IMG/VR virus record: IMGVR_UViG_3300031922_000090
Span: 1 to 64,000 of that record
Source: a virus
Strand: one strand, 5' to 3'
DNA length: 64,000 bases
The notes beneath the pieces are model-generated. The model was given only the letters and a program-made list of their open reading frames with translations. It did no database searches and had not been told where the DNA came from. Within the stretch, counting starts at the first letter, position 1. Every line of letters starts with the position of its first letter. The position numbers and the translations under genes were made by a program. Positions 1-64,000 of this stretch are shown here, piece after piece.

Positions 1-58
1 TAGAAACGCCTTGAGCGATAGTCTGAACAGTTTGCTGAGTGACTCGGGCGTTAGACAT
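1..58 (-). CDS. partial CDS, N-terminus only (continues past the left edge); unknown late/tail-region protein
   Basis: ATG at 58 (minus) opens MSNARVTQQTVQTIAQGVS... with no stop before the window edge. It lies directly downstream of 101..1150 in the same orientation. Confidence 0.3.
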   Translation of the reverse strand, partial: MSNARVTQQTVQTIAQGVS

Positions 59-100
59 CGTTTATTCTTCAAGGCATGGAAGCCGGAACGGCGGCGATTT

Positions 101-1150
101 TCAACTTCGAAATTCGACGCCCGCTTCCAATCCATTTATCTGAGCGGCGGTCCATGCGGCGGAGGTGTTTGGATTAACGAGGTGAAGTTTCCCGCAAATA
201 TAGTTATATGGTGCAGTCTGAAGCGGACTATCGACGTCGTCGGAATAGTCAATCCCACCTGTTCTAACAAACATTCTGACATTACGCCCGAGAGTATCGT
301 CACGGCGGGCGCGTATAACCGGGAAAACAGCTTCCGGCGTAACAACCGAAGCCGGAAGATCCCCAAGAACAAAACTTGATTTTTGTAAAGCAGTGTTAGA
401 CGCTATGTAATTTGTATCATCATTGTAAGCCGTCTCGCTAACAGACCCCCAATCAGTCGCGGCTCCTGTTGCCGTCCATGCAGAAACGTACCCGTCCGCC
501 GTCGGATGAACGGTAACAATGCGGCGCTCTGCGAGAAGATGACCATTGAACGGCGCGGAACCTACCGGGTCCATGATGATAGTGTCGTCCCATTGAACCG
601 GAGCGGTAGTACCCTGTTGCCAGAAAACTTTATTCACCCAAGCATTAACCGTACTCTGCGTATTCCCGGTAAAGTCGAAAATAAGGTTTCCATCCAGATA
701 TGCCTGAACGCGACCATCGGTGGAGCCGATCTTGATATAGATTGAAAGCCAATACCATGTATTGAGGATTAACAGATCTAAAACCGTTGACCCGATCTGA
801 GTCCCGTTTCGCGTAAACCAGAGGCTCCCTGTCCCGCTAACTCGCATATCGATCTGAACGACGCCAAGGTTGCCATCCTGAAAAATGAGACACTGATTAT
901 CCGTGCCCGTTCCGCTTCGCATAATAGCGGTCGCGAAGTAAACCTCATTTTTCTGTCCCCCGAGGTTCCAGCGTAAAAATTCAAAGTTCGAGATATTCGT
1001 TCTTTTTCCGGAGGCATATCTTGTAGCCGTTGCTGTTGTAGAATATGAGCAATCTTCGCAGAAAGCCCCATCGAAATATCTTTTCCCAACAATATGCGCA
1101 GCGCGACTTGTTGTATGTTCGTCGTAACTTTCGGCGATAAGCAGAGCCAT
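101..1150 (-). CDS. tail-region protein with a LamG/concanavalin-A-like lectin signature (possible receptor-binding or distal tail component)
   Basis: 349-aa ORF two genes after the tape measure. NTWYWLSIYIKIGSTDGRVQAYLDGNLIFDFTG resembles the W..h....G...lYlDG core of LamG-type jelly rolls. By eye only. Confidence 0.4.
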   Translation of the reverse strand: MALLIAESYDEHTTSRAAHIVGKRYFDGAFCEDCSYSTTATATRYASGKRTNISNFEFLRWNLGGQKNEVYFATAIMRSGTGTDNQCLIFQDGNLGVVQIDMRVSGTGSLWFTRNGTQIGSTVLDLLILNTWYWLSIYIKIGSTDGRVQAYLDGNLIFDFTGNTQSTVNAWVNKVFWQQGTTAPVQWDDTIIMDPVGSAPFNGHLLAERRIVTVHPTADGYVSAWTATGAATDWGSVSETAYNDDTNYIASNTALQKSSFVLGDLPASVVTPEAVFPVIRARRDDTLGRNVRMFVRTGGIDYSDDVDSPLQTAPYNYICGKLHLVNPNTSAAWTAAQINGLEAGVEFRS

Positions 1151-1177
1151 AACTGAAATTCCTCCATAGGAATTAGA

Positions 1178-1588
1178 TTAAAGTTTGAAGATCCTGTTCG
1201 AATCGTTCGGCCAACTTACGGTAATGTTCCCGCCGTTCGGAATACAGGGAAGTCCCGTATAATTGTCGATATATGCAATGAGCCGGGAGGTTGTCTCAGT
1301 CCCGGTATGCCTGTAAATGACAATCGCTTCGAACTGATCGCCGGAGACTGCCGGAATCGTATGATCGTCCGCATCGCATACGCCATTCACTGCTGTCTTG
1401 TTTCCCAACGAAGCGGAACTTACGGCAACCCGCGCAATGGCAGGAATGTCGTTAAGAAAATCGTGCGTTGCCTGATCGACTAAATAGTCGGCACTATCGG
1501 CGAAGATCAACCGGATATCGTCTGCGGGCCAATTGATCGCGGCGATTGCGAAACCTTCTCGGCCTTTGTCGTACATGAAAGTTGCCAT
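1178..1588 (-). CDS. hypothetical tail-region protein
   Basis: 136-aa ORF starting 24 nt after the TMP stop, with an AGGAGA SD-like element about 8 nt upstream of the ATG. Confidence 0.45.
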   Translation of the reverse strand: MATFMYDKGREGFAIAAINWPADDIRLIFADSADYLVDQATHDFLNDIPAIARVAVSSASLGNKTAVNGVCDADDHTIPAVSGDQFEAIVIYRHTGTETTSRLIAYIDNYTGLPCIPNGGNITVSWPNDSNRIFKL

Positions 1589-1611
1589 TGTTCATTTCTC
1601 CTGTCAAAGTT

Positions 1612-4600
1612 TTAGATATCAACGCCCCTCGATCTCCAAGTCGAAACCATCTGATTAGCGACCTGCTGAGCGTCGGCGTTATTGACGTTAACGTTAAGGG
1701 AGAGAATCGGCGTCGAAGTGACTCCAGTATAAGGCGCTCCCCAATAGACACCCGCAGGTTGAGCGGGACCGATTCCAGCGGGCGAAGCGAAAAAAGATCC
1801 GGTCGTCTGAGAAACTTTGTTTCCGAGATCGGAGGCGGCATCGACCATTTTCGTCATTGCGAACGAAGCGGATTGTCCAATGGAAGCGGCAGCTCTCTGA
1901 ATAACGTTCCCGGCGCGGGATGCGGCGTCCCCGAGAAGCATGATTGAAGGATAGATCCGGTCCGTTGCAGCATCAATTCTGTAGCCGAACTCCGAGAGAG
2001 AAGAAGCAGCATTCCCGGAAACTTCAGCGATCGCGTGAAGCGGCGGCTCAACAATCTCCGGAAGCGCTTCATATTGCCTGCTCATAATCGTTAGGTTATC
2101 CGAAGCGGAGTTGACCTCGCCGGAGAAAGCCTTCAAGCGGCGTTCGCTTTCCTTGAATGCGCCTGTTACCTCTTTAGTCGTACCAGTAAGATCTTTGAGA
2201 GCTTTTTCCTGTTTTTCTTCCGGAGATTCTCGGCCAGTCACTGTCTTTTCTTCTTTAGCAATTATACCTTCAGAAAAAACACGGAGGATATCTGTGAGAC
2301 GGTCGCGGCATTCCTCAACCGTCGCCATAAGCTGCCCGAAGTATCTAAGATAATCCCACGCCCAATCGTTGAGACCTTGAATTCCTGGCAGGAACTTGTT
2401 AAACAATTCCTGGAACGAAAGAAGCTGACTCTGCATTGCGCGGGTTGTAACCTCGATACGCGCGATATCCTGTTCCATGCGTCGGCCCTGGAAGTACTGC
2501 AATACGCTTGCTACGGCGGTAACAGCAGCGGAAACGGCATTGACTATGTTGAGAGCCTTTGAAAAGCCCGTAGCTACCGCTGTCCCGGCTTTTGCAGCGG
2601 CTCCTCCGGCCTGTGCGGCGCTTTGTGCGGCGGAAGTCGCGGCTCTTGCGGCGTTCGTTGCGGTATCAGCAGCGTTTTTAGCAATTTCCGCAGTCTTCAT
2701 AGCGGTCGCTGCGGCAATTTCCCCGGATTTAGCAAGGTTTGTGATAACCGGCCCGATTTGCGCAAGATTCCCAACACCGAATGTTCCTGCAAAAGCATTA
2801 CGAATCACAGGAATTTTCCGGAGTATTCCGTTGAAACCGTCCATAACAGAACCAAAAAGATTTCTCGTAAGCCAGTCAGAAACACTTTTTGTCAGATTAT
2901 CAAAAATACCCTCGAGTTGCTTACTAAAAGGTTTAGTGAAAATATCACTGAAGGATGACAGCATTGACCGCCCCAGGTTCTGGAAAGATGTTGCAAAACC
3001 TTTGAAGTCCCGGTCAATCAGGTTACCAAAAATATCCTTAAAACCGACATTAAGAGTTTGCCGGAAACCGTTGACAGATTCAGTAAAGGCAAGCTGCATC
3101 GCAGCCCCGGATCTCAGCGAAGAAGAAACAATAAAACCAAACAAACCAGTATTTAATGCCTTAAAATCTTCGATATTCTTGTTTTCTGCGCTTGCTTTTC
3201 TCCGGAGGAAATTAAGATAGGCGTCTTCGATTTGTTTAGCGGATGCAGTACCGGAATCCCGAATCGTTTCGAAGGCCCTCCGTGCTCTATCCGCTTCTAC
3301 CGACAGTTCAGCAAACTGCCCTCCGGAGCGGATAAGCGTTTCATCGAAGGCAATACCAGCGGCACGATAAGCGGCAACTAAGTCGTCGATTGCCTGTTCC
3401 TGTTGCTTCCACTCTCCAATAAAATCGGGAGGAGGAGGAAGTTTGCGAACATCGCTATTTAATTCAGCGATGCGCTTATTGATCTCATCGAGTTCTCTAA
3501 TCTGCTGATCAAAGTCAAATTCCCTCTTATAAAGCCGCATCCGCTCTCGGGCTTCGGTAAGAACCTTTACCTGTTCCTGAATAGCGTTTGCTAAATTTTT
3601 ATGTCCTTTGTTAGCAGCCCGGTTTGCTGCGACTTCAAGATCCGAAATTTCCTCCGTCAATGAGCGTATAGTCCGGTCAACGTTGAAGCCCTCACTCATT
3701 GCTCGCCGGAATTGCTCGAATGTTTTCGGGAGATCCTTCACCCGGTCCTGAACCCGATCAAATACTTTATCGATGGACGCCATCTCTTTAGCATGGTCTC
3801 GAGTTGCTACGGCAGCCTGCTTTTGCGCATCGCGGTATTCCTTCAAGGAAAATGCGGTCTCGCCGACTTTCTTCGTTAAGCTACCGGCAGCGGCACCTCC
3901 TCTCTCCATTGCTTTTTGAGATTCGTCCCCCATAGACTTCATTGCCCCGGCAGAATTCTTCGCAGCGGTAGAAAGCCCATTTAGCTTATTGAGCCAATTC
4001 TCTAAAGCTTTCGCGGTCTCCCCGGCTCCGATTGCACGTGCGGCGGTTAGTGCGCCCTCAACTATCCACTTCAAACCATTCTGAAAAATCGCAACAATCC
4101 CATTCCAGATACTGATAAAGAAAGTTCTAACACCTGTCCAGACTGAGGAAATATAACCGGCAACCCGCGTTCCAAAAGCTTTCTCAATCCATTCCATAAT
4201 CCAACGTCCAAAAGAAGAGAAAGCATTCCCAAGATCTGTCCAGATTCCGAGTAGGACTGCCTTGATATCATCCCAATGTTTGTAGATGGTGTAGGCGATT
4301 GCGGCGAGTGCTGTACCAGCAGCCACAATCGCACCCATGCCAACAGTGACGGGCGCGGCGGCAGCCCCGAAGGCAATTAAAGCAGCTTTAGCAGAGCCGA
4401 GCGCAGCAGAGATTCCTCCAGCGGAGGCAAGTGACGCGATAAAGCCGGTAATCGAGGCTCCGATAGTAGACAGGGCTCCCCGTATGCCTTGCCCTTGGGT
4501 CAGAGACGCGGCGAAACCGGCGATAGCAACCGTCATGCTCTTGAAGCCTTCGGAAAATCGCCTTGCGTTGTCCAAGGCAAATGTCGCGGCGGCAGCCCCG

Positions 4601-6066
4601 AACTCAGCAATTGCCTGTCTTGAACTTGACAGTGCTCCCGGAATGCCCCGGAATCCAGCGATTATCGCGTTACCGAATCCCTGAATTCCTCCTACAACGC
4701 CACCAAGCATCTCTTTTAGGTGGAGCCCCTGGAGGAATGTAGCGAAGCCAGCAAAGATTCCTTTTCCCGTATTAAGATTTGTACCAAGCGTTAAAAACGA
4801 ACTGCCGATACTTGCCAAAATCGGTCCAAGAACTTTAAGTTCGCCTATCGAGCTAACTACCATCCCAAGCGCAACCATCGCCGGACCTGCAACGAGAGCA
4901 AGCCCCCCTAAAGCGATAATGAAAACCTGAATTGATTGCGGCATCCCGGCGAAAGCTTCGGCGAGCTTACCAAGACTATTAACCATCTTGATTGCCATAC
5001 CAAGCAATGTCTGAATCGCCGGAGCTAAAATTTTACCTACCTGGATTCCGACTGTCTCCAGAGATGACATTAGCTCTTCCCACTGGCCTGCAACGCCTCG
5101 CCGGATAATAGATGCCATCCTGTCAGCAGCACCCGTGAAATTTTCAATTTCGGCGCGAGTCCTAATAAACGCGGCTCCACCCTTATCAATAAGTGGAATT
5201 ACCTCAGACCACCGTTGGCCGAAGATCGCGTAGGCAGCGGCAGCATTAGTTGTTAAAGGCTGTAGTTCGGCAATAAGTTCTCTCAGTGGTTTAATTCTGC
5301 CCGTTGTATCCAGAACATTGATACCAAGGGCTTTCATTGTATCCGCCGCTTTCGGTGTCGCGGAGGAAAGATCGTTGATGATATTCCGGAGTGCTGTTCC
5401 GCCTCTCTCCCCACGGATACCGGCGTCGGCAAGAACACCAAGCGCAGCGGCAGCGTCGAGAAAATCCACCCCAACAGCTTTAGCTACAGGACCAACATAT
5501 GAAAAAGCCCACCCGAGTTCTTTGACCGATGTTGCGCCCGTAGCCGAGGTTTTTGCGAGAATATCCGCAATCTTTTGGGTATCCTCTGCTTGGAACCCAT
5601 AACCTTTAAGAATATCCGAAGTGATTTGCGCCGCATCCGCTAAAGCCATTTGCTCAGTGGCAGCGAGAGCCAAAAGACCCGGCATCGCCATGTAAATTTC
5701 GTTCGTCTTAAACCCGGCAGCGGCAAGATTTCCCATTGCCTCGGCAGCTTGTTTCGCTGAATACTGGGTCTTTGCCCCGAGTTCCATGGCCTGATCGGAG
5801 AGCTTTCTTAATTCCTCCCCGAAAATATCGCCAAGAGCGGAAACCCGGTTCATTTCCTTTTCGAAGCCAGCGAAAACCAGCGTAGCAGCGGTAGCAACCC
5901 CGGCAAGTGGGAGCGTGATTGCTTTCGTCATGCCCTCACCCATTGATTGCATCGCCTCGCCCTGCTCACGTAATTTTCTTTGGGTATCCTGAATACCTTT
6001 GGAAAAATCTGTTATGTCCATCCCAAGACGGACAAACAAATCGCCAATTTTGGTCCCCCCGGCCAT
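1612..6066 (-). CDS. tail tape measure protein
   Basis: 1484-aa ORF with TMP core AMELGAKTQYSAKQAAEAMGNLAAAGFKTNEIYMAMPGLLALA, an Ala/Gly-rich hydrophobic middle and a long coiled-coil C-terminal half. It follows the G/GT chaperone pair. Confidence 0.9.
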   Translation of the reverse strand: MAGGTKIGDLFVRLGMDITDFSKGIQDTQRKLREQGEAMQSMGEGMTKAITLPLAGVATAATLVFAGFEKEMNRVSALGDIFGEELRKLSDQAMELGAKTQYSAKQAAEAMGNLAAAGFKTNEIYMAMPGLLALAATEQMALADAAQITSDILKGYGFQAEDTQKIADILAKTSATGATSVKELGWAFSYVGPVAKAVGVDFLDAAAALGVLADAGIRGERGGTALRNIINDLSSATPKAADTMKALGINVLDTTGRIKPLRELIAELQPLTTNAAAAYAIFGQRWSEVIPLIDKGGAAFIRTRAEIENFTGAADRMASIIRRGVAGQWEELMSSLETVGIQVGKILAPAIQTLLGMAIKMVNSLGKLAEAFAGMPQSIQVFIIALGGLALVAGPAMVALGMVVSSIGELKVLGPILASIGSSFLTLGTNLNTGKGIFAGFATFLQGLHLKEMLGGVVGGIQGFGNAIIAGFRGIPGALSSSRQAIAEFGAAAATFALDNARRFSEGFKSMTVAIAGFAASLTQGQGIRGALSTIGASITGFIASLASAGGISAALGSAKAALIAFGAAAAPVTVGMGAIVAAGTALAAIAYTIYKHWDDIKAVLLGIWTDLGNAFSSFGRWIMEWIEKAFGTRVAGYISSVWTGVRTFFISIWNGIVAIFQNGLKWIVEGALTAARAIGAGETAKALENWLNKLNGLSTAAKNSAGAMKSMGDESQKAMERGGAAAGSLTKKVGETAFSLKEYRDAQKQAAVATRDHAKEMASIDKVFDRVQDRVKDLPKTFEQFRRAMSEGFNVDRTIRSLTEEISDLEVAANRAANKGHKNLANAIQEQVKVLTEARERMRLYKREFDFDQQIRELDEINKRIAELNSDVRKLPPPPDFIGEWKQQEQAIDDLVAAYRAAGIAFDETLIRSGGQFAELSVEADRARRAFETIRDSGTASAKQIEDAYLNFLRRKASAENKNIEDFKALNTGLFGFIVSSSLRSGAAMQLAFTESVNGFRQTLNVGFKDIFGNLIDRDFKGFATSFQNLGRSMLSSFSDIFTKPFSKQLEGIFDNLTKSVSDWLTRNLFGSVMDGFNGILRKIPVIRNAFAGTFGVGNLAQIGPVITNLAKSGEIAAATAMKTAEIAKNAADTATNAARAATSAAQSAAQAGGAAAKAGTAVATGFSKALNIVNAVSAAVTAVASVLQYFQGRRMEQDIARIEVTTRAMQSQLLSFQELFNKFLPGIQGLNDWAWDYLRYFGQLMATVEECRDRLTDILRVFSEGIIAKEEKTVTGRESPEEKQEKALKDLTGTTKEVTGAFKESERRLKAFSGEVNSASDNLTIMSRQYEALPEIVEPPLHAIAEVSGNAASSLSEFGYRIDAATDRIYPSIMLLGDAASRAGNVIQRAAASIGQSASFAMTKMVDAASDLGNKVSQTTGSFFASPAGIGPAQPAGVYWGAPYTGVTSTPILSLNVNVNNADAQQVANQMVSTWRSRGVDI

Positions 6067-6067
6067 A

Positions 6068-6813
6068 TTAGGAGCCCTCGCCCAAAATTCGAACGATCTC
6101 TTCTTTCTCCAGAGGCTTCATAGCTGGCGGCAATTTGCCACCGTAAGCAACCGTCAGAGCTTTAGCGATTTCTAACTGCTGTTGCCATGTTTGGCGTGGT
6201 TTCTCTCCTTTTGCCTCCCGGCGCTTAGGCATAAAGTCGGAAATCTTAAATGCTTTCCGTTTCCCACGGTGAGCATTTGCGAAGATTGTAGCGATTAGGG
6301 CAAACCGCGCGTCTTCAATTTCCAGACTCTCGATATAGGCATCGTATAGCCGGAAAAATTCAAACGGAGTAAGCCGGAAGAAAGAGTCGTCGGAAAGCTG
6401 AAGCTGGATCCGGGCAATCTGCCAAAGGCGTAGGTAGTCTAACCGGCCAGCGCGAGAAACGTCTCGTTGCTCATCCCTGCCGGTACTGCTAAAGGGCGGA
6501 CAGATCCGTCCTCCGGGCCGGAAATCGCATTCGTCCATGCTTTTGAGACCTGCCCCATGACGTAAGGCAAGTTTCCGAGATGGAGTAAACGGCCTACCTG
6601 TTTCTCGGTTAGCGTAGGGTCGTCTTCCCGCAAAGACAGCCATAGCATGAGCCGGACATCTGCCGTTTTCATCCCGGACCACGCTTCGGCGTTCATCACC
6701 GAACGCCCGGTTCGTTCTTCGAGTTCGATCAAGGCATTGAAATTTACCCGGAGCATTCGGATTTTGTCGAGTTCGATCTCGACAGAAGGTGTGATATAGC
6801 GCTGCGAAGCCAT
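6068..6813 (-). CDS. tail assembly chaperone, -1 frameshift fusion product (gpGT-like), predicted ~248 aa
   Basis: The G frame (codon starts = 0 mod 3) and the downstream frame of ORF 6068..6838 (= 1 mod 3) differ by exactly -1 on the minus strand. After the slip the sequence reads ...VRP(L/F)SSTGRDEQRDVSRAGRLDYLRLWQIARIQLQLSDD... Confidence 0.55.
6439..6813 (-). CDS. tail assembly chaperone (gpG-like)
   Basis: 124-aa ORF between the major tail protein and TMP. Its 3' end is overlapped by a -1 frame ORF, the canonical siphovirus G/GT layout. Confidence 0.7.
   Translation of the reverse strand: MASQRYITPSVEIELDKIRMLRVNFNALIELEERTGRSVMNAEAWSGMKTADVRLMLWLSLREDDPTLTEKQVGRLLHLGNLPYVMGQVSKAWTNAISGPEDGSVRPLAVPAGMSNETFLALAG
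6490..6496 (-). promoter_or_regulatory. candidate -1 programmed frameshift slippery heptamer C_CCU_UUA
   Basis: The minus strand reads CGC CCT TTA in the G frame, giving X_XXY_YYZ = C_CCU_UUA. It sits 16 codons before the G stop, and the -1 frame is open from here to 6068. Confidence 0.5.
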
Positions 6814-6953
6814 CGCTGGAGATCCTCTCCTGTATCATCTCCGGTCCCCCTTCAGATACCCTGTCTTGTACGCTACGCTGCCCGTAGACGCCCCACAGTA
6901 GAAAAGCGGAGACCAGACCCTCTTCTCTACTGAAAAAGATGCCTCAGACGATT

Positions 6954-7391
6954 CTAGGCAAGCGTCGGCGGGCCGGAAACCTTTGCCGTAACGGACGCCA
7001 TGAGAACCTCCGCCGGATCCGATGACATCTCGAAGCCGGTAAAAATAACCGGGATAGTCCAAGTTGTCGCACCCGTATCCGGAAAAACAATCTGAATGTT
7101 GCGCCGTGCCCGAGTAGTGATGTCCTTCAAAATTCCGGCAGAGTGCGAATGAGTCGGCTCCGTCGGGATGAAGTTTAGCTCGAAGGTTACCTCACCACCG
7201 TCAAGCAGCCCGGCAATGAAACGCCTCCACGGCGTCGGCGTGTTGTGCGTCGTGACGTCGATAGCGTCGGCGGAAATTGAAGGCCCTGAAATAGTGCGTA
7301 ATTCAGCAACAGTAGTGAAATTCTCTACTGGCGAAGCCCCATCTCCAAGCTTAAGAAGCGTCCCGAATGCGGAAACAGCAGCGCTAGACAT
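6954..7391 (-). CDS. major tail protein
   Basis: 145 aa. FGTLLKLGDG...FTTVAELRTISGPSISADAIDVTTHN...GGEVTFELNF is typical of siphovirus major tail proteins. It lies immediately upstream of the G/GT chaperones. Confidence 0.75.
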   Translation of the reverse strand: MSSAAVSAFGTLLKLGDGASPVENFTTVAELRTISGPSISADAIDVTTHNTPTPWRRFIAGLLDGGEVTFELNFIPTEPTHSHSAGILKDITTRARRNIQIVFPDTGATTWTIPVIFTGFEMSSDPAEVLMASVTAKVSGPPTLA

Positions 7392-7436
7392 TTTTACAGA
7401 TCTCCCTTTCTGAAAATCGTTCCTATTCCCTATCCG

Positions 7437-7793
7437 TTACGGACGCGGGAGGTTAATTACAGCAAATCCAATATCGGCGGAAGAAGCTTCAAAGTGAAGT
7501 TTTCCTCCCGACTGTCGCCACCCGTCGAGACTTCTAAACGGCCCGTAAACATGAAATGCCCCGGCAGCAATAGAGTCGGCCACAATATCTTTCGTCCGCC
7601 CTCGCGCATTCGCAACCGAGTTTATCGTCACCGTTGCAGCCCCGGCTCCGGTATTTCGCGCGACGATGATCTCCGCTCCGGTAAGAACGAACTCATTCTT
7701 ACTCGCAACATCAGCGGCGGAAAAAATAACAGCGACACCTGCTGAAGGAAAACTTCCCGGAGCGTTAGTTTTTGTTACATTAGTGCGCGGCAT
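7437..7793 (-). CDS. small virion-module protein, paralog 1 of 3 (unknown function)
   Basis: 118 aa. Shares T(K)T.APGS(F/Y)P..GV...AD...KN.F...G......RN.....TVTINS....GR..DI...S.A.GA.HV(Y/F)GPF....GW.Q.GGKLH with 7816..8178. Confidence 0.6.
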   Translation of the reverse strand: MPRTNVTKTNAPGSFPSAGVAVIFSAADVASKNEFVLTGAEIIVARNTGAGAATVTINSVANARGRTKDIVADSIAAGAFHVYGPFRSLDGWRQSGGKLHFEASSADIGFAVINLPRP

Positions 7794-7815
7794 ATGAAAA
7801 TTTCCTCCTGAGAAG

Positions 7816-8178
7816 TTATTCGTTCAACGGGAGAGCTACAACAGCAAACTTAACGTTGTTGTCTTCACCTTCAAGGTGAAGTTTTCCACCTGTTTGCTGC
7901 CACCCAAGCAGTTCCTTAAATGGACCGAAAACATGAACAGCACCAACAGCGAGAGATTGCGCTGTGATATCCCGGACCCGGCCCTGCGCATCGGGAGAGG
8001 AGTTAATTGTCACGGTTCTAGCAAGCGTAGCGTGCGCGTTGCGCACGAAGAGAAGATCATTCCCTCCCATTGTAAAAGCGTTTTTATTAACCGCGTCGGC
8101 GTCGGTCCATACCATCGTTACACCATCGGCAGGATAACTTCCGGGTGCGGTTGTTTTCGTGATAGGTGATCGCGCCAT
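7816..8178 (-). CDS. small virion-module protein, paralog 2 of 3
   Basis: 120 aa, roughly 40% identical by eye to 7437..7793. AACCGATAATATA motif 22 nt upstream of the ATG. Confidence 0.6.
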   Translation of the reverse strand: MARSPITKTTAPGSYPADGVTMVWTDADAVNKNAFTMGGNDLLFVRNAHATLARTVTINSSPDAQGRVRDITAQSLAVGAVHVFGPFKELLGWQQTGGKLHLEGEDNNVKFAVVALPLNE

Positions 8179-8199
8179 GCCGAGTTTTGCCTCTACACT

Positions 8200-8209
8200 A
8201 TATTATCGG
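8200..8209 (-). promoter_or_regulatory. CCGATAATAT late-region motif (candidate -10-type promoter element)
   Basis: The minus strand reads AACCGATAATATA, the same 13-mer as at 12880-12892. It is intergenic, upstream of 7816..8178. Confidence 0.35.
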
Positions 8210-8229
8210 TTCCGGTTTCCACTACACTG

Positions 8230-8580
8230 CTAAAATGGCGGAGAGACTATGGCAATGAAGATATCTGTATGACTCGGATCAAGATAAAGGTAGCCGTCCG
8301 CTTGCTTCCACCCGCTTAGCATGAATGGACCGTAAAGTTTTTGTTCGCCGGGTAAAATACTTTCGATGATATCCCGCTCGCGATTAAAAAGATCAGGAGA
8401 AGACTGAATTGTTACTGTGTGGGTAAGTGAAGCTGACGTATTCCTGACGGCAATATATTCTCCACCGATAATTTTAACCTTATTACCATTTATCGGATCT
8501 CCCGGATAAAAAACCAGCGTGGTTCCATGATGTGAGTAAGAACCCGGCGCTAAAGTTTTTTCAACAATCGTTCTTGACAT
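8230..8580 (-). CDS. small virion-module protein, paralog 3 of 3 (most divergent)
   Basis: 116 aa. Keeps APGSY, RN, TVTIQSSPD and YGPF..SGWKQ.DG.LYL in register with the other two paralogs. Confidence 0.55.
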   Translation of the reverse strand: MSRTIVEKTLAPGSYSHHGTTLVFYPGDPINGNKVKIIGGEYIAVRNTSASLTHTVTIQSSPDLFNRERDIIESILPGEQKLYGPFMLSGWKQADGYLYLDPSHTDIFIAIVSPPF

Positions 8581-8941
8581 CTTCGGGTAAACCTTCCGCT
8601 ATAAAATCGGGAATTAATGCTTCGAATAAAGCATCATCTGGAATTCCGGCTTCTTCCTCCTGTAGCTTTCCGGAAGCAATAGGAATTTCTTCTATCTTCC
8701 TACCGGCTTCATCGAATAAAAGAGCTTGAGCCGGTCGGGAAACAGCCTCAGATTTCGGAGAAGTATGCCGCGTAAAAACATGGAGTACTATATCATCTTC
8801 ACGAAAAAGATCCTGCGGGCAGAAAATACAACGATAGACTGCTAAGCCTTTCCATTCACCCAGTGTATAACCGCGCTCCCGGTCAAGATCGCTTTTCGGG
8901 TAGTGGCCGAGCATTCCCGGAGAATCGTAGTTCGGCATCAT
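8561..8941 (-). CDS. hypothetical protein with a classical C2H2 zinc-finger-like motif
   Basis: 126 aa. YRCIFCPQDLFREDDIVLHVFTRH fits C-X2-C-X3-L-X5-I-X2-H-X4-H. Acidic C-terminus. Confidence 0.5.
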   Translation of the reverse strand: MMPNYDSPGMLGHYPKSDLDRERGYTLGEWKGLAVYRCIFCPQDLFREDDIVLHVFTRHTSPKSEAVSRPAQALLFDEAGRKIEEIPIASGKLQEEEAGIPDDALFEALIPDFIAEGLPEDVKNDC

Positions 8942-9366
8942 ATTTTTGGTTGAACCTCAAAACGAAATCTAAGTACGAGATGCCGGACATCATCGGCCTC
9001 GGTAAACGCCTCATTTAACTCGATACGGATAGATACGGAATTCCACCCGGTCATCAAAATAGAACGGCGGTCTAAAAGTTCAGCGATTCGTTCAACGATA
9101 AACTTTCCCTCCTTCATGCCCTGATAATTTGAATAGACGTGAATCGTTTGAGTCACGGAGCGGGCAACCGTTGTTAAACGGTCGGCTCCCGCTTCCGTAG
9201 CCTCTCCGATTAGGATATAGGGAAAAGCTATGGGAACTTCCGGAGGAATAGTTCCATCAAAAATTCCTTTAGATCGTTGCTGCAATTCCGGATCCCGAGA
9301 CAGGACGGAGTAAACGCCCGTCTGAACCTCCCACATAGCGGACCCGGCACGAATTGGGTAGCTCAT
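8938..9366 (-). CDS. tail terminator / tail completion protein (DUF3168-like)
   Basis: 142 aa. Its position after the gp10-like gene and the pattern VYSVL...IPPEVPIAFPYILIGEAT... resemble the tail-terminator family. By eye only. Confidence 0.5.
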   Translation of the reverse strand: MSYPIRAGSAMWEVQTGVYSVLSRDPELQQRSKGIFDGTIPPEVPIAFPYILIGEATEAGADRLTTVARSVTQTIHVYSNYQGMKEGKFIVERIAELLDRRSILMTGWNSVSIRIELNEAFTEADDVRHLVLRFRFEVQPKI

Positions 9367-9935
9367 AAATTTTTTGCCGCTTCCTCTACGAGACGCTTAA
9401 CCTTATCTTCATACTTCGGACGAAACATCTCGAAAGCTGGAAACATAAAAGGACGGGCGTGCAAACCGCGCCGTCCAATAGCGCGAGCGATAAGGAAAGC
9501 AAGGCTGCGCATAGCCTGATTCGGATTCTGTCCGCGCGTTACTCTCGGCTTAATGCCTTTACGGCGCATCCAATCAAGGATAACTTCAATTGGAGCCATC
9601 TTTCCTCCGGACCCATGCTGATATCCCGGAGGTAGCGGACCACCAAAAAGATTTCGCTGCTTTCCACGCGGGCCGGTCCCGAATTCAACGAACGCTGCAT
9701 AGCCTGTATTTGTTGAGATATCAGCGGTCATCCCGTTGTTGTAATATGATGGCTGAATCGAAGCGCGAAGACGGCCATAATTAACGGGAGCTAACCGTTT
9801 GGCCTCATTCATAATTTGCGTAGAGTAGTAAGAAATCGTTGCCCGGATCCGGCGTGCGGTTACGTCGTCCAACTTAGCGAGTTTTGCGCTAACCTCATCT
9901 TTGCCGATTAGCTGAGCATGAACGCGGAAATTCAC
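9363..9935 (-). CDS. HK97 gp10-family head-tail connector / tail completion protein
   Basis: APVNYGRLRASIQP...GYAAFVEFGTGPRG is the gp10-family signature. The start is set at GTG 9935 (GGAGGA SD 6 nt upstream, GTGA overlap with the upstream stop) rather than ATG 9971. Confidence 0.65.
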   Translation of the reverse strand: MNFRVHAQLIGKDEVSAKLAKLDDVTARRIRATISYYSTQIMNEAKRLAPVNYGRLRASIQPSYYNNGMTADISTNTGYAAFVEFGTGPRGKQRNLFGGPLPPGYQHGSGGKMAPIEVILDWMRRKGIKPRVTRGQNPNQAMRSLAFLIARAIGRRGLHARPFMFPAFEMFRPKYEDKVKRLVEEAAKNL

Positions 9936-10273
9936 CCTCGTTCCTCCGTTTGAGACTTGATCTCCCGGCACTGGAGAATCATTCTACGTTTCCTCTCCTC
10001 AACATCCTGCATACCCACAATGGCAAAAATACGGTCATCGTATTTAACACGATCTTGCGGAAGAATCACAGTAGAGTAGCGGATCTCAATTGTATGAGAC
10101 TGTTCGATCTGCCGTTGTGCGGCGACCTCAATTTCTCTGGAAGAACTTTGCCGAATATCACCCCAAACGCTACTATACGTTTGAAAGACGCCCTCTCCTC
10201 CCCCGCCCTCGTCAGCCTGAAATGTCTTTCGTTGCAATTCAAGCTGATAGCGTAATTTTCCGGCTTCGATCAT
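9932..10273 (-). CDS. head-tail adaptor / head closure protein (SPP1 gp16-like)
   Basis: 113 aa. GKLRYQLELQRKT...GGG..VFQTYSSVWGDIRQSSSREIEVAAQ...IEIRY...RVKYDDRIFAIVGMQDVEERKRRMILQCRE fits the head-tail joining family pattern. Confidence 0.6.
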   Translation of the reverse strand: MIEAGKLRYQLELQRKTFQADEGGGGEGVFQTYSSVWGDIRQSSSREIEVAAQRQIEQSHTIEIRYSTVILPQDRVKYDDRIFAIVGMQDVEERKRRMILQCREIKSQTEERG

Positions 10274-10929
10274 TAGGAAAAACTCCGGTCAATGTAGGGC
10301 TCCAGCAGAGTAATTACATTAGGTGGAAGATTCCCGGAAAGTTTCTGGGAAACCTCATATTTCGAAACCGGCCCCTGTCCCTCACGATTTTCATAAAAGT
10401 GTCCGCATAGCTGAAACAGGGCGCGGCGGATGTTCTCAGGGATGGCGGCACGGGCGGCAATAAAGTCGCTTTCTTGGGGAGATTCAGGAAGAGGATAGTA
10501 TCCTCCCCTAAAGACCGTTTCCCAGGATGCGAAACCACGGTGAGCCTGCCACCCGGAACGGCAGGCTACACGATTACCGATAGCAACGTAGGAAGAAGCC
10601 GGAAAAATAACTGGAGTATCGATCTCCCACCCTGAAATGTAGCTAATGGAAACAACAGAGATTACAGGCTGCCTATAAAGTTTATACCACCGTCCGGCAA
10701 CCTGATCTTGCGTTTGTTTCCATGTTTGAGAAATAAGACAACGGGAGGTGTAGGCTTCCACCCATTCGCGGGCAGCCTCAAGCAAGGTCTGCAAATCGGC
10801 GTCTTCGGCATTACCTGAAGGAAGCTTGATAGCCTGCTTTAGCTCATCGAGCGTTACCGGCTCCGTTGCTGGAGCTACAATGCGGGTAAGCTTAACGCCT
10901 TGATGTCTTAACGTCGCTGGATTAGCCAT
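10273..10929 (-). CDS. head-tail connector protein (gp6-like, DNA-packaging QLRG-type)
   Basis: 218 aa. N-terminal EPVTLDELKQAIKL...DADLQTLLEAAREWVEAYTSRCLISQTW is typical of gp6-like connectors. First gene after the capsid module. Confidence 0.55.
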   Translation of the reverse strand: MANPATLRHQGVKLTRIVAPATEPVTLDELKQAIKLPSGNAEDADLQTLLEAAREWVEAYTSRCLISQTWKQTQDQVAGRWYKLYRQPVISVVSISYISGWEIDTPVIFPASSYVAIGNRVACRSGWQAHRGFASWETVFRGGYYPLPESPQESDFIAARAAIPENIRRALFQLCGHFYENREGQGPVSKYEVSQKLSGNLPPNVITLLEPYIDRSFS

Positions 10930-10943
10930 GGTTACTCCCTAAT

Positions 10944-10990
10944 AATAATGCCTGCCGGGAGGCGGCGGAGCCACCCCGGCAGGCATTATT
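10944..10990 (-). terminator. strong stem-loop / probable partial intrinsic terminator after the capsid genes
   Basis: Perfect 16-bp stem AATAATGCCTGCCGGG / CCCGGCAGGCATTATT with a 14-15 nt loop, followed by ATTA. Intergenic between 11016..11444 and 10273..10929. Confidence 0.5.
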
Positions 10991-11015
10991 GTATCGAGGC
11001 AGCCCCGCCGAATGG

Positions 11016-11444
11016 TTAGGCAACCGGGAGGTTTCGCGCCCCGCCAAGAACAGCGATTGCGGAAACCGTGATGTCGGCGAGCCCGGTTTCGTCGAAGACG
11101 AGGCGCATATACCGTCTCGTTCCGATTGTCACACCGAATTTGCAGACGGCTCCGGCCAGCGTCGTCGCATTCACAACAAGCTGATTCCCGATAATCCGGT
11201 ACACATTTGCCGTAACTTCGGTGACTCCCGAAGAAAAATTCGCTACGTCGCTTTCCTCCACCCGAACAGTGAAAAAATTAGAGGCGTTAGCGGTTGTCAC
11301 GGCTTCGAGGTAAACCGCGAACATCACGGGACCGAAGTAACCCTGAGTATCGATGACATTAGGCGAATTATCATCAACGGTGAGTTGCGCCCGCGCCCGC
11401 GCGAGTTGCAGTCCGAGAGCGTTAACAAGATCTTTGGCGTACAT
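11016..11444 (-). CDS. hypothetical head-module protein (possible decoration/accessory capsid protein)
   Basis: 142-aa ORF 29 nt after the MCP stop with a GGAAGAAAGGA SD. No recognisable motif. Confidence 0.45.
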   Translation of the reverse strand: MYAKDLVNALGLQLARARAQLTVDDNSPNVIDTQGYFGPVMFAVYLEAVTTANASNFFTVRVEESDVANFSSGVTEVTANVYRIIGNQLVVNATTLAGAVCKFGVTIGTRRYMRLVFDETGLADITVSAIAVLGGARNLPVA

Positions 11445-11472
11445 ATGCGTTCCTTTCTTCCTGCTTCTCCGC

Positions 11473-12732
11473 TTAGGCGGCGATCTTAAGTTTCTTCAGC
11501 GCTTCGGGAAGAACAACCTGCCCACCCACGCGCTTCCGGGCGGAAAATTCGATCATCCCGGTTTCCTTGCTCTTGTACGGATCCACCATAATCTCCATGG
11601 CAATCCGGTCAAGGATGAGGTAAGCCCGGCGGAAATCACCAAACACAACCGGATAGTTCCCCGGCGCGATAGGCGGCATGTCGATTGCCGTCACGTAGGG
11701 ACGATCAAGGATGGTCGCGGGGCGTCCGTCCGTTTTGATTCCGGCAGCCCACAGATAATTACCCTGCCCGTCCTTCAATAGGCGGATGGTCTTCAACGTC
11801 GAGCGGGAGAGCACAAACGTTGAGTTGTTAACGTACTGCTCCTTCACTTCGTAATACAGCCCGATCAACCCATCGCCCGTAATAAGGGAAGCGTGGCCGG
11901 AATTAACTTCACCGACTGAAGAGTTAGCAAGGAATCCTTCAGGCTTCCCGACACCGTTCCCAAGAACGAAAGCGCTTCCCTCCAACACGCCGAACTGTTC
12001 CGCAAACTCCGCGCGGAGGAACCCCTCAAGCCCGAAAACAGCATCATCGAGTTCCGCACGCGAGACTTTCGTCATAGCGTACAGTTCATGCGAGCGAATT
12101 TCGATCATCCCAAAACTCGGATTTACAGTTTCGCCCCGTACTCCGAGTTCCTCCACCCACGCGGCGGAGGCGGTCCCGGTCCGCTTCGGCATCTGGACAC
12201 CAAGCCGGGACGTTGCACGAACACCAGCGATAGCACGAATCGGAGAAAATTCAACAGCGTCCGAAATCATGTCCTGAACATACTCAAGCGGCGCAAGATA
12301 ACCTCCCTGAGTGTCATCTCCAGTAAAGAGAACCTTTTGCTGCTCAGGTGTCAAGATCGAAGTCGACTTGATAGCCTCCGGCGTGTAGCCGGAGCGGAGA
12401 GCCTTGAAGAAGGCAGCGCGAAGTGCCAACTTCGAAGCTTTCACTCCATCATCAGCCCCATCACCAGCATTCGCAGTCCGGCGATTAAGCTTCGCCTCAA
12501 ACTGCTCAAGGTCTTCATTGATCTTCCGCATCGCAGCGTCAATCTGCTCTTTCGCTGCCTTTGCGTTAATCTTAACCTCGATATCATCAAGTTTCGTGTT
12601 CAGTTGATCGACTTTGGCGGTCGTATCACTGAGAGCCTGCCCATAGCGTTTAACCTCAGCAAGCGACGTTTCATGCGCAGCCTTAAAAGCTGCAAACGCG
12701 CCCTGAAGTTCCTGGATCTCTTGAGGCGTCAT
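11473..12732 (-). CDS. major capsid protein, HK97 family (with N-terminal coiled-coil delta/scaffold domain)
   Basis: GGYLAPLEYVQDMISDAVEFSPIRAIAGVRATS...ELYAMTKVSRAELDDAV...FAEQFGVLEGSAFVLGNGVGKPEGF. Start chosen at MTPQEIQ (GAGAGGA SD). Confidence 0.9.
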   Translation of the reverse strand: MTPQEIQELQGAFAAFKAAHETSLAEVKRYGQALSDTTAKVDQLNTKLDDIEVKINAKAAKEQIDAAMRKINEDLEQFEAKLNRRTANAGDGADDGVKASKLALRAAFFKALRSGYTPEAIKSTSILTPEQQKVLFTGDDTQGGYLAPLEYVQDMISDAVEFSPIRAIAGVRATSRLGVQMPKRTGTASAAWVEELGVRGETVNPSFGMIEIRSHELYAMTKVSRAELDDAVFGLEGFLRAEFAEQFGVLEGSAFVLGNGVGKPEGFLANSSVGEVNSGHASLITGDGLIGLYYEVKEQYVNNSTFVLSRSTLKTIRLLKDGQGNYLWAAGIKTDGRPATILDRPYVTAIDMPPIAPGNYPVVFGDFRRAYLILDRIAMEIMVDPYKSKETGMIEFSARKRVGGQVVLPEALKKLKIAA

Positions 12733-12881
12733 ATTGAATTTCCTCTCAAAATAGATTGTTGGCAACCCTCAAGTTATCGAAGTGGTGTCCGCATAGCGTC
12801 TTTAACGCCCGGCCCGGCTTCTCAGCGGCTCCGTCGCGGCTCTGTTTAGGAGTGTTTCGGAGTGCAAGAGTTGTTCTACAT

Positions 12882-12891
12882 ATATTATCGG
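12882..12891 (-). promoter_or_regulatory. CCGATAATAT late-region motif
   Basis: The minus strand reads AACCGATAATATA, overlapping the protease stop codon at the head of the ~150-nt leader before the MCP gene. Confidence 0.35.
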
Positions 12892-13547
12892 TTTGAGTTT
12901 GTCTGCGACATTTCTTCTGACAATTGTCTCATATCTCTAATCATTTGCCGAAGACTTAAAGTCGCCACATCACTCTTAAGCGAACGCAAAAAAGCAGCAA
13001 TTTCTTCCGGGGAAGCTTGAGCCGGGGAAAGCGGCTCTCCATTGTTCTGATCAATCTTCGCGGTTTTAACCGCTTCGATCATCGCTTTGGGATTCATCCC
13101 CCACGCGACTACGGAGACCTCATAAAGTTTGAGTTCTGTCAGATGGCGGATTTTCTCATTCTTGGGGTCAGGCGCGGCCTTCAAAACATCGAAGCCGAAC
13201 GAGAGAGCGTTGAGGATACCTTCCTTAATTTTCGTCCTGATATTTTGCGCTCTTTGCGTCGAAGAGAACTTCGCCTTAAACTTCAAGCCGTGGTCGTCCT
13301 CTTCAGCCTCGGTTACAACCCCGATGATTGCCTCGGTTCCCTCAAAGATAAGGTGTGAGTCAAAGAGCTTAACGTAACCTTTGCGGATTGTCTCAAGCGT
13401 TTTCTTGAACGCCCCTTTTTCAACGACATCTCCGCTAAGATCAACGTTGCCGAAAACAGAGGCGTAGCCTTCAAGAATTCCGGAATCTTCCTCAGATTCG
13501 AGTACCTGGAGTTTCGTATTGTCAGGACAGATCTCACGGTAAATCAT
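12885..13547 (-). CDS. prohead maturation protease, HK97 family (S78)
   Basis: EGYASVFGNVDLSGDVVEKGAFKKTL...KLFDSHL...LNALSFGFDV. Lies between the MuF-like and capsid genes. Confidence 0.85.
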   Translation of the reverse strand: MIYREICPDNTKLQVLESEEDSGILEGYASVFGNVDLSGDVVEKGAFKKTLETIRKGYVKLFDSHLIFEGTEAIIGVVTEAEEDDHGLKFKAKFSSTQRAQNIRTKIKEGILNALSFGFDVLKAAPDPKNEKIRHLTELKLYEVSVVAWGMNPKAMIEAVKTAKIDQNNGEPLSPAQASPEEIAAFLRSLKSDVATLSLRQMIRDMRQLSEEMSQTNSNR

Positions 13548-13565
13548 GAATTTTATCTCTCATTG

Positions 13566-13575
13566 ATATTATCGG
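13566..13575 (-). promoter_or_regulatory. CCGATAATAT late-region motif
   Basis: The minus strand reads GACCGATAATATC, 18 nt upstream of the protease ATG. Confidence 0.35.
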
Positions 13576-13576
13576 T

Positions 13577-13819
13577 CTACCAGACTGCCCCCTCTGGTAA
13601 ATCCTCTATCGGCGGCTCCCAAACAAGAATCTCAACAGTACCAAGTTGCTGAAGACGTTCAACGGCAAGACCTTCCGGAAAGGGGCAATACTCCCGCAAG
13701 AAACCGTTAAAAGCCCTATCAACAATTGATGCTACAAAAGCTTTATAACTTGGGTCAGAAGTAGTAACCTCTAAGCCGGAGATCGTTACATGAACTCCAT
13801 TAAAACGAAGCTGAATCAT
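13577..13819 (-). CDS. hypothetical protein
   Basis: 80-aa ORF whose ATG overlaps the stop of the MuF-like gene (4-nt overlap). Confidence 0.4.
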   Translation of the reverse strand: MIQLRFNGVHVTISGLEVTTSDPSYKAFVASIVDRAFNGFLREYCPFPEGLAVERLQQLGTVEILVWEPPIEDLPEGAVW

Positions 13820-15684
13820 GGTACGGCTACCCCGCGCGCTTTCCGTAACGCTTCCCAGACAGTTTCAAATAATTCGGGATCATCCCGCATAAGTCTAGCC
13901 GGATCCCGGAATAAAAACTCAAAAACAGATGACACTAATTCTGTTGCGCCGAACGCATATTTTTTCCCAATATACGGGTGAACCCATCGGTCTCGAAGAG
14001 TTATTTCGTCCGGACTATACTCATACATTGGAAAATAATCCCGTAAACGTTCGGCGACATCAGCGGCAGTTCTCCGTTTATATAGAGCCGTGACAGCATC
14101 AAAGACTTCAGGCACAGTATTCTCAACAATATGGCCGAATTCATGAAAAAGAACATCCCCGCGTTCTTTGGCCATGATAACTATATTAGATCGTAAACCT
14201 CCTCCAGAAGCATAGGCCCGGTCTACGCCGGATTTGATTGTTGTCCTTATATCTCTATTAGGAAGATTGCCGACAATTTTTCGTATTTCTAGTAAATTCT
14301 CTCTTACTTTTTCTACCATCTCCCGATCACGAGTAATGTTACCGGAAAGCCGTACCGTCCATGACATCCTAGAATCCTGATATAGATATTTTCTTCTAAA
14401 TTCGCGGGTAGCTTCCAAGCCAACATCTAACTGTCTATCTCTAAGAACTTTAACTTTATCCCGAAAATGTTTAAGCTGTTGTCTTGCCTCCCACGTTTCG
14501 GCTCTGGAAAGTTCAAGAGCCCAACGGGATTCCAACAAATTGATTTCCCGGCCTATATCCTCTACAACAGTTAGCGTCTTTAGGAGTTCTTCATCCGCAA
14601 AAAACTCGTCCATAATCTCGCGGGCAGTTGCTTTCGACGGATCAAGCGGCGGACGCGGAGGGGCGGCTTGAGGCTGACGGGCTACCGGCTTTGGTTTTCG
14701 CGGCGCACGTGGTTTACGTGGAGGCTTTGGAGCTACTGGTGGCGGTAATGGGGGAACCTCCCGTTCCTCAACGTTCCGGATAAACTCATCGAGTTTAGGT
14801 GGATAGTAGAGATTTGTACAACGGCATTGAATGATTTCTTTCGGCGATGCCCCTAGAGAGCCATCACCGGGAAACATCAGGAGAGATGTGCCAACGTTAA
14901 ACGGCGCGAGATAATCACGCTCCTGTCCGTCCGCTCGCCGATGTGTCGGGCGCGTCCTCCGATCACCAGTTGCTAACCATTTTTTAGTCATGCCCTTAAC
15001 GGGCATATAACGGCCAACACCGAAGTGAGTCGCAGCGTTCGATACCTGGATAACCTCCGTTCGCGCGATCATAAAGGCGCGAAAATCTGAAAATCCAGTT
15101 CCGGTTCTGATCTCTTTCGCAATATCAAAAATAGATTTCCCATCCCGGACACCTTTTTCTACCACTCTCCGGACGAAGTTTTTTGTATTGTCGGTAACGG
15201 CCTTGATTTTCTCCGCAGTTGTCCGCGCTAGATAGTCCCGCATTTCGGGTATATCATTAGGCCCTACCTCATCCCAGGGATCTGCTTTCGCGCTTTTTCT
15301 TCTAATAGCCTGCGGGATCCTCTGGAGAAAGGCTCTTCCGACTTCATCCTTAAGCAGTGGATAGATACGGCGCAATTCTGGATCAATCGTCCGGTCAACT
15401 TCATTTAAGGTCATGCTCAAAGAAGTCGTTGCGGTATACTTCTCCGAAACAGCTTTTCCAGCGGAGGCAAACATTCTTTCCAGTCTTCCGCCCCACTGAC
15501 GTTCGAACTGACGGCGTAAAGCGTCGTAGGCTTTCCACCCGGCTATGTCACGAAGTCGCGCAAGGGTAGTACTAGCGGGAAGAGGAAAGTAAGCTTCGAT
15601 ACCCCGATGAACATTTCGCGCCCATCTTTGTAAAGAAGGAGAAGCCTCCGCAATCACGAAGCTGGAGTGCAAACGGGACGACAT
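13816..15684 (-). CDS. head morphogenesis protein (SPP1 gp7 / Mu F family) fused to a C-terminal HExxH metallopeptidase-like domain
   Basis: gp7/MuF core ...TRPTHRRADGQERDYLAPFN...PGD...IIQCRCT. Pro/Lys-rich linker at 14647-14760. C-terminal domain carries VLFHEFGHIVEN (HEFGH at 14131-14145). Confidence 0.8.
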   Translation of the reverse strand: MSSRLHSSFVIAEASPSLQRWARNVHRGIEAYFPLPASTTLARLRDIAGWKAYDALRRQFERQWGGRLERMFASAGKAVSEKYTATTSLSMTLNEVDRTIDPELRRIYPLLKDEVGRAFLQRIPQAIRRKSAKADPWDEVGPNDIPEMRDYLARTTAEKIKAVTDNTKNFVRRVVEKGVRDGKSIFDIAKEIRTGTGFSDFRAFMIARTEVIQVSNAATHFGVGRYMPVKGMTKKWLATGDRRTRPTHRRADGQERDYLAPFNVGTSLLMFPGDGSLGASPKEIIQCRCTNLYYPPKLDEFIRNVEEREVPPLPPPVAPKPPRKPRAPRKPKPVARQPQAAPPRPPLDPSKATAREIMDEFFADEELLKTLTVVEDIGREINLLESRWALELSRAETWEARQQLKHFRDKVKVLRDRQLDVGLEATREFRRKYLYQDSRMSWTVRLSGNITRDREMVEKVRENLLEIRKIVGNLPNRDIRTTIKSGVDRAYASGGGLRSNIVIMAKERGDVLFHEFGHIVENTVPEVFDAVTALYKRRTAADVAERLRDYFPMYEYSPDEITLRDRWVHPYIGKKYAFGATELVSSVFEFLFRDPARLMRDDPELFETVWEALRKARGVAVP

Positions 15685-15686
15685 AT

Positions 15687-16154
15687 TTACCGCATTGGCG
15701 TTATGAAGAAATCAACAGATACTACCGGCGCATCCATTTCAGCGTAGTGTTGGATGAAAATAATCTCAGCCCCGTTGCGCGCGTAATCTATCCTCTCCGA
15801 TACCCGCAAACCGTTCAGAAAGACTCGAACGGGATGCCCCGCAACAGGAACAGCGCTCAATACAAATTTCCGGTCCTGCGGCATCGTCAACGGCGCAAAA
15901 GTATCTGTTATCGGTAGAAGCTGTCTAACTGAGTTTGTCCGTAAAATCGGGCGTCCAGTCGGTTTAAAATCCAGAACTATTCCGGCTCCGAGTTCAGCAA
16001 AGACAACGCTCCCAGTTGGAGTCACGATCTGGATAAGCCCTGAAGAAGAAGGGATCCCTCGAAGCTGTCCAGTTGGCATGCTCGTAGTAGATACGGGACT
16101 TTGGGCAAGCATCGGCGCAAATGAGCACAGTAAAGCAAGCTGCCTCAATTTCAT
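15687..16154 (-). CDS. predicted secreted protein (signal peptide), unknown function
   Basis: 155 aa. The N-terminus MKLRQLALLCSFAPMLAQSP looks like a Sec signal peptide. GGAGG SD. Sits between the portal and MuF genes. Confidence 0.5.
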   Translation of the reverse strand: MKLRQLALLCSFAPMLAQSPVSTTSMPTGQLRGIPSSSGLIQIVTPTGSVVFAELGAGIVLDFKPTGRPILRTNSVRQLLPITDTFAPLTMPQDRKFVLSAVPVAGHPVRVFLNGLRVSERIDYARNGAEIIFIQHYAEMDAPVVSVDFFITPMR

Positions 16155-16175
16155 GAAGCCTCCATTATTTGAACT

Positions 16176-17624
16176 TTACAGGATTGAGTACGGTCGAGGT
16201 TTCTGCTTTTTTCCGGCTTCTTCTGAGACGGTAGGTTCCTCCGAACCTTCGTCACTTTCAACATCTTCATCGTCGGGATTAAGTGTGTCTTCGATTTCGA
16301 CATCATCATTTTCTGGAACAGGCGATTCTTCCGGAGGCGTAGGGGGAGCTTCACTTGTCGAAACCGGAACAAGATTTAGCGGCATCCACGCCACGTTACC
16401 CCAAGGTACGTCTTCTAACCCGAGACCGAGCCGCTTATTCACTAGATTGATAGGATAGCTCATATCAAAAAGCGTTTTTGCGGTCGTAACAAGCTGAGCA
16501 AAACTATCCCGGAAAGCGGGCACATTTGAGATATCGTATTCTGCCCGGATATTCTCGCCCCAGTAGATCGCCAGGTGCCCATTGATTTTCGTCTGGAGCC
16601 AGTCGAGCAGCGGTATGATCGTATCTTCCCAAAAAGAAAGTCGGGCAACAGAATAGTTGGAATATGTTGGGTCTTCGTTAGCGCCAATAATCTGAGGAGG
16701 TACGCCAAGGATGGAACAGATCTCGTATTTGTTAATCTTCCTCTGCTCCAGAAATTCCATATCCTTCGGTGAAAGTGAAAGCTGCTCCCAAGTCATCCCG
16801 CCCCAAAGAATCATAGGACGGTGGCGGTTTTCGCCGGTAAACTCCCGCTCAATCTCTTCCTGAATTTCTTTCCGTTCCTCTGCTACAACACCCTGCCCCG
16901 GTACGTTGAGGATCCCGCCCGGCACAGCGTAGTTGTCAAGAATAGCTTTGTTCCAGCGCACGGCGGCATCCTCAATCTCGATTGTCCGCGCGGCAGCACT
17001 CATCGGAGAAACGCCCACGTAAGGGTTCATGGGGTCCACGTAACGAAAATGGGTAATTTCGAATGGCTTCAATTTCTCCATTTTTCCATCGCGGGTTCGG
17101 AATTCATAACCCTTAATAAATGAAACCGGATCCGGAATCGGAGCAATCCAATCAGGGCGGACGTGATAAAGCGTCTTTACCACTGGGCGGCTTGTACCTG
17201 TGATCCGATCAACGACAAACGTTTTCTCCCAATAAGCGTTACCGGCCAGCGATAGATGCGCAATCCACGTCGCAAAAAATTCGGAACGATCTTGATTCGG
17301 GTTCGGGTTATTCAGGAGTTTCTCCAAGGGATGTCTGGAAAGCGGTACTTTCACCCCGCTATCTTCAACGTAGACGACTTTCCATGGGATCGAACCAACA
17401 GCCTGCCCGAGTTCCGTGATGCATCGATAAACCCAAACCTGCGAACGAAAGCCTTTCTCCGTTGCCTCCCGGAATGTGAAATCGCTGAAAATTCCGGAAC
17501 CTACACGGCCACCAAAAACCGCAGATAGTACAGACGCGATCTTCGACTTTGCGCTTGCCGGAGCCGGGTTTGAACGCCGCAACGGCGGCGTCGTGGTGTA
17601 GAAAAGCTTTTCAAGAAACGTCAT
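16176..17624 (-). CDS. portal protein, HK97 family
   Basis: 482 aa. ...LAGNAYWEK...ITHFRYVDPMNPYVGVSPMSAAARTIEIEDAAVRWNKAILDNYAVPGGIL...LEQRKINKYEICSILGVPPQIIG. Acidic C-terminal tail. Confidence 0.9.
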   Translation of the reverse strand: MTFLEKLFYTTTPPLRRSNPAPASAKSKIASVLSAVFGGRVGSGIFSDFTFREATEKGFRSQVWVYRCITELGQAVGSIPWKVVYVEDSGVKVPLSRHPLEKLLNNPNPNQDRSEFFATWIAHLSLAGNAYWEKTFVVDRITGTSRPVVKTLYHVRPDWIAPIPDPVSFIKGYEFRTRDGKMEKLKPFEITHFRYVDPMNPYVGVSPMSAAARTIEIEDAAVRWNKAILDNYAVPGGILNVPGQGVVAEERKEIQEEIEREFTGENRHRPMILWGGMTWEQLSLSPKDMEFLEQRKINKYEICSILGVPPQIIGANEDPTYSNYSVARLSFWEDTIIPLLDWLQTKINGHLAIYWGENIRAEYDISNVPAFRDSFAQLVTTAKTLFDMSYPINLVNKRLGLGLEDVPWGNVAWMPLNLVPVSTSEAPPTPPEESPVPENDDVEIEDTLNPDDEDVESDEGSEEPTVSEEAGKKQKPRPYSIL

Positions 17625-17638
17625 GTTGCCTCTCTTAA

Positions 17639-18223
17639 TTATCTTCGGTCTGAAATAAAAAAGCTTCCTTTAGAGTGCTGAAAAGACTTTCGTAAAAAAT
17701 CCAGAGCTTCCAATCGTAGTAGCCCTACTCGTTTCACGGGAATTCTCAGTTCCTCCGCGATAAGGCGTTCCGGACACTCCTTAAGGTAGAACAGATGAAT
17801 AATTTTAACCTGCTCCGGAAGAAGTTTTTCTCCGGCTATCCGCATAACTTTTTCAAAAAGCGCGCGATTTGAAAGCCGTGCTATGAAATCTTCGGATGAA
17901 ACCAGCTTTTGAGGTAACACCGAAGGGTCAGTCGGAATAAATCGGGAGGAGTAGCGGCGCTCCGAGATAATAAAATCCTTTGTTCCTCCGATAATCCGGC
18001 GATAGGCAAAGGTGGAAAGCTTAACCGGCCCCCCATTATGACGATTTTTTGCCCGGAGCACGGTAACAACAGATTCCGATATCGCGTCTTCAAATGAAGC
18101 GGTTTCTATATTACGACCACCCCAAACACGTCCGGTAAGCTTCACGATGAGCGGGTAAACATCAACAGGACCGTTTCCATTCGGTACAACGAGACTTAGA
18201 CGCGACGCAAACTGCTTTGCCAT
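17639..18223 (-). CDS. sigma-70 family (ECF-like) factor-like protein, late-module copy
   Basis: Region-2-like FEDAISESVVTVLRAK...LSTFAYRRIIGGTKDFI and region-4-like LPEQVKIIHLFYLKECPERLIAEELRIPVKRVGLLRLEALDFLRK. The start overlaps the TerL stop (TAATG). Confidence 0.5.
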   Translation of the reverse strand: MAKQFASRLSLVVPNGNGPVDVYPLIVKLTGRVWGGRNIETASFEDAISESVVTVLRAKNRHNGGPVKLSTFAYRRIIGGTKDFIISERRYSSRFIPTDPSVLPQKLVSSEDFIARLSNRALFEKVMRIAGEKLLPEQVKIIHLFYLKECPERLIAEELRIPVKRVGLLRLEALDFLRKSFQHSKGSFFISDRR

Positions 18224-19587
18224 TATGAGCCTCCTAAACGGGAAACCCCCGGACGAATAGCGGAGTATTCGTCAACAAAGAAACTGAAGGCTCCCGCGAT
18301 TGAGTCAGCCTGATCATCATGGTCGGAATCCGGAACATTCAGGATTTCATCAAACCAATCTGCCTGCCAGTGACCATTGCACACATATACATTTCCCTCC
18401 CGGCATTGCGCCGCAAAAGGCATCCAGCGCGCAAGTTTACTTCCGGACGATGGAATCCCCCGCACGTCCCACCCTGCGAGAAGGCGCACGTAAGAAGCGA
18501 TCAAACTTTTTCCAGATGCGCCCGGCTCTTGTTCAATTCGTATTCTCACTTGTCGAGTATCTAACCGTGCAGTGGAATAGATTTTTTCTTCAACATCGCC
18601 CGGATTAAGACGGAATCGCTGCACATCTTCCACATAGTATCTTCCGGAGCGATCTCTCGCTAAGAGTGTTCCAACAGTATAATCCGGATCCCTTCCGGCC
18701 TTCGGGGCAGTTGCCGCTAGATCCCAGTATCGGACCCTGAAATAAGCTGTGCCTCCGGAAGCGGACGGAGCTTTATCTATAATGCGTCCTTCGAACCATT
18801 CGCGCTTGAAAATTGAGCCTTCCCGGACGGCATCCCAATCCCCCGATTCCCGTTGTTTCCGGGTTACCGGATCAAGCATAGCGAGAGACGCACGATAAGC
18901 CCGCGCATCCAAGGAAGGGTTATCGTCCAGTGTTGCTGGTACGAAAAAGCGGTCTTTCGTCGCGGAGCCGGGAACGATGAAGCGATTCTTCACCCATACG
19001 TGCCCAACGCCTCCCGGATTGGTCGCTGAACGCATCCGGAGCGGAATTGTCGTGTTTTTCAAACGCCGAAGACGCCCGAAAAGAAAACGATATTGTTCTT
19101 CCTGAAAATGTGTAAGTTCATCAAAACCAATAAGCTGAAATGCCGGTCCGTCGTATTGGTAAACATCCTTGAAGTACTGTAGATAACCAAACTGCAAAGA
19201 TGCTCCTGAAGGAAAAACGTAGCGGTTGTTTCCGGCCTCCCACGTCGCATCGGTTCCGCGAAGCCACATATGCGCCCGGTCAAGAATCGAATCCGCTTTC
19301 GTTAACTGCCCGTAAGTCCGGCGAAGAAGTAAAGCAGCATAACCTGGAACATCAGCATATTGAAGCGCAGCCATGAGAAGCGCGTCGCTTTTCCCCCCAC
19401 CAGCGGCTCCCCCATACATACCCTCTAATTTATCGATTAGGAGAAAAGCTGCTTGTTTTGGGTGCGGTTTGTGCTTCCAATAACGATTTGCGCGCGGCAT
19501 CGTAAGGGTACGGAGAGACGGTATTTTCTTTGCCTGCTCTGTCCAGTACCTAGTAAGTTTTGGATCAATTACGTTAGATGCCGACAT
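18223..19587 (-). CDS. terminase large subunit
   Basis: Walker A GGAAGGGKSDAL, Walker B-like LIGFDELTHF, C-terminal nuclease-type region. The start is trimmed to MSASNVIDPK (ATG 19587) because the longer ORF overlaps thyX and a terminator. Confidence 0.9.
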   Translation of the reverse strand: MSASNVIDPKLTRYWTEQAKKIPSLRTLTMPRANRYWKHKPHPKQAAFLLIDKLEGMYGGAAGGGKSDALLMAALQYADVPGYAALLLRRTYGQLTKADSILDRAHMWLRGTDATWEAGNNRYVFPSGASLQFGYLQYFKDVYQYDGPAFQLIGFDELTHFQEEQYRFLFGRLRRLKNTTIPLRMRSATNPGGVGHVWVKNRFIVPGSATKDRFFVPATLDDNPSLDARAYRASLAMLDPVTRKQRESGDWDAVREGSIFKREWFEGRIIDKAPSASGGTAYFRVRYWDLAATAPKAGRDPDYTVGTLLARDRSGRYYVEDVQRFRLNPGDVEEKIYSTARLDTRQVRIRIEQEPGASGKSLIASYVRLLAGWDVRGIPSSGSKLARWMPFAAQCREGNVYVCNGHWQADWFDEILNVPDSDHDDQADSIAGAFSFFVDEYSAIRPGVSRLGGS

Positions 19588-19639
19588 AGTCGTTTTACTG
19601 ACTAGCGGAGCCCCCGCCCGATATCCCGATCTGCCTTTA

Positions 19640-19647
19640 ATTATACC
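19640..19647 (-). promoter_or_regulatory. GGTATAAT element, candidate promoter -10 for the packaging/structural operon
   Basis: The minus strand reads CCGGTATAATTAAAGG. It lies just after the thyX hairpin and 52 nt upstream of the TerL ATG. No TTGACA-like -35 is seen. Confidence 0.4.
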
Positions 19648-19653
19648 GGAATC

Positions 19654-19693
19654 AATGAAATAGGGGTGATCCTCCCGGAGGAGAATCACCCCT
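19654..19693 (-). terminator. intrinsic terminator-like hairpin after thyX
   Basis: 13-bp stem (one G-U) GGGGTGATTCTCC/GGGAGGATCACCCC with loop TCCG, followed by a weak U tract ATTTCATT. Confidence 0.5.
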
Positions 19694-19718
19694 ACCTCAA
19701 TCCGATAATTACAGGATG

Positions 19719-20678
19719 CTAAACCTTCGGATAGCGCACGTCTACATACCTCCCGCGCAAATCGGATAGTGCCAGTTGGACGTCGGCGAAAAGCAGCGGA
19801 CAAACAACCTGAAAAATTTTCGCAACCCGAAGCGCAAGACCGCGAATTTCCGTTTCAGCGTGAAGAGACCCGCGCATATTCAGGAAGTGTCGCCACGCTC
19901 GAAGATTTGCTGAAACTACGATTGGAGCTTCAGCCTCATTCGGCAGTATGGCGCGGGCAACCTGATTGACCATCTTACGGAGATCCGCTTTCGAGCCGAA
20001 AGCGTCTCCGAAATTATCAATCAGCTTTTCCTGTTTCTTCTTTAGTATTTCCGCAATCCGTTCATAGTCTGAAACAAGAAAATCAATCCGCTCCTTAAAC
20101 TCCTCAAATAGAACGGGGTCATCTGAGAATTCGGGACGGCAAACAAACCGGAGTTTGGTCCCATCGACGTAACGTTGCGACACCTGAGAAAAGCTGAATC
20201 CAGCGCGATGCCGCACCAATTCATGGGTCAAAGACCGAGAGATGCCATAAAACAGGAAAGAAAATTGCGCGTGCTCCAGAACCGAACCATGACCTGAAGA
20301 CAGGATATTCTCGAAGTACTGAGCGGCGCTCGCATTCGGCGATCTTTTTGGACCGAAACTCAGGTAACAGAGTTGTCCGGCAAACTTCGTTAGCGTTTCG
20401 GCGTCGGGCAGGGTAGTAGGATCCCGCGCGTAATCGTCAAATTGAAGCCCCGGATCATAGTTATCAAGAAAGCCGGAGTAAACCTCGGACAGGTTAACCC
20501 GTGGCTGCGCAATCAGGACGACGCCCGGCTCCGTAAGATAAGGGGTCTTCTGAAGCGTCTCGTAGACATCGGCGTGAATCGCCGGAAACGCCCCGTCCAA
20601 TTTTTCATTCCCGGTCTTTTCGAAAAGTTCGAGTTGACTATAGTTCTGCACAACTTCTCCTTTCAAAAAAGTCTCCAT
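19719..20678 (-). CDS. thyX: flavin-dependent thymidylate synthase ThyX
   Basis: ThyX signature ELVRHRAGFSFSQVSQRY, 319 aa. Confidence 0.9.
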   Translation of the reverse strand: METFLKGEVVQNYSQLELFEKTGNEKLDGAFPAIHADVYETLQKTPYLTEPGVVLIAQPRVNLSEVYSGFLDNYDPGLQFDDYARDPTTLPDAETLTKFAGQLCYLSFGPKRSPNASAAQYFENILSSGHGSVLEHAQFSFLFYGISRSLTHELVRHRAGFSFSQVSQRYVDGTKLRFVCRPEFSDDPVLFEEFKERIDFLVSDYERIAEILKKKQEKLIDNFGDAFGSKADLRKMVNQVARAILPNEAEAPIVVSANLRAWRHFLNMRGSLHAETEIRGLALRVAKIFQVVCPLLFADVQLALSDLRGRYVDVRYPKV

Positions 20679-21004
20679 TGCATAAGTTTCTGTTTCCGGT
20701 TCTTTACCGGAGGTGAAGCCGGAGCCGGAGCCGGAGATTGTTCCGACTTCTTCCGAACCTCTAAAGTTGGAACATGCGTTACGTGTACGGCTAACTGAGG
20801 ATAGACATTAAACCTGTGCTTTCGTGCAAGCGCGAGCCCCTCTTCTATTACCTCCTCAAATTTTCCCGGTCCGGTTTTCAGCGTACCGGCGCGGAATAAC
20901 CAACGATCTTTACCCGAGCCGTGGGAAAGAGGAGTCATCGAACATGGAATCCCGCGCGGGATCTCCCGGACAACGCGATTCCAAAGTTCAGCGGTAGGTA
21001 GCAT
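20663..21004 (-). CDS. hypothetical protein
   Basis: 113-aa ORF in an operon-like tight array. Its end overlaps the thyX start. Confidence 0.4.
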   Translation of the reverse strand: MLPTAELWNRVVREIPRGIPCSMTPLSHGSGKDRWLFRAGTLKTGPGKFEEVIEEGLALARKHRFNVYPQLAVHVTHVPTLEVRKKSEQSPAPAPASPPVKNRKQKLMQWRLF

Positions 21005-21010
21005 CGGGAA

Positions 21011-21145
21011 CTACTGGTAGAGGTTTGTCTTCGGATAGGTAGGCTCTTTCGGAGGTGTGGACGTGGGCTTCCGCGCAATCCAAGCAAGCGCAAGTACGAA
21101 GATCGCGCCGAACAGCCAAGGACCGATCTCAAGATACAGACTCAT
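21011..21145 (-). CDS. small predicted membrane protein (44 aa; below the ORF-track cutoff)
   Basis: Hand-translated MSLYLEIGPWLFGAIFVLALAWIARKPTSTPPKEPTYPKTNLYQ. The ATG overlaps the MazG stop (ATGA). One hydrophobic helix. Confidence 0.35.
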   Translation of the reverse strand: MSLYLEIGPWLFGAIFVLALAWIARKPTSTPPKEPTYPKTNLYQ

Positions 21146-21717
21146 TCTGATTTCACCTCCGTAAGATTAGTCTCAAGCGCGGCACGCTCGGCTTCGGCGT
21201 CCCGCTCAATTGCCTCCTGCTCTGAGAATTTTTCCGGATACCGGACACGAAGCTTAGCGATGTTCGCCTCCAGAATACCTTCCGGATCCACCCCAAGAAC
21301 ATCAAAAATTAAGGCATTGTACCAAGCGTCGTCTCCCATTTCCTCCGCGATGTTAACCCGGTCGAGCAGCTTTCCCTCACGAACATAGCTGAGCAATGCC
21401 TCGACGAGTTCGCCGACCTCCGTCATCTTTCCCAGTAGGCCGTGTACCAGACGGACGATATCCGGTTCGTTGAGCCGGATAACTTGGGTGCTATCGGCGT
21501 AAGCACCCGGTATCAGGAGCGAACGGAAACCCTTCTCCGGATCCTTCCCGTAGATCACTGCCCGCTTCCAGCGATTGGTGAGTTCGCCAAGGTGGACGAT
21601 CTGATTCAGCAGAAGCAAAAAACTTTTCGCTTCGTTCGATCTGGTCAAGCGCGAAACATACCGCGTGTAGTCAGCCTCGGTCCGAATAGCGGCAGAAACA
21701 TAGTCCTTCAATGTCAT
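21142..21717 (-). CDS. MazG-like nucleoside triphosphate pyrophosphohydrolase
   Basis: KMTEVGELVEAL...AEEMGDDAWYNALI...NIAKLRVRYPEKF, the MazG/all-alpha NTP-PPase signatures. Confidence 0.75.
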   Translation of the reverse strand: MTLKDYVSAAIRTEADYTRYVSRLTRSNEAKSFLLLLNQIVHLGELTNRWKRAVIYGKDPEKGFRSLLIPGAYADSTQVIRLNEPDIVRLVHGLLGKMTEVGELVEALLSYVREGKLLDRVNIAEEMGDDAWYNALIFDVLGVDPEGILEANIAKLRVRYPEKFSEQEAIERDAEAERAALETNLTEVKSE

Positions 21718-21887
21718 CTGGACTCCTTCAGAATTTTTTCGATCTCAACCGTTGTGCGAGCATCATGTATCCGCACCCATGCCCAGTACTTTGGTATCCC
21801 CCATAGTGCAAGGATCAATAGGATGACCGTCAGAAGACAGCCCCAAAATGCAATTTTCTGACGGTCGAGGTAGAGGATTTCCGGCAT
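21714..21887 (-). CDS. small membrane protein
   Basis: MPEILYLDRQKIAFWGCLLTVILLILALWGIPKYWAW... has one TM helix. Start set at ATG 21887, 9 nt after a CGTATAAC motif, because the longer ORF overlaps the upstream gene. Confidence 0.4.
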   Translation of the reverse strand: MPEILYLDRQKIAFWGCLLTVILLILALWGIPKYWAWVRIHDARTTVEIEKILKESR

Positions 21888-21896
21888 ACATCTTCT

Positions 21897-21904
21897 GTTA
21901 TACG
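21897..21904 (-). promoter_or_regulatory. CGTATAAC motif (candidate -10-only promoter element)
   Basis: The minus strand reads GGCGTATAAC. It overlaps the stop of 21898..22383, 9 nt before ATG 21887. Confidence 0.35.
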
Positions 21905-22383
21905 CCAACTTTACGCTTCGCGGAAGCCCGGCGCGGAGCGTCCGTCGAAGGGGCATACGTCGGCCCGTAGATCAGTTCTCCGGCGTCGGAACCGTGCTTC
22001 CCTTCGCGCACATACTGACGGATTGTCCCATCAACCGAGATAACACCACTATCATGCTGTGCCCCTTTGTTGCGGACGATGCACACGCCACGACGCAAAG
22101 TCATTGCAGCCCGATTCTTCCCGTCATGACGCTCGAAGTCGATCTCCCATCCGTGTTTTTGCGCCCAAGAATAGCTAATGCTGAGCGGGTGGCACGAAAC
22201 GTAATCGAGATGCTCCGGCAGCACGCGCTCCCGGCGTTGCGAGTCCCAGTCCGTCTTCGTCCGCGTCAAAAGTTCGGCAAACACCCTCCCGCGATTCAGC
22301 TTACCCGGACGATGCCCTGTGACGTGAATGTAGGCCAGCGCAGCGTCGAGCATGTTTTCCTGAACGATTGTGAGATGCTTCAT
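21898..22383 (-). CDS. hypothetical protein
   Basis: 161-aa ORF with no recognised motif. Confidence 0.45.
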   Translation of the reverse strand: MKHLTIVQENMLDAALAYIHVTGHRPGKLNRGRVFAELLTRTKTDWDSQRRERVLPEHLDYVSCHPLSISYSWAQKHGWEIDFERHDGKNRAAMTLRRGVCIVRNKGAQHDSGVISVDGTIRQYVREGKHGSDAGELIYGPTYAPSTDAPRRASAKRKVGV

Positions 22384-22386
22384 GAT

Positions 22387-22839
22387 CTAGTACTCCTTAT
22401 CTTTCTGAGGATCAAAGCCCTCGGTTGTGCGCCCGGCAGTGGTGAACTTTCGGGGATTGTCAAGATAGAATTGGGCGCGTTCCAGGATCAACCGGCCCAC
22501 GGGAGACGGTTTCGCCCTTACAGCTTCGTGAAAAATATCACGCGAGGTGAGCACTGCCTGTGCCAGTGCCTGTGATTGCGGGCGTACTGTGAACCGTACC
22601 CGTCGGCCAGCGTACCCTAACCGGGCGGGGCGGGCATCGATTACAGCGGCAATCGGACGGATGCCGGTATCGTTCGCAGCGGCGGCAAGCGCTAAGCGTC
22701 CCTGTTCCGCTAAGGTGTCCCGGAGCCCGGAACCGGATGTGACGAAAACCAGCGTCTTGCGCGGAAGCGCGTGTGCGCCGTTGCTGTACCGGTGCTCTAC
22801 CGTGATCCAAGCCATATACCGATCATTCTTTTTTGTCAT
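22387..22839 (-). CDS. hypothetical protein
   Basis: 150-aa ORF with a tight 3-nt gap to the next gene. Confidence 0.45.
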   Translation of the reverse strand: MTKKNDRYMAWITVEHRYSNGAHALPRKTLVFVTSGSGLRDTLAEQGRLALAAAANDTGIRPIAAVIDARPARLGYAGRRVRFTVRPQSQALAQAVLTSRDIFHEAVRAKPSPVGRLILERAQFYLDNPRKFTTAGRTTEGFDPQKDKEY

Positions 22840-22848
22840 TGCTGCCCC

Positions 22849-23106
22849 CTATGTCCGGCGCAAAAGCGATCTGGAAACCTTCTTCGGCTTCTTCCGCCCG
22901 GCGGCTTTCTCCGCGCGTACCCGCTCAGCTTCCTTCTTCGCTGCGAGGTGAAAGATCGCCTCATAGCTCACATCGTAGCTTTGATGCCGGCCCTTCTCCC
23001 GGATGCGCAGGAAGAAAGATCTGAGTTCGACCATGAGGTTCCGGCCCTGAATTTCGCCGAGCGTCTCCCGGCGTGTTACAGCGTCCACTTTGGCAAGTTT
23101 TGTCAT
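22849..23106 (-). CDS. hypothetical protein (basic, coiled-coil-like)
   Basis: 85-aa ORF with its own consensus promoter at 23128-23156 and a GAGAGG SD. Confidence 0.5.
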   Translation of the reverse strand: MTKLAKVDAVTRRETLGEIQGRNLMVELRSFFLRIREKGRHQSYDVSYEAIFHLAAKKEAERVRAEKAAGRKKPKKVSRSLLRRT

Positions 23107-23127
23107 GACGGCTTACCTCTCAATTAT

Positions 23128-23156
23128 AGGATACAGCTTCCCGAAGAAGTTGTCAA
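23128..23156 (-). promoter_or_regulatory. sigma70-type promoter TTGACA-N17-TATCCT with CTTC..GAAG spacer palindrome
   Basis: The minus strand reads TTGACAACTTCTTCGGGAAGCTGTATCCT with an A/T-rich upstream tract. 21-nt leader to ATG 23106. Confidence 0.6.
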
Positions 23157-23197
23157 CAGTTTTCTCCATGCCCGGTAAAAAATTTTCACGGCTCCGC

Positions 23198-23491
23198 TTA
23201 CACCGGGTACTTGAAGCCCTTCACGGTGGCGCGGCGGTAGATCATCGCTACCCGTTGCCCGCTAATGCCGATGAAACGTCCAATCTCCCGGTACGAAAAC
23301 CCGGCGTGCTTCCACTGGACGATACGCTCGTAGATCGCGTTCCGGTCCCCGTACCGTGCCACGCCATGACAGGCGATGCAACAGAAGACCCGCTCGTTTT
23401 CAGCAATGGTTTTTCGCCGGAACACCCGCTTACAAGCCGGGTTCCCGCAAACATGCGTATCCGGACGATCTTTGACAGAGATACCTGACAT
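23198..23491 (-). CDS. Zn-ribbon plus HTH (sigma region-4/LuxR-like) DNA-binding protein
   Basis: CGNPACKRV...CCIACH cysteine cluster, then FSYREIGRFIGISGQRVAMIYRRA HTH. Confidence 0.5.
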   Translation of the reverse strand: MSGISVKDRPDTHVCGNPACKRVFRRKTIAENERVFCCIACHGVARYGDRNAIYERIVQWKHAGFSYREIGRFIGISGQRVAMIYRRATVKGFKYPV

Positions 23492-23503
23492 TATTTCTCC
23501 TTT

Positions 23504-23884
23504 TTAGACTACAGGGCGCACTTTCTGCGGCTTAGTACGCCAGTCACAGGCGTTGAAGACTTGAAGCCGGTTAATGAGGAAGACAACGATATCTACCTCC
23601 TCCGAAGGCTTCAGGGTAACAACCGAAAGCGACTCCGGAAGGATCTCCAGAAACTTCGCCATTTCTTCGTCATCCTCCGGAAAAAGCTGCACAACGGCGT
23701 AGCCGGGTTCGACTAAACCGCAAAAAATACCCCGCTTACCCCTGTAAGCTTGGGACTCCGGCTCTGTACCGTAGAACGCACTGATTTCGACCACGGTTCC
23801 GGTTTCGATGATGCGCACACCTGGCTCACCGAAAGAACCTTCCGGATCAAAGCGGCGCATGACAGCCAAAATTGGATTAGACAC
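23504..23884 (-). CDS. hypothetical protein
   Basis: Start set at GTG 23884 (AAGGAGG SD 5 nt upstream). The longer ORF to 24034 has no SD. Confidence 0.4.
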   Translation of the reverse strand: MSNPILAVMRRFDPEGSFGEPGVRIIETGTVVEISAFYGTEPESQAYRGKRGIFCGLVEPGYAVVQLFPEDDEEMAKFLEILPESLSVVTLKPSEEVDIVVFLINRLQVFNACDWRTKPQKVRPVV

Positions 23885-24053
23885 TTGAACCTCCTTGAAA
23901 ATTCTGGGAGAGAGCCGACTTACCCTCTCTCCCTCCCGGCCCGCGCCGTAGCTTTCGGATCTATGGCTACTTGCTACGGCTTCACGGACCCGGCTTCGCG
24001 GCTTACCTCCTCCCGCTCCTCCTAGGAGGAGCAAGACGTATCCGCCCGGAACC

Positions 24054-24365
24054 CTAAAGAAATCGAACGTCCTTCAGGGAAATCGAAGTCGCAATCCTGT
24101 TTAACATCGACCACCCGAAATGAATCTCCTTCCCGGCCAGCGGTCCGAATTCGATAGGCTCGCCCTTCGGATCCACGAGAGCAAGTTCACCCTGTGCGAA
24201 CGCGACACCAAGTTTCCGCTTTTGCGTCTTCAGGATGAGAGCCAAAGAGTACCTCTCGGAATGCCCGCGATACTGCGGGTAAGCGCTCATTTGCGCTTCG
24301 GCCCGCGCCCGTAAAGAAGCGAGAAGGTCCGCTTTTTCCATTGCGCTGAAGTTGTGCTTTGTCAT
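24054..24365 (-). CDS. hypothetical protein, predicted leaderless mRNA
   Basis: 103-aa ORF. The ATG lies exactly 6 nt after the -10 of the promoter at 24372-24400. Confidence 0.5.
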   Translation of the reverse strand: MTKHNFSAMEKADLLASLRARAEAQMSAYPQYRGHSERYSLALILKTQKRKLGVAFAQGELALVDPKGEPIEFGPLAGKEIHFGWSMLNRIATSISLKDVRFL

Positions 24366-24371
24366 GACTCC

Positions 24372-24400
24372 AGTTTAGCGCTTCCTGAAGAAGCTGTCAA
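24372..24400 (-). promoter_or_regulatory. sigma70-type promoter TTGACA-N17-TAAACT with GCTTC..GAAGC spacer palindrome
   Basis: The minus strand reads TTGACAGCTTCTTCAGGAAGCGCTAAACT, then GGAGTC, then ATG. Confidence 0.6.
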
Positions 24401-24457
24401 TAATTCTTTCAACTTTTTTTACGGACAACGAGACAGTGCCGGAGATACTGGTCATTC

Positions 24458-24802
24458 CTATCGAGCATAACTTCGTACCCGCGCGATCTCCGGCAGATCG
24501 GCTCCAAGCTGAAAGGCTGCGCAGCGGGCATCCTCCGCTTGCTCATCCGAAAGCCATGCCGATAGATGGTTCATCGCCTCGGAACACAGCGCATGAACGC
24601 TATTCTGCATTGCCTTGTAGACAATTTCGGCCAGAAGGTTCATAACCGGATGCAGGCGCTCGGGGTGCGCCCGAAGCAGCCACCAGAGCCTCCACGCGGG
24701 ATGTGGGCAGGTAGCCCACGCCTCCGGCGCATAGCAACGGTGTGCCCAAGTCACCATCGACTCAGGAGCCCCGGCGTAGTGAAAGTAAGCTGCCAAACTC
24801 AT
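24458..24802 (-). CDS. hypothetical Trp-rich protein (weak paralog of 44036..44560)
   Basis: 114 aa. EAWATCPHPAWRLWWLL resembles SAWRECSRPDWMLGW in the 44-kb gene. Confidence 0.45.
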   Translation of the reverse strand: MSLAAYFHYAGAPESMVTWAHRCYAPEAWATCPHPAWRLWWLLRAHPERLHPVMNLLAEIVYKAMQNSVHALCSEAMNHLSAWLSDEQAEDARCAAFQLGADLPEIARVRSYAR

Positions 24803-24820
24803 GTTCCTGTCCTTTCCTGT

Positions 24821-25321
24821 TCAAAACGTCTTCTTCAAAAACTCGGTAGCTCCCTGCGCTCCGAAAACTTCTTCAATCTCGGCGTGCCACTCAGCGAGAG
24901 TCCAGTTGCCCGTCTGAAGAAAACGGACAGTGGCCGTATTCCGGAAAAACCAGCCATCGGCGGATTGCCCGACACAGGACGGACGGCCCGTAAGGCGGTT
25001 TGCCTCCGGTAAGGGATGCGTTTCTCCGGCCCGGCAAGCCTGAATCGCAACCCGGAGAAAGCGCTCCCAAGCTACGGCAGAAAACTTCCAGAACACTCCG
25101 GATTCTTCCACGTAAACAGGCAGAATCGAACGGGTTCCGATGCGGTTATCCCCGTCCATTCGTTTTTTCCGGTCGGCGGACTCGAACCCGGCTTGAATCC
25201 AATCATTCACCATCGCGTACTTCGGCAGTACCGCAATCTCGTCGAAGCGAAGGCCGCAACGGGAAGAACTGGAGCCCACGTTGTGCCAGTGGGTTTTGTT
25301 GGACATCAGCGTCGTTTTCAT
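24821..25321 (-). CDS. hypothetical protein
   Basis: 166-aa ORF with promoter 25340-25368 and a GAGGA SD. Confidence 0.5.
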   Translation of the reverse strand: MKTTLMSNKTHWHNVGSSSSRCGLRFDEIAVLPKYAMVNDWIQAGFESADRKKRMDGDNRIGTRSILPVYVEESGVFWKFSAVAWERFLRVAIQACRAGETHPLPEANRLTGRPSCVGQSADGWFFRNTATVRFLQTGNWTLAEWHAEIEEVFGAQGATEFLKKTF

Positions 25322-25339
25322 TTTCTCGTCCTCAATTAA

Positions 25340-25368
25340 AGAGTAGCAGTTCCGGAGGAAGTTGTCAA
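25340..25368 (-). promoter_or_regulatory. sigma70-type promoter TTGACA-N17-TACTCT with TTCC-TCC-GGAA spacer palindrome
   Basis: The minus strand reads AAACCTCTTGACAACTTCCTCCGGAACTGCTACTCT. 26 nt are identical to the promoter at 25861-25889. Confidence 0.6.
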
Positions 25369-25378
25369 GAGGTTTCTT

Positions 25379-25420
25379 AAAAAAATCGCGTCCCCCGAGG
25401 TGAGCGGGTTACCCCGCTCA
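25379..25420 (-). terminator. terminator-like hairpin plus T7 tract
   Basis: TGAGCGGG-GTAA-CCCGCTCA is an 8-bp stem right after the stop of 25426..25854. The T7 run is 15 nt further on, so spacing is atypical. Confidence 0.4.
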
Positions 25421-25425
25421 GCCTG

Positions 25426-25854
25426 CTACTTAACCTCCGTAATCGTGACGTTGCGGAAGCCTTTCGACACAATCTCGTCCCGAAACGCAATCGCAAGATC
25501 CAATCGAGACCTCCACCCATGGACCCGCCCCTGCCCGGTTTCCTCCTCCTTGGCATACGTCGCGGCAACAGTCTGGTAACACTTCTCGATTGCTTTGTGT
25601 ACCTCGGGAAAGCGCGCGGCCTCCATTTGATACCACTCCAACGATTCACCGTGGCTCGGAACCGGCAACGCTCCGGACGCGATGTCGGCATAGTACTCGT
25701 AGTTCTCTATTTTCCGGGCAAGCTCAAGCTGCCGACGCCTCTCCAGCGTGGCGGCTTCGATGCCCCTTGAAGTGATCACGTACTTGTACTCACGGCTCGT
25801 CCGGCGTGAGAAAGTGCCATTCGGCGTCGAAACGGTCAGTTTGATTGTCTTCAT
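25426..25854 (-). CDS. hypothetical protein, predicted leaderless mRNA
   Basis: Start at MKTIKLTV (ATG 25854), 6 nt after the -10 of promoter 25861-25889. The N-terminal extension in the ORF track runs through that promoter. Confidence 0.5.
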   Translation of the reverse strand: MKTIKLTVSTPNGTFSRRTSREYKYVITSRGIEAATLERRRQLELARKIENYEYYADIASGALPVPSHGESLEWYQMEAARFPEVHKAIEKCYQTVAATYAKEEETGQGRVHGWRSRLDLAIAFRDEIVSKGFRNVTITEVK

Positions 25855-25860
25855 GCGATC

Positions 25861-25889
25861 AGTGTACCTCTTCCGGAGGAAGTTGTCAA
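25861..25889 (-). promoter_or_regulatory. sigma70-type promoter TTGACA-N17-TACACT with CTTCC-TCC-GGAAG spacer palindrome
   Basis: The minus strand reads TTGACAACTTCCTCCGGAAGAGGTACACT, then GATCGC, then ATG. Confidence 0.6.
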
Positions 25890-26156
25890 GAGGTTTCCTA
25901 AGAAAATTTCGTCCCGTACCCGGCAGGTAAGCCGGGACGGGAGAAGAGGAGAGCGATACGGGAGAGGCGCTCAAGCGCGATGTCGAGGCAGGAAGCCAGT
26001 TCACCGTCAGCAACTTCCAGTGAAGAAACGTTGTTTTCCGGCTCCGGGAAGATCCGGAAAAAAGCAGTGTCGGCTTTGTGGACTGAGGGGCGGATGAGCA
26101 CAAAGAAAAAACGATACTGCTCACCGTCGGTTAGCTGGTAGGGTTTCCATGCTTCT

Positions 26157-26186
26157 AGTATCCTACGCTCCGGAGGAACTTGTAAA
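26157..26186 (-). promoter_or_regulatory. weaker member of the same promoter family (TTTACA-N18-GATACT)
   Basis: The minus strand reads TTTACAAGTTCCTCCGGAGCGTAGGATACT, then AGAAGC, then ATG. That ATG opens only 9 codons. Confidence 0.35.
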
Positions 26187-26192
26187 CTAGGT

Positions 26193-27128
26193 CTAACCTT
26201 GATCTTTGTAAACTTTCTGCCCCTGCTGGCGTCGAAATTCGGGGTGATCGCTACCCAGTTGCCTCCACTCCCCGAAGACTTCGCGGGCGGCTTCCTTGCG
26301 CCGCAAGGACAGCGTTGCAGCATAACCCTCCCCGGCAAGAATGCGGAGAGCGGCATCCTGAAAAATCTCTTCAGCGAGCGGTCCCGCGATTCCGGCCTGC
26401 TTGATGCGCTCCCGGAGGATGCCGGAATTTTTTTCAAGGTGCGCGGCCCCGCCCTGAAGGAAACCCTTACCGCAATCGAAGCAAAAACCCCGTCTTCCCC
26501 CGCCCTTCTTTACCCCGTCCGGCCTCCGTCCCGGCCCCCCGTTTTTGGTGTTCGTCCCGCCACACCGTCGGCAAACAAGCGCGAAATCAATCCGCTCCTT
26601 CTCTTTCTTTGGGTAAACCCAGGTTGAATTACAGTCCCTGCAACGGAACATCTGAGCTTTCCCGCGCGTGAAACCGGCGCGAATTATCCGGGTAGCCTCA
26701 GCGGGGCAGCGCGGACAGGCGTCCGGATACGGAATCCCCTCGTTTTTCCTCCAGCGTGGTGAAGCCGCTTCCCGCTCACGAAGAAAAATCTCCCGGCGAA
26801 CGTTACGGATTGCTGAGCGAAGAAGCGGGATTAGATCCTCCGTCACCCGAAGTTCCACAAACAAGTCTTGCTCCTCACGCCGGAGCACCTCAGTAGTACG
26901 GTCGGCGAAACGCTGGCGTGCGGCGCTTACCGTCGGCATCGGTTTCCGTGGAGCCGGAGGCTTCAGCGGGCGCTCTCCGTGCGGACGTAGAGCCCAAAGC
27001 GTCTTACGATGCGGGTTTTTCAGCGGGCGCTTCGGTTTCCTGGAGGTTAAGTTTGCTTCCCGGCGCGATGATGCGGCATATTTCTCCCGCATCTCCTGAC
27101 AGCGACGCTCGAAGGTTTCCCGGCGCAT
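26193..27128 (-). CDS. double Zn-ribbon, basic DNA-binding-like protein
   Basis: 311 aa. CPRCPAEATRIIRAGFTRGKAQMFRCRDCNSTW and CRRCGG...FCFDCGKGF. Very Arg/Lys-rich N-terminus. Confidence 0.5.
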   Translation of the reverse strand: MRRETFERRCQEMREKYAASSRREANLTSRKPKRPLKNPHRKTLWALRPHGERPLKPPAPRKPMPTVSAARQRFADRTTEVLRREEQDLFVELRVTEDLIPLLRSAIRNVRREIFLREREAASPRWRKNEGIPYPDACPRCPAEATRIIRAGFTRGKAQMFRCRDCNSTWVYPKKEKERIDFALVCRRCGGTNTKNGGPGRRPDGVKKGGGRRGFCFDCGKGFLQGGAAHLEKNSGILRERIKQAGIAGPLAEEIFQDAALRILAGEGYAATLSLRRKEAAREVFGEWRQLGSDHPEFRRQQGQKVYKDQG

Positions 27129-27593
27129 TTACGAAAACCGATGCAAAGAAACCGAAACCAGAGCTTCCCGGAACATCTCAAAGATGCGCTCCCGTATATC
27201 GTCCGTAAGCCACCCCGAACCAACATAGGCGTCCATAAAATCGCCATCGACGATAACGCGCGCGATTCCTGCTTGTACAATGAGTTTCGTACATTCGAGA
27301 CAGGGAGTCAACGACGTGTACAGGACGCATCCCGCAACAGGCGTACCAACACGCGCGGCGGCAACAATCGCGTTCGCCTCCGCATGGACAACCCGTTTTT
27401 GCTTTTCTCCCGGATTCCACCTTTCGGGCGGAGTATCCGGGATGCGGCGCGGGAACCCATTGTACCCGGTTGCCCGGATTTCCCGGTGTTCCGGTCCGAC
27501 AATTATTGCGCCTACCTGAGTATGCGGATCCTTAGAACGGACTGCGATCTCACGCGCGAGGTGTAGAAAATAAGTGTCCCAGTCAGGAACCAT
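27129..27593 (-). CDS. dCMP deaminase (cytidine/deoxycytidylate deaminase family)
   Basis: HAEANAI...TPCLECTKLI zinc-binding motifs (H-A-E, P-C-x2-C), 154 aa. Confidence 0.85.
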   Translation of the reverse strand: MVPDWDTYFLHLAREIAVRSKDPHTQVGAIIVGPEHREIRATGYNGFPRRIPDTPPERWNPGEKQKRVVHAEANAIVAAARVGTPVAGCVLYTSLTPCLECTKLIVQAGIARVIVDGDFMDAYVGSGWLTDDIRERIFEMFREALVSVSLHRFS

Positions 27594-27605
27594 AATTAAG
27601 TCTCC

Positions 27606-27944
27606 TTAAGTTTTCGCCGGAGTTTTCCACAGCTTAAACAACCCGTTGACGTAAAGCTGAAGCGTAAATCCCCCGAACATGAGAGCGAGCCCGTTATCAA
27701 CGGGAAGCGCTTTCACTCCGGCCAGTGCGGCAGCGTGCGCAACAGTCTCAAGATTAGGGGCAGGGATATCATTCCGGAGTTTGCGATTCTCTAGCAATAG
27801 CCGGGTATTCTCCTCTTGCAGATCGTTACGGAATTTCCGGAGATACTCCAGTTCCGCGAAAGCGGCGTGAATGGCCTGAAAAATCTCGTTATCCTGCTCC
27901 GTCTGCATGAGCGTTTTTACACCAGCGATGCCCTTGTAAATCAT
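27606..27944 (-). CDS. hypothetical coiled-coil protein
   Basis: 112-aa ORF. CGTATAAC motif 9 nt upstream of the ATG. Confidence 0.45.
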   Translation of the reverse strand: MIYKGIAGVKTLMQTEQDNEIFQAIHAAFAELEYLRKFRNDLQEENTRLLLENRKLRNDIPAPNLETVAHAAALAGVKALPVDNGLALMFGGFTLQLYVNGLFKLWKTPAKT

Positions 27945-27953
27945 CTCTTCTAC

Positions 27954-27961
27954 GTTATACG
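27954..27961 (-). promoter_or_regulatory. CGTATAAC motif
   Basis: The minus strand reads ATCGTATAACGTAGAAGAG-ATG. Intergenic. Confidence 0.35.
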
Positions 27962-27969
27962 ATGCCCGG

Positions 27970-28533
27970 TCAGTAAAGCCGAACTTCCCAGATTAAAACG
28001 TTCCTGCCGACTGCCCACCCGACAGCCCGGCTATAAGCTGAAAATTCTACGACATGATCAGGATACAAGATGAGTAGCTCCTGAAGATCGTCATAGCTTG
28101 CAGGCGAACAGTAACGGCGCAAAAGAATCTCAGCGGTCAGTCCCCGGTACTCCCGCGCCTTCAGAAGAGCCTCCCGCATCCGGATCATTTTTCCGGAATC
28201 TTCCGGCTCCCGAATCGCGGCAAAAAGACGGAGCCCACCAACGTCTTCGAGAAGTTCACCCTGAAGAACAGCGTGCCTATCCGGCGCGGTCTCGTTTGCT
28301 ACCAAATCCGGTTTTCTGCCCGTGTTAAGGTAGCCAGTCCAAAACGGGATAGCGCGGCGAACGGGAAATTCCCAGATGCGGTCAGATCCACCAAGCCGAC
28401 TAACCCGGCGAAACATAAGGCGTCCGGTATAGTTTCCCGGAACATCTTCGGGCCTCGACCACGTCTGGAGCTTGTTCCCAAGCTTCCCGCGATTCCAAGC
28501 CTCGAAAAACGCCCGTTTATCCGGCAGCCTCAA
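27970..28533 (-). CDS. hypothetical protein
   Basis: 187-aa ORF ending ...VLIWEVRLY. No motif recognised. Confidence 0.45.
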   Translation of the reverse strand: MRLPDKRAFFEAWNRGKLGNKLQTWSRPEDVPGNYTGRLMFRRVSRLGGSDRIWEFPVRRAIPFWTGYLNTGRKPDLVANETAPDRHAVLQGELLEDVGGLRLFAAIREPEDSGKMIRMREALLKAREYRGLTAEILLRRYCSPASYDDLQELLILYPDHVVEFSAYSRAVGWAVGRNVLIWEVRLY

Positions 28534-29513
28534 TCTGGAAGGTCTCCTTCGGGCGGAAGTCCGGCGGAAATCGTAAGCTTGATCGAATCGGCAAGGGACG
28601 AGGCGTATTGCATAACAACATCTTCCGGAATTTCCTCTTCAGGCGGAGCGGAGGTTCCGTCAGGCAAATGTTTCCCGATCTCATAGACAAAAACCAAGTG
28701 CTGACGTTCCCCGGCTTCAACCGTCGCACTATCGGCTTGAACCCATCCCGGAAAGGCGAAATCATGGGAGACAACCCGTGCGCCCGGCTTCATCTCGCTG
28801 GAGAGCTTAGCGGCGATCTTCGCATTGGAGGCTGTCAGCAGGTAGACGAAGACGACATCGGCGTCGTCGATCTTCGCATCCTGAATCAACCCCTCTACAA
28901 CCTCGCCCCTTGCCGATAGCTCCATCGCTTTCAGCAACGCACGCGCAACACGGGCGCGGTCTTTGTTCATCTCGACGCCCCGGACGCGGGCACGGTAGCG
29001 GTCTCCGGCAACAGCGAGTACACGTCCGTCTCCGGCTCCCAGATCGACCAGCAGTTCCCCCGGATTCAGCTTCGCTTTCGCCAGCGCAACTTCGATTACC
29101 AGTTGATCCGTAGAAACAAACGGCGCGAGAGAATTCGGCTCGTCCTCATAGCCTCGAACCAAGTTCATCATGAGATGAAGCGCTTCCTGGAACTGGTGAA
29201 TGTAGATCCCCGCTCCGACTTCCTCCTCCGAAATCGGACCCTCCGGCGCGATACCGTTCTCAGGGTCTCCTTCAGCGGCGGTCTGCAATCCCGCCCACAG
29301 AAAAAGCCGGAGATCTGCTACCGACTTCGGGATGAACTCACCTTTCAGAAGATCGCGCCCCGTCCGCTCCTGAATTAAATCGATAGCGTTGAAGTCGAGT
29401 TGTAGCGTCCGGAGCTTCCCGCCGAGAAAAACCTTGAATCGCTTAGGGGCGGTATTACCGATGACAGGCTTTTTCCCGCCCGGCATTGTGACAACATTAC
29501 TCATCTCGATCAC
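28530..29513 (-). CDS. class I SAM-dependent methyltransferase fused to an N-terminal tail-assembly-chaperone (gpG)-like domain
   Basis: Motif I LLVDLGAGDGRVLAVA, later VVFVYLL and PGARVVSHDFAFPGW. The N-terminus KLRTLQLDFNAIDLIQERTGRDLL...VADLRLFLWAGL aligns with gpG 6439..6813 (IRMLRVNFNALIELEERTGRSVM...TADVRLMLWLSL). Confidence 0.65.
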   Translation of the reverse strand: MIEMSNVVTMPGGKKPVIGNTAPKRFKVFLGGKLRTLQLDFNAIDLIQERTGRDLLKGEFIPKSVADLRLFLWAGLQTAAEGDPENGIAPEGPISEEEVGAGIYIHQFQEALHLMMNLVRGYEDEPNSLAPFVSTDQLVIEVALAKAKLNPGELLVDLGAGDGRVLAVAGDRYRARVRGVEMNKDRARVARALLKAMELSARGEVVEGLIQDAKIDDADVVFVYLLTASNAKIAAKLSSEMKPGARVVSHDFAFPGWVQADSATVEAGERQHLVFVYEIGKHLPDGTSAPPEEEIPEDVVMQYASSLADSIKLTISAGLPPEGDLPD

Positions 29514-29692
29514 TGCAATTTCTCCGTTTCCGTAGCAAAAATTTCAAGAACCACGATCAACCCCCGTAGCCGGAGAATTATATCGGCGTCGGAGATTTCC
29601 GTGACCGTTTTTGCGCGTTGTTCTGTCAATTTGCGGAGCCTCCGCGCGGCATCCTGGAGGATCTCAACGGACTGTTGGGTTATATCTCGCAT
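29510..29692 (-). CDS. hypothetical small protein
   Basis: 60-aa ORF whose stop overlaps the next gene's ATG. No SD seen. Confidence 0.3.
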   Translation of the reverse strand: MRDITQQSVEILQDAARRLRKLTEQRAKTVTEISDADIILRLRGLIVVLEIFATETEKLQ

Positions 29693-29782
29693 TGGTAGGG
29701 TTCCCAGAGTAAAGCCGGAGATAGCTGGAGACCCTTGTCGATTCCGGCCACCCCCGGCCTCGTCAGAGCGGCTCTTGAGGCG

Positions 29783-30013
29783 TCAATCGCACCCTTCTCT
29801 GACAACGTTACCGGCAGGATGCTCAGTAGCAAGACTACGCACAACACGGAGATACTCTTGCGCGTCGGCACCTGCCGGAAGCTTAAAGCTGAAGGACAGA
29901 ATCAGATCCCCATACTTGGACATCTCCACGTGAAAGCCCACAAAGTCGCCAAACGTAAGGCTCCGTCCCTTAAGCCGTACAGCATTTTCGCGCTCGTAAG
30001 GGGGAACTGTCAT
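29783..30013 (-). CDS. hypothetical protein
   Basis: Start at MTVPPYE (ATG 30013, GAGGAG SD). The longer ORF overlaps the upstream gene. Confidence 0.4.
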   Translation of the reverse strand: MTVPPYERENAVRLKGRSLTFGDFVGFHVEMSKYGDLILSFSFKLPAGADAQEYLRVVRSLATEHPAGNVVREGCD

Positions 30014-30023
30014 ATGCGTCTCC

Positions 30024-30941
30024 TCATTGCCGCTGGTCAAAGCTACGCTGCAATTCGATCAAACGCTGCAAGATCTCCGAAACACGGCGCGGCATAGCGA
30101 TAACATCGGCTTGGGCGTGCGCCTCAGTGGTGTCCGTCCGCTCGACCATCGGCCCCGAAAAAGGAGTACCGATGATAAAGCGCTCGTTAAGGTACAAGGC
30201 GCGTTGCGGAATCGGGATCTCCGGGCGGAGATCCTGCTCGCCAGCGTCGGTCGGAACGTCGGGAATCCAACGCAAGTAGTGATCGCTGATAAGATCCCAC
30301 CTTCCGGGTGCGCCAACACCATGCACGTAACGTGCGCGAAGCAGAAGCCCAACACTCATGGATTCCCCACGAATGATAAAATTCCAGAACCGGCGTCGTT
30401 CGGTATCATCGAACCGGACGGCGAACGGACCACCAAGAACGGACTCATACGGTTCAGGAATCTCGCCGATACCTTCTACCCGTTGAAGTTCCGTCCTCAA
30501 CGCGAGAGCATCGCCATGATGCGAAAGCGCATCAGGCAACAGGTATCTCTTCTCTCCCGTTGCGATGCCGTTTTCGTCAAGAACAGGCTGCCATGCGCCC
30601 GAAGGAGCGGTAACATGCTTCGGCCAGCGGAAGACTCCGGGCAGGTTCGGAACAGCAGCTTCGGCGTTTGTGATCACGGTATGCGACAAAACAGGCAGCC
30701 CGTTAGCCCCCCGGACGTAGTGATAAACGTAGTACGGTTCCTTCGGTGGTAGAGTCCCGGCAGAGGAATCAAACCAGCGTTGAATCCGGCGAGTCTTGTC
30801 CCATGCCGGAGCCTGCTCACCGTAAAGCTGAAAGTAGGCGGCACGGGTCAGTCTGGGAAAAAGGCTGAGTTCCGTAAGCGGGTACTGTATCGTATCCGGT
30901 TGCGGTAGCACGGTCGGGATTGAATGGGGAACAGGTTTCAT
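30024..30941 (-). CDS. hypothetical protein
   Basis: 305-aa ORF with an AGGAGAG SD. CGTATAAC motif 16 nt upstream. Confidence 0.5.
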   Translation of the reverse strand: MKPVPHSIPTVLPQPDTIQYPLTELSLFPRLTRAAYFQLYGEQAPAWDKTRRIQRWFDSSAGTLPPKEPYYVYHYVRGANGLPVLSHTVITNAEAAVPNLPGVFRWPKHVTAPSGAWQPVLDENGIATGEKRYLLPDALSHHGDALALRTELQRVEGIGEIPEPYESVLGGPFAVRFDDTERRRFWNFIIRGESMSVGLLLRARYVHGVGAPGRWDLISDHYLRWIPDVPTDAGEQDLRPEIPIPQRALYLNERFIIGTPFSGPMVERTDTTEAHAQADVIAMPRRVSEILQRLIELQRSFDQRQ

Positions 30942-30957
30942 AGCTCTCCTACAATAA

Positions 30958-30965
30958 GTTATACG
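30958..30965 (-). promoter_or_regulatory. CGTATAAC motif
   Basis: The minus strand reads AGCGTATAACTTATTGTAGGAGAGCT-ATG and overlaps the stop of 30959..31399. Confidence 0.35.
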
Positions 30966-31399
30966 CTGATACCACGGTCGGCCAGCAGGCGGCGTGCAAT
31001 TTCTCGCTGGTCTGTCTTCGAGTCCATCACAGCGTTACGGACTACCTCGAAGCCGTGACGCAGCAACGAATCCGGACGGCGTGGGTTTGGCGCGTGGAAG
31101 TCGAGATCGATCTCCACGAAATACTCATACCCATCTTGCTCTTGCGGCGGAATCCGATGAATGCAAACCTGAAGAGCGGGGGCAGCGTGCGGCTCACGAT
31201 AAGCGGCGGCAACGCTCTCACCATGATGATGACGCGCGATAAAATCGCTGTCAACACGCCAGTCGTGTAGGACAACATGAGAGAGGAGCCTGCCTTCGGT
31301 GTCCCACCCGTAGACCCTATCTTCCTCCTCCCGTGTAATCACCACACCCCGCACCCCAAGCGTGCGGAGAACAGCCTCGATGTTAGCCTTAGCAGTCAT
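30959..31399 (-). CDS. hypothetical protein
   Basis: 146-aa ORF. Confidence 0.45.
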   Translation of the reverse strand: MTAKANIEAVLRTLGVRGVVITREEEDRVYGWDTEGRLLSHVVLHDWRVDSDFIARHHHGESVAAAYREPHAAPALQVCIHRIPPQEQDGYEYFVEIDLDFHAPNPRRPDSLLRHGFEVVRNAVMDSKTDQREIARRLLADRGISV

Positions 31400-31677
31400 T
31401 CCGGTTTCCTCTGATTCCTCTGGAATTCCAAGCGGAGATCTGGAATAACGGCTCCCTTGGGCACCTCCTCAAAATCGTCGCTTGCAATTTTGAGGCGGAT
31501 AACCTCCCACTCTGAATCGAAGGCTACGCCAGCAACTTTAGCGTCTGCTGGAAGCCCGTGTAGGGAAATCCAGTCATCCGGCGCGGTCGCGCTAACGAAA
31601 TTCTTCAGAAATTCGATAAAGGCGTCCGGACTAAGAGAAAGAACCCTAACCCGGCGAGAAGATGTTAGAGGCACCAT
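31396..31677 (-). CDS. hypothetical protein
   Basis: 93-aa ORF with a 4-nt overlap with the downstream gene. Confidence 0.4.
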   Translation of the reverse strand: MVPLTSSRRVRVLSLSPDAFIEFLKNFVSATAPDDWISLHGLPADAKVAGVAFDSEWEVIRLKIASDDFEEVPKGAVIPDLRLEFQRNQRKPE

Positions 31678-31684
31678 AAAAATT

Positions 31685-32095
31685 TTACCACTCCACTGTT
31701 CCGTTCCGGATACTGGCGATACCGAAGATACAGGCTATGGCGATGTCGGCAAGTTCCCGCTCAACGCATCCGAGATTATCCGCGCACACGGCAGCCACCA
31801 ATTCAGACCTCTCCTCCTCAACAGCCCCGAGAATCTCATGCCGGGAAGCAAAGGTTCCACGGCCTTTCTGATTAAGACGCCGCATCATGAGATTGTTCAA
31901 AATTTCGAAGGAGTCAGAGAGAGCTTTTTCCGTCACTGCTTTGCGCAAAGAAGACGGTAACTTATCGGTACTCCGCGATTCCCATATACCCTCAACAGCC
32001 CGAGCCTCATCCGAATTTATCGCACGCCAGCAGGAAGGGCACACTTCGCGCTCTGCATTAAACATCTGGTAACAGTAGATACAGGTTGTCATCAT
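31685..32095 (-). CDS. Zn-ribbon plus possible all-alpha NTP pyrophosphohydrolase (MazG-like) domain
   Basis: N-terminal CIYC...CPSC. C-terminal SRHEILGAVEEERSELVAAV...VERELADIAIACIF resembles small phage MazG-like NTP-PPases. By eye only. Confidence 0.35.
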   Translation of the reverse strand: MMTTCIYCYQMFNAEREVCPSCWRAINSDEARAVEGIWESRSTDKLPSSLRKAVTEKALSDSFEILNNLMMRRLNQKGRGTFASRHEILGAVEEERSELVAAVCADNLGCVERELADIAIACIFGIASIRNGTVEW

Positions 32096-32763
32096 GCTTT
32101 TCTCGCCCTCCGTTCCGCTTTGAAGACACCGAACGAGGTTGTCAGCACACGAGCTAGAGCAACAGTCATCCGGACATCGTTTAGCGCATCGTGGAGTTTT
32201 GCGTCCCCCGGCAAGGAGATCCCGAAAAACTTTGTGACGGCATCAAGCGTCAACCGCTTGGGACGGCGCAATTCAACCGGCGCGAGAGGATCTGCTACAG
32301 CTTTCGTCTCATGGAAGTAGAAATACCATTCGGCAAGCTGCTTAAGACACAGCGGGCGCGTATCAATCGGGATATAGATAGCTCGGCCAAATTTCCGAAG
32401 CGCGGTCATGGCGTCCATCAAAAAACCGATGTCAAAGTGCGCGTTGTAGGCAGCGCTCCGCGCGACGTAGTAAGGGTTCCCGGTTTTCTGAGACCATCTC
32501 CGGACGATATCCCCATCCTTTTTGACCCATGCGGCAAACCCGCCAAAGGCTTCCTCCGGAGGAAGCCCCTCCCGCTTCCATACTTCGCGGTCGTAGTGGT
32601 TCACAGCGAGAGCTTCCTGAGTTGCCTCCGACTCCTGAAACAGAAGTTTGACCTCGAAGGTATCGAGAATCTTCCACTCAACCGGCTTAACGCGGGCAGC
32701 GGCAAGTTGGATAATCGGCCTGCCCGGCTCAACCCCTCCGGTTTCCAGATCGAAAACAATCAT
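32092..32763 (-). CDS. DEDDh 3'-5' exonuclease (DnaQ/epsilon-like)
   Basis: Exo I MIVFDLETGG, Exo II AAYNAHFDIGFL, Exo III HDALNDVRMT. Confidence 0.8.
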   Translation of the reverse strand: MIVFDLETGGVEPGRPIIQLAAARVKPVEWKILDTFEVKLLFQESEATQEALAVNHYDREVWKREGLPPEEAFGGFAAWVKKDGDIVRRWSQKTGNPYYVARSAAYNAHFDIGFLMDAMTALRKFGRAIYIPIDTRPLCLKQLAEWYFYFHETKAVADPLAPVELRRPKRLTLDAVTKFFGISLPGDAKLHDALNDVRMTVALARVLTTSFGVFKAERRARKA

Positions 32764-33182
32764 GATTCCTGAAGCCTCCGTGCCTTGCGGTCGATTTTAG
32801 CCAGCAGTTCAAGCCTTGCGGCGTGGTTACGTTCCTTCTCCTCCCGCAATTTCTGAGCCTCGCATTGAAGATCGTTGAAATAAACCCAATCTTCGGCGAA
32901 CTCGGGAAGCTGGCGGACATTACCCGGGAGAGCGACATAGACATCGAGATCCCGGCCCGTCTTCGGGTTAACCCGAGGCTTCACGCGCTTCCGGATCCTT
33001 CCCTCGTCAATCAACATCTGGAGACACTTATCGGTAGAGTGAGAGACGATTCCGGTTTCCCGGACGATCTCAACCCGCGTCGCGCCGTGGTAGCCGATAT
33101 CGCGGATGAGACCGAACACCCGCTCCTTTTGGCTGTCCCGGAACGGAAGCCCCTTTTTCAGCGAAGCCCGGCGAGCATTCAT
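32760..33182 (-). CDS. winged-helix DNA-binding protein
   Basis: FGLIRDIGYHGATRVEIVRETGIVSHSTDKCLQMLIDEGRIRKRV is a MarR/wHTH-like layout. Confidence 0.45.
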   Translation of the reverse strand: MNARRASLKKGLPFRDSQKERVFGLIRDIGYHGATRVEIVRETGIVSHSTDKCLQMLIDEGRIRKRVKPRVNPKTGRDLDVYVALPGNVRQLPEFAEDWVYFNDLQCEAQKLREEKERNHAARLELLAKIDRKARRLQES

Positions 33183-33739
33183 GCTGCTACCTCATCGATC
33201 ATCCGGAGAAGCGTTGCATACTTGGCGCGATATTTCTTGATACTCAGGAAAAAATAGTACTTCGTCTTCCACGACTTCAATTCAGAGTGCGCACGCTCCA
33301 GCATGGAGTCGAGGTGCGCGTCGTTATTGATGTCGAACAGGGCAGTCCCGCGCTCGTTCGGATGCTTTGAGTTTGCAATCGGAGTTGTGAAAAACATCGG
33401 AATAGGCGTCCCGACCACCTTCCGGCCAGCGGACGTTACCTCGATGATCCGGCGTTCAAGCCCGGTACGAAGCTGCCCCGCGATGCCCCGGTAATAGCAG
33501 AAAGCGGCTTCCTTTTCACTGGGGAAAAATCGGGAGGAGTAGTACTGCGAACGATTATTGACGATTTCTTCGGCGATGATATCGGTCGTCAGATTCTCGT
33601 TCTCAAAATCACCAAACCCGTGCTTTTGGGCAATCCGGGCAAGGTCTTCCGCGATGTGCGGCGCGTCAACGTTGCTGAAATGGTAACCGGGACGCGCGAC
33701 AATCTCGACTTCGTGTTTGATCTTCGGCTTTGCAGGCAT
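33179..33739 (-). CDS. hypothetical protein
   Basis: Start at MPAKPKIK (ATG 33739, AGGAGA SD, CGTATAAC 15 nt upstream). 186 aa. Confidence 0.45.
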   Translation of the reverse strand: MPAKPKIKHEVEIVARPGYHFSNVDAPHIAEDLARIAQKHGFGDFENENLTTDIIAEEIVNNRSQYYSSRFFPSEKEAAFCYYRGIAGQLRTGLERRIIEVTSAGRKVVGTPIPMFFTTPIANSKHPNERGTALFDINNDAHLDSMLERAHSELKSWKTKYYFFLSIKKYRAKYATLLRMIDEVAA

Positions 33740-33754
33740 CGTATCTCCTACTTC

Positions 33755-33762
33755 GTTATACG
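33755..33762 (-). promoter_or_regulatory. CGTATAAC motif
   Basis: The minus strand reads GTCGTATAACGAAGTAGGAGATACG-ATG. Intergenic, preceded by an 8-bp-stem hairpin GGAGCGGG...CCCGCTCC. Confidence 0.35.
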
Positions 33763-33806
33763 ACACGGAGCGGGAGATCCCCGGAAGAATCCCCCGCTCC
33801 AGTGCC

Positions 33807-34412
33807 TCAGACGGCAACGTGTTGCACACTATCGACGCGAAAACGCCCGAACATCCCGCGTTTCTCAACGCGGAATGAACCGAGCCCGATTGAGAAACCG
33901 GCCTGCTGGAAGTGCTGAATCAATTCGTCCAGCGTGACGAACTCCGGCACGAAATCAACGACAAAGGACATCGACCACTGGTCAAAGCGCGGCCTTGGAA
34001 CGCCGATAGCCTGTCCTTTGGCATTGACGGCACAGCGCACGTCCCGCGTCGGCGGATTCGGCGCTTCGATCACGACGTACTCTTCCGGAAAAACCAGCGT
34101 TCCAGTCAGCTTCTTTCCCATGCCCTTCTTCGCCCCGAACGTGATCGCGGCAGAGATCAGGGCGCGGAACATACCAACAGTCGGGAAGAGGAAACGCTTA
34201 CCCTCCATCCGGACCTTCTCCTCCCATCTCACCAGCGCATCTTTCTTCGTTCCGAGTCCTTCCGCTTTCCGGTTCAAGGACTCGATGATTCGGGGCGGCA
34301 TGGCGTTACACAGCAAGGGAGAGATCCCCGCTATGGTGATACAGACGCGCCGTGAAACGATGGGGTCAATCGTAACCACATCTTTCTCGGCGTTGACGGC
34401 TTTCTTCGGCAT
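33807..34412 (-). CDS. hypothetical protein; possible RAMP-like/RNA-binding fold (unverified)
   Basis: Start at MPKKAVNAEK (ATG 34412, AAGAAAGG SD). Features RVCITIAGISPLLCN, FLFPTVGMFRALISAA and a C-terminal glycine-rich GLGSFRVEKRGMFGRFRV. It is the first gene after the tandem RNA cassettes. Confidence 0.5.
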   Translation of the reverse strand: MPKKAVNAEKDVVTIDPIVSRRVCITIAGISPLLCNAMPPRIIESLNRKAEGLGTKKDALVRWEEKVRMEGKRFLFPTVGMFRALISAAITFGAKKGMGKKLTGTLVFPEEYVVIEAPNPPTRDVRCAVNAKGQAIGVPRPRFDQWSMSFVVDFVPEFVTLDELIQHFQQAGFSIGLGSFRVEKRGMFGRFRVDSVQHVAV

Positions 34413-34516
34413 AAATCTACCTTTCTTGGGAATACTGCGGGAGCCCGGAGGCTCCCGCCATTGCGTTGATTTGCTGTGCAAAGCGACGCGGGGCGAAGCA
34501 TTACACTAACACCACC

Positions 34517-34545
34517 AGCATAGCTCATCTGGAGGAGGAAGTCAA
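34517..34545 (-). promoter_or_regulatory. cassette promoter P1 (TTGACT-N17-TATGCT), drives the leader and CDS 33807..34412
   Basis: The minus strand reads TTGACTTCCTCCTCCAGATGAGCTATGCT. The ~100-nt leader contains hairpin GCGGGAGCC-TCCG-GGCTCCCGC (34437-34458) with no U tract. Confidence 0.55.
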
Positions 34546-34548
34546 CAG

Positions 34549-34583
34549 AAAAAAATGATGCCGGAATCCCGAAGGATTCCGGC
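34549..34583 (-). terminator. intrinsic terminator T1
   Basis: GCCGGAATCC-TTCG-GGATTCCGGC 10-bp stem, then ATCATTTTTTT. Confidence 0.8.
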
Positions 34584-34640
34584 CATTGATTTACTTTACT
34601 CCACAAAGCAATACAGCGCGATACGAGGCATAATCTCAAC
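34549..34640 (-). ncRNA. predicted small RNA 3 (~92 nt), promoter P2 to terminator T1
   Basis: Approximate transcript GGUGGUGUUGAGAUUAUGCCUCGUAUCGCGCUGUAUUGCUUUGUGGAGUAAAGUAAAUCAAUG plus hairpin and U7. Only an 11-codon ATG ORF. Ends are inferred, not measured. Confidence 0.45.
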
Positions 34641-34646
34641 ACCACC

Positions 34647-34675
34647 AGCATAGCTCATCTGGAGGAGGAAGTCAA
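34647..34675 (-). promoter_or_regulatory. cassette promoter P2 (TTGACT-N17-TATGCT)
   Basis: Identical to P1 and lies within the 85-nt repeat. Confidence 0.55.
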
Positions 34676-34678
34676 CAG

Positions 34679-34713
34679 AAAAAAATGATGCCGGAATCCC
34701 GAAGGATTCCGGC
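34679..34713 (-). terminator. intrinsic terminator T2
   Basis: Identical hairpin and U7 tract to T1. Confidence 0.8.
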
Positions 34714-34775
34714 CATTGATTTGAGATGCTGTGCTTCACATTACTACGCCGCACACCACTTTGTCCAACACCAAC
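34679..34775 (-). ncRNA. predicted small RNA 2 (~97 nt), promoter P3 to terminator T2
   Basis: Approximate transcript GAAGAUGUUGGUGUUGGACAAAGUGGUGUGCGGCGUAGUAAUGUGAAGCACAGCAUCUCAAAUCAAUG plus hairpin and U7. The 5' AGAUGUUG can pair with CAGCAUCU. Only a 13-codon ORF. Confidence 0.45.
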
Positions 34776-34781
34776 ATCTTC

Positions 34782-34810
34782 AGCATACCTCATCTGGAAG
34801 AGGAAGTCAA
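34782..34810 (-). promoter_or_regulatory. cassette promoter P3 (TTGACT-N17-TATGCT)
   Basis: The minus strand reads TTGACTTCCTCTTCCAGATGAGGTATGCT. Confidence 0.55.
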
Positions 34811-34813
34811 CAG

Positions 34814-34847
34814 AAAAAATGATGCCGGAGCCCCAGGTGACTCCGGC
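34814..34847 (-). terminator. intrinsic terminator T3
   Basis: GCCGGAGTCACC-TGGGGCTCCGGC hairpin (GCCGGAG/CTCCGGC arms), then ATCATTTTTT. Confidence 0.7.
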
Positions 34848-34914
34848 TATCAGATTACTTTAATGCGCCAAATAGGGAGGCAGGTTACCCTACTGTACGT
34901 GACGGCGCATTAAC
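34814..34914 (-). ncRNA. predicted small RNA 1 (~100 nt), promoter P4 to terminator T3
   Basis: Approximate transcript GAAGGUGUUAAUGCGCCGUCACGUACAGUAGGGUAACCUGCCUCCCUAUUUGGCGCAUUAAAGUAAUCUGAUA plus hairpin and U6. Perfect 10-bp internal stem UUAAUGCGCC/GGCGCAUUAA. Confidence 0.45.
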
Positions 34915-34920
34915 ACCTTC

Positions 34921-34949
34921 AGGATAACCCACCACACCCTGAACGTCAA
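34921..34949 (-). promoter_or_regulatory. cassette promoter P4 (TTGACG-N17-TATCCT)
   Basis: The minus strand reads TTGACGTTCAGGGTGTGGTGGGTTATCCT and starts 9 nt after the DNA methylase stop. Confidence 0.5.
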
Positions 34950-34957
34950 GAACTTTT

Positions 34958-35974
34958 TCAGGAAGAACTCGGAGCCAACGCTTCTTCAAGATCCGCGTAC
35001 CGCGAAAAATGCTCCAGACGTTTGAGTGCAATGGCAACGTAGCCCGGCTCCCGCTCGATGCCCGTAACCCGCTCCCACCCGGCAAACCGCGCTCCGATCA
35101 TCTCGGAGCCACTCCCGGCGAACGGCACCAGCAGGCGTCCACCCGTGGGAGGCAGGATCAACTTTGCGAGGTACTGGGTCAGATAAAGCGGCTTCACAGT
35201 CGGATGGTCGTTATACTCACAGCGGTCCTTTCGAGCTTTCCCACAGTAGAAAAATCTGGAAGAACCCGGAGCTTGAGCCTCCAGCATCTCAACCGGCTCG
35301 CCAGCTTCGAACAGGACGTTAACGGGATAGCGCCCTTCGGTAATCCGCGTACCGTCAATGTTCAAGCCACCCGTCCCGTACTGAACAACGTTATCGCACA
35401 CCGGGCCGGTTACAGGTTTCCGCGCGAGAATGATCGGCTCCCATCCCGGCCTCAGAGTCGTGTTGTAGCCGTCCCACAGCGCAGCCTCGGGAGATCCCGG
35501 CAACGTCTTCAGGCGGTTACTTCCAGAAAAATCACCCTCGTAGCCGATGGAGTTGTGATCGTGCGCGGCATAATTCCGCTCCCGAGGTTCGGCTCCGGGC
35601 GGACAATACTGTGCCCCGGTCTCCCGGACGATACCTTTCTTCCGGTCGATGAGCTTACCGAGATCCTGTCCCTTCGGAAAACCATTTCCGTACAGCCACA
35701 TCAGGCAGTCAACAATCTCAAACCCTCCGGCTTCAATCGCCACGGCTAGATGATGGAAGGTCCGCGTGCCCCCGAACGCCAGCAACGGCGCTCCCGGCTT
35801 CAAGACCCGGCAAACCTCGGCCCAAACAACGGCGGACGGAACCCCATGGTCCCATTCCCGCCCGAGAAATTTCAGCCCGTAGGGCGGATCCGTAAGCACG
35901 GCGTGGTACTGTTCCGGCTTCTTCCGCTTGAGAACAGCAAGCACGTCGCCGGTCTCAAGTAAAATCCCCGCCAT
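34958..35974 (-). CDS. DNA N4/N6 methyltransferase (ParB-less, beta-class order)
   Basis: VLTDPPYGL catalytic motif near the N-terminus and LLVPFAGSGSEMIGA SAM-binding motif near the C-terminus. 338 aa. Confidence 0.85.
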   Translation of the reverse strand: MAGILLETGDVLAVLKRKKPEQYHAVLTDPPYGLKFLGREWDHGVPSAVVWAEVCRVLKPGAPLLAFGGTRTFHHLAVAIEAGGFEIVDCLMWLYGNGFPKGQDLGKLIDRKKGIVRETGAQYCPPGAEPRERNYAAHDHNSIGYEGDFSGSNRLKTLPGSPEAALWDGYNTTLRPGWEPIILARKPVTGPVCDNVVQYGTGGLNIDGTRITEGRYPVNVLFEAGEPVEMLEAQAPGSSRFFYCGKARKDRCEYNDHPTVKPLYLTQYLAKLILPPTGGRLLVPFAGSGSEMIGARFAGWERVTGIEREPGYVAIALKRLEHFSRYADLEEALAPSSS

Positions 35975-35977
35975 CTT

Positions 35978-36379
35978 CTAAAGCTGCCCCTCCGGCGTCC
36001 ACCAAAGCATGGAACCGAGAATCACGTTGGACGAGTACACCTCACGCGCTCCGGCCCAGTGATACCGCGCGATGATCACTCCCCGCTTCTTCAGCAAGAC
36101 CTCGAATGTTCCGGACTCGAACTCCATCGCCCGGACACCAGAGACTGCCGTAACTGCTTCCGGCTTCTTCGGCACGCCAGCGTCCAGAAATCGCGCCCCC
36201 TGATAGCCGAGAATCTGGTCAGTCGGGGTAAGCTGCTTCAACATCTTCGGCTCCTCAAGCTTGAGCCATGCCCGGACGTTCTTGACCAATTCCGGAGGAT
36301 ATTTCCATGCGTCATCCTGAAGAAGCGGAACCGGGTACGTTTCGCCCGGCGGCAGCTTCCACTCCATGACCCGAATCAT
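35978..36379 (-). CDS. hypothetical protein
   Basis: Start at MIRVMEWKL (ATGA overlap with the upstream stop). Confidence 0.45.
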   Translation of the reverse strand: MIRVMEWKLPPGETYPVPLLQDDAWKYPPELVKNVRAWLKLEEPKMLKQLTPTDQILGYQGARFLDAGVPKKPEAVTAVSGVRAMEFESGTFEVLLKKRGVIIARYHWAGAREVYSSNVILGSMLWWTPEGQL

Positions 36380-36711
36380 GTAGGCTCCCCGCCAACAGAA
36401 CTTTGTGAGGAGCACTCCGCATCAAACATCAACAGGCAACGGTCTTCGTACTGCTCGAGCGTCATATCCTTCGGAACAACGTCAAGTAGTACGGGTTGCA
36501 TCATATCCCCGAAGGTTGAGACCGTCAGAAGGATATCGGCTCCAGCGGCGATCTGAACGCGCTCTTCCGGCGTCGGCTCCCAACGCGACATGATAGGCAC
36601 CCGCTTCCCGCGCTTTATCAGCCCCGGAATCGGGAAGTAGATTGGTTTCTGTTGCTCAACGGGCCTCTCGAACTCCCGTTTGTCAATAAAAACTGGCGAT
36701 ACAGGTTTCAT
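36376..36711 (-). CDS. hypothetical protein
   Basis: 111-aa ORF immediately after the stop of 36712..36969. Confidence 0.45.
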   Translation of the reverse strand: MKPVSPVFIDKREFERPVEQQKPIYFPIPGLIKRGKRVPIMSRWEPTPEERVQIAAGADILLTVSTFGDMMQPVLLDVVPKDMTLEQYEDRCLLMFDAECSSQSSVGGEPT

Positions 36712-36969
36712 TCAAGTTCTCCATGACACAAGACAGATTCGGCCTTGCTGCGTCTTCCCGGCTATCGTCCGGTAAACAAGCCTTGATTCTCCCTCAATCC
36801 TCATCCCCGGAGGAAGCGGCTCCCCGTCCCAAAGCGTGATCGTCGTCGCCCGGATATGCCGGTCAGTCGGATCCGTACTTAGCCCGCTACCGGAGCAAGC
36901 CCCGCAAATATGCGCAGCGCGGCGTCCGGACCCGGAACAAATGTTGCAGCGTACCGAGGTGTGATTCAT
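36712..36969 (-). CDS. small protein with DnaJ-type CxxCxGxG zinc-finger repeats
   Basis: CNICSGSG and CGACSGSG repeats. 85 aa. Confidence 0.5.
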   Translation of the reverse strand: MNHTSVRCNICSGSGRRAAHICGACSGSGLSTDPTDRHIRATTITLWDGEPLPPGMRIEGESRLVYRTIAGKTQQGRICLVSWRT

Positions 36970-37232
36970 GCGTCGAAGATCCCCGGCTCATGCGAACAGC
37001 CCGGCGTAAGCAGATCTACAACATCAAGCGGCATCGGCCTTCCGGCCCGCGCGTTAGACAGAATCTTTTTTATCCGGCGTTGCAGAGAGGAAAGTATCAC
37101 GGCAGCCTGCCCGGCGTCCCCCGCCGAAAGAACGTAAGAAGCATAGTCCAGCGCGATGTCCGCGAAGTGAAGCCCGGCGCGATATCGGGCAGCGGCGGAT
37201 AACGGCACCCGTGCCCGGCGTTTGCGGCTCAT
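36966..37232 (-). CDS. hypothetical protein
   Basis: 88-aa ORF with 4-nt overlaps on both sides. Confidence 0.4.
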   Translation of the reverse strand: MSRKRRARVPLSAAARYRAGLHFADIALDYASYVLSAGDAGQAAVILSSLQRRIKKILSNARAGRPMPLDVVDLLTPGCSHEPGIFDA

Positions 37233-37543
37233 CTCTCCTGCTTCTTCCGGAGGAAGGAAGCCTCGGCCAGCGAAGACGGGAGGCTTACCGCGAAGACCAT
37301 CTGGGCATCGGGTACACCATCGGGAAACTTCCGGCCAAAGTCGCGCTCCACAATCGGCAGATCGTACAAAGCGCTATCTTTATTTCGCCACACGCGCCGT
37401 GAAGATACCATCACCGATTCTTCACCAATCTTAGCCCGGACAACAGCCTGATAAAGAGTCTCCCGGCGCGAAAAGTAGAACGCGACGAAGCCAGCGGTAG
37501 CGATGAGCACGCCTATGGCAAGCCCGGCAAAGAAATGGGTCAT
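37229..37543 (-). CDS. small membrane-anchored protein
   Basis: N-terminal TM helix FFAGLAIGVLIATAGFVAFYF. Confidence 0.45.
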   Translation of the reverse strand: MTHFFAGLAIGVLIATAGFVAFYFSRRETLYQAVVRAKIGEESVMVSSRRVWRNKDSALYDLPIVERDFGRKFPDGVPDAQMVFAVSLPSSLAEASFLRKKQER

Positions 37544-38079
37544 GATACGCCCCCGCCTCCTTTGGACTGGCGTTTGATCACCGAACGTAGAATCTGTTGG
37601 TTGTAAGCGAAACCGAAAGCCTTGTAGCGGAAATCCATCTCGATTTCTACCTCCAGCTTACGAGCCCAAGCAGGCTGTAGCTTTTCCCATGCTGGAGCAA
37701 ACCGGATAGATGCCCGGAAATCGGAGTCGTAGATATTCAGGAAATCGCGGAACCGGCGCGGAGTCAGATACCCAATCCGGCCAGTGGAATGAACCCGGCA
37801 GTCCTTTTTCTTGCAGACGGTATCATGCAAGCCAACGTCGTCACCGAAGCGCATGAAGAAATCGTGCGCTTCAAGCTTATCTTCGATAGTCTCGGGAAAA
37901 AGCTTGAAGACTCTGAGCAAGTACTCAAGCTTATCGTCCGATAGCAGCACCCCGTCAGGCTGAGCGGCAGGCAACGCGGGACCGAACAACACTACTGGAA
38001 CGGCGAGAGGTTGCAGCGGCTCCGGCATAGACGGCTTGGGTTTCGCGGGAGCGAATAGAGTATCAAAGTCTTCGTCCAT
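37540..38079 (-). CDS. hypothetical protein
   Basis: 179-aa ORF. CGTATAAC motif 21 nt upstream of the ATG. Confidence 0.45.
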   Translation of the reverse strand: MDEDFDTLFAPAKPKPSMPEPLQPLAVPVVLFGPALPAAQPDGVLLSDDKLEYLLRVFKLFPETIEDKLEAHDFFMRFGDDVGLHDTVCKKKDCRVHSTGRIGYLTPRRFRDFLNIYDSDFRASIRFAPAWEKLQPAWARKLEVEIEMDFRYKAFGFAYNQQILRSVIKRQSKGGGGVS

Positions 38080-38100
38080 TTTAACGGCGCCTTAAACTAC

Positions 38101-38108
38101 GTTATACG
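38101..38108 (-). promoter_or_regulatory. CGTATAAC motif
   Basis: The minus strand reads GTCGTATAACGTAGTTTAAGG... and overlaps the stop of 38102..38947. Confidence 0.35.
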
Positions 38109-38947
38109 ACGACCTTCTCCGCAGAGACGGCTTCGGCCTCAACCGTGATCGTTTCCCCAGTTTTTTCTTCCGGAGCTGCTGGAGCGGGTAACTGTCCCAC
38201 GGCCTGCAAGATCGCCAAGATTGCGCCCGCTTCCTCCGGCGATTGAGGAATAATCTCATCCTTGCGGTCGGCCTGCTCGACCACGCCCCCGACGAGAATC
38301 TGCTGTTTAGCGCCCCAACGATGCGGGAAGCGGCGTTCAAGCAGCGAGAAAAGATTGCCCCCATGGCGCGCTCCGAGCTTGATCAAACTGACATCGGCGA
38401 TTTCAGACTGCGCTTCAGCGATATCCAGCGCTCTTATGAACTTTGCAAACTGCGAATTACCGTCCTCAATTTCCTCCACACCACGGTCGCGCCATGCCCG
38501 GTATTGCGATGCCGTGATGCCAATTGCCCGGCAGGCGATCTCCGCATGGAGCCCCGCACCCACCCACCGGGTAGCAAGCCGAATCATCTCGTCCGTCGGC
38601 CCTTCCTTAAACAGGAATGAAGTAGGAAGGCCGGAGAGCGAAACCGGCTTAGGTAGATCTTCCTTATAGAGATTTTTAAGCTGGCGGCGCATCTGCAAAT
38701 ATGCGCCGTTCACCAAACCCTTTCTCCCGTTCGGCTTCCCGTTTGGCGTAGTTCCGGAAGAGGAGGATTTACGAAAAGCGGAGAAGTCCGGCGCTGCTTT
38801 TTTAGCCTTCGGAACCTTACTACTGGGTCCGGCTCCACCCCCGGACGCGGCCTTCCGGGTGGATTTTGATCTTGGTCCGGCTTTAGCAGCGCTTTTATTT
38901 TTAGAATTACCCGGCCTCCCCGGCTTCTTAATTGGCTTTTTACCCAT
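38102..38947 (-). CDS. Lys-rich N-terminus plus HTH protein, terminase-small-subunit-like (tentative)
   Basis: IACRAIGITASQYRAWRDRGVEE...FAKFIRALDIAEAQSEIADVSLIKLGA...LLERRFPHRWG resembles HTH-type TerS proteins. By eye only. It is far from TerL. Confidence 0.3.
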   Translation of the reverse strand: MGKKPIKKPGRPGNSKNKSAAKAGPRSKSTRKAASGGGAGPSSKVPKAKKAAPDFSAFRKSSSSGTTPNGKPNGRKGLVNGAYLQMRRQLKNLYKEDLPKPVSLSGLPTSFLFKEGPTDEMIRLATRWVGAGLHAEIACRAIGITASQYRAWRDRGVEEIEDGNSQFAKFIRALDIAEAQSEIADVSLIKLGARHGGNLFSLLERRFPHRWGAKQQILVGGVVEQADRKDEIIPQSPEEAGAILAILQAVGQLPAPAAPEEKTGETITVEAEAVSAEKVVV

Positions 38948-39014
38948 TAGACACCCATATTACGACATAGCGGGAATACTATCTCGCCGATATTCTGGAG
39001 GAACCTTACAGCTT

Positions 39015-39284
39015 TCAACAAACAGAAAGCGGAAAATTCAGGTAACGATATACCTGTATCCACTCCCGCGCGATAACCAGATAGCAGCGCAGCCCGTAAG
39101 CAGGCGGCTCTGAGTGGTATACCGAACGTGCCACATCGGTTGAAATCTCTTCCAATACAGGACGGCCACCACAAATAATCTGCCCCGGCCTTAGATTCTT
39201 CTCACTCCAGACTACAGCAACGTTTTTCCTCTTGAGGAGGATATTCCCGTCCTGAAAAAGCATCTCACGGCGATAGTGCAACAT
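39015..39284 (-). CDS. hypothetical protein
   Basis: 89-aa ORF with a GAAGAGGA SD. Confidence 0.35.
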   Translation of the reverse strand: MLHYRREMLFQDGNILLKRKNVAVVWSEKNLRPGQIICGGRPVLEEISTDVARSVYHSEPPAYGLRCYLVIAREWIQVYRYLNFPLSVC

Positions 39285-39371
39285 AGTTCCTCTTCATGAA
39301 CGCTCGAAGGATTCGTAGAGAACTTCCCCCCCCCCCCGGCCATCCTTCGGCCCCACTTCCAGAATTAAACT

Positions 39372-39722
39372 CTATTCACCTTCCTGTCTACCTTGCGAAA
39401 GATAACCCGGCAGGATACGGCGGAAAAACGAATACTCAGGCTCCAGCTTCGGAGCGGACTCCGCTCCCCGGATAACAGGCGGATAACGGCGTTCCGACAA
39501 AGGAACCATGGTGAATTTCCTCCGGACGGAGTAGTACTCCCGGACACCAGCGTCAACAGCCCGGACAACGGCGTAAAGCCACAGTACGCCACGATACAGG
39601 CGCAATGTCAGATTCTGAAGCATCCCCCGGCGTTTTCCCGGCTCCACGTCGCCGAGAAAAAACACCAGAACGGCGGCAAGGAAAATCGTGACAGCGAAAT
39701 AGAACAACGGCTCATTTACCAT
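39372..39722 (-). CDS. membrane protein
   Basis: N-terminal TM helix LFYFAVTIFLAAVLVFFLG. Confidence 0.45.
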   Translation of the reverse strand: MVNEPLFYFAVTIFLAAVLVFFLGDVEPGKRRGMLQNLTLRLYRGVLWLYAVVRAVDAGVREYYSVRRKFTMVPLSERRYPPVIRGAESAPKLEPEYSFFRRILPGYLSQGRQEGE

Positions 39723-39931
39723 TTGCTTTCTTCCTTACTGGTCTCCTTAATCAGTTTCCTCCGGATATAGTTGTACCGGCTCAAGAGTACCTTGAGGATC
39801 TGCTTTTTGAACTCGGCACCATCCGGCCCGCGCACCCGCATATAAGCCTCGATATCGAACATCACCCGCGCGTAGTCGGCTAGAAGCTGCGAGAGACGCT
39901 TTGTATCTCTGACTGCCAGTTTAACCTTCAA
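39716..39931 (-). CDS. hypothetical protein
   Basis: 71-aa ORF. Confidence 0.4.
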   Translation of the reverse strand: MKVKLAVRDTKRLSQLLADYARVMFDIEAYMRVRGPDGAEFKKQILKVLLSRYNYIRRKLIKETSKEESKW

Positions 39932-40115
39932 GCTTTTCCTCCTGATCAGGTTCTACGATTTCAAACTCCCGTCCGGCGTCCATCCCGGCGAAAATTCCTG
40001 GAACCTCCTCAAACGGCACAATCGGAAAACCAATGGAGCGGGAGAGACTCGCTGCCGAAAAACTCCGGTACAGCGTCAAAATGGGGAGCGTATCCTCCTC
40101 TTCCGGCTCATACAC
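39921..40115 (-). CDS. hypothetical acidic protein (GTG start, uncertain)
   Basis: 64-aa ORF with no clear SD. Confidence 0.3.
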   Translation of the reverse strand: MYEPEEEDTLPILTLYRSFSAASLSRSIGFPIVPFEEVPGIFAGMDAGREFEIVEPDQEEKLEG

Positions 40116-40204
40116 GAAGTAGCGGTAGCCTTCCTCCGACTTATTCCGGAGGAAGTCGGGGGAAGATCCTTAAGAGAGACAATCTTCAATGGGCACATTG
40201 CCTG

Positions 40205-40327
40205 TTAGCCCTCCATTAGCCGGTTGATAAAACGCTCCCGGCGTCGTTTCCTGCGCAACGCGGAAATACCGGAACCAAACGCGAACAGCGCGGCTCCTGA
40301 AAAAATAAACACCATGATCTCGTTCAT
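40205..40327 (-). CDS. small membrane protein (40 aa; below the track cutoff)
   Basis: Hand-translated MNEIMVFIFSGAALFAFGSGISALRRKRRRERFINRLMEG. ATGA overlap with the upstream stop. Confidence 0.35.
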   Translation of the reverse strand: MNEIMVFIFSGAALFAFGSGISALRRKRRRERFINRLMEG

Positions 40328-40887
40328 ACGGGTATTGGTATCCTTGTAGTCTTCTTTTTCGGTTGATTGAACGTCGACAACTTATCCTTGAGATAAGACT
40401 CCCGGAGCGGGCGCGGATTTTTCAGCGGAACCCTTATGCAGGCTCCGGCCACGTCGGGATAACACTGAAAAGCGTGCCCCTCCTCCCACGGTACGGGAAA
40501 CATGGCACGAAGTATTCTCGAACTCACCCACACCGACATACGGGTGTGAACCGTCATGCAGGCTCTGAGTAGCCCGAGTTTCCGGCGTTCCTTAAGAGAC
40601 TTTTTCGTCTCGGCGTCGGAGATCCTTGGATAGATGAAAAACGTTCGATTGGAACGCTTGAACAGAAACTGGAGATCGAGCTTCGTCTGCTTGAGATCAA
40701 GGTCCGGCATCTTCATCACCTTCCGGATTTGAGACAACGGGACCGTAATAGCGTGCTGTCTCGCCCGTACCCGGACGTGATTTGATTGCGAGTACCATTG
40801 CCCGAAATCGAGAGGCTTAGGGATATCGACCTTTGAACGCCGCATCCTAACCTTTTTCTCCTTCGGTTTGTCTTTCTTCTTCCTCAT
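40324..40887 (-). CDS. hypothetical basic protein
   Basis: 187-aa ORF. An alternative start at ATG 40845 would remove the overlap with the upstream gene. Confidence 0.45.
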   Translation of the reverse strand: MRKKKDKPKEKKVRMRRSKVDIPKPLDFGQWYSQSNHVRVRARQHAITVPLSQIRKVMKMPDLDLKQTKLDLQFLFKRSNRTFFIYPRISDAETKKSLKERRKLGLLRACMTVHTRMSVWVSSRILRAMFPVPWEEGHAFQCYPDVAGACIRVPLKNPRPLRESYLKDKLSTFNQPKKKTTRIPIPV

Positions 40888-41545
40888 GAGGAGCTTTCAC
40901 CTTTAGCGATTGAATCACAAGTCCTTTCTCCGCGTTTCCGCGAATGTGCTGTGCGAAAAAATAAGTTCCGGTTGCCGAACCGAAAAGAGGTTTCGCGGGC
41001 GTATAAGTCTTGAAGTGCCCTCGAACAAAGTGCATTGCCTTCCGGAGATCGGCAGCGGCTCCCGGCTTCCGGCCCGTGCCATGATCGAGAATCTTCCGGA
41101 ACGGCTCGTTGTCGATGACCCGGTATCGAATCAGATCGCACCCATGACGGCGGCGGTATGCCTTCTCGAATTTTTCGTCGCGGGCAAGCGGCTCTGAGAT
41201 GTGAACATTCTTGCAGTTCAGGAATGTTAGAGCCATCAACGGAACGGCGAGATACGCCGAAAAACTCGAATACATTTTCTCTGCATCTGGTGTCAGAGAA
41301 TCCTTCGGCACAGGCAGGATAGTCTGGGCCAGCATCGGAGATCTGTCCGCGTCAATTCCGAGAAAAGCGTGGAGAGCGGGACCAAGCAGGTAGTCCCCCG
41401 GAATTCCAATATCCGGGACGGCACGTGTACGGAAGTACATATCGGCCACGAAAAACCAGCGCATTTCCGCGATAAAAGCCTTCAGCACCGGAATGACCCT
41501 ATACCTGATCTCCGGCTCCTTTGGAGATTTCTTTGAGGCTCTCAT
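40847..41545 (-). CDS. hypothetical protein
   Basis: Start at MRASKKSPKE (ATG 41545), 18 nt after a strong extended -10 promoter. Contains HFVRGHFKTY. Family not recognised. Confidence 0.5.
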   Translation of the reverse strand: MRASKKSPKEPEIRYRVIPVLKAFIAEMRWFFVADMYFRTRAVPDIGIPGDYLLGPALHAFLGIDADRSPMLAQTILPVPKDSLTPDAEKMYSSFSAYLAVPLMALTFLNCKNVHISEPLARDEKFEKAYRRRHGCDLIRYRVIDNEPFRKILDHGTGRKPGAAADLRKAMHFVRGHFKTYTPAKPLFGSATGTYFFAQHIRGNAEKGLVIQSLKVKAPHEEEERQTEGEKG

Positions 41546-41563
41546 GCGGGAAGTCCTTTCTGA

Positions 41564-41591
41564 ATTATACAAAAAACAAACAGAGTGCAAA
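41564..41591 (-). promoter_or_regulatory. strong sigma70-type promoter with extended -10 (TTTGCA-N16-TGTATAAT)
   Basis: The minus strand reads GTTTGCACTCTGTTTGTTTTTTGTATAATTCAGAAAGGA. It lacks the TTCC/GGAA spacer palindrome. Confidence 0.55.
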
Positions 41592-41613
41592 CAGTGAAAC
41601 ATCAAAGGCGCTG

Positions 41614-42093
41614 TTAAGACACGTTAACGCGCAAACCGTAGTTCTGAGCAAGTAAGCGGATGCGCGGAACCGAAGCTGCCCAGGTAGTCTCCAGCGTGCG
41701 GCGGCAATTATCATGCGTCGTCAGCATCCAATACCGGCCCTCCAGACGATAGTGCCACTGGTAAGGCTTACCGTCCGCGCCTTGCAAGTACAAGGTACGG
41801 TAGCGTTGCCCCTCCGCTTGCACAATCAAGCGCACGTAACGCGGGAGCCCGGCAGTCCACTTGCCTGAAAGCAAAGCCGGACGGGCAGCAACAAGCGCGG
41901 AAACGGGCGTCAAAGCGCAGGGAACGGCCTCGATAGCATCCTGCCCATACTTACGGAGCATCTGACGGACGTACCGCGCACCGTTTCCAATTAACGTATC
42001 GCCGACCACCATATGCACGTGGGAGCATTCCTGCGCAATCGTACCGTCGGCACGGCGGCACTCAACCACAATGGCAACGAGGTAAGTGGGCAT
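41614..42093 (-). CDS. hypothetical protein
   Basis: 159-aa ORF. Confidence 0.45.
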   Translation of the reverse strand: MPTYLVAIVVECRRADGTIAQECSHVHMVVGDTLIGNGARYVRQMLRKYGQDAIEAVPCALTPVSALVAARPALLSGKWTAGLPRYVRLIVQAEGQRYRTLYLQGADGKPYQWHYRLEGRYWMLTTHDNCRRTLETTWAASVPRIRLLAQNYGLRVNVS

Positions 42094-42098
42094 CGCGC

Positions 42099-42329
42099 TT
42101 AGACCCCCGTACCAAGCTTCGATTTCGGCGCGGCAAGCGCTTGCAATTGCGCCCGCAAACCGTGTAGCGTGATGGCGGACAGAAAAATCCCCGGCCCGGT
42201 CGCGCTCCAGCGGAAGCGGGATGCGCCCTTTGGGTTTATCGCGCCCTCAACGCGAATGAGCCCGTAGCCCGGAATGTGGACGGTATAGCGCTGATAGCCA
42301 GCGCGATGCAACGTGACGGTGGTGTGCAT
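42099..42329 (-). CDS. hypothetical protein
   Basis: 76-aa ORF. Its start overlaps the upstream stop (TAATG). Confidence 0.4.
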   Translation of the reverse strand: MHTTVTLHRAGYQRYTVHIPGYGLIRVEGAINPKGASRFRWSATGPGIFLSAITLHGLRAQLQALAAPKSKLGTGV

Positions 42330-42571
42330 TATTTTTCCTCTGAAACACGAACGTTAGCCGGGTGTGAGACCAACAGGAGATCTCCCCGGATGAACAGGTA
42401 GCTTGAGAAATCCCGGCTCGGCTCAAAGACACACTCATTGCCCTGGAAGACGGTCTCCTTACCGAGCTTGGTCGCCTTTAGCGCCCCGAAAACTCCGGTC
42501 TCAGCATCGCGCTTAGCGGTCTGAACAGCGCTTCCAGCGCGGAGTACGTAGGTTTCCTTCGATCTTTTCAT
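42329..42571 (-). CDS. hypothetical protein
   Basis: 80-aa ORF with a GGAAAGGGAG SD. Confidence 0.45.
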   Translation of the reverse strand: MKRSKETYVLRAGSAVQTAKRDAETGVFGALKATKLGKETVFQGNECVFEPSRDFSSYLFIRGDLLLVSHPANVRVSEEK

Positions 42572-42619
42572 GGCTTCTTCTTTCTCCCTTTCCTATTTAG
42601 AATGTCTTGCGCCCCCCGC

Positions 42620-42644
42620 CCGGACTCTCCTTGTGAGAGTCCGG
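42620..42644 (-). other. perfect 10-bp stem-loop without U tract (RNA stability/processing element or factor-dependent terminator)
   Basis: CCGGACTCTC-ACAAG-GAGAGTCCGG, intergenic between 42665..43018 and 42329..42571. Confidence 0.45.
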
Positions 42645-42664
42645 ACGCCAGCGCAAATCGAAGG

Positions 42665-43018
42665 TCAGTCATCCTCTCCCAACACGAACCGGCCATGACT
42701 GTCTCGGTAGGACATGCCCCCGGCGTAGCGGGAGCCACCCTCACGGCGCTCGATGCTGCAATCGCGGCAGTAACGGTAGCCGGAGCGAACGGCGTCTCCG
42801 CAATCGGGGCAGGTTCCAGACCCGGACCCAGTACCGGACGCGGGAATAATCGAACAAAGCGCGATCTTCCCATCCGTCCACACCACGCGGTCGATGCGCT
42901 CGTTCTTGGCCTCGCCCGAACGCTTCACGACATTGACGGTCTGCCCCGGACGCACTGTGCCCGTAACGCGCACGCCCCAGTCGCCAGAGCGGAGTTTCGT
43001 GTAGGTTGCTGTCTCCAT
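42665..43018 (-). CDS. Zn-ribbon protein, predicted leaderless mRNA
   Basis: CPDCGDAVRSGYRYCRDC. The ATG lies 6 nt after the -10 of promoter 43025-43053. Confidence 0.5.
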   Translation of the reverse strand: METATYTKLRSGDWGVRVTGTVRPGQTVNVVKRSGEAKNERIDRVVWTDGKIALCSIIPASGTGSGSGTCPDCGDAVRSGYRYCRDCSIERREGGSRYAGGMSYRDSHGRFVLGEDD

Positions 43019-43024
43019 GCTTTA

Positions 43025-43053
43025 AGAATAGCGCATCGTGAGGAACCTGTCAA
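43025..43053 (-). promoter_or_regulatory. sigma70-type promoter TTGACA-N17-TATTCT
   Basis: The minus strand reads AAAAAAATTTTTTGAACTTTTCTATTGACAGGTTCCTCACGATGCGCTATTCT, then TAAAGC, then ATG. The spacer motif is degenerate (GTTCCTC). Confidence 0.55.
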
Positions 43054-43075
43054 TAGAAAAGTTCAAAAAATTTTT

Positions 43076-43309
43076 TTAGACCCGGCACCCTTCCGGCGTG
43101 CGGTACTCCGGCCAAACGCTCGGACCTGCTTGTATCGCCCACGTCTCCCAGTCGTCCTCCCATGCCGCACGAGCGGCAGCACGGGATTCGAACACAAGCG
43201 CGGTCGCTGGATTCTTAACCAGCTTTTTTCCGGGACCGACATATCCCATCCAAAATTCATGTCCGCTATATTTCGCGGAATGATCGAACACGGAAAGCAG
43301 AACTTTCAT
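43076..43309 (-). CDS. hypothetical protein
   Basis: 77-aa ORF with a GAGG SD. Confidence 0.4.
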   Translation of the reverse strand: MKVLLSVFDHSAKYSGHEFWMGYVGPGKKLVKNPATALVFESRAAARAAWEDDWETWAIQAGPSVWPEYRTPEGCRV

Positions 43310-43316
43310 AATTACC

Positions 43317-43679
43317 TCATTTCAAGCGGTCCTGTGGAAATGCCTCAAGAAACACCTTGACGGCCTGCTGTTTGACATCATCCTGAAAAGACGCCTCACG
43401 GTGAGTATCCCCCTGCTGAATACCAGTCGAATCACCCTCTGCCGGTATCGAGCGGATACTCTCCGCCACCGATGCCGTTGTATACAAATATCCTAAATCC
43501 TCCATGATATTCCCCCATTCCGGAGCCGATGCCAAAGCAAGTACTGTACGCTTCAATTCGTAATCGTAATCTACGCTACCTTGAATCATTATTGAGAAAG
43601 ACGCTATCTTACAGTGAAGAATGGAAACCAGTCTTATTAAGCGCGTAGCCCGCTCGTTAATATCAGTGCTCATAATCAA
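43317..43679 (-). CDS. hypothetical protein
   Basis: 120-aa ORF. Confidence 0.4.
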   Translation of the reverse strand: MIMSTDINERATRLIRLVSILHCKIASFSIMIQGSVDYDYELKRTVLALASAPEWGNIMEDLGYLYTTASVAESIRSIPAEGDSTGIQQGDTHREASFQDDVKQQAVKVFLEAFPQDRLK

Positions 43680-44043
43680 ACCTCCATTTATTCCAGCGTT
43701 CCAGCAATCGCTTCTTCGCAGTCATACTAAGGCCCTCAAGACAGCCCGTTGTCATCCTTGGGAAGAGAAATTCTTCAAGATCTCCCCAGATCCCATCGAA
43801 CAACCACGAACCATCACAGGAAAACTTTGTACGAATTTCGACACACACTAAACAAGTTCGATATCTGGACACCTCACCGTCCCACTTGCCAGTTGCCCGC
43901 TCGTACTCCTCCCCCGGCGCAATCTCAGTACCGCATTCCGTACAAGCGTGCGGCTTTCGCGCCCGCACAATCTTAAGGTGGCAAAACTCACTGGCGAGCC
44001 CGTCCCCGTCAGCCCTGATAGCACAGACGTTGCAATTAGACAT
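43663..44043 (-). CDS. Cys-rich (Zn-binding-like) hypothetical protein
   Basis: Start at MSNCNVCAIR (ATG 44043). CNVC...CHLK...HACTECG...CLVC clusters. Confidence 0.45.
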   Translation of the reverse strand: MSNCNVCAIRADGDGLASEFCHLKIVRARKPHACTECGTEIAPGEEYERATGKWDGEVSRYRTCLVCVEIRTKFSCDGSWLFDGIWGDLEEFLFPRMTTGCLEGLSMTAKKRLLERWNKWRFDYEH

Positions 44044-44560
44044 TATTCTCCTCCGTCCATGGCGGATCCGGCCATCGCTGGCGGATAGCCTCACACCAGC
44101 GGATATCCTCATCGTCGCCAACAGCCTCAATCGCCCAAGCGGCGGCACTGCTAACGGCCCATGGTGCCCGGTCAGCACTCATAGCAGCGGCGCTCATTGC
44201 CCATGCTGCCCTTGCGGCGGCTCCACAATTGAGCGTAGACCTGGAGAAAAACCACGCCTTCTCTGCGGCCTGCCGATGCTCTTCCGTGGGCTCCAATGCC
44301 CACCTTTCTGCGACATCTAAAGCATTTTTGCAAGCTGCGAGATACTCCAACAGCACACACGGCAAGGTACGCGCCCGAAGCTGCCCTACCGCAAACAGGA
44401 TCAAAGCGGCTCGCTGTTTGGGTTGCGCTGCTATTCGCCACCCCAACATCCAATCGGGACGCGAGCATTCACGCCACGCTGAAGCAGAGTCACGCTCGCC
44501 TACCCAGTCCACCATCTCTTTCCAAGCATGAATTTTCGCTAGATGATCGCGGAGAGTCAC
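44036..44560 (-). CDS. hypothetical Trp/Ala-rich protein (weak paralog of 24458..24802)
   Basis: Start set at GTG 44560 (GGAGG SD, GTGA overlap with the upstream stop). Contains SAWRECSRPDWMLGW. Confidence 0.45.
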   Translation of the reverse strand: MTLRDHLAKIHAWKEMVDWVGERDSASAWRECSRPDWMLGWRIAAQPKQRAALILFAVGQLRARTLPCVLLEYLAACKNALDVAERWALEPTEEHRQAAEKAWFFSRSTLNCGAAARAAWAMSAAAMSADRAPWAVSSAAAWAIEAVGDDEDIRWCEAIRQRWPDPPWTEENNV

Positions 44561-44838
44561 TTGCACACCTCCGTATCCGAACACTCCCGCGCACCCAGGT
44601 AACGAATGCACATACGCTCGTCTGCCCCCAAACGGCGAACACGCGCTTGAGCCCTCCGGCCCATGCTATGACACGTCGTATAGGCCCGCGCGACGTCATC
44701 GTAGACCCACACCGTGTTTTCGCCTTTGTAGAAGAAAAACGAATACTGTCCATAGCGGTAGCCGGAACGCTGCCGTGATCCGAAAGGATCACGCGCAAAC
44801 GCCCGCACGTGAATTATCGAAGGATTGTTTTTGCTCAT
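44557..44838 (-). CDS. hypothetical protein
   Basis: 93-aa ORF with a GGAAGAGG SD. Confidence 0.4.
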   Translation of the reverse strand: MSKNNPSIIHVRAFARDPFGSRQRSGYRYGQYSFFFYKGENTVWVYDDVARAYTTCHSMGRRAQARVRRLGADERMCIRYLGARECSDTEVCK

Positions 44839-44861
44839 GGTTGCCTCTTCCTAAACCTCGA

Positions 44862-45245
44862 CTAGTAAATTGCGGAGCAACTTCTCCGCACAGTCCGAAC
44901 CTGATGGGCAACAGAGCCACGGAGATGCTTCTCTCCGGCAATCTGAGCCCGGACAGCCTCATCTGTCCATAGCTGGCGTTCGATGCCGTTACGGTACAAA
45001 TTCCGGCCCTTGCGCCGCGTCTCCACCCCGGCAACGAGCGGTTGCACCCCACTGGACTCAACCACGCGAAACGTAAAAGTATGCTGTTGCTTACCTGCTC
45101 CGTAGCTCTCCCGGAGAATTTCGGCAACGATAGTCCGGTTACCGGCATACTTCGGTGAACGGAAGGATCCGGAAAAAACCGCTTCCGTAAAGCGCACGAC
45201 GTCGCCTCTAACCACATCGCCAGTTGCGTCTGTCCACTCAATCAT
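44862..45245 (-). CDS. hypothetical protein
   Basis: 127-aa ORF with a GGAGG SD, preceded by a long G/C-rich imperfect hairpin. Confidence 0.45.
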   Translation of the reverse strand: MIEWTDATGDVVRGDVVRFTEAVFSGSFRSPKYAGNRTIVAEILRESYGAGKQQHTFTFRVVESSGVQPLVAGVETRRKGRNLYRNGIERQLWTDEAVRAQIAGEKHLRGSVAHQVRTVRRSCSAIY

Positions 45246-45332
45246 AATGCCTCCAAATTGACGGAGGAAGGGGGAAACCCTCCCCCTCCTTCAGATCGCG
45301 GTCACCCGCGTAAGAACAGTCTCCCTACGTCC

Positions 45333-45340
45333 GTTATACG
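45333..45340 (-). promoter_or_regulatory. CGTATAAC motif
   Basis: The minus strand reads TTCGTATAACGGACGTAGGGAG, in the 250-nt low-coding gap 45246-45498. Confidence 0.3.
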
Positions 45341-45385
45341 AATCGTGCTTCTTCACCGTCCCCTTCAATTTGTAGCTCTGTCCGG

Positions 45386-45490
45386 TCACCAGATCAGAGC
45401 GGTCGCCGGAAGCAAGCCAGTCCGGCGCACGATCTCGCAAACCTCCTGGAGATCCGCAATGGCATCTTCGATGAGTTTAGTTACGTGCAT
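45386..45490 (-). CDS. possible 34-aa small protein (below the track cutoff)
   Basis: Hand-translated MHVTKLIEDAIADLQEVCEIVRRTGLLPATALIW. Strong GTAGGAGG SD 5 nt upstream of the ATG. Confidence 0.3.
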   Translation of the reverse strand: MHVTKLIEDAIADLQEVCEIVRRTGLLPATALIW

Positions 45491-45498
45491 AGAGCCTC

Positions 45499-45864
45499 CT
45501 ACAAACTCCGGATTATCCCGGCAAGATTCTGCCCCACTGGCAGCCCGTGGATTTCTCGCACAACGGTCTTCGTCAGAGCCCGGAAGTAGGCGATTGGATC
45601 ACGCTCGAAAAACCGGAGAAAAGCCTCCCGCTCCTCCGGCACCATGGCCTGAAGCTTGAGCGTCTCGACCTCGAGAATACGCTGTGCGATAGCAGCGCAC
45701 ACGTCCCGTGCCAGTTCAGAACGCGCAACGGTTAGCTCATCAATCGGCGGCTTCACCTGTGCAAGCAGCCCCGGCCCTCCCATAGACATGAAAAAATCCT
45801 CAACTTCTTCCTTATACTGCTCGCGGGCAGCCTGAAAACGAGCGGTCGCGCCTGTCAAGTCCAT
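45499..45864 (-). CDS. hypothetical protein
   Basis: 121-aa ORF. Confidence 0.45.
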   Translation of the reverse strand: MDLTGATARFQAAREQYKEEVEDFFMSMGGPGLLAQVKPPIDELTVARSELARDVCAAIAQRILEVETLKLQAMVPEEREAFLRFFERDPIAYFRALTKTVVREIHGLPVGQNLAGIIRSL

Positions 45865-45892
45865 AGTCTTCTCTCCTTAATTATGCGAAAAA

Positions 45893-46222
45893 TCAGTCCC
45901 AGTAACGCCCACCGAATATAGCCGGTTTAACACCAGCGGAGCGGTCGAGGTACTCCCGGCGATAACTGGGACATCCCGGAATAAAGATACCCTCATAATG
46001 CGGTAGGGTAAAAAGCCCAAGCAGCTTCCCTAGGGCTACCCGCTCGTCAACATTCATCCTGTGAGTAGCGTTCCGGGCGGTAATCTTGATCCACCCATAA
46101 GCAGTACCCCGCCCTCCAGTAACGGACCAACGGATGCCGATGCCCTGCTCGGCGGAACGCCGCTTGAGATTGTCGTGAATCGTCTGAATCACGGCATTAC
46201 GGTCATAAATTGGGTCACTCAT
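45893..46222 (-). CDS. hypothetical protein, predicted leaderless mRNA
   Basis: 109-aa ORF. The ATG lies 6 nt after the -10 of promoter 46229-46257. Confidence 0.5.
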   Translation of the reverse strand: MSDPIYDRNAVIQTIHDNLKRRSAEQGIGIRWSVTGGRGTAYGWIKITARNATHRMNVDERVALGKLLGLFTLPHYEGIFIPGCPSYRREYLDRSAGVKPAIFGGRYWD

Positions 46223-46228
46223 GCTATC

Positions 46229-46257
46229 AGTTTAAGTCTTCCGGAGGAACTTGTCAA
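46229..46257 (-). promoter_or_regulatory. sigma70-type promoter TTGACA-N17-TAAACT with TTCC-TCC-GGAA spacer palindrome
   Basis: The minus strand reads TTGACAAGTTCCTCCGGAAGACTTAAACT, then GATAGC, then ATG. Confidence 0.6.
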
Positions 46258-46275
46258 GCGCTATCTTCATTTTCT

Positions 46276-46309
46276 AAAAAAAAAATAGCGGCTCCCCCGA
46301 AGGGGAGCC
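46276..46309 (-). terminator. intrinsic terminator
   Basis: GGCTCCCC-TTCG-GGGGAGCC 8-bp stem, then GCTA plus T10. Lies after 46336..46866. Confidence 0.8.
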
Positions 46310-46335
46310 ACCTTTCACCGTGCAAACAACGGTCG

Positions 46336-46866
46336 TCAGACCTTCGGGAAAACTTTCATTTGCACCATACCGGGCGCGGTCCGCTCAACGCGAAACTGCC
46401 CGGAAAATTCCCCACGCCGGATAATGTACTGGAGCATCCGAGCGGGATCCGCTACCCGGACGGGCGCACCATTCGATGTCGTCAAGCCACCGAACAGGGT
46501 CATGAGATCGAATTCCTGCCCCGTCATGAGACGGTCGAAAGCAAGCGCGAAAACCGAGTCCGAACGGAAAATCGGCTTCTTCGGCGGAGCATCGGGAAGG
46601 ATCCCGAGAGGTATCTCCTGTTTGGCTTCCTCCGGAACCGGGCACACCTCCCGCTCCTTTGCCTTCTTCGCGGCGAGCTTCTTAATCAATGGGCTGTAAG
46701 GCTTCCTCATGCCGATCTTCTGTTTAGCCGGAGCATCCGGCTTAAGTTTCGTTGGCGCGGTAGGCTTCTTTGCCTTGGCGTTCGTGGGCTTCGCAGCTTT
46801 CGGTTTTACCACCGGAGCGGAAGCGGGCACGGATGCCTTCACCTCCGGTTTCGTTGTCTCGATCAT
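46336..46866 (-). CDS. Lys/Ala/Pro-rich (histone-H1-like tail) protein with a globular C-terminal domain
   Basis: Start at MIETTKPEV (AAGGAG SD). KPKAAKPTNAKAKKPTAPTKLKPDAPAK low-complexity region. Confidence 0.5.
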   Translation of the reverse strand: MIETTKPEVKASVPASAPVVKPKAAKPTNAKAKKPTAPTKLKPDAPAKQKIGMRKPYSPLIKKLAAKKAKEREVCPVPEEAKQEIPLGILPDAPPKKPIFRSDSVFALAFDRLMTGQEFDLMTLFGGLTTSNGAPVRVADPARMLQYIIRRGEFSGQFRVERTAPGMVQMKVFPKV

Positions 46867-46928
46867 AATTGCTCCTTTCAAAATTCAACTTAGGGGGAGC
46901 GGGAGAACACCTACCACTCCCCAAAAAA

Positions 46929-47894
46929 TTAGCGCGTCCACTGGAAATCAATCCACCCGTTCCGGAACTTACTCAGCCTCCACTGTCCCGTTGCGGCTCC
47001 TTTCGCAGCGATGAAACTAACCATGCGCGTGACATCGGCGGCAGCAACTCTCCTCCGGATCTCATCAATGTGGATTGTGCCCTCACAACCGGCGATCAAT
47101 TCGAAGATCTCGGCCATCTTCCCGCGATACCAGATATTCTTGACAGCGGCAGGCTTCGCCTCTTCCCGGTTAACCGGGACAGCAGGCTTCACGGTCGCGC
47201 CGAGACTATCAACGAATCGAACCATGAGACGGGCACCCTTCACAGACGCCTCGGCCATCTTTGCAGCATCGAAGATGAACCCGCCTTTAGCGTCTCTGGA
47301 GATCGACGCCGCTTTCAACACCAGCGGGAAAATCTCACCCATGACTACCGCGAAAATCCCGGACTCATCCCGGAGCTTCAGCAGATCGTCACAATACTCC
47401 GTCGAAAAAACAATGTTCCCGTCTCCGTCAAACTGGCGAGCTTTGGCAGCCCCCGCCCGCACCTTAAAAGTGAGCCCAAGTTCACCACCGTAGGCACGGC
47501 TCAGCGCATCCAAAATAGGGGCATACTTGACGCGGAGCTTCGCGTCCTTCGCCTCCAGTTCAGCCTTACGCTCCGCGTATAGCTGGTAGTACATATCGAT
47601 GGATACCGAACTGCCGACACCGAATCGAGCCATGATGCGAGCAAACAAACGAAGCGTCATCAGAAGCGCTGTCTCAGCCTCCGGTTTCGGAGTCCCGGCC
47701 CCGAAGCCGAGATTCTTCGTGGAAAGCGATTTCTGAAACTTCGCTTCCTCATCCGGAGTAAACTGGAGACGATGAGACGGAATGAGCATCTCATACCACA
47801 CCACGGCTTTCTTCAGAGCGGTAATGCGGGCGTCAACATCCAAATCGATGACGCCTGAAAAAATCGCGCGAAGATCCTTCTCCTGTTTGGTCAT
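46929..47894 (-). CDS. hypothetical protein
   Basis: 321-aa ORF downstream of the vWA gene. Confidence 0.5.
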   Translation of the reverse strand: MTKQEKDLRAIFSGVIDLDVDARITALKKAVVWYEMLIPSHRLQFTPDEEAKFQKSLSTKNLGFGAGTPKPEAETALLMTLRLFARIMARFGVGSSVSIDMYYQLYAERKAELEAKDAKLRVKYAPILDALSRAYGGELGLTFKVRAGAAKARQFDGDGNIVFSTEYCDDLLKLRDESGIFAVVMGEIFPLVLKAASISRDAKGGFIFDAAKMAEASVKGARLMVRFVDSLGATVKPAVPVNREEAKPAAVKNIWYRGKMAEIFELIAGCEGTIHIDEIRRRVAAADVTRMVSFIAAKGAATGQWRLSKFRNGWIDFQWTR

Positions 47895-47938
47895 GACGGC
47901 TCCTTAATTTTATCCTCTTCCTGAATAAATTGCAAGCC

Positions 47939-48949
47939 CTACTTGATCCGTTTTTGCGGCGCGTTCAGGAGCAACGGACGGCGAGACGACTCAACGAATT
48001 TCTGCCGGAAAACACGCGCGGAGTCGACGCGCGTGTAGGTTCCACCCGTAGCCTCGCACGCTTCCTTCAACTTATCCCAGGAATTCGCGTCCTCTACGAG
48101 TTCATTCGGCGAAAGGACGTGAATGAAATCAAGGACGATTCTTGCGTCGAGCAGCCTCGGCACCAAACGAAGAACGTATGCGGCTCCGTGGTCGAGAGCA
48201 TCCGAAACGAAAACAACCTGATTTGCTCCAACAGGAGACGGGTTGCTCTCAACAATCTTGATGACGGCCTCAAGCGCGGCGGTAATGTTCGTATCCCACC
48301 CAGGAGCGGAAAGCCGAGCGATCTGCCTCTTCAAATCGGCAATGCCGCAAGGTTTCCGGTAACGAGGCTCTGTGTCGAACTCCACAATGTGCAGATCGGC
48401 TCCCGGATTCTTCGCAAACCTCTCTTGCACCATCTCACCGAGGTACTGCTGTACGGCCTCGATTTTCGAGAGTCCCAGATAACCCTCAAAATGCTTGATG
48501 CCGAGCTCCTTCACGAGCTCTTGAGCAACAGCCTCGGCTTTCAGCAGTTCATCGTTCGCGTTCTGAAGACGCACCCACAGCAGATCATTTTCGATGTTCT
48601 CTTTGGAAATCTGGTGTGGTACGGTAGCATGGAACGCCGAAAGATCCTCACCATCTTCCGAGATGAAAGCACCCAAGGTGCGCGCTTGCATCGCTGCCAC
48701 CCGGACAGTAGCGTTCTCAATGCGGCGGCGCATGAGTGCAATGTTGGCCGGAGAAAAATCGTAGCTCTCCACGTCCCCCACTGCGAGCAGACGGGATGTC
48801 ATCGAATTCGAGGTATCGATAACATAGATGAGCTTTTTCCCACGGTCGTACACGACCTCAAGCATCTGCTCGGGCGCGGCGGTTACGTTGAATTCATCGT
48901 CCGTCGTAGCGTCGGACGGCTTCTTCCCGAAATTGTCAAGGTCTAACAT
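47939..48949 (-). CDS. von Willebrand factor A (vWA) domain protein
   Basis: MIDAS-type LIYVIDTSNSM (DxSxS). 336 aa. GGAAGGAG SD. Confidence 0.6.
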   Translation of the reverse strand: MLDLDNFGKKPSDATTDDEFNVTAAPEQMLEVVYDRGKKLIYVIDTSNSMTSRLLAVGDVESYDFSPANIALMRRRIENATVRVAAMQARTLGAFISEDGEDLSAFHATVPHQISKENIENDLLWVRLQNANDELLKAEAVAQELVKELGIKHFEGYLGLSKIEAVQQYLGEMVQERFAKNPGADLHIVEFDTEPRYRKPCGIADLKRQIARLSAPGWDTNITAALEAVIKIVESNPSPVGANQVVFVSDALDHGAAYVLRLVPRLLDARIVLDFIHVLSPNELVEDANSWDKLKEACEATGGTYTRVDSARVFRQKFVESSRRPLLLNAPQKRIK

Positions 48950-49000
48950 ATGGCTCCTTCCAGAGATTGAAGAGGGGCAGGAAACCCACCCGCCATCTCA

Positions 49001-49029
49001 ACGATAGCAATTCCGGAGGAAGAATGCAA
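49001..49029 (-). promoter_or_regulatory. promoter-family member TTGCAT-N17-TATCGT with TTCC-TCC-GGAA spacer palindrome
   Basis: The minus strand reads TTGCATTCTTCCTCCGGAATTGCTATCGT. ~50-nt leader to ATG 48949. Confidence 0.45.
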
Positions 49030-49087
49030 TAGTACTTTAGTACTAAAAAGAGCTCGATCTGAAAAAAAAAAGGGGGGGGGGCACCCT

Positions 49088-49669
49088 TCACAACGACGTC
49101 GGCAGATCAACCTCACGGCTCCCGCCGTCGGAAAGCTTGGACTTAAACGGCCTGCCCATCCGTACCCGCTCACCGAGCATATCGAGAAACGGTTGAAACG
49201 GCAGCATCAACCACGTTTCTTGTTCCCTCTTCCCGGCAACGTCAGCGGAGGCAAGCACCAAGACGGGACGAACGCGGAAAATTTTAGCGTCGAAATACCG
49301 GAAAAGATGGGTAAAAGGGCCAGCGACGAAAATCTCCGTCCGGTTACCTCGCATGATCAACAGAGGTACTTTTTCCCCCCGTGCTGCCTTGTACGTCTGA
49401 AGGATCCATGCGCGTTCTTCTCCGCGCGGCGCAAACATAACCCCAGGGTGCCAGTCCCGGCGATGCTTACATTCAACAGAAAACGGAAAGTATGGAAGGA
49501 GCTTTTCCGAAATCTGAAGATCGCCAGCGTCGGCGTAGGGATGCCCTCCAGAAAGAGGAGTCCGGTAACAGTCCTTCTTTTCAAATTTCGCGGCTTCGAT
49601 AATCTTATTCGCCACGAGATTTTCAAAGGCACTGCCTTTCTGTTTTCCCCGCCCCCGCCTAAGTGACAT
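49088..49669 (-). CDS. PD-(D/E)xK nuclease, Holliday-junction-resolvase-like
   Basis: KGSAFENLVANKII...RTPLSGG...AGDLQ...FSVECK gives a D...E-x-K arrangement like Hjc/RecU-type resolvases. Start set at ATG 49669. Confidence 0.5.
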   Translation of the reverse strand: MSLRRGRGKQKGSAFENLVANKIIEAAKFEKKDCYRTPLSGGHPYADAGDLQISEKLLPYFPFSVECKHRRDWHPGVMFAPRGEERAWILQTYKAARGEKVPLLIMRGNRTEIFVAGPFTHLFRYFDAKIFRVRPVLVLASADVAGKREQETWLMLPFQPFLDMLGERVRMGRPFKSKLSDGGSREVDLPTSL

Positions 49670-49877
49670 TCTGGGGACCACCCTTTCGAATGTTACGGAA
49701 ATAATCAGGGCCGTGCTTCAAGTATAGCTTCATGCCTCCACGCTTGCCGTTCCGGCTCATATGCTCGGGACCATATTTCGCAACTAAAGCTAGACCACCT
49801 TTACGAGCACGCTCCCGGTAAACCGGGTTTCCGGCTCCGGTCCTTTGCGCGAGAGCATCTTTCTGTTTTTTATTCAT
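49659..49877 (-). CDS. small basic protein with KGG-like repeats
   Basis: ARKGGLALVAKYGPEHMSRNGKRGG resembles stress-protein KGG repeats. Weak. Confidence 0.35.
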   Translation of the reverse strand: MNKKQKDALAQRTGAGNPVYRERARKGGLALVAKYGPEHMSRNGKRGGMKLYLKHGPDYFRNIRKGGPQNVT

Positions 49878-50320
49878 ATCTTATTCCTCTTGATAATAGT
49901 ATTGTCCCACCCGTACACAGCATACGGAGCGGAAGAACCTTCCAAACGTGATACAAGATCCTCAATTTGTCCAATCCTGGAACGGGTTGTGAAGATGTGG
50001 AATTCTTCCCCGATATCACAGAGAGCGGCGTGACGGGTCAAATATAAAAGTTCATACTCCGGTCGTGGAACCCGGTCTGAAAAACGGAATAGAACCTCGG
50101 CCACCCCAAAGCCAAGTTCAACAGCAACAGCCTTAATCAGTCTTCCAAAACCCCGATCACAACCTTGAGTTATGATATACGCTTCCGGATTTTTAAAACG
50201 AACATCGTCGAGAATTGTCTTCAAAAAAGCATGATCTTCAGGACTACCCTCCTGATCTCCATAACCCTTAGCGTCATTCCACCCGCGATGTCGCGCTCCG
50301 GCGATAACTACCCGTTTCAT
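49874..50320 (-). CDS. hypothetical protein (possible SLOG/DUF2493-like fold)
   Basis: RVVIAGARH...IITQGCDRGFGRLIKAVAVELG pattern. By eye only. Confidence 0.35.
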   Translation of the reverse strand: MKRVVIAGARHRGWNDAKGYGDQEGSPEDHAFLKTILDDVRFKNPEAYIITQGCDRGFGRLIKAVAVELGFGVAEVLFRFSDRVPRPEYELLYLTRHAALCDIGEEFHIFTTRSRIGQIEDLVSRLEGSSAPYAVYGWDNTIIKRNKI

Positions 50321-53127
50321 ACCCTCTGAAGCACCTCGCTAATTTTGTTTTTCTTCCGGATAACCAATTGCGCAACATCGGACAATTCCGAAAGAATAAC
50401 GGGATTATGAGTAGTCAGAAAGATCGATTGATAACGCTCCGCCAATTCGCGCATCCCGGCGGCAAATTGCCGCGCGTTACGCTCATCAAGACCTTCCCCC
50501 GGCTCATCCGCGATAAGGAGATTGCACGGCGCAAGAACATCACGAAGGACAAAGGAGACGATCAAGGACGCAAGACGGGTCTCCCCGTTCGATTGATCGT
50601 CGAGAGATTCCCCGCCGTTTTCGTTGGTAACCTTGATATCGATATCTTCGCCCGACATCACAAACTGGACACCGATTTCACCCTCGGTAAATAGCTGTGA
50701 ATAGTATGCGGCACTCCGGTTGAGGCGCGGATAGAGCCGTGCTGAAATATATGCGGGAATCCCGTCTTTCGCAAATGCCTTACCAGCAAACGAAAGAAAG
50801 CTGCTCTCAGCGTCAAGAGCGGTAAGACTGCCCGTATACTTCCGGATTTTATCATCCGCCTCCAAAAGAGCCTTCTGGTAATGAATGACACCCCTGTCCT
50901 CATCCGAACGGAGAGCTTCCAGTGCGGCCCGCGCCCTCTTCAGATCCCGGCCAGCGCTCTCATAGGCCGCTTCGGCCCTCTGGTGTGCCTTGCTGGCGTT
51001 AGCAAACTCAGACTCAAGCGGAGATAGGGTACTAGCCTCGAAAGCGCTGTGAGCCTTACGAGCAGCCTCAGCGGCAGCCTGCGCTTTCCCCGTTTCCTCA
51101 ATCAATTCTCGCGCGTGACGCTTAAATTTTGATGCGTCAATCTGCTGTTCGCACGTTGGACAGATACCTTTTTCATGAAGATCTGTAATTCGCGCGAGTT
51201 CTTTGGCCTTAAGAGCTACGGCAGTTCTCAAACCAGATAACGTCTCGCGTAGTTCTTCCGATTCCTTCCGGACGAGAGCCAGCTTCTTCTGGAGATTAGC
51301 TACTACGGTAGCTGTACGTTTTACTTCAGTCTCGGCATTGGTAACCTGTGTCCGGATATCCGTAATCCGCTTTTCCGCCTCAGCAACATCGGTCTTTACT
51401 TTAGCCCTCAAAGTTCCCAGAAATTCCCGGTACTGCATTGCGGATGCCTCAGCCACTGATAACAGTGCGCCAACTTCCCGGCGCTCCGTCTCCAGCTTCT
51501 TCGCCTCAACCTTGATCGCCTCAAGAGCTTTCTGGTAACGTTCAAGATTCAGAAATTGCGCGAAGATCGCCTTACGGTCGGCGTCGGTTCCTGTCAGCAT
51601 CCGGTTCAAGTCCCGTTGATCGATATACAGCGCGTTTGTGACGGTCTCAAAAGTCAGCCCGGTTAGAATCTCGATGTTCCGTTGAATCTCCCGGTCTCCC
51701 ATGCCAGAAGAAATGTCCCGATCATCAAGGAACAACGACGTCGTCTTCGGTTGCCGCGAACGAAGGATACACAGCTTCCGCCCATCCGGAAGCCGGAGCG
51801 TCGCCCGGATAAACGATTTCGCTGAAGACGAAATCCCGCAACGCTTCAAACGGTCGGCAGCCTGCCCCTTGAGCGTTTTCCCAAACAGCGCGACCAAAAG
51901 AGCTTGAAGATAACTCGTCTTCCCACTCCCGTTTGAACGGCCCTCCCAGTCATCATTGCGTCCGGAGATAAGCCGAAGCCCTTTTGGATTTTCGTAATCG
52001 ATAGAGAGCCGTTCGAAACTCAGGATATTTTCGGCCTCCAACGACACAATCTCAACACCGTCAATCGAACGCGAAACATTGGAAACCTGTGCAAGTTGAT
52101 ATGTCAGATAGGCGCACAACTTATCCTGTTGACCGCTCAAAGATTCCGGCACAGATGAAGTAATCCAGTCACTAATGATTTCACCATCTGAAGCATTCTT
52201 CCGGATCTTCAGTCCTACTGTTTCTGCCTCGGCAACCTCGGGTACAACAAAAATTCGCGCACCTGGATACGCTGCCTCCGCTTTCGCTTTGGCGGCAACA
52301 AGAACAGCAGGCACGTTCTGATCATCTTTTTCCACCGGAACCTTGAGTCGAACCGAGGCTCCCGCCCAAGTCTTAGGCGGGGTGAAATCTTTCATTCCCG
52401 GATCATACATTCCCGGAATCCGGGAAGCGATCTTCCGGATCTTCCCCGTACCGGCGTCAAAAATTAGAAAACCCTTCGCCTCGTTTGCCTCCCCCCAGTC
52501 GGTCGCAAAAGGGGAACCGATATACCACACGCCCGGTTTAATCTCCTGCTGACGGTGAAAGTGCCCACCGAAGACAGCACTATAAGCTTCGGGACTAAGA
52601 GCGTTGAGCGGAAGCGCGTCGTCGCCCTGATAGGATCTTCCGGCATTGATCTTCGCGCCGTGAATCCCGGCATGAAAAACCAAAATCGTATTTTTATGTT
52701 TCCGTACCCGCGCGGCAAGGTCAGCAGCGGCTTCCTGGAGCTTTCCGGCGTCGCGCATAAAAGGCAGGAAAGCGATAGACACCGTTTCTCCGGCCTTAAC
52801 GATACAGGGTTCGGTAAAACACTGAACACCCGCTCCATGCAACACCGGAAAGAAATTATCGGCACCCTCCGACGTTGCGAGCATGTCGTGATTCCCGAGA
52901 TTTGCAAGCAGGTTAATCTTCCGGAGAGAACATGCACTAGCAAAATCAATAAGACGGTTCAGCACACGCCCATCAATAGGGTTGAGATTATGCTTGATAT
53001 CGCCCCCATGGACTATATAGCTAATACCCTCTTTTCCGGCAATCTCCAGCAAGTGAGCAATTGTCGCATCAACTTTTTGAAGATTTGAGAAAGTGGCCTG
53101 CCAGTCTGAGGTAAAAAGAATTTTCAT
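50317..53127 (-). CDS. fused SbcD/Mre11-like nuclease and SbcC/Rad50-like ATPase (single 936-aa polypeptide)
   Basis: N-terminus: phosphoesterase motifs TSDW, GGDIKH, LGNHDM, VFHAGIHG, GGHFHRQ. C-terminus: Walker A GRSNGSGKTS, coiled coil with CPTC zinc hook, signature SNGETRLAS, Walker B LLIADEPGEGLD, H-loop LTTHN. Confidence 0.8.
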   Translation of the reverse strand: MKILFTSDWQATFSNLQKVDATIAHLLEIAGKEGISYIVHGGDIKHNLNPIDGRVLNRLIDFASACSLRKINLLANLGNHDMLATSEGADNFFPVLHGAGVQCFTEPCIVKAGETVSIAFLPFMRDAGKLQEAAADLAARVRKHKNTILVFHAGIHGAKINAGRSYQGDDALPLNALSPEAYSAVFGGHFHRQQEIKPGVWYIGSPFATDWGEANEAKGFLIFDAGTGKIRKIASRIPGMYDPGMKDFTPPKTWAGASVRLKVPVEKDDQNVPAVLVAAKAKAEAAYPGARIFVVPEVAEAETVGLKIRKNASDGEIISDWITSSVPESLSGQQDKLCAYLTYQLAQVSNVSRSIDGVEIVSLEAENILSFERLSIDYENPKGLRLISGRNDDWEGRSNGSGKTSYLQALLVALFGKTLKGQAADRLKRCGISSSAKSFIRATLRLPDGRKLCILRSRQPKTTSLFLDDRDISSGMGDREIQRNIEILTGLTFETVTNALYIDQRDLNRMLTGTDADRKAIFAQFLNLERYQKALEAIKVEAKKLETERREVGALLSVAEASAMQYREFLGTLRAKVKTDVAEAEKRITDIRTQVTNAETEVKRTATVVANLQKKLALVRKESEELRETLSGLRTAVALKAKELARITDLHEKGICPTCEQQIDASKFKRHARELIEETGKAQAAAEAARKAHSAFEASTLSPLESEFANASKAHQRAEAAYESAGRDLKRARAALEALRSDEDRGVIHYQKALLEADDKIRKYTGSLTALDAESSFLSFAGKAFAKDGIPAYISARLYPRLNRSAAYYSQLFTEGEIGVQFVMSGEDIDIKVTNENGGESLDDQSNGETRLASLIVSFVLRDVLAPCNLLIADEPGEGLDERNARQFAAGMRELAERYQSIFLTTHNPVILSELSDVAQLVIRKKNKISEVLQRV

Positions 53128-53172
53128 CGATTGGGTCTCCCGGTTTTAGCAGGCTCCTACCCGCTCAATGAA

Positions 53173-53180
53173 GTTATACG
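53173..53180 (-). promoter_or_regulatory. CGTATAAC motif
   Basis: The minus strand reads GTCGTATAACTTCATTG. It overlaps the clamp-loader stop, 45 nt upstream of ATG 53127 (GGGAGA SD in the leader). Confidence 0.35.
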
Positions 53181-54160
53181 ACGCCAACACGAAAAGAACG
53201 AATATGCTGTGAAATAATCGCTACAAGCCATGCGCTAAACGCAGGATCCTCATACGGTGGCGGGCCGGATAACGCAAGAATCAACTTAGCAGCGGGAGCG
53301 GAGATATCCGAACCCTTCAAGACGCACCCGCGAAGATAGCCCATTAACGCAAGTCGAAATCCCCGCAGTGCTTCAGCCTCTGAATCCCGGAGGAAGGACT
53401 TAACGGCTCCCCAATCGGCGCGTACAACCGCTTGACAAGCGCTATATGAATTGACGGAGTTGTCACCTGCCGTGAGCGATTTCTTCGCTGGCATACCAGC
53501 GGCGAATTTTTCAAAGGCATTCAACAGCGAACGCGGAGACGTAACCCCATAGTCAACCACAGCCTCAAAGAATGAAGTCAAATCCCCGTGAAACTTAATA
53601 GCCTCCGAAGCACGCCCGATAAGTTTCTCGATTCCATCCGGATCAAGCACCTTCATCTGTAAGGCATAACAACGGTCGCGGAGAGTCTTCAACATTTTCG
53701 ATGGGTTAGTCGTTGCGAATATCCAAAGCGTCGATAGCGGCGCATCTTCCACATACTTCAAAAGTACGTTCTGCGACGCATCGGTCAAACGGTGGCACTC
53801 ATCGATAATGTAGACCCTACGACGACTTCCGGGCGGCGGAACGTAGCGGCTCTCGTCGGCAATCGCCCGAATCTCGTCCACGCCATTCACGTCAGAAGCA
53901 TTAATTTCCCGGATAGCATAAACAGCGTAGTTGTCCCAATCAGCCTGTAAAGGAGAGCCGAAATTTTTCGGCACCTGATAGCTGAGAGCGATCAACCGGG
54001 CAAGTGATGTCTTCCCGGTTCCGGCATCCCCGCTCAGCAAAAAAGCCTTCGGATCACGCCCGGCATTAAATTGATGCCGAATCGCATCGGTATTAGTGTC
54101 CTGTCCGACCATCTCGGCAAAACTACGCGGGCGCAAAGACAGCGATAAAAGATCTCCCAC
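53174..54160 (-). CDS. AAA+ clamp loader subunit (DNA pol III gamma/tau / RFC-like)
   Basis: Walker A GDAGTGKTSLARLIA, DExx box VYIIDECHRLT, sensor-1/SRC-like TLRDRCYALQ. Confidence 0.8.
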   Translation of the reverse strand: MGDLLSLSLRPRSFAEMVGQDTNTDAIRHQFNAGRDPKAFLLSGDAGTGKTSLARLIALSYQVPKNFGSPLQADWDNYAVYAIREINASDVNGVDEIRAIADESRYVPPPGSRRRVYIIDECHRLTDASQNVLLKYVEDAPLSTLWIFATTNPSKMLKTLRDRCYALQMKVLDPDGIEKLIGRASEAIKFHGDLTSFFEAVVDYGVTSPRSLLNAFEKFAAGMPAKKSLTAGDNSVNSYSACQAVVRADWGAVKSFLRDSEAEALRGFRLALMGYLRGCVLKGSDISAPAAKLILALSGPPPYEDPAFSAWLVAIISQHIRSFRVGVV

Positions 54161-54161
54161 C

Positions 54162-54434
54162 TTAAAATCCTTTCAAAAGATTTGTTGCCACCGACGTCAC
54201 ACGCCCGAGAAACATTCGCGCCTCCGCTTTAGCATCATCGAGTTTTCGTCCCGAAAATTGCTCAAAGTATTCCTGAATCTTCGCCTCGGCGATAGCTTCG
54301 GTTACTTTGTTGTCTGCGCGCTGCGCGAGAAGGAAAAATACAAAACCCTTCGGGGGCAAATCATATTCGGTTTGCAGGGAAGCCGCATTCTCCGGAGCTT
54401 GAACAGATAGTGTATCAACACGTTTTTTAGGCAT
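54162..54434 (-). CDS. hypothetical protein
   Basis: 90-aa ORF with a GGAGGA SD. GGTATAATAT element upstream. Confidence 0.45.
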   Translation of the reverse strand: MPKKRVDTLSVQAPENAASLQTEYDLPPKGFVFFLLAQRADNKVTEAIAEAKIQEYFEQFSGRKLDDAKAEARMFLGRVTSVATNLLKGF

Positions 54435-54449
54435 ATTTAATTCCTCCGG

Positions 54450-54459
54450 ATATTATACC
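54450..54459 (-). promoter_or_regulatory. GGTATAATAT element (consensus -10-like)
   Basis: The minus strand reads GACGGTATAATATCCGGAGGAATTAAAT-ATG. Intergenic after the RecA-like gene. Confidence 0.35.
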
Positions 54460-54462
54460 GTC

Positions 54463-55380
54463 TTACGCCTCGTCCTCACCCCGCAAAACAGTTGCATCCA
54501 GAAAGGATGTCTTCCCGTCAAAGTAAATCTTGAAACCTATTTCCGTACCCTCGATTCCACCAGCTTTATTCTTGTCATTACGGAGAATGCCCTTAACCCC
54601 TACAACCTTCCCTTTCTGAAGAATCCGGCCCCCCTTAATCCGGCGCATCCGCACGCGCGAATGAGCATAAAATAGAAGCGCGTTCCCACCCGGCGTATAA
54701 TCCGGATCACCGTACAGCACCCCCGGTTTAGTACGTAGTTGATTAATGAACACGGCAATAGTTCGAGTCTCCCCGCACAGCGCAATCCAGCGGCGAAGCA
54801 GCTTACCAAGCATCACAGGTAATGCCTGATTAGTCCGCATATTCTGTCCTGTCAACCCGGCTTCCGCCTCCTCCTCAACCAACATTGCCGTCACACTATC
54901 GACGATAACCATTTGCCGCACGTCCTGATCTGTCTTCTGTGCAAGAACCATTCCGGCTTCAACCTCTTCCAGTAATTCCTGTGCGGTACAAAGCCGTTCC
55001 TCTTTTTCTTTCCCGAATTTTCCGACATAAGGCTGATACACGTGTACCTTTAACGGGTCAAGCCCACGGCGCGAACTCCAGTCCGGATTAAAACTCCTCT
55101 CGAAGTCAGCCCAATGAATGACGGCCCCGGTAGCCTGCCCGAGTGCAGCCACATCAATAGCTAGGGCACTCTTCCCATTAGATTGCTTCCCGGAGATCTC
55201 GATAATCTGTCCAAAAAACAAACCCCGGTCCGGATCCCCAAGAACAGAATTCAACCGCTCATCTCCAAGACTGAGATATTCGGTCGGCTTCATTTCGTGA
55301 GTCAAGTGACCGAGTTTTTTACGAATCGCTGTCACAAAATTAAGCGGCGCGGTCGATTGTGTTGTTTTCTTTGTTGGCAT
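54463..55380 (-). CDS. RecA-family recombinase
   Basis: Walker A SGKQSNGKSALA, Walker B MVIVDSVTAM, and FINQLRTKPGVLYGDPDYTPGGNALLFYAHSRVRMRR, which matches the RecA FINQIR...GG.ALKFYASVR block. Start at ATG 55380. Confidence 0.85.
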   Translation of the reverse strand: MPTKKTTQSTAPLNFVTAIRKKLGHLTHEMKPTEYLSLGDERLNSVLGDPDRGLFFGQIIEISGKQSNGKSALAIDVAALGQATGAVIHWADFERSFNPDWSSRRGLDPLKVHVYQPYVGKFGKEKEERLCTAQELLEEVEAGMVLAQKTDQDVRQMVIVDSVTAMLVEEEAEAGLTGQNMRTNQALPVMLGKLLRRWIALCGETRTIAVFINQLRTKPGVLYGDPDYTPGGNALLFYAHSRVRMRRIKGGRILQKGKVVGVKGILRNDKNKAGGIEGTEIGFKIYFDGKTSFLDATVLRGEDEA

Positions 55381-55431
55381 TTTCCCTCTTGAGTCGGGGG
55401 CGGAACCGTAGTCCCGCCCCCAATACAACCC

Positions 55432-56526
55432 CTAACGCCGCTTCACGATCTTCTTCACGGGCGCGGTCTTCGTCGCCTCGCGTTCCGACTCTACTTCCGG
55501 CTCAGCAACCTTGCTCCGCTTTTTCCCCGGCGCGGGCAGAGGAGTATTAACCGGAGGATCATCGAGTTCGTCGTCGTCTTCGAACGGCGAGTCTTCATCG
55601 TCATCTTCTTCCGGCTTGCTCTTACCGCGCGGCAAATCGTCGTCGTCATCGTCGTCTAACGCTGGAGCCTTCTTCGATTTCGGGGCGTCCTCATCCTCAT
55701 CTTCGTCTTCATCTTCAAACCTGGACACCTTCTTAACGGGAGCGTCGCCCTCATCGTCATCGTCGTCGAACGCGGAAGCCTTCTTCGATTTTGCTTTTGT
55801 TGGCGTGGCGTCCTCATCATCGTCTTCATCCAACTTACGCCGGGTTGAACGCTCCTCTTCCTCATCGGGATCCGCTCCGAAAAACGTCTTCTTCTGGTCA
55901 GCAACGGAGTACTCGCCGATCACATCTGAGAATGGCTTGATTTTGGCGAGAATGTGCGCGGGCACGGCGGAAGGTTCGTCGTCCGGCTCCAGCGGTCCAT
56001 ACCGCGTATCGCGCGGCCCCGTACCAGTCCGTGTAATAGTGAAGTTCCTGCCCTTCTTGGGATGTTCGTAATCACGGCCATCACGGGACAGTTGCGTCAT
56101 GAGACGTGTTCCCAACGAATTCGAACCACCCGTCGGAATGTACCAAACCAGCGGACCATCGAAGTCTCCGGTCTTCGCGTTGACTGTTGCCACGAAGGCA
56201 ACGGTCGCCTCCTTAGCCACTATCGCCTCGGCCACGGCACGCTTAGCCCTGTTGCCGGACTCCTCAAGCTTCGGGATCATCACATCGCAGAGCCAACACT
56301 TACCTTGCCCGAAAACATCCTTGCCGCAACGCACGAGCCTCTTATTCGGCCCAACATCACGGTGTACCAAGTACTCAAACAGAGGCGGCTCATCGAGACC
56401 TTCGGCATTGGGCAAAATACGAATGACGTTCTCACCCTCGGCAAGCTTGAATTTGCCTCCTGACGACTTCTCTTTCGCGCGTTGCCGCATCCGGTCTTTC
56501 CACGCGGAACGTTTTTCTTGATCCAT
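55432..56526 (-). CDS. ssDNA-binding protein, T4 gp32-like, with a long acidic C-terminal tail
   Basis: FKLAEGENVIRILPN...YLVHRD...RCGKDVFGQGKCWLCD (Zn-site-like H/C cluster), then ~120 aa of D/E-rich tail. Confidence 0.5.
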   Translation of the reverse strand: MDQEKRSAWKDRMRQRAKEKSSGGKFKLAEGENVIRILPNAEGLDEPPLFEYLVHRDVGPNKRLVRCGKDVFGQGKCWLCDVMIPKLEESGNRAKRAVAEAIVAKEATVAFVATVNAKTGDFDGPLVWYIPTGGSNSLGTRLMTQLSRDGRDYEHPKKGRNFTITRTGTGPRDTRYGPLEPDDEPSAVPAHILAKIKPFSDVIGEYSVADQKKTFFGADPDEEEERSTRRKLDEDDDEDATPTKAKSKKASAFDDDDDEGDAPVKKVSRFEDEDEDEDEDAPKSKKAPALDDDDDDDLPRGKSKPEEDDDEDSPFEDDDELDDPPVNTPLPAPGKKRSKVAEPEVESEREATKTAPVKKIVKRR

Positions 56527-56671
56527 GCTATCTCCTATTCAGGCATGAAATTTTTCAGACTCTCGATTTTTCTTCGGAACCACTCCCCGATTACCTCCCG
56601 AAGAAGAAAACGAATTAAGACATATACCACGATGGACTGGAGTGTGAACACCGCAAGATCCGATAGATAGT

Positions 56672-57187
56672 TCATGGCGTTTTTCCGGGATAGCGTTTCT
56701 TCATACGCTCGCGCACTATGCGCACATCCTCAAGTTCCTCCATACGGCCAAGAGAAACCCGGCCAAGATACGCCTCCGCGTTCCGTTGCTCGGAGATAAC
56801 CTTCAACACGTCCCGGCGCTGACGGAAAGCTTCCACTAAGAGTTTGGCAAATTCCTCCTCTTCTTCAGCCCGATGCAGCTTTCCGGCAATCTCGGTAACC
56901 GCTTCATCCTGAAGAATCCGGGACGTGATGTGCGCCTCCGTCAGCTTCTCCCCTAACTCAGCATGTTTCCGGCGAATGCGGAGCCCGAGCGATGCCTTCT
57001 TCGCTTCCAGCATCGATTCATAGATGCGTCTGGAACGCATCTTCTGAACCCGAATCCGGGCAGCTTCTAAAAATAGCTTCGGTTGAACCATGGCGGCTTT
57101 CTCAAGCAGATCCGCATTGATGTCAAGCGCATCGATAAGAAGCGATGCGTCGCTATCTACCGCAAGAATCTTATCCAGAGCAGCCAT
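56672..57187 (-). CDS. hypothetical coiled-coil protein, predicted leaderless mRNA
   Basis: 171-aa ORF. The ATG lies 6 nt after CGTATAAC with no SD. Confidence 0.45.
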   Translation of the reverse strand: MAALDKILAVDSDASLLIDALDINADLLEKAAMVQPKLFLEAARIRVQKMRSRRIYESMLEAKKASLGLRIRRKHAELGEKLTEAHITSRILQDEAVTEIAGKLHRAEEEEEFAKLLVEAFRQRRDVLKVISEQRNAEAYLGRVSLGRMEELEDVRIVRERMKKRYPGKTP

Positions 57188-57193
57188 ACCTAG

Positions 57194-57201
57194 GTTATAC
57201 G
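57194..57201 (-). promoter_or_regulatory. CGTATAAC motif
   Basis: The minus strand reads TAGGCGTATAAC-CTAGGT-ATG. Intergenic after polA. Confidence 0.4.
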
Positions 57202-57202
57202 C

Positions 57203-59896
57203 CTAAACGAAAAATTCCTTTGCCATCTTCGCATCTGTAGCAGCATTCGCTGTAAGCCACCCGGCAAGAAATTCCTCCCGACTTCCCCCAAAGTAATCCT
57301 CCAGAACCCCATACCGGAAGCCAGCGGAACCCTCCGAAACCAGCGGCACCCGGAGGTTCAGATCGAAAACACGCCGGGTATAATCGACGACACCCCCCTC
57401 AAGTAGCGTCTTCGCCTGAACGTAGGCTTCCGGAAGATCCCGGAATTTTACCCGAAAGACGAGAGCGTCGTGTACTTCCATTATCGGAGTTGAGAGTAAA
57501 GGAAATAGGGAAGGAGTCTCATCAAGAATTGCCATTGAACAGAGAAGCAACGTATGGGCTGCCCCCTGAATTGGAGAGTTGATAGCCTGATTCAACGGAT
57601 TAGTTGTGCGGTCTTCATCATAATCGTTACCAATCCGACGCCGAAAACCAAAGATCGTATCAACATACCCATCCCGCTCGGCCTTCGCCCGCATTCGATC
57701 AATGTATGACGCTACGCCCCGGTATCTTGCAAAATAGTCCCTATGAAAACGGGCAGCCTGTTCTTCCGTTGCCTTTATACCCTTGGCTTTAAGGTAATAA
57801 TACAGACCTTTCTCCGAGAGACCGTAGATTAAGCCGAAGTGACAGTTCTTGATAAACGTCCGTGTATCTTTGTCTTTCTTGATGAACTCGAATGACCACG
57901 CCGGGTTAATAGCGTTTCCGACTGCGCAGTGAATATCCAAGCCCGCGTTGAATTGCTCAATCAAAAGAGGATCACCGGAGCATTCCGCCAGCATTCTAAT
58001 CTCGATCTGACTATAATCGAAGGCCAAGAAGAGATCGATTGCAAGAATATCTTCCGGTAATTCCTGCCCGGCTTCCCAAAACAGCACCTCGCACCATTTC
58101 GCATCGGAAACCAAAAGATTCTTCAGGAATGGGGAACCATGGAGATTCTGCATATTAACCACACCGTGTATCCCATCCCTTGTACCACCCGAGCGAAGAC
58201 GGCCCGTAACAGCACCCGTCAAATACCATTTCGTTCTCAGTTCCCCGGAATGCATCCCGGCACTTTCCCGATAACCCCTGAGATAGGTTGAATCCATCTT
58301 TGAGAATTTCCGGTAGTCCAGAACATACTGGGGAAAAGGATGCCCGGTCGCCTGCGCAATAATCGAAAGGGTGCTTTCTTTCGTACTTCGCGGGCTTTCC
58401 TCATTTGCAAACTCACTTGAAACCTCGGGAAGAGTAGGGAGCTTTAATTTATCGTACATTGCCCATGCAATCTCAGTGGGCGCGTTCGGGTTGAGATCAG
58501 GTTTCCCGGCCAGTTGCCGGATCTTGGACGCTAACTCGCTAATCTTATGCGGTATAATCCGTTCCGCCTCCGCTTGATGCTCCATATCCAAAGTAGGCCC
58601 GCGTCTCTCCATCTGAAACAACGTTCGCCCGGCTCCGATATAGACGCGCACCAACGGCGCGGATACCTCATCCCTGTTGTCAACTTCAATCCTTTTAGTC
58701 AGTGCAGCATCGGCTCCGTTATATTTAATAAGCGTCGGCAGTGGGCAGGCAGCGAGCCCCTCCGCGCGTGAATAGAATCCCTGAACAATTTGTTTGTACC
58801 CCGCGTAATGCGGATAGTGAAGCGTCGCTATTGTATCCAGACTATGACTCCGGATGAACGTGTTGGCTAAATAATGCGCGTAAGTTGTGTCGAATGTATA
58901 TCCCCTAACTTGAACTCCCAGAGCTTCCTGAAGATGGATTGTGTCGTAAGACCCGTAGTGAAAAATCTTCTCAATTGTCTCGTCTTCAAGAATTTGTTTA
59001 AGAAGTCTCCGGACCTTGCTTATCTCCTCCTGAGACACCGTATTTTCCGGATGGTCAAGAACGACTACGGCGGCTTCATTCTTTGCCCATGAAAAACCAA
59101 TGACGAGAATCTTAGTCTCCCCATCAATTTTTGCATCCTCAATATCTACAGCTATCCGCTCTCCGGAACTACGCATCTCAGAGATAACCTTCTCAAAAGT
59201 TGCGGCCCGCTTAATTACCCGAATCGGGAGAGCATCTAACCAAGCGTAACGCCCGGAATTTTTAACATGCCATAAAGCAGCCCGAAGACGTTGAGCCCAC
59301 GCTTTATATTTCCGCCCATCTTCACTAAGAGCTTCCACTACTTCCGGAGGATCTAAAACAAAAATCTTAGCGGACAGTTTATCACTCCAGAATATGGGGC
59401 AATCCTTTTTATACTCGCGCCCAAAAAGAGCGGCGGCGGCAACCTGCCCGAAAACAATATGGGTTCCAGCAGCACCCAAATTCAACCTCAGTGCTGTATC
59501 GGTATGTGCCCGGCAGTGCGCTATCTCTTCCTTAGCCGGTTCCCGCTCGATCATATACCCACTGACATCACTTACCGGACGGCAGCGAACTATCGTCTGC
59601 ATATCGAAGTCTTCGCGTGTTAACCCGGCTTGAGACAAATGCCTCCAAAGGAATCTACCCGCACGGCCACTCAAGTACTGCCCCGCTACAATATCTGCCT
59701 TCGTCGGCGAGATACCCCATATCATAGCCGGACGCTTCTTAATCAGATCATGACCGAGAAGCTTACGCCGCTTCTGCAACGGACAACCCTGACACCCATA
59801 ACCAAACTTCCCGAATTTTTTCTTAAGCTGTTTACCCGCTTTGTCGGCCTCCAGCGCACACCCATCACCGATAACCGACAGCCAAAGTTTAGGCAT
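57203..59896 (-). CDS. family A DNA polymerase with N-terminal UDG-family-4-like domain and 3'-5' exonuclease domain
   Basis: N-terminus CQGCPL...GISPTKADIVAGQYLSGRAGRFLW...VRCRP. Exo I IAVDIEDAK. Pol motif A DYSQIEIRMLA, motif B RTFIKNCHFGLIYG, motif C MEVHDALVF. Start at ATG 59896 (ATGA overlap). Confidence 0.9.
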   Translation of the reverse strand: MPKLWLSVIGDGCALEADKAGKQLKKKFGKFGYGCQGCPLQKRRKLLGHDLIKKRPAMIWGISPTKADIVAGQYLSGRAGRFLWRHLSQAGLTREDFDMQTIVRCRPVSDVSGYMIEREPAKEEIAHCRAHTDTALRLNLGAAGTHIVFGQVAAAALFGREYKKDCPIFWSDKLSAKIFVLDPPEVVEALSEDGRKYKAWAQRLRAALWHVKNSGRYAWLDALPIRVIKRAATFEKVISEMRSSGERIAVDIEDAKIDGETKILVIGFSWAKNEAAVVVLDHPENTVSQEEISKVRRLLKQILEDETIEKIFHYGSYDTIHLQEALGVQVRGYTFDTTYAHYLANTFIRSHSLDTIATLHYPHYAGYKQIVQGFYSRAEGLAACPLPTLIKYNGADAALTKRIEVDNRDEVSAPLVRVYIGAGRTLFQMERRGPTLDMEHQAEAERIIPHKISELASKIRQLAGKPDLNPNAPTEIAWAMYDKLKLPTLPEVSSEFANEESPRSTKESTLSIIAQATGHPFPQYVLDYRKFSKMDSTYLRGYRESAGMHSGELRTKWYLTGAVTGRLRSGGTRDGIHGVVNMQNLHGSPFLKNLLVSDAKWCEVLFWEAGQELPEDILAIDLFLAFDYSQIEIRMLAECSGDPLLIEQFNAGLDIHCAVGNAINPAWSFEFIKKDKDTRTFIKNCHFGLIYGLSEKGLYYYLKAKGIKATEEQAARFHRDYFARYRGVASYIDRMRAKAERDGYVDTIFGFRRRIGNDYDEDRTTNPLNQAINSPIQGAAHTLLLCSMAILDETPSLFPLLSTPIMEVHDALVFRVKFRDLPEAYVQAKTLLEGGVVDYTRRVFDLNLRVPLVSEGSAGFRYGVLEDYFGGSREEFLAGWLTANAATDAKMAKEFFV

Positions 59897-60954
59897 CAGG
59901 CAGACCTCGGAGAAATAAGAATCCGGGTACTCCCATCGGTAAAACGATAAGGCCCTCCCGGCTCCCAAGCGATAGCGATATCCTCTGCTTTCGATTCAGC
60001 CACAAAAGGCCGAATCGAAGGCAACAGAAAACTCTCGGCAAGATCACCTGACAACGGTCGTAAAGCCGGTACTTTCTCGATAAATGTTGCCGAATCGGAA
60101 ACAGAACTCAAGCGGACCACCGTCTCGCCTTTCAGCCCGGTTACGTTAGCAACGGCGATATCAGCCCCAAGCTTCGCCAAACGGTCGATAGCGCCAAGAA
60201 ACTCCTCCCGCGACAGCCTAACCTTAGTCTTCCACTGCTTAGCGGCATCGAACATCGCTGAAAGTTTGGCAAGCGGAAATTTTAGAGCGTCCTCACTGGA
60301 AAGATGCAACAGCCACCCGTTAGCCGAGAGAAAACGAACCCCATAAGCAGAAATGTTAAGACAATCGCCTGCGGACAATAGCGGTACAAACTTTGGCGGT
60401 ATGCCGACATCAGCGTCAAGAGTATCTCCAAAAGAAGCCTGAAAGGCCGAGAGACGATTTGTCGCCATAACTACCTTTCCCGATTTGAAAATGTGGACAA
60501 GAGATAGTCCCGGAATCTCCGCGTCCTCAGTGCAATACTTCGACGCAATACATAAGGCGGAACATAACTCGGAAGAGATAGGAATTTTAACTTCCTGAAG
60601 ATCGGGAGGAAGGGTGCCATAACCAGTCGGCGATATCGCTGGAAACGTAAACTTGGCTTCCCGGCGTCCCCCTTTTATACGCACCTCGGTATCCGTTTTC
60701 AGGATGCGCAACGCTAAATCCCCGAAACCCTTACCGAGAAAGGTACGAAGCGGTTTACGCGCGATAAACGCAGTCCAGACTGTTGAGTCCGTCTCAGCAG
60801 CGATTCTCACCTCCCCTAGAAAATCGCCTGCCAGCGCTAAGGACACCTCACCCCGGCCTGATTTTACCCGGAAAAATTCGGATGAAAGGCTCTTCTTCCC
60901 GATCACATCGAGAAATTCGATACCCGTTAGAAAATCTGCGGCGGCAATGCGCAT
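59896..60954 (-). CDS. sliding clamp (DNA pol III beta-like), predicted leaderless mRNA
   Basis: 352 aa, the right size for a three-domain beta clamp. Located between the sigma/Cys-rich genes and polA, with a clamp loader nearby. The ATG lies 6 nt after CGTATAAC with no SD. Identity by context only. Confidence 0.45.
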   Translation of the reverse strand: MRIAAADFLTGIEFLDVIGKKSLSSEFFRVKSGRGEVSLALAGDFLGEVRIAAETDSTVWTAFIARKPLRTFLGKGFGDLALRILKTDTEVRIKGGRREAKFTFPAISPTGYGTLPPDLQEVKIPISSELCSALCIASKYCTEDAEIPGLSLVHIFKSGKVVMATNRLSAFQASFGDTLDADVGIPPKFVPLLSAGDCLNISAYGVRFLSANGWLLHLSSEDALKFPLAKLSAMFDAAKQWKTKVRLSREEFLGAIDRLAKLGADIAVANVTGLKGETVVRLSSVSDSATFIEKVPALRPLSGDLAESFLLPSIRPFVAESKAEDIAIAWEPGGPYRFTDGSTRILISPRSA

Positions 60955-60960
60955 ACCAAA

Positions 60961-60968
60961 GTTATACG
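60961..60968 (-). promoter_or_regulatory. CGTATAAC motif
   Basis: The minus strand reads GGCGTATAAC-TTTGGT-ATG and overlaps the stop of 60962..61534. Confidence 0.4.
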
Positions 60969-61534
60969 CCAGTGCCCGATGGGCGCACAGTCAGCCTGTC
61001 CCCATCCCGCTCTACGGTCCATTCGTGACCACGACTATATCCGAGATGCAGCTTACGCAGGAGCACCTTGGAGTTTGCGCCGATATCGGCGCACAGCTTC
61101 TCAAGCTCAGAAATGGTCGTACCCTTCAGTGCCATAGTGTAAAGCTGAGCGATGATCGAACCACGCTGGAACGGAGACTCAGCGGGAGCTTTTGCTTTAC
61201 GGCGCAATCGCGCAACAGCCCGGCGGCCTGCATCAAACTCCTGCAACAGGGTAGCTCGCACCTGTGCATTGGTCTTAAGTTTCATATTTATCTCTCCTGA
61301 CTGAAATTCCGGACATACCAATCTATCCGGGCAATTCACACGGCACTCCGGAGCCTCCTCCGAGTACCTTTTCCCAAAACAGGAAGATGTGGATTCATGC
61401 ATCTCCCGGTAGCAAGCAAGACACACCAGAGACTCGAAGAAAAAATTTGTCCCAAGATCAATAGGACTAAATACACGAAAACAAACCGAGCAACGAATAC
61501 CGGCTACGCTCATACCGGCGTTGCTTGCAGACAA
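60962..61534 (-). CDS. Cys-rich protein with a C-terminal wHTH-like domain (possible sigma-factor partner)
   Basis: CSVC...CLACYREMH...C...C..CP..LCP clusters. C-terminal TTISELEKLCADIGANSKVLLRKLHLGYSRGHEW. Overlaps the sigma-like gene by 25 nt. Confidence 0.45.
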   Translation of the reverse strand: MSASNAGMSVAGIRCSVCFRVFSPIDLGTNFFFESLVCLACYREMHESTSSCFGKRYSEEAPECRVNCPDRLVCPEFQSGEINMKLKTNAQVRATLLQEFDAGRRAVARLRRKAKAPAESPFQRGSIIAQLYTMALKGTTISELEKLCADIGANSKVLLRKLHLGYSRGHEWTVERDGDRLTVRPSGTGV

Positions 61535-62061
61535 CGGAAGTCATCCGCACTAACCGAAGACCGTTTACGGGCGGATGCAACCTGCGCACGAAGACGCCGC
61601 AAGGTTGCCTTGGGCAAACGAGCGTAGTCTTCCCCGCCAAAATAATAACTCTCGATGATCTCCCGGCAATCGGTAGAAAGAGTAAGCAGGAACGCTTGGA
61701 CACGACGTCGGGCATCAAGCTGTAGCTCCGTAGACGGATGCATGGAAATCTTCGATGGGTGTACGTCTTCCAATGCTACGGTGACACCCGGCGACGAAGG
61801 CTTGCCCATGCGGTACAACTTCAGCGTATCGCGGTAGCAGTTCACTACCACTGTGTAGGCGAACGTTGAGTACTGGCAGCGGGCCGGATCATACAGCGCG
61901 TGCTTACGTACCAGTTGCAGAATCCCAATTGAGGTTAGATCCTCACGGCTCATGAAGGCCCTGACGGACTGGGGCAACGAAAGGTAGAACTTCGCTGCGA
62001 GGTGTGCTGCGATTTTAGCTCCAATTTTTTCATCCATGAAGTGACGGCTCCAGAATTTCAA
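61510..62061 (-). CDS. sigma-70 family (ECF-like) factor-like protein, replication-module copy
   Basis: Region-2-like EDLTSIGILQLVRKHALYDPARCQYSTFAYTVVVNCYRDTLK and region-4-like LSTDCREIIESYYFGGEDYARL. Confidence 0.5.
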   Translation of the reverse strand: MKFWSRHFMDEKIGAKIAAHLAAKFYLSLPQSVRAFMSREDLTSIGILQLVRKHALYDPARCQYSTFAYTVVVNCYRDTLKLYRMGKPSSPGVTVALEDVHPSKISMHPSTELQLDARRRVQAFLLTLSTDCREIIESYYFGGEDYARLPKATLRRLRAQVASARKRSSVSADDFRCLQATPV

Positions 62062-62076
62062 CTTAACGGTACAACG

Positions 62077-63075
62077 TTACGCCCGGATAGAGATGCCCGA
62101 GAAAAACTCGCGCTTCCGGCTCAGCAGCGTACCAAGTTCGTACCGCATAAGAAAGCGTACCAGAGAACGGAGCCGTCTGTCAAGACTCTCGCGGGACATT
62201 TTCCGGAAACGGTTCCGGCCCAAGAAACCAAGGGATGCTTCGGCGGCAGCCTGAAGAGCCGGAGGAAGACTGGTACAAGCGGCGGAACGTGGGATCCGGG
62301 CAAGCAGGTAACATGTATGGATCATCTCCCAGTGCGGCGCAAGTTTCGCTGTAAACGCCTCCTGAACCGTCACAGGGTGCTCCTCCCATCGTTCAAGAGA
62401 TGGGTCCACCCCGGCAGCGAGATACTTCAGTGCCCCTTTTTCAGCGAGACCACGAACCGGCTTATAGTTATCGCTGGAATCGCCAGCGAGGGCCTTGAGG
62501 TGTGGCACCCTCGCGGGCCGGACACCAAGACGCTCCTCAACGATATGGGAGGAGATCTCCTCCACCCCTCCGCCACCCCTCGGAGCAACAAGACTGATTT
62601 TCCGCCCAACTAACTGATACAAGTCGCGGTCGTTGGAGTAAATAAAAACATGCGGCACATCGGGATCATTCAATAGAAATGCCGAACCTATACCCAAAAG
62701 ATCGTCGGCTTCTAAACCAGAGCATCCAAGTTGAAGATACCCGAGAATATAGAGAAAACGGCCAAGAGCGGGTAACTGTTTATAGGCTTTCTCGGCCTCG
62801 GCATTACGCTCACGGTTATTTTTGTACTCAGAATATAGCGTCCGTCTCCACAAAGGAATTCGCGTATCCTGCCCGGTAATCGGATAAGGCGGGGGACCAT
62901 CCCAAACTACAACATAGTCAGCCTGCCCGGCAAATTTCTGAATATCGAGTAGAAGAAGCGGGAACCCGTGAAGGACGGAAGTGGATAGCCCATCTTCAGT
63001 ACTAAGATCTTTGAAAGCATAATGAGCACGAAAAAATAGATTCTTGGCATCAATTAGAACAACAGGCTTTTTCAT
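62077..63075 (-). CDS. 5'-3' exonuclease / flap endonuclease (Pol I N-terminal-like)
   Basis: VVLIDAKNLFFRAHYAF, GLEADDLLG, SNDRDLYQLV, LAGDSSDNYKPVRGLAEKGALKYL (H3TH). Confidence 0.8.
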   Translation of the reverse strand: MKKPVVLIDAKNLFFRAHYAFKDLSTEDGLSTSVLHGFPLLLLDIQKFAGQADYVVVWDGPPPYPITGQDTRIPLWRRTLYSEYKNNRERNAEAEKAYKQLPALGRFLYILGYLQLGCSGLEADDLLGIGSAFLLNDPDVPHVFIYSNDRDLYQLVGRKISLVAPRGGGGVEEISSHIVEERLGVRPARVPHLKALAGDSSDNYKPVRGLAEKGALKYLAAGVDPSLERWEEHPVTVQEAFTAKLAPHWEMIHTCYLLARIPRSAACTSLPPALQAAAEASLGFLGRNRFRKMSRESLDRRLRSLVRFLMRYELGTLLSRKREFFSGISIRA

Positions 63076-63983
63076 ATGGCATCTCTCTTAAGCCGGAAAC
63101 GTAGACTATTAGTAAAAGGCTTCACACTTTGAAAGTGGGCGCGAATTGTAGTGGGGGATAGTTCGTCGGCTTGGGCTTCCGGAATGGGATATATAATGTT
63201 CGGAAATATACAGTGCTCTAGAAGTTTCTCCGCAATCATAAGCGTGCCCCGAATACCAGCAGCATCGGGATCTGAAAAAATAATCACTTCTCTGAAACCA
63301 GCGTCATGAATCTGTTCGATCTGCCCATCTGTTATTGAATGCCCCAATACGGCACAGGAGCAAACACCCGGCATAGCGGCCTCAATAGCTAGAGCCTTAA
63401 AACAGCCTTCGGAAAGTACAAGCTTTTGCCCTGCTGTTTTCTCTTTAAGATTATAAAGCGCTTTCTCTCCGGAAGAATTTAGATACTTCGGCTCAGCGTC
63501 AAGCCACGTCCGGGCAACGATACCTTTTAACTCACGGCGGTAGTGAACCGGAATAACAATCCGGTAGGAAAATCGTCCGAGAAGGGTTGCTCCCAAAAAA
63601 TGAACACGAATCTGATTAGCCGAAACCCCACGGCGAAGAAGATAACGGCGCGGATCATAGAATGGAGAGCCGTCGTCTTTGGAAATCTCGGATAGGAGAA
63701 AAAAACCTTCTGGAAGATCGAGTTCTTTTTTTCCGGTTTCCTCTTCCTGAAGATCGCCCCCGGAAATCGTGACATCGCCAAGATTCAATTGCCGGAGCAA
63801 CAAACGTATAGCGTTCCGGCTTTTCCAATCGCAATTGAAACAGTGGCCTATTCTTCTTTCTATATTAATGCCGAGACGAAAACGCTTCTCACCGCAAAAA
63901 GGACAACAGACATTTATTTCACCTGGAGTTGCCCCACGACGCCAGCGGACCCCACGAAACGTTAACAATTCACGGATGGTCAT
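63072..63983 (-). CDS. DNA primase (Zn-finger plus Toprim)
   Basis: CCPFCGEKRFRLGINIERRIGHCFNCDWKS zinc finger. Toprim LVLSEGCFKALA (E) and IIFSDPDAAG (DxD). Confidence 0.75.
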   Translation of the reverse strand: MTIRELLTFRGVRWRRGATPGEINVCCPFCGEKRFRLGINIERRIGHCFNCDWKSRNAIRLLLRQLNLGDVTISGGDLQEEETGKKELDLPEGFFLLSEISKDDGSPFYDPRRYLLRRGVSANQIRVHFLGATLLGRFSYRIVIPVHYRRELKGIVARTWLDAEPKYLNSSGEKALYNLKEKTAGQKLVLSEGCFKALAIEAAMPGVCSCAVLGHSITDGQIEQIHDAGFREVIIFSDPDAAGIRGTLMIAEKLLEHCIFPNIIYPIPEAQADELSPTTIRAHFQSVKPFTNSLRFRLKRDAI

Positions 63984-64000
63984 GTCGGCCCGCTCCCATT

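What the first reader, a model, noticed from the sequence alone, without database searches (positions are those of the whole stretch)
24363..60968. Start codons placed exactly 6 nt after a -10 element: systematic leaderless mRNAs
For four TTGACA-class promoters the annotated ATG follows the -10 hexamer after exactly 6 nt. They are TAAACT-GGAGTC-ATG at 24365, TACACT-GATCGC-ATG at 25854, TATTCT-TAAAGC-ATG at 43018 and TAAACT-GATAGC-ATG at 46222. The weak promoter at 26157 has the same spacing, GATACT-AGAAGC-ATG. Two CGTATAAC sites repeat it: TATAAC-TTTGGT-ATG at 60954 and TATAAC-CTAGGT-ATG at 57187. Two more have 9 nt (27944, 21887). None of these genes has a usable SD. Genes in the same families with longer leaders all carry GGAG-type SDs (23106, 25321, 48949, 30941, 33739, 53127). 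A TSS 7 nt after the -10 would make the A of the ATG the +1 nucleotide. So the phage seems to mix SD-led and leaderless translation in a patterned way, which also says something about the host translation apparatus.
Basis: partly seen in the sequence, partly recalled or inferred. Interest (0 to 1): 0.65.

Follow-up and report, generated by a model that had tools for sequence, protein, structure and literature searches.

The report
Leaderless early genes in a phage
In this uncultured tailed phage and its relatives, about half of the early promoters sit so close to the first gene that the mRNA should begin at the AUG itself; this is a clean new example of a known way of starting translation, not a new mechanism.

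Summary
All genes lie on the minus strand. Four near-consensus promoters (TTGACA-N17-TAnnnT) end exactly 6 nt before the first ATG of ORFs of 103-142 aa (24365, 25854, 43018, 46222). This composite pattern occurs 4 times in the window and 0 times in 100 shuffles. Two CGTATAAC sites have the same 6-nt spacing (60954, 57187) and two have 9 nt (27944, 21887). The 'weak promoter' item is wrong: its ATG is at 26150 and opens only 9 codons.

Relatives from metagenomes show the same rule. In an unbiased scan over all spacings, k=6 is the one dominant peak on the coding strand. A hold-out set of three further contigs reproduced it. Twenty N6 genes in six phages all have C at -1. They also have A/C-rich, unstructured first codons, no SD and an ATG start. 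Leadered promoters of the same family carry SDs.

Class A genes are therefore very probably leaderless mRNAs made by host primary-sigma RNA polymerase. Class B (CGTATAAC, with no -35 element) is less certain. 'Systematic' is an overstatement: only 4-8 of about 98 genes are affected and about 80% have an SD. The host is unknown. This is a new member of a known kind, of moderate interest.

The parts
46220..46257 (-). Class A promoter with N6-ATG: -35 TTGACA 46252-46257, -10 TAAACT 46229-46234, ATG 46220-46222. A hairpin plus T-run terminator lies immediately upstream.
45893..46222 (-). Predicted leaderless gene, 109 aa, ORFan.
43016..43053 (-). Class A promoter with N6-ATG: TTGACA-N17-TATTCT-taaagc-ATG.
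42665..43018 (-). Predicted leaderless gene, 117 aa, zinc-ribbon-like (DUF7577 hit just below threshold).
25852..25889 (-). Class A promoter with N6-ATG: TTGACA-N17-TACACT-gatcgc-ATG. A hairpin with a weak, interrupted T tract lies upstream.
25426..25854 (-). Predicted leaderless gene, 142 aa. The upstream in-frame extension to GTG 26124 does not score as coding.
24363..24400 (-). Class A promoter with N6-ATG: TTGACA-N17-TAAACT-ggagtc-ATG.
24054..24365 (-). Predicted leaderless gene, 103 aa. Its homologue in the sister phage (L006 367-699) has an upstream purine-rich AAAGG(C)AAAGG stretch, read here as an SD.
25319..25368 (-). Class A promoter, leadered: TACTCT plus an 18-nt leader with SD GAGGA, then ATG 25321.
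23104..23156 (-). Class A promoter, leadered: TATCCT plus a 21-nt leader with SD GAGAGG, then ATG 23106.
48947..49045 (-). Class A variant: AGTACTAAAGTACTA-TTGCAT-N17-TATCGT plus a 51-nt leader with SD AAGGAG, then ATG 48949 (VWA-domain protein). The upstream element is the same as in the relatives.
26121..26186 (-). Weak promoter TTTACA-N18-GATACT-agaagc-ATG(26150). The ATG opens a 9-codon ORF whose TGA overlaps GTG 26124. Not a confirmed gene start.
60952..60968 (-). Class B site CGTATAAC-tttggt-ATG (6 nt) before a 352-aa clamp-like gene (59896-60954).
57185..57201 (-). Class B site CGTATAAC-ctaggt-ATG (6 nt) before a 171-aa gene (56672-57187).
27942..27961 (-). Class B site CGTATAAC-gtagaagag-ATG (9 nt) before a 112-aa gene (27606-27944).
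21885..21904 (-). Class B site CGTATAAC-agaagatgt-ATG (9 nt) before a 57-aa membrane-protein gene (21714-21887) at the head of the packaging and structural block.
53173..53180 (-). Class B site, leadered: 45 nt with SD GGGAG, then ATG 53127.
45333..45340 (-). Class B site with a long leader.
38101..38108 (-). Class B site, leadered: 21 nt, then ATG 38079.
33755..33762 (-). Class B site, leadered: 15 nt with SD AGGAG, then ATG 33739.
30958..30965 (-). Class B site, leadered: 16 nt with SD AGGAG, then ATG 30941.
61510..62037 (-). Small sigma-like protein (Sigma70_r2, 21.5 bits against a cut-off of 24). Candidate factor for class B sites.
17639..18223 (-). Second small sigma-like protein, directly after the terminase gene (Sigma70_r2, 22.8 bits). 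The orthologues in L007, L008 and L115-L117 have unflagged Sigma70_r2 hits.

Best explanation
The window is most of an uncultured siphovirus-like phage with every gene on the minus strand.

CLASS A. The early region is divided into short transcription units. Each is driven by a strong promoter of the host primary-sigma type: an AT-rich upstream region, TTGACA, a 17-bp spacer and TAnnnT. In about half of these units the -10 hexamer ends exactly 6 bp before the ATG of the first gene. RNA polymerase, which normally starts 7 nt after the -10 hexamer at a purine preceded by a pyrimidine, would then initiate on the A of the ATG; the -1 base is always C. The transcript would have no 5' UTR and no SD. 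It would be translated by the leaderless route, in which a ribosome carrying initiator tRNA recognises a 5'-terminal AUG. A/C-rich, structure-free first codons would assist this. When a promoter of the same family lies further away (18-51 nt after the -10 hexamer), the leader carries a GGAG-type SD and initiation is canonical. Downstream cistrons use an SD or translational coupling.

CLASS B. A second motif class, CGTATAAC, has no -35 element and is probably read with a phage-encoded sigma-like factor. It sits 5-10 nt before some ATGs, which would give leaderless or 1-4 nt-leader mRNAs. At other genes it sits 15-45 nt upstream, with an SD.

SHOWN: the sequence architecture, its statistical excess, its conservation, and the start-codon assignments.
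INFERRED: the position of +1, which polymerase and sigma factor is used, and the mode of ribosome recruitment.
For: CHANCE. The composite pattern occurs 4 times in the window and 0 times in 100 shuffles.

UNBIASED SPACING SCAN. TTGNNN-N17-NANNNT-Nk-ATG was counted over the window plus 7 related loci (190.7 kb). k=6 gave 16 hits on the coding strand and 0 on the opposite strand. The other values of k gave 1-11 hits, and the hits inspected at k=1 and k=4 were mostly intragenic or chance matches.

PROMOTER FAMILY IN RELATIVES. In the sister phage (L006/L010/L011), 8 of 10 promoters have N6-ATG and 2 have 23-24 nt leaders with an SD. L007 has 2 N6 starts and L008 has 2.

HOLD-OUT. In loci L115-L117, fetched after the rule was formulated, k=6 was again the only peak (5 against 0). 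Four of the five are new promoter-adjacent starts.

POOLED SIGNATURE. For 20 N6 genes in 6 phages against 253 other ATG genes:
- C at -1 in 20 of 20 against 70 of 253 (p=5e-11).
- A+C at nt +4 to +18 of 0.79 against 0.57 (p=4e-10).
- MFE of the first 36 nt of -1.3 against -4.6 kcal/mol (p=4e-8).
- All 20 starts are ATG.
Only 1 homologous pair was found among the first 16 proteins, so these features are not inherited by descent.

START CODONS. An in-frame stop lies just upstream and no downstream alternative start has an SD. All proposed frames score as coding. Orthologues align from Met1 for the 352-aa and 171-aa families and, with one 4-residue insertion, the 57-aa family.

TRANSCRIPTION UNITS. 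Terminator-like hairpins followed by T tracts precede promoters 46257, 43053, 25889 and 25368; only the one before 46257 is a textbook intrinsic terminator.

LITERATURE. TANNNT about 12 nt upstream of the start is the established signature of leaderless genes (PMC3160421, PMC12340547). CA-rich sequence after the AUG enhances leaderless translation, and 5' structure inhibits it (PMC9031893).
Against: There are no RNA 5'-end or N-terminal data. The host is unknown, so the rule that transcription starts 7 nt after the -10 hexamer is borrowed from model bacteria.

All genes are co-oriented. Read-through transcripts that place these ATGs internally must also exist wherever the upstream terminators are weak, as at 24400 and 23156.

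Class B spacing is not fixed: it is 5-10 nt at orthologous sites. Class B short-spaced genes lack the A/C-rich, unstructured signature (A+C 0.57, MFE -4.4 kcal/mol, the same as controls).

The sigma-like proteins in the window score just below the Pfam threshold.

One cited case (26150) opens only a 9-codon ORF.

The three L116 cases share promoter and 5' sequence and may be duplicates of one another.
Confidence: 0.78

Rival explanations
1. The promoters are real, but transcription starts a few nucleotides away from the A of the ATG. The mRNAs would then have very short leaders (1-5 nt), or the start would fall inside the ATG. Translation would rely on a general SD-independent mechanism acting on A-rich unstructured RNA, such as S1-assisted binding or 70S scanning, and not on recognition of a 5'-terminal AUG.
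For: Class B sites show variable spacing of 5-10 nt at orthologous genes, so exact coincidence cannot hold for all of them. The A-rich, unstructured start regions also favour SD-independent initiation on leadered mRNAs.
Against: In class A the spacing is invariant at 6 in 20 cases from 6 phages, while the 6-nt sequence itself varies. Position -1 is always C and +1 is always A, which is the preferred initiating context. Promoter-family members do not fall at N5, N7 or N9-N17; 2 fall at N4 and 1 at N8.
Confidence: 0.12
2. The N6-ATG genes are expressed mainly from longer read-through transcripts that start upstream. On this view the tight promoter-to-ATG spacing is a by-product of genome compaction: the promoters are squeezed into minimal intergenic gaps and mainly serve the downstream genes.
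For: All genes are co-oriented. Some class A promoters, at 24400 and 23156, have no convincing upstream terminator.
Against: Compaction would not fix the spacing at exactly 6. It would not impose C at -1 or a distinctive A/C-rich, unstructured 5' coding end. Intergenic gaps at these sites are 57-338 nt, so they are not minimal. As internal cistrons without an SD or translational coupling, these genes would be poorly translated. Leadered members of the same family do have SDs.
Confidence: 0.06
3. This rival concerns class B only. CGTATAAC is not a promoter. It is instead an RNA-level or protein-binding signal, such as a processing site or an operator. The short distance to some ATGs would then reflect regulation of translation and not the position of a transcription start.
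For: Only the 8-mer is conserved; nothing upstream exceeds 0.6 bit. Short-spaced class B genes lack the 5' signature of class A. The distance to the ATG ranges from 5 to 45 nt and beyond.
Against: The motif contains a -10-like TATAAC. It is strongly strand-specific and always intergenic, at the heads of gene blocks. It is conserved at orthologous positions in L001, L006 and L008. The phage clade encodes small sigma-like proteins. Promoters that consist only of a -10 element and are read by small phage sigma factors have a precedent in T4 late promoters (my knowledge).
Confidence: 0.25
4. The pattern is a chance coincidence or an artefact of start-codon annotation.
For: None beyond the single bad case at 26150.
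Against: There were 0 matches in 100 shuffles and 0 hits on the opposite strand at k=6. The hold-out set replicated the result. Start codons are supported by orthologue alignment and codon scoring.
Confidence: 0.01

Closest known systems
Leaderless genes of Deinococcus-Thermus, Actinobacteria and other bacteria, in which the -10 region lies adjacent to the ORF
   Same: A TANNNT hexamer starts about 12 nt before the start codon, which leaves 6 nt between the hexamer and the ATG. There is no SD, and transcription and translation start at the same nucleotide (PMC3160421, PMC12340547).
   Different: Here the pattern is in a phage genome and comes with a full consensus -35 element and an UP-like region. 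It is restricted to early transcription units, whereas in D. radiodurans about one third of all genes show it. The host lineage is unknown.
Phage leaderless transcripts: lambda cI from PRM; predicted leaderless PL1/PR2/PL2 in Cluster O mycobacteriophages; Thermus phage phiYS40 middle and late genes
   Same: In each case a phage gene starts at +1 of a host-RNA-polymerase promoter. [quoted passage not shown] Lambda cI is the classical model (cited in PMC9031893). The phiYS40 case is from my memory of Sevostyanova et al. 2007, which I could not open.
   Different: Lambda has a single case. Here 4 of 7-8 early promoters in the window, and 8 of 10 in the sister phage, follow the rule, and it is conserved across at least 6 diverged uncultured phages. 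In phiYS40, as I recall, the leaderless class is middle/late and lacks a -35 element. Here the clearest class is early and has a consensus -35 element.
Enhancement of leaderless translation by CA repeats downstream of the AUG (Martin-Farmer and Janssen 1999, as cited in PMC9031893)
   Same: The first 15 coding nt of the N6 genes are 78% A+C (A 51%, C 27%, U 7%) and essentially unstructured.
   Different: In the literature this is an engineered or model effect in E. coli. Here it appears as a natural signature shared by 20 mostly unrelated genes. It was not tested functionally.
T4-type late promoters (TATAAATA, -10 only) read by the small sigma factor gp55
   Same: Class B is an 8-bp motif containing a -10-like sequence, with no -35 element. 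It is found in a phage that encodes proteins of 175-194 aa with only a region-2-like sigma signature.
   Different: The sequence differs (CGTATAAC). Many sites precede replication genes, so they would be middle and not late promoters. Neither the link between the factor and the motif nor any dependence on a sliding clamp has been tested. The T4 comparison is from my own knowledge.

Membership tests
Bacterial leaderless mRNA | The transcription start coincides with, or lies within about 5 nt of, the A of the start codon. | not testable with these tools
   No RNA data are available. The proxy was tested and met: the -10 hexamer (A at position 2, T at position 6) ends exactly 6 nt before the ATG in 4 window genes and 16 genes in relatives, with C at -1 and A at +1 in 20 of 20.
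Bacterial leaderless mRNA | No Shine-Dalgarno sequence or 5' UTR is available to the ribosome. | tested here: met
   Only 6 nt separate the -10 hexamer from the ATG. The GGAG in 'ggagtc' at 24365 lies upstream of the inferred +1. No downstream alternative start has an SD.
Bacterial leaderless mRNA | The start codon is AUG; GUG and UUG work poorly at a 5' terminus. | tested here: inconclusive
   All 20 class A N6 starts and all class B short-spaced starts are ATG. This test is circular, because the scan pattern required ATG at Nk; GTG and TTG starts at N6 were not scanned for. In the window census 87 of 98 predicted starts are ATG (11 GTG or TTG).
Bacterial leaderless mRNA | The gene is the first cistron of its transcription unit. 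| tested here: met
   Each gene directly follows a promoter. Terminator-like hairpins followed by T tracts lie upstream of 46257, 43053, 25889 and 25368. The evidence is weaker for 24400.
Bacterial leaderless mRNA | The 5' end is unstructured, and often CA-rich, which favours binding of a 5'-terminal AUG. | tested here: met
   Class A: A+C 0.79 against 0.57, and MFE -1.3 against -4.6 kcal/mol. The feature is not met for class B short-spaced genes.
Bacterial leaderless mRNA | Translation initiates by 70S or initiator-tRNA recognition of the 5' AUG. | not testable with these tools
   This needs toeprinting or ribosome profiling.
Primary-sigma (sigma-70 type) promoter | A -35 TTGACA element, a 17 +/- 1 bp spacer and a -10 TAnnnT element. 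| tested here: met
   Six exact TTGACA-N17-TAnnnT sites lie on the coding strand, all intergenic. AT-rich upstream tracts are present.
Primary-sigma (sigma-70 type) promoter | Recognised and transcribed by host RNA polymerase holoenzyme. | not testable with these tools
   The host is unknown. The conserved spacer palindrome and, in the relatives, the GTACTnnnGTACTA upstream element suggest an additional factor.
Phage-sigma-dependent, -10-only promoter (T4 late type) | A short conserved -10-like motif with no -35 element. | tested here: met
   CGTATAAC carries about 2 bits per position across 17 sites. Every upstream column is at or below 0.6 bit.
Phage-sigma-dependent, -10-only promoter (T4 late type) | A phage-encoded sigma-like factor is present. 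| tested here: inconclusive
   Sigma70_r2 scores are 21.5 and 22.8 bits against a cut-off of 24. Among the post-terminase copies (17639-18223 type), the orthologues in L007, L008 and L115-L117 have unflagged precomputed hits. The relatives' copies of the 61510-62037 type are flagged weak.
Phage-sigma-dependent, -10-only promoter (T4 late type) | The motif drives initiation in the presence of that factor. | not testable with these tools
   This needs in vitro transcription or an infection transcriptome.

The most novel reading that the evidence does not exclude
The leaderless design of the early genes may be a host-takeover strategy shared by the whole clade. The phage would place its first-expressed ORFan genes on 5'-AUG mRNAs tuned for leaderless translation (C at -1, A at +1, CA-rich, unstructured). 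This would let them escape, or even exploit, a phage-induced shift of the initiation machinery away from SD-led host mRNAs.

A related layout may be a distinct device. A leaderless mini-ORF of 8-9 codons ends in a TGA that overlaps a GTG start (GTGA). It was seen in the window at 26150 and independently in L007 at 6377. It may load ribosomes at a 5' AUG and hand them to an SD-less downstream start by termination-reinitiation.
Probability: 0.1. Interest if true: 0.65.

Novelty: new member of a known kind. Interest (0 to 1): 0.4.

Why it matters
This finding gives a clean natural set of leaderless genes. It comprises about 20 mostly unrelated genes in at least six diverged uncultured phages. Beside them sit matched SD-led promoters of the same family. 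Together they show which sequence features go with a 5'-terminal AUG: an invariant 6-nt gap, C at -1, and A/C-rich, structure-free first codons.

There are three practical consequences.
1. Gene callers mis-start or miss such genes, and several examples occur in the relatives. A rule of '-10 hexamer, 6 nt, ATG' would improve phage annotation.
2. The pattern marks early transcription units and lets the temporal programme of an uncultured phage be read from sequence.
3. It may narrow the search for the host.

It does not change what is known about translation initiation.

Tried and rejected
SEARCHES FOR CLOSE RELATIVES THAT FOUND NOTHING.
- Megablast of 20 kb against GenBank phages gave no match.
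- The search for related loci in IMG/VR with the DNA polymerase and with SbcCD gave no relatives.

HOST IDENTIFICATION FAILED.
- The window has no tRNA genes and no Rfam hits.
- Scanning bacterial and archaeal genomes for the conserved upstream element gave 30 single hits in unrelated taxa, consistent with chance for 16 specified bases.
- The one locus with 7 copies (L035, a Poribacteria MAG) is an unrelated 84-bp tandem repeat.
- The metagenome scan gave 73 single hits. None carried homologues of the window's proteins, and only L100 and L057 look possibly related.
- The sample accessions appear in no paper in the library.
- The terminase, capsid and polymerase best hits among cultured phages are too distant and too scattered to indicate a host: Gordonia, Methanobacterium, Rhizobium and Bacillus at 24-49% identity.

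REJECTED READINGS.
- The 232-aa ORF 25426-26124 as the real gene. Its N-terminal 90 codons run through a promoter and score as non-coding.
- The peaks at k=1 and k=4 in the spacing scan. They are mostly intragenic chance matches with short ORFs.
- Paralogy as the cause of the shared 5' features. Only one homologous pair was found.
- Reading the 26150 ATG as a normal gene start.

NOT AVAILABLE. The phiYS40 paper could not be opened, so that comparison rests on memory.

Full report
WHAT THE WINDOW IS.
The window has 52.7% G+C, and every sizeable gene lies on the minus strand. Pfam identifies a tape-measure protein, HK97-type capsid, portal, Mu-F-like protein, large terminase, family A DNA polymerase fused to UDG, and SbcCD-like and VWA proteins. 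It is therefore most of a siphovirus-like phage genome; the database places it on a 77.6-kb contig. There is no nucleotide match among 50,697 GenBank phage records. The nearest cultured phages share only 24-49% protein identity and are scattered over unrelated hosts.

CHECKING THE OBSERVATION.
Each has TTGACA, 17 nt, a TAnnnT hexamer, 6 nt and then ATG, at 24365, 25854, 43018 and 46222. The composite pattern occurs 4 times in the window and never in 100 dinucleotide-preserving shuffles.

CGTATAAC occurs 9 times on the coding strand and once on the other, against 0.9 expected. The ATG follows after 6 nt at 60954 and 57187 and after 9 nt at 27944 and 21887.

For 24365, 43018, 46222, 60954, 57187 and 27944 the ATG is the first possible start of its ORF. 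An in-frame stop lies a few to about 50 nt upstream, and none of the downstream in-frame starts has an SD.

One item fails. The 'weak promoter' (TTTACA-N18-GATACT-agaagc) has its ATG at 26150, not 26157, and that ATG opens only nine codons. A codon-usage score trained on 20 long genes of the window puts the coding-like frame of 26150-25898 one base out of register with this ATG. The same score shows that the 90-codon upstream extension of the 25854 ORF is non-coding, so ATG 25854 stands. It also scores every proposed leaderless frame as coding.

COMPARATIVE EVIDENCE.
Protein searches with the polymerase, the VWA protein and the terminase found syntenic metagenomic relatives. I fetched the following:
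- L001, L006, L010 and L011. These come from two contigs of one JGI sample and are probably one 'sister' phage, with 59-65% identity in polymerase and terminase.
- L003 and L004.
- L007.
- L008 and L009.

Their early regions contain a promoter family that shares the window's spacer motif: TTCCTCC, or the palindrome CTCCGGAG / CTTCCGGAAG. In place of the window's AT-rich tract they have an upstream element, GTACTnnnGTACTA, abutting a TTGnnn -35 element. The window has this variant once, at 49029.

In the sister phage, 8 of 10 such promoters end exactly 6 nt before an ATG that opens an ORF of 47-224 aa. The other two have 23-24 nt leaders with an SD. L007 has two N6 starts and L008 has two.

To avoid choosing cases by eye, I counted the generic pattern TTGNNN-N17-NANNNT-Nk-ATG for k = 0-15 over 190.7 kb.
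- k=6 gave 16 hits on the coding strand and 0 on the opposite strand.
- The other values of k gave 1-11 hits. The hits inspected at k=1 and k=4 were mostly intragenic chance matches with short ORFs.

I then fetched three further terminase relatives that I had not yet inspected (L115-L117) as a hold-out set. k=6 was again the only peak (5 against 0). It contributed four new promoter-adjacent starts in two phages, with yet another upstream sequence.

INDEPENDENT SIGNATURES OF A 5'-TERMINAL AUG.
I pooled the 20 class A N6 genes from six phages and compared them with 253 other ATG-initiated genes from the same sequences.
- The base before the ATG is C in 20 of 20 against 70 of 253 (Fisher p = 5e-11). 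This is the pyrimidine(-1)/purine(+1) context preferred for initiation.
- Nucleotides +4 to +18 are 79% A+C against 57% (p = 4e-10). The composition is A 51%, C 27%, G 15% and T 7%.
- The first 36 nt fold at -1.3 against -4.6 kcal/mol (p = 4e-8).

Among the first 16 proteins only one pair is homologous, so these features are convergent and not inherited. The three L116 genes may be duplicates of one another.

CA-rich sequence after the AUG enhances leaderless translation, and 5' structure and added 5' nucleotides inhibit it (PMC9031893). A TANNNT hexamer beginning about 12 nt before the start codon is the accepted genomic signature of leaderless genes in bacteria (PMC3160421, PMC12340547).

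In the window, terminator-like hairpins followed by T tracts lie immediately upstream of promoters 46257, 43053, 25889 and 25368; only the one before 46257 is a textbook intrinsic terminator. These genes probably head their own transcription units.

CLASS B.
CGTATAAC is conserved at orthologous positions in the relatives: before the clamp-like 352-aa gene, the 171-aa gene and the 57-aa gene that heads the packaging block. The distance to the ATG varies, however. Window values of 6, 6 and 9 nt correspond to 7, 10, 7 and 6 nt in L001, L006 and L008.

Orthologues align from Met1 in the 352-aa and 171-aa families and, with a 4-residue insertion in L008, in the 57-aa family, so the start codons are sound. 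Across 17 sites only the 8-mer is conserved and nothing resembling a -35 element appears.

Spacing is bimodal: 5-10 nt without an SD, or at least 15 nt with an SD. The short-spaced genes do not have the A/C-rich, unstructured signature (A+C 0.57, MFE -4.4 kcal/mol).

The clade encodes two small sigma-like proteins. In the window these are 61510-62037 and 17639-18223, with Sigma70_r2 scores of 21.5 and 22.8 bits, just below the cut-off of 24. Orthologues of the post-terminase copy have unflagged precomputed hits, while those of the other copy are flagged weak.

The most economical reading is that class B sites are middle-stage promoters consisting only of a -10 element and read with a phage sigma factor. 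They would give mRNAs with leaders of 0-4 nt. This is an inference, and an RNA-level role for the motif is not excluded.

HOW COMMON IS IT?
A census of about 98 predicted genes in the window gives:
- 62 with a clear SD;
- 16 with a weak SD;
- 6 translationally coupled without an SD;
- 6 with neither;
- 4 class A leaderless;
- 4 class B short-spaced.

Leaderless starts are thus a property of promoter-proximal first cistrons: 4 of 7-8 class A promoters and 4 of 9 class B sites. They are not a property of the genome as a whole. The class A leaderless products are small ORFans, which is typical of early genes.

The initiation mode changes between orthologues. The homologue of gene 24365 in the sister phage appears SD-led. 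The gene at L001 19739 has an N6 promoter where its positional counterpart in the window (47894; homology not tested) has an SD.

HOST.
I could not identify the host. The genome-collection scan for the upstream element returned only scattered single matches compatible with chance. The window has no tRNA genes and no Rfam hits. The sample accessions appear in no paper in the library.

The strong GGAG-type SDs and the consensus sigma-70-type promoters point to a bacterium with canonical signals.

COMPARISON WITH WHAT IS KNOWN, AND VERDICT.
Leaderless phage transcripts are known. Lambda cI is the classical model. Cluster O mycobacteriophages are predicted to have leaderless PL1, PR2 and PL2 transcripts (PMC4351075). 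Thermus phage phiYS40 is a further case from my memory; I could not open that paper. [quoted passage not shown]

This is therefore a new member of a known kind. It is well supported for class A (about 0.8), moderately supported for class B, and not shown for the weak-promoter case. Its value lies in how clean and how widely conserved the pattern is, and in better annotation. Gene callers mis-started L006 2089 (should be 2110), L008 2606 (2603) and L008 3368 (3392), and missed L117 7485 altogether.

Noticed in passing
window 34455-34955, minus strand: Four tandem units are present. Each has a TTGAC(G/T)-N17-TAT(C/G)CT promoter, a variable body of about 60 nt and a conserved strong intrinsic terminator (GCCGGAATCCTTCGGGATTCCGGC plus a T-run). 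The fourth unit runs into the gene starting at 34412. These are candidate phage small RNAs of about 90 nt. There is no Rfam match, and TRF misses the array because the bodies differ.
   Followed up: partly
window class A promoter spacers (e.g. 25871-25883, 46239-46251, 25350-25362); L003 about 19650; L008 about 30 and 2580; L009 about 7085: A conserved palindrome lies between the -35 and -10 elements: CTTCC-N3-GGAAG, CTCCGGAG or CTTCCGGAAG. The sister phage has TCCTCCTCCTGA at the same position. This looks like an operator for a dimeric regulator that could switch the early promoters off.
   Followed up: partly
window 49030-49045; L006, L007, L008, L009 and L010 upstream of the -35 elements: A conserved upstream element, (A/G)GTACTnnnGTACTA, abuts the TTGnnn -35 element in the relatives' early promoters. 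It occurs once in the window. It may be an activator site or an extended promoter element. The window's other early promoters have AT-rich UP-like tracts at this position.
   Followed up: partly
window 26121-26150; L007 6377-6403: Two independent leaderless mini-ORFs of 9 and 8 codons each follow an N6 promoter. In both, the TGA stop overlaps a GTG (GTGA). In L007 that GTG opens a protein-like 62-aa ORF with no SD. This may be termination-reinitiation coupling. In the window an assembly frameshift is an alternative, because the coding-like frame is offset by +1.
   Followed up: partly
window 13568-13577, 12884-12893, 8202-8211 (aCCGATAATAT); variant before the portal gene at about 17640; L006 12018, 16600, 17397; L007 11901, 15481, 17300; L008 12368, 13417: A third motif, CCGATAAT(A/G)T, lies upstream of the portal, scaffold/protease, capsid and tail genes, always with SD-bearing leaders. 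It is a candidate late promoter, possibly read by the sigma-like protein encoded directly after the terminase gene.
   Followed up: partly
window 61510-62037 and 17639-18223: Two small sigma-like proteins of 175 and 194 aa are present, with Sigma70_r2 hits just below threshold. One lies in the replication module and one directly after the large terminase gene. The second position is conserved in L007, L008 and L115-L117.
   Followed up: partly
window about 49050-49075, minus strand: An unusual homopolymer tract, a C-run followed directly by a T-run (ccccccccccc tttttttttt), lies just upstream of the 49029 promoter.
   Followed up: no
window 48996-48945: A 17-codon upstream ORF starts 4 nt after the -10 hexamer of the 49029 promoter and ends in a TAG that overlaps the first codons of the VWA gene (ATATGTTAG). 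L001 18614 has a similar ATG at 4 nt, in frame with its VWA gene.
   Followed up: no
L006 2089 vs 2110; L008 2606 vs 2603; L008 3368 vs 3392; L117 7485: The database gene calls in the relatives mis-place or miss starts that lie 6 nt after a -10 hexamer. One call starts inside the promoter, one uses the second ATG, one uses an upstream TTG, and one 58-aa ORF is not called at all.
   Followed up: yes

Follow-up and report, generated by a model that had tools for sequence, protein, structure and literature searches.

The window, a 64,000-nucleotide stretch of a viral metagenome record, harbors a gene at 28530..29513 (-) whose 327-aa product joins a domain resembling the gpG tail assembly chaperone to a methyltransferase. 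The initial annotation had proposed this ORF from the sequence alone; it was present in the ORF list and in the sequence, and the motifs cited for it (FVSTDQ, LLVDLGAGDGR, VVFVYLL, and PGARVVSHDFAFPGW) were all found in the translation. The claim that it lies far from the tail genes also held, the distance to the tube, G/T, and tape measure genes being ∼21 kb. The gene starts with a GTG codon preceded by GGAG, and its start overlaps the stop of an upstream 60-aa ORF by 4 nt (GTGA). A protein identical to the window fusion, P0001, is carried by a 77.6-kb JGI contig.

The protein could be divided into four parts. A gpG-like tail assembly chaperone domain (29154..29444, (-), residues ∼24–120) is predicted by AF2 to fold as a beta hairpin followed by four helices (pLDDT 83). 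It is followed by an interdomain linker of low confidence (29127..29153, (-), residues ∼121–129), an aKMT-type seven-beta-strand protein lysine methyltransferase domain (28665..29126, (-), residues 130–283), and an acidic C-terminal tail (28533..28664, (-)), in which AF2 predicts an amphipathic helix at residues 297–316. In the full-length AF2 model, pLDDT was 57 in block 121–130 and 85–98 in its flanks, and the pTM was 0.62; therefore, the relative orientation of the two domains is undefined. The alignment of homologues showed the C-terminal tail in many of those encoded, as in the window, away from the tail module (relocated type), and forms encoded within the tail module were devoid of it. 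No overlapping T frame was found in the window fusion gene.

Pairwise BLASTP aligned residues 33–105 of the fusion with residues 17–79 of the gpG encoded in the same window (6439..6813), with 43.1 bits and E = 2e-10; 25 of the 74 columns were identical (34%), and the pentapeptide ERTGR was common to both. The similarity is evidently far beyond chance for one pairwise comparison, and the gpG-like amino-terminal segment with its ERTGR, as initially described, was thus borne out. Both proteins matched phrog_2115 “tail protein” (fusion, 1.9e-6; resident gpG, 4.3e-15), and both matched the Pfam family Phage_TAC_11 (PF11836) weakly and under the cut-off (E = 0.086 for the fusion). A profile built from the fusion N-domains retrieved 5130 clusters, mostly chaperone-sized proteins of 100–140 aa, with the N-domains of relocated forms scoring highest. 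Foldseek of the N-domain model gave no significant match among solved structures (best E = 1.7), and only predicted viral structures were matched, with BFVD proteins annotated as “tail assembly chaperone” found at a probability of 1.0 and TM of 0.5–0.6. The profile search, the profile–profile comparison, and the fold matches to annotated viral chaperones agree with the earlier reading of this half as a gpG-type chaperone domain, and they support its assignment as a paralogue of gpG. Its identity to resident or foreign-genome chaperones was 12–31% throughout. A test for co-evolution or recent duplication showed that the N-domain resembled the resident chaperone no more than it resembled those from other genomes; hence, there is no co-evolution signal, and this comparison lends no support to shared binding. 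The fusion N-domain and the resident gpG are old paralogues.

The C-terminal half showed the closest relationship to the archaeal lysine methyltransferase aKMT. Fusion residues 130–283 matched the Sulfolobus aKMT structures 5fa8 (E = 1.6e-27) and 5jwj (E = 1.5e-26), and NF041081, a protein-lysine N-methyltransferase family, matched at 3.3e-26. The NCBIfam equivalog cut-off of NF041081 was, however, missed (92.1 bits against 200). The domain is therefore a relative rather than an orthologue of the archaeal aKMT, and with a score so far under the cut-off, the substrate specificity of aKMT is not transferable to the fusion. Superposition of the model on 5fad by Foldseek gave a TMt of 0.93 and an rmsd of 0.9 Å over 153 columns with 37% identity. 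The amino-terminal lid is shared with the aKMT fold, and the next-best family in the Foldseek search was at ∼1e-10. The residues of the SAM motif, i.e., D157, G159, G161, D162, G163, and R164 together with E181, were invariant in 30 fusions, and the motif I residues D157–R164 and E181 align with those of aKMT. The lid LAPFVPT was likewise invariant, at a mean column identity of only 27% across the 30 aligned fusions. Hence, sequence and modeled fold support the C-terminal half as a probable protein lysine methyltransferase of the aKMT/FAM173 type with its SAM-binding residues intact. The motif [DNS]PP[YFW] was absent from the fusion translation, and no DNA methylase family was present among the Pfam, NCBIfam, and PHROG matches of the window protein. 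With the aKMT matches in sequence and fold and the absence of DNA methylase signs, the earlier preference for a protein-lysine methyltransferase over a DNA methylase was sustained. An identity as DNA or RNA methylase was rejected, as the best matches to such families were 0.001 or weaker; the label “RNA methyltransferase” of 5bxy is the depositor's name for an aKMT-like protein.

The window also harbors tail genes. The gene of the resident gpG (124 aa, (-)) is positioned between those of the tail tube protein (6954..7391, (-); 145 aa; PF16461 Phage_TTP_12, 1.1e-9), a candidate substrate, and the tape measure protein (1612..6066, (-); 1484 aa; PF10145 PhageMin_Tail, 1.1e-45), the presumed docking partner of the chaperone. 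A slippery heptamer, C CCT TTA, was read from the sequence at 6490..6496 (-) near the 3′ end of gpG. The codons in the gpG frame are CGC CCT TTA, and a −1 shift reads PFSSTGRDEQ..., which corresponds to the ORF 6068..6838 that spans the G/T reading frames of the tail module on the same strand (-). The T-domain frame, i.e., the gpT part of gpGT (6068..6489, (-)), matched phrog_337 “tail protein” at 2.5e-6. Both its position and the slippery CCCTTTA, with T in the −1 frame, mark the resident gpG as a genuine chaperone.

In at least nine relatives, the gpG slot itself is occupied by the fusion gene. The fusion gene lies between the tube and tape measure genes in L007, L008, L012–L019, L141, L143, L144, and L150, and tail tube homologues are found directly upstream of it. 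The order in eight relatives is tail tube, chaperone–methyltransferase, permanently fused chaperone-T, and tape measure. L008 shows tube, fusion, T-bearing ORF, and tape measure, as do L012–L019; the order in L007 is tube, chaperone with an extension, fusion, and tape measure. The ORF after the fusion in these tail modules has an N-domain of its own that resembles the chaperone (hhalign probability 96.6%, E = 6e-10), the T domain follows without a change of frame, and the T frame of the window is homologous to the C-terminal halves of such ORFs. The chaperone-T ORFs gave hardly any match in PHROG scans, and their N-domain was found with a custom profile and hhalign. With the tail tube protein as anchor, a scan of the public viral metagenome contigs in IMG/VR identified 34 related tail modules. 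The fusion together with a single-ORF chaperone-T was present in six of them, and 14 others had a short ORF for T alone, a small G encoded on its own, or both, which is the layout expected for a frameshift; the remaining loci were truncated or had no chaperone or T match. Another scan, anchored on the 135-aa protein (phrog_644) encoded after the tape measure, was uninformative since this protein is widespread, and 77 of 80 such loci had no upstream tail tube, chaperone, or T-domain match of this type. An invariant lysine was sought in the tail tube proteins of the fusion-bearing phages, and none was found. Genetic work has shown that gpG binds the tape measure and that the tube protein is recruited by the T domain; particles made with only a permanently fused G-T are non-infectious, and a T-less chaperone is therefore required (PMC4493119). 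In the tail-module phages, the fusion is the only candidate for this T-less role.

The same fusion was found in ∼30 cluster representatives, all metagenomic and 30–50% identical to the window protein, and a phage context was seen at every fusion locus examined (∼15 loci). The fusion had been put forward as undescribed. In agreement with this, tblastn searches of 50,697 deposited phage genomes with the window fusion and two tail-module fusions were negative, and the literature search revealed no paper combining a tail chaperone and a lysine methyltransferase fusion. Among the best 80 matches in species-representative bacterial and archaeal genomes, there were no prophage fusions; these matches were stand-alone cellular methyltransferases only, from Acidobacteriota (Bryobacterales), Bathyarchaeia, Thermoproteota, Chloroflexota, and Parapedobacter. 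A neighbor-joining tree of the methyltransferase domains, constructed without bootstrap support values, placed those of the fusions in one clade, relocated and tail-module forms together. This clade was apart from ∼100 stand-alone cellular homologues and from viral methyltransferase genes without a chaperone domain. The fusions probably constitute a single, old, and phage-specific family.

On balance, it is somewhat probable that the chaperone–methyltransferase fusion docks on the tape measure during assembly and methylates tail proteins. In one branch of the family, the fusion gene occupies the gpG position, paired with a single-ORF chaperone-T and with no G/GT frameshift. In the branch of the window, the gene has presumably been relocated; it is now part of a long operon that runs leftward and consists of genes of early or middle type, and an ordinary G/GT pair is kept in the tail module. 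The chaperone domain would bind the tape measure protein during tail assembly as gpG does, and the methyltransferase would thereby be held where the T domain of gpGT is usually placed, beside the tape measure and the incoming tube subunits. Lysines of the tape measure or tube proteins could then be methylated by the enzyme. As the tube polymerises, the fusion would depart like other chaperones and would be absent from the virion. Targeting to the tape measure or tail tube, as initially suggested, gains strong indirect support from the relatives, in which the fusion occupies the slot of gpG and the tape measure gene follows directly. The missing co-evolution signal, the lack of an invariant lysine in the tube proteins, and the place of the window gene far from the tail genes weigh against this explanation. 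A more specific version is put forward tentatively and may possibly, though not probably, be correct: that a siphovirus lineage replaced the G/GT frameshift by two genes, a fusion serving as an obligatory T-less coat of the tape measure and a hard-wired chaperone-T, so that assembly was coupled to lysine methylation. The window copy would then be a relocated accessory acting beside a normal G/GT pair on the same intermediates. If this two-gene replacement is true, no protein lysine methyltransferase encoded by a phage and no catalytically active tail chaperone would have preceded the fusion.

The surroundings of the window gene bear on how far this explanation extends to the relocated copy. 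The gene is located in an operon with genes for dCMP deaminase, an exonuclease, nucleotide metabolism, and unknown proteins, and a scan for promoters and terminators near it revealed no clear operon boundary. As it lies so far from the tail genes and among genes of this kind, its timing and partners could differ. Two conserved genes accompany it. A 305-aa protein (30024..30941, (-)), for which no match was found in Pfam, PHROG, or PDB, travels with the relocated fusion gene, as it shows 37–39% identity to the products of syntenic genes in L001, L003, and L005 and is also present in L010. A 187-aa protein (27970..28533, (-)), the start of whose gene overlaps the stop of the fusion gene, had no family or PDB match and shows 44–49% identity to the products of genes that, in L005 and L010, are adjacent to the fusion or close to it. 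It could thus be argued that, in the relocated copy, the chaperone-like domain is reused as a generic binding module for a substrate other than tail proteins, either a host protein (for takeover or anti-defence) or a neighboring phage protein such as the 305-aa or 187-aa protein. The operon and its distance from the tail module, the synteny of the two unknown proteins in several relocated-type relatives, the extra C-terminal helix that is frequent in relocated forms and absent in tail-module forms, and the broad specificity possible for aKMT-type enzymes are all in line with such reuse. However, the synteny may merely reflect common descent of related phages, and the relocated N-domains stay close to stand-alone chaperones, as seen from their top profile scores. 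Furthermore, the methyltransferase domains of both forms share one clade, and in L001 and L003, the gene is positioned only 1–2.5 kb upstream of the terminase gene, heading the structural genes. Reuse as a generic module is considered unlikely.

Phages eject their tape measure proteins upon infection, and in other phages, enzymes are fused to these. By the logic of tape measure association, which is the only argument in its favor, the chaperone domain could load the methyltransferase into the tail lumen together with the tape measure, for ejection into the next host and action there. This is very improbable: a folded domain of ∼17 kDa per chaperone would hardly fit into the tube beside the tape measure, and gpG and gpGT of lambda are assembly factors not kept in finished tails (PMC4493119). 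The injection reading is unsupported because chaperones of the gpG type are normally absent from finished tails. Similarly improbable, in spite of the methyltransferase sitting at the T-domain position relative to the chaperone domain, is a catalytically irrelevant domain that would act only as a spacer or would bind proteins in place of, or in addition to, the T domain, since DxGxGDGR, E181 after strand 2, and the lid are invariant across the 30 sequences, the model superimposes on a cofactor-bound aKMT at 0.9 Å, and the tail-module phages retain a separate T domain.

Tail assembly chaperones are seen as passive scaffolds without catalytic activity, and the G/GT frameshift is among the most conserved features of long-tailed phages. 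The conserved chaperone–methyltransferase family suggests a previously unrecognised step in tail assembly, in which the phage modifies its tail proteins with an enzyme of its own. This is strengthened because some phages have the fusion in the gpG slot with the frameshift gone. The family lends itself to direct testing, as the enzyme and the docking domain are defined and the candidate substrates are few, and the phages bearing it constitute a natural experiment on the importance of the G:GT ratio.

Methylation of the proteins in phage particles has hardly been documented, as noted in a 2026 paper on host-dependent tail methylation (PMC13445384). There, a receptor-binding tail protein of a mycobacteriophage was reported to be methylated at Glu and Ser in a MepM-dependent manner, and such methylation can matter for infectivity. 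Unlike the fusion, the MepM enzyme is host-encoded, belongs to another family, and acts without chaperone-type targeting. With regard to the catalytic domain, aKMT is a broad-specificity protein lysine methyltransferase with FAM173A/B as its eukaryotic relatives (PMC9006661). The aKMT of Sulfolobus islandicus (5fa8, 5fad, and 5jwj) and FAM173A/B (ANT-KMT and ATPSc-KMT) share with the fusion domain the same small fold and amino-terminal lid, and aKMT shows 36–37% identity to it over ∼153 residues with conserved cofactor motifs. The cellular enzymes are stand-alone proteins of ∼180 aa, whereas that of the fusion is phage-encoded, chaperone-linked, and in a clade of its own. The arrangement of a substrate-recognition N-domain, a flexible linker, and a class I methyltransferase resembles that of PrmA, the lysine methyltransferase of ribosomal protein L11, but its N-domain and substrate are unrelated and the similarity is weak (Pfam E of 0.2; Foldseek 1e-9 against 2e-19 for aKMT). 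The closest parallel in tail assembly is with gpG and gpGT of lambda (phrog_2115 and, distantly, PF11836), with which the N-domain shares its sequence family and probably its fold, and in the relatives, the fusion gene likewise lies between the genes for the tail tube and the tape measure. Similar to gpGT, the fusion consists of a chaperone domain and a C-terminal passenger domain; however, the passenger is an enzyme instead of T and is read in the frame of the chaperone domain, without a −1 frameshift, and in the window, the fusion gene is placed outside a tail module that has its own canonical G/GT pair.

The fusion gene (28530..29513, minus strand, −) encodes a protein of 327 aa, starts with GTG preceded by GGAG, and overlaps the stop of an upstream 60-aa ORF by four bases (GTGA) and, at its own stop, the start of a downstream 187-aa ORF. 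The resident chaperone gene of the window, gpG (6439..6813, −; 124 aa), is flanked by the tail tube gene (6954..7391, −; PF16461, E = 1.1e-9) and the tape measure gene (1612..6066, −; 1484 aa; PF10145, E = 1.1e-45). Near its 3' end, the gpG-frame codons CGC CCT TTA contain a slippery heptamer of the form X XXY YYZ (C CCT TTA, 6496..6490, −). A −1 shift at this heptamer yields PFSSTGRDEQ..., i.e., the overlapping T-frame ORF ending at 6068, whose C-terminal part matches phrog_337 "tail protein". Its position between the tube and tape measure genes, the heptamer and the −1 T frame show gpG to be a genuine chaperone, as the initial annotation had called it, in the usual G/GT arrangement.

Other features of the window were also recorded. 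The tail tube gene is closely preceded by two adjacent, clearly paralogous genes (7437..7793 and 7816..8178, −; 118 and 120 aa), and the 118-aa protein had no Pfam match. For a 135-aa protein encoded just after the tape measure gene (1178..1588, −; phrog_644), IMG/VR contains at least 513 relatives; an upstream tail tube/chaperone/T-domain match of the window's type was absent at 77 of 80 loci fetched. A sigma-70 region 2-like gene between the large terminase and portal genes (17639..18223, −) occupies the same position in several related phages (L001 13277-13933, L003 14599-15246, and L026 14899-15531). A unit present in three to four copies spaced ∼130 bp apart (34517..34949, −) combines a sigma-70-like promoter (TTGACT, 17 nt, TATGCT) with a strong downstream hairpin (GCCGGAATCCTTCGGGATTCCGGC) and then a T run; no array was reported by Tandem Repeats Finder, and no Rfam match was found.

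The N-terminal part of the fusion had been described as resembling the phage's own gpG, including the ERTGR pentapeptide, and pairwise BLASTP bore this out (E = 2e-10; 25/74 identities, ERTGR among them). Both proteins matched phrog_2115. A profile of fusion residues 1-127 and the corresponding regions of 17 homologues, searched exhaustively against 1.84 billion cluster representatives, matched 5130 proteins at E ≤ 0.001, of which 803 reached E ≤ 1e-10; fusions aside, nearly all of the best 150 were of stand-alone chaperone size (100-140 aa). The AlphaFold2 model of this N-terminal domain (pLDDT 83) consists of a beta hairpin and four subsequent helices. It had no match in the PDB and matched predicted structures of small phage proteins (probability 1.0, TM 0.5-0.6) annotated as tail assembly chaperone or as "tail tube protein", a label found in the Pfam description of PF11836. 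No preferential similarity of fusion N-domains to the chaperone of their own genome was observed.

Residues 130-283 of the fusion matched the crenarchaeal lysine methyltransferase aKMT of Sulfolobus islandicus (PDB 5fa8/5fad, 5jwj) with E = 1.6e-27, and neither a [DNS]PP[YFW] motif nor a DNA methylase match was found in the fusion, which upholds the earlier assignment of this half as protein-lysine methyltransferase-like rather than a DNA methylase. The NCBIfam model for archaeal protein-lysine N-methyltransferase was matched with E = 3.3e-26, but at 92 bits against an equivalog cut-off of 200. The full-length model (pLDDT 85) superposed on 5fad with TM 0.93, rmsd 0.9 Å and 37% identity; in this structure comparison, the next fold family was nine to ten orders of magnitude weaker. 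The low-confidence inter-domain linker and a pTM of 0.62 suggest that the two domains behave like beads on a string. aKMT is a lysine methyltransferase of broad specificity, to which the mitochondrial enzymes FAM173A and FAM173B are distantly related (PMC9006661). At the C-terminus, residues 284-327 (28533..28664, −) add an acidic stretch in which an amphipathic helix is predicted (297-316); such an extension is common to many fusions encoded outside the tail module and occurs in no form encoded within it.

A word-indexed search recovered ∼20 proteins of 254-368 aa spanning both domains (30-49% identity), along with many cellular proteins of ∼180 aa matching the methyltransferase half only, and the exhaustive search added ten more fusions. 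In an alignment of 30 fusions, L129, A130, and V133 of the lid, D157, G159, and G161-R164 of motif I, E181, Y224, L225, N230, F252, and W257 were among the invariant positions, and P131 and P134 of the lid were nearly invariant. Such invariance despite a mean column identity of only 27% indicates that cofactor binding is under purifying selection, and speaks for an active enzyme. In a neighbor-joining tree of the methyltransferase domains alone, the fusions, bar two short and probably truncated sequences, formed one group separate from ∼100 stand-alone cellular proteins and from viral methyltransferase genes lacking the chaperone domain. A single origin is thus likely, short of proof as the tree carries no support values. 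Viral aKMT-like domains without a chaperone domain were found on L021-L038, L020 (6483-8483) and L039 (6744-8432); some end much longer ORFs, e.g., 666 aa on a 430-kb contig, and no recognizable tail module surrounded the genes of L020-L039.

The fusion genes occur in two settings. In the window, L001/L011, L003, L005, L009, L010, and probably L026, the gene lies outside the tail module among unknown and nucleotide-metabolism genes (in L001 and L003, a few genes upstream of terminase). It is accompanied by genes for proteins of 305 aa (30024..30941, −) and 187 aa (27970..28533, −) of unassigned function, with synteny kept among L001, L003, L005, and L010. Neither protein had a Pfam, PHROG, or PDB match, and either may interact with the enzyme as a partner or be modified by it. 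In the second setting, the fusion gene occupies the gpG slot. The order in L007 is tube protein, a 253-aa protein with a phrog_2115 domain, fusion, and tape measure; in L008 it is tube protein, fusion, T-bearing ORF, and tape measure. The latter order recurs in L012-L019 (IMG/VR viral metagenome contigs), whose genes were assigned as homologues of the tube, T, tape measure, and downstream 135-aa proteins of the window. The ORF following the fusion (216-241 aa) has a C-terminal half homologous to the window T frame and, by a custom profile, a chaperone-like N-terminal half (hhalign against fusion N-domains, probability 96.6%, E = 6e-10). As both halves share one reading frame, the chaperone-methyltransferase and chaperone-T of these phages each have a complete gene. 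A scan that used the tail tube protein as anchor gave 34 related tail modules, six with this layout. Fourteen, including L120, the closest relative of the window, looked as a frameshift arrangement would: G was a small protein of its own (109-130 aa), T was a short ORF kept apart (65-110 aa, or 280 aa where the reading frame stays open back across G), or both; the rest were incomplete or lacked a chaperone or T match.

Work on lambda and TP901-1 has shown that gpG binds the tape measure, that the tube protein is recruited by the T domain, and that a mutant with only permanently fused G-T makes normal-looking but non-infectious particles; a chaperone lacking T, present in the proper proportion, is thus needed (PMC4493119). 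Since the fusion is the only T-less chaperone in the slot of tail-module phages, the simplest reading is that it would be the gpG equivalent, coating the tape measure and exposing the enzyme domain where tube subunits arrive. As assembly proceeds, the enzyme could then methylate lysines of the tape measure, the tube protein, or both, and the relocated copy of the window may act likewise beside a normal G/GT pair. For the family as a whole, relocated copy included, we lean towards this reading by a little. A switch of the relocated copy to another target appears rather improbable; the idea stays alive because fusion N-domains show no special similarity to the resident chaperone, the tube proteins of fusion-bearing phages share no invariant lysine, and the window copy belongs to another operon, has conserved neighbors of its own, and bears a C-terminal helix missing from tail-module forms. 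Injection of the enzyme into the host, or a purely structural role for the methyltransferase domain, is less likely.

The initial annotation knew of no chaperone-methyltransferase fusion, and the searches agree. Three fusion proteins had no tblastn match in 50,697 deposited phage genomes, and across 185,579 species-representative bacterial/archaeal genomes the 80 top-scoring hits contained no prophage fusion; they were stand-alone cellular enzymes, chiefly of Acidobacteriota and archaea. A literature search found no paper joining tail assembly chaperone, protein methyltransferase, and tape measure; among the 12 top-ranked papers of a looser search, "phage-encoded" was never paired with "protein lysine methyltransferase". 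A 2026 study of tail protein methylation that depends on the host notes that methylation of phage proteins has hardly been documented (PMC13445384). Both domains are individually known; going by these searches, what seems not to have been described is their fusion, its placement in the gpG slot, and the loss of the frameshift that goes with it.
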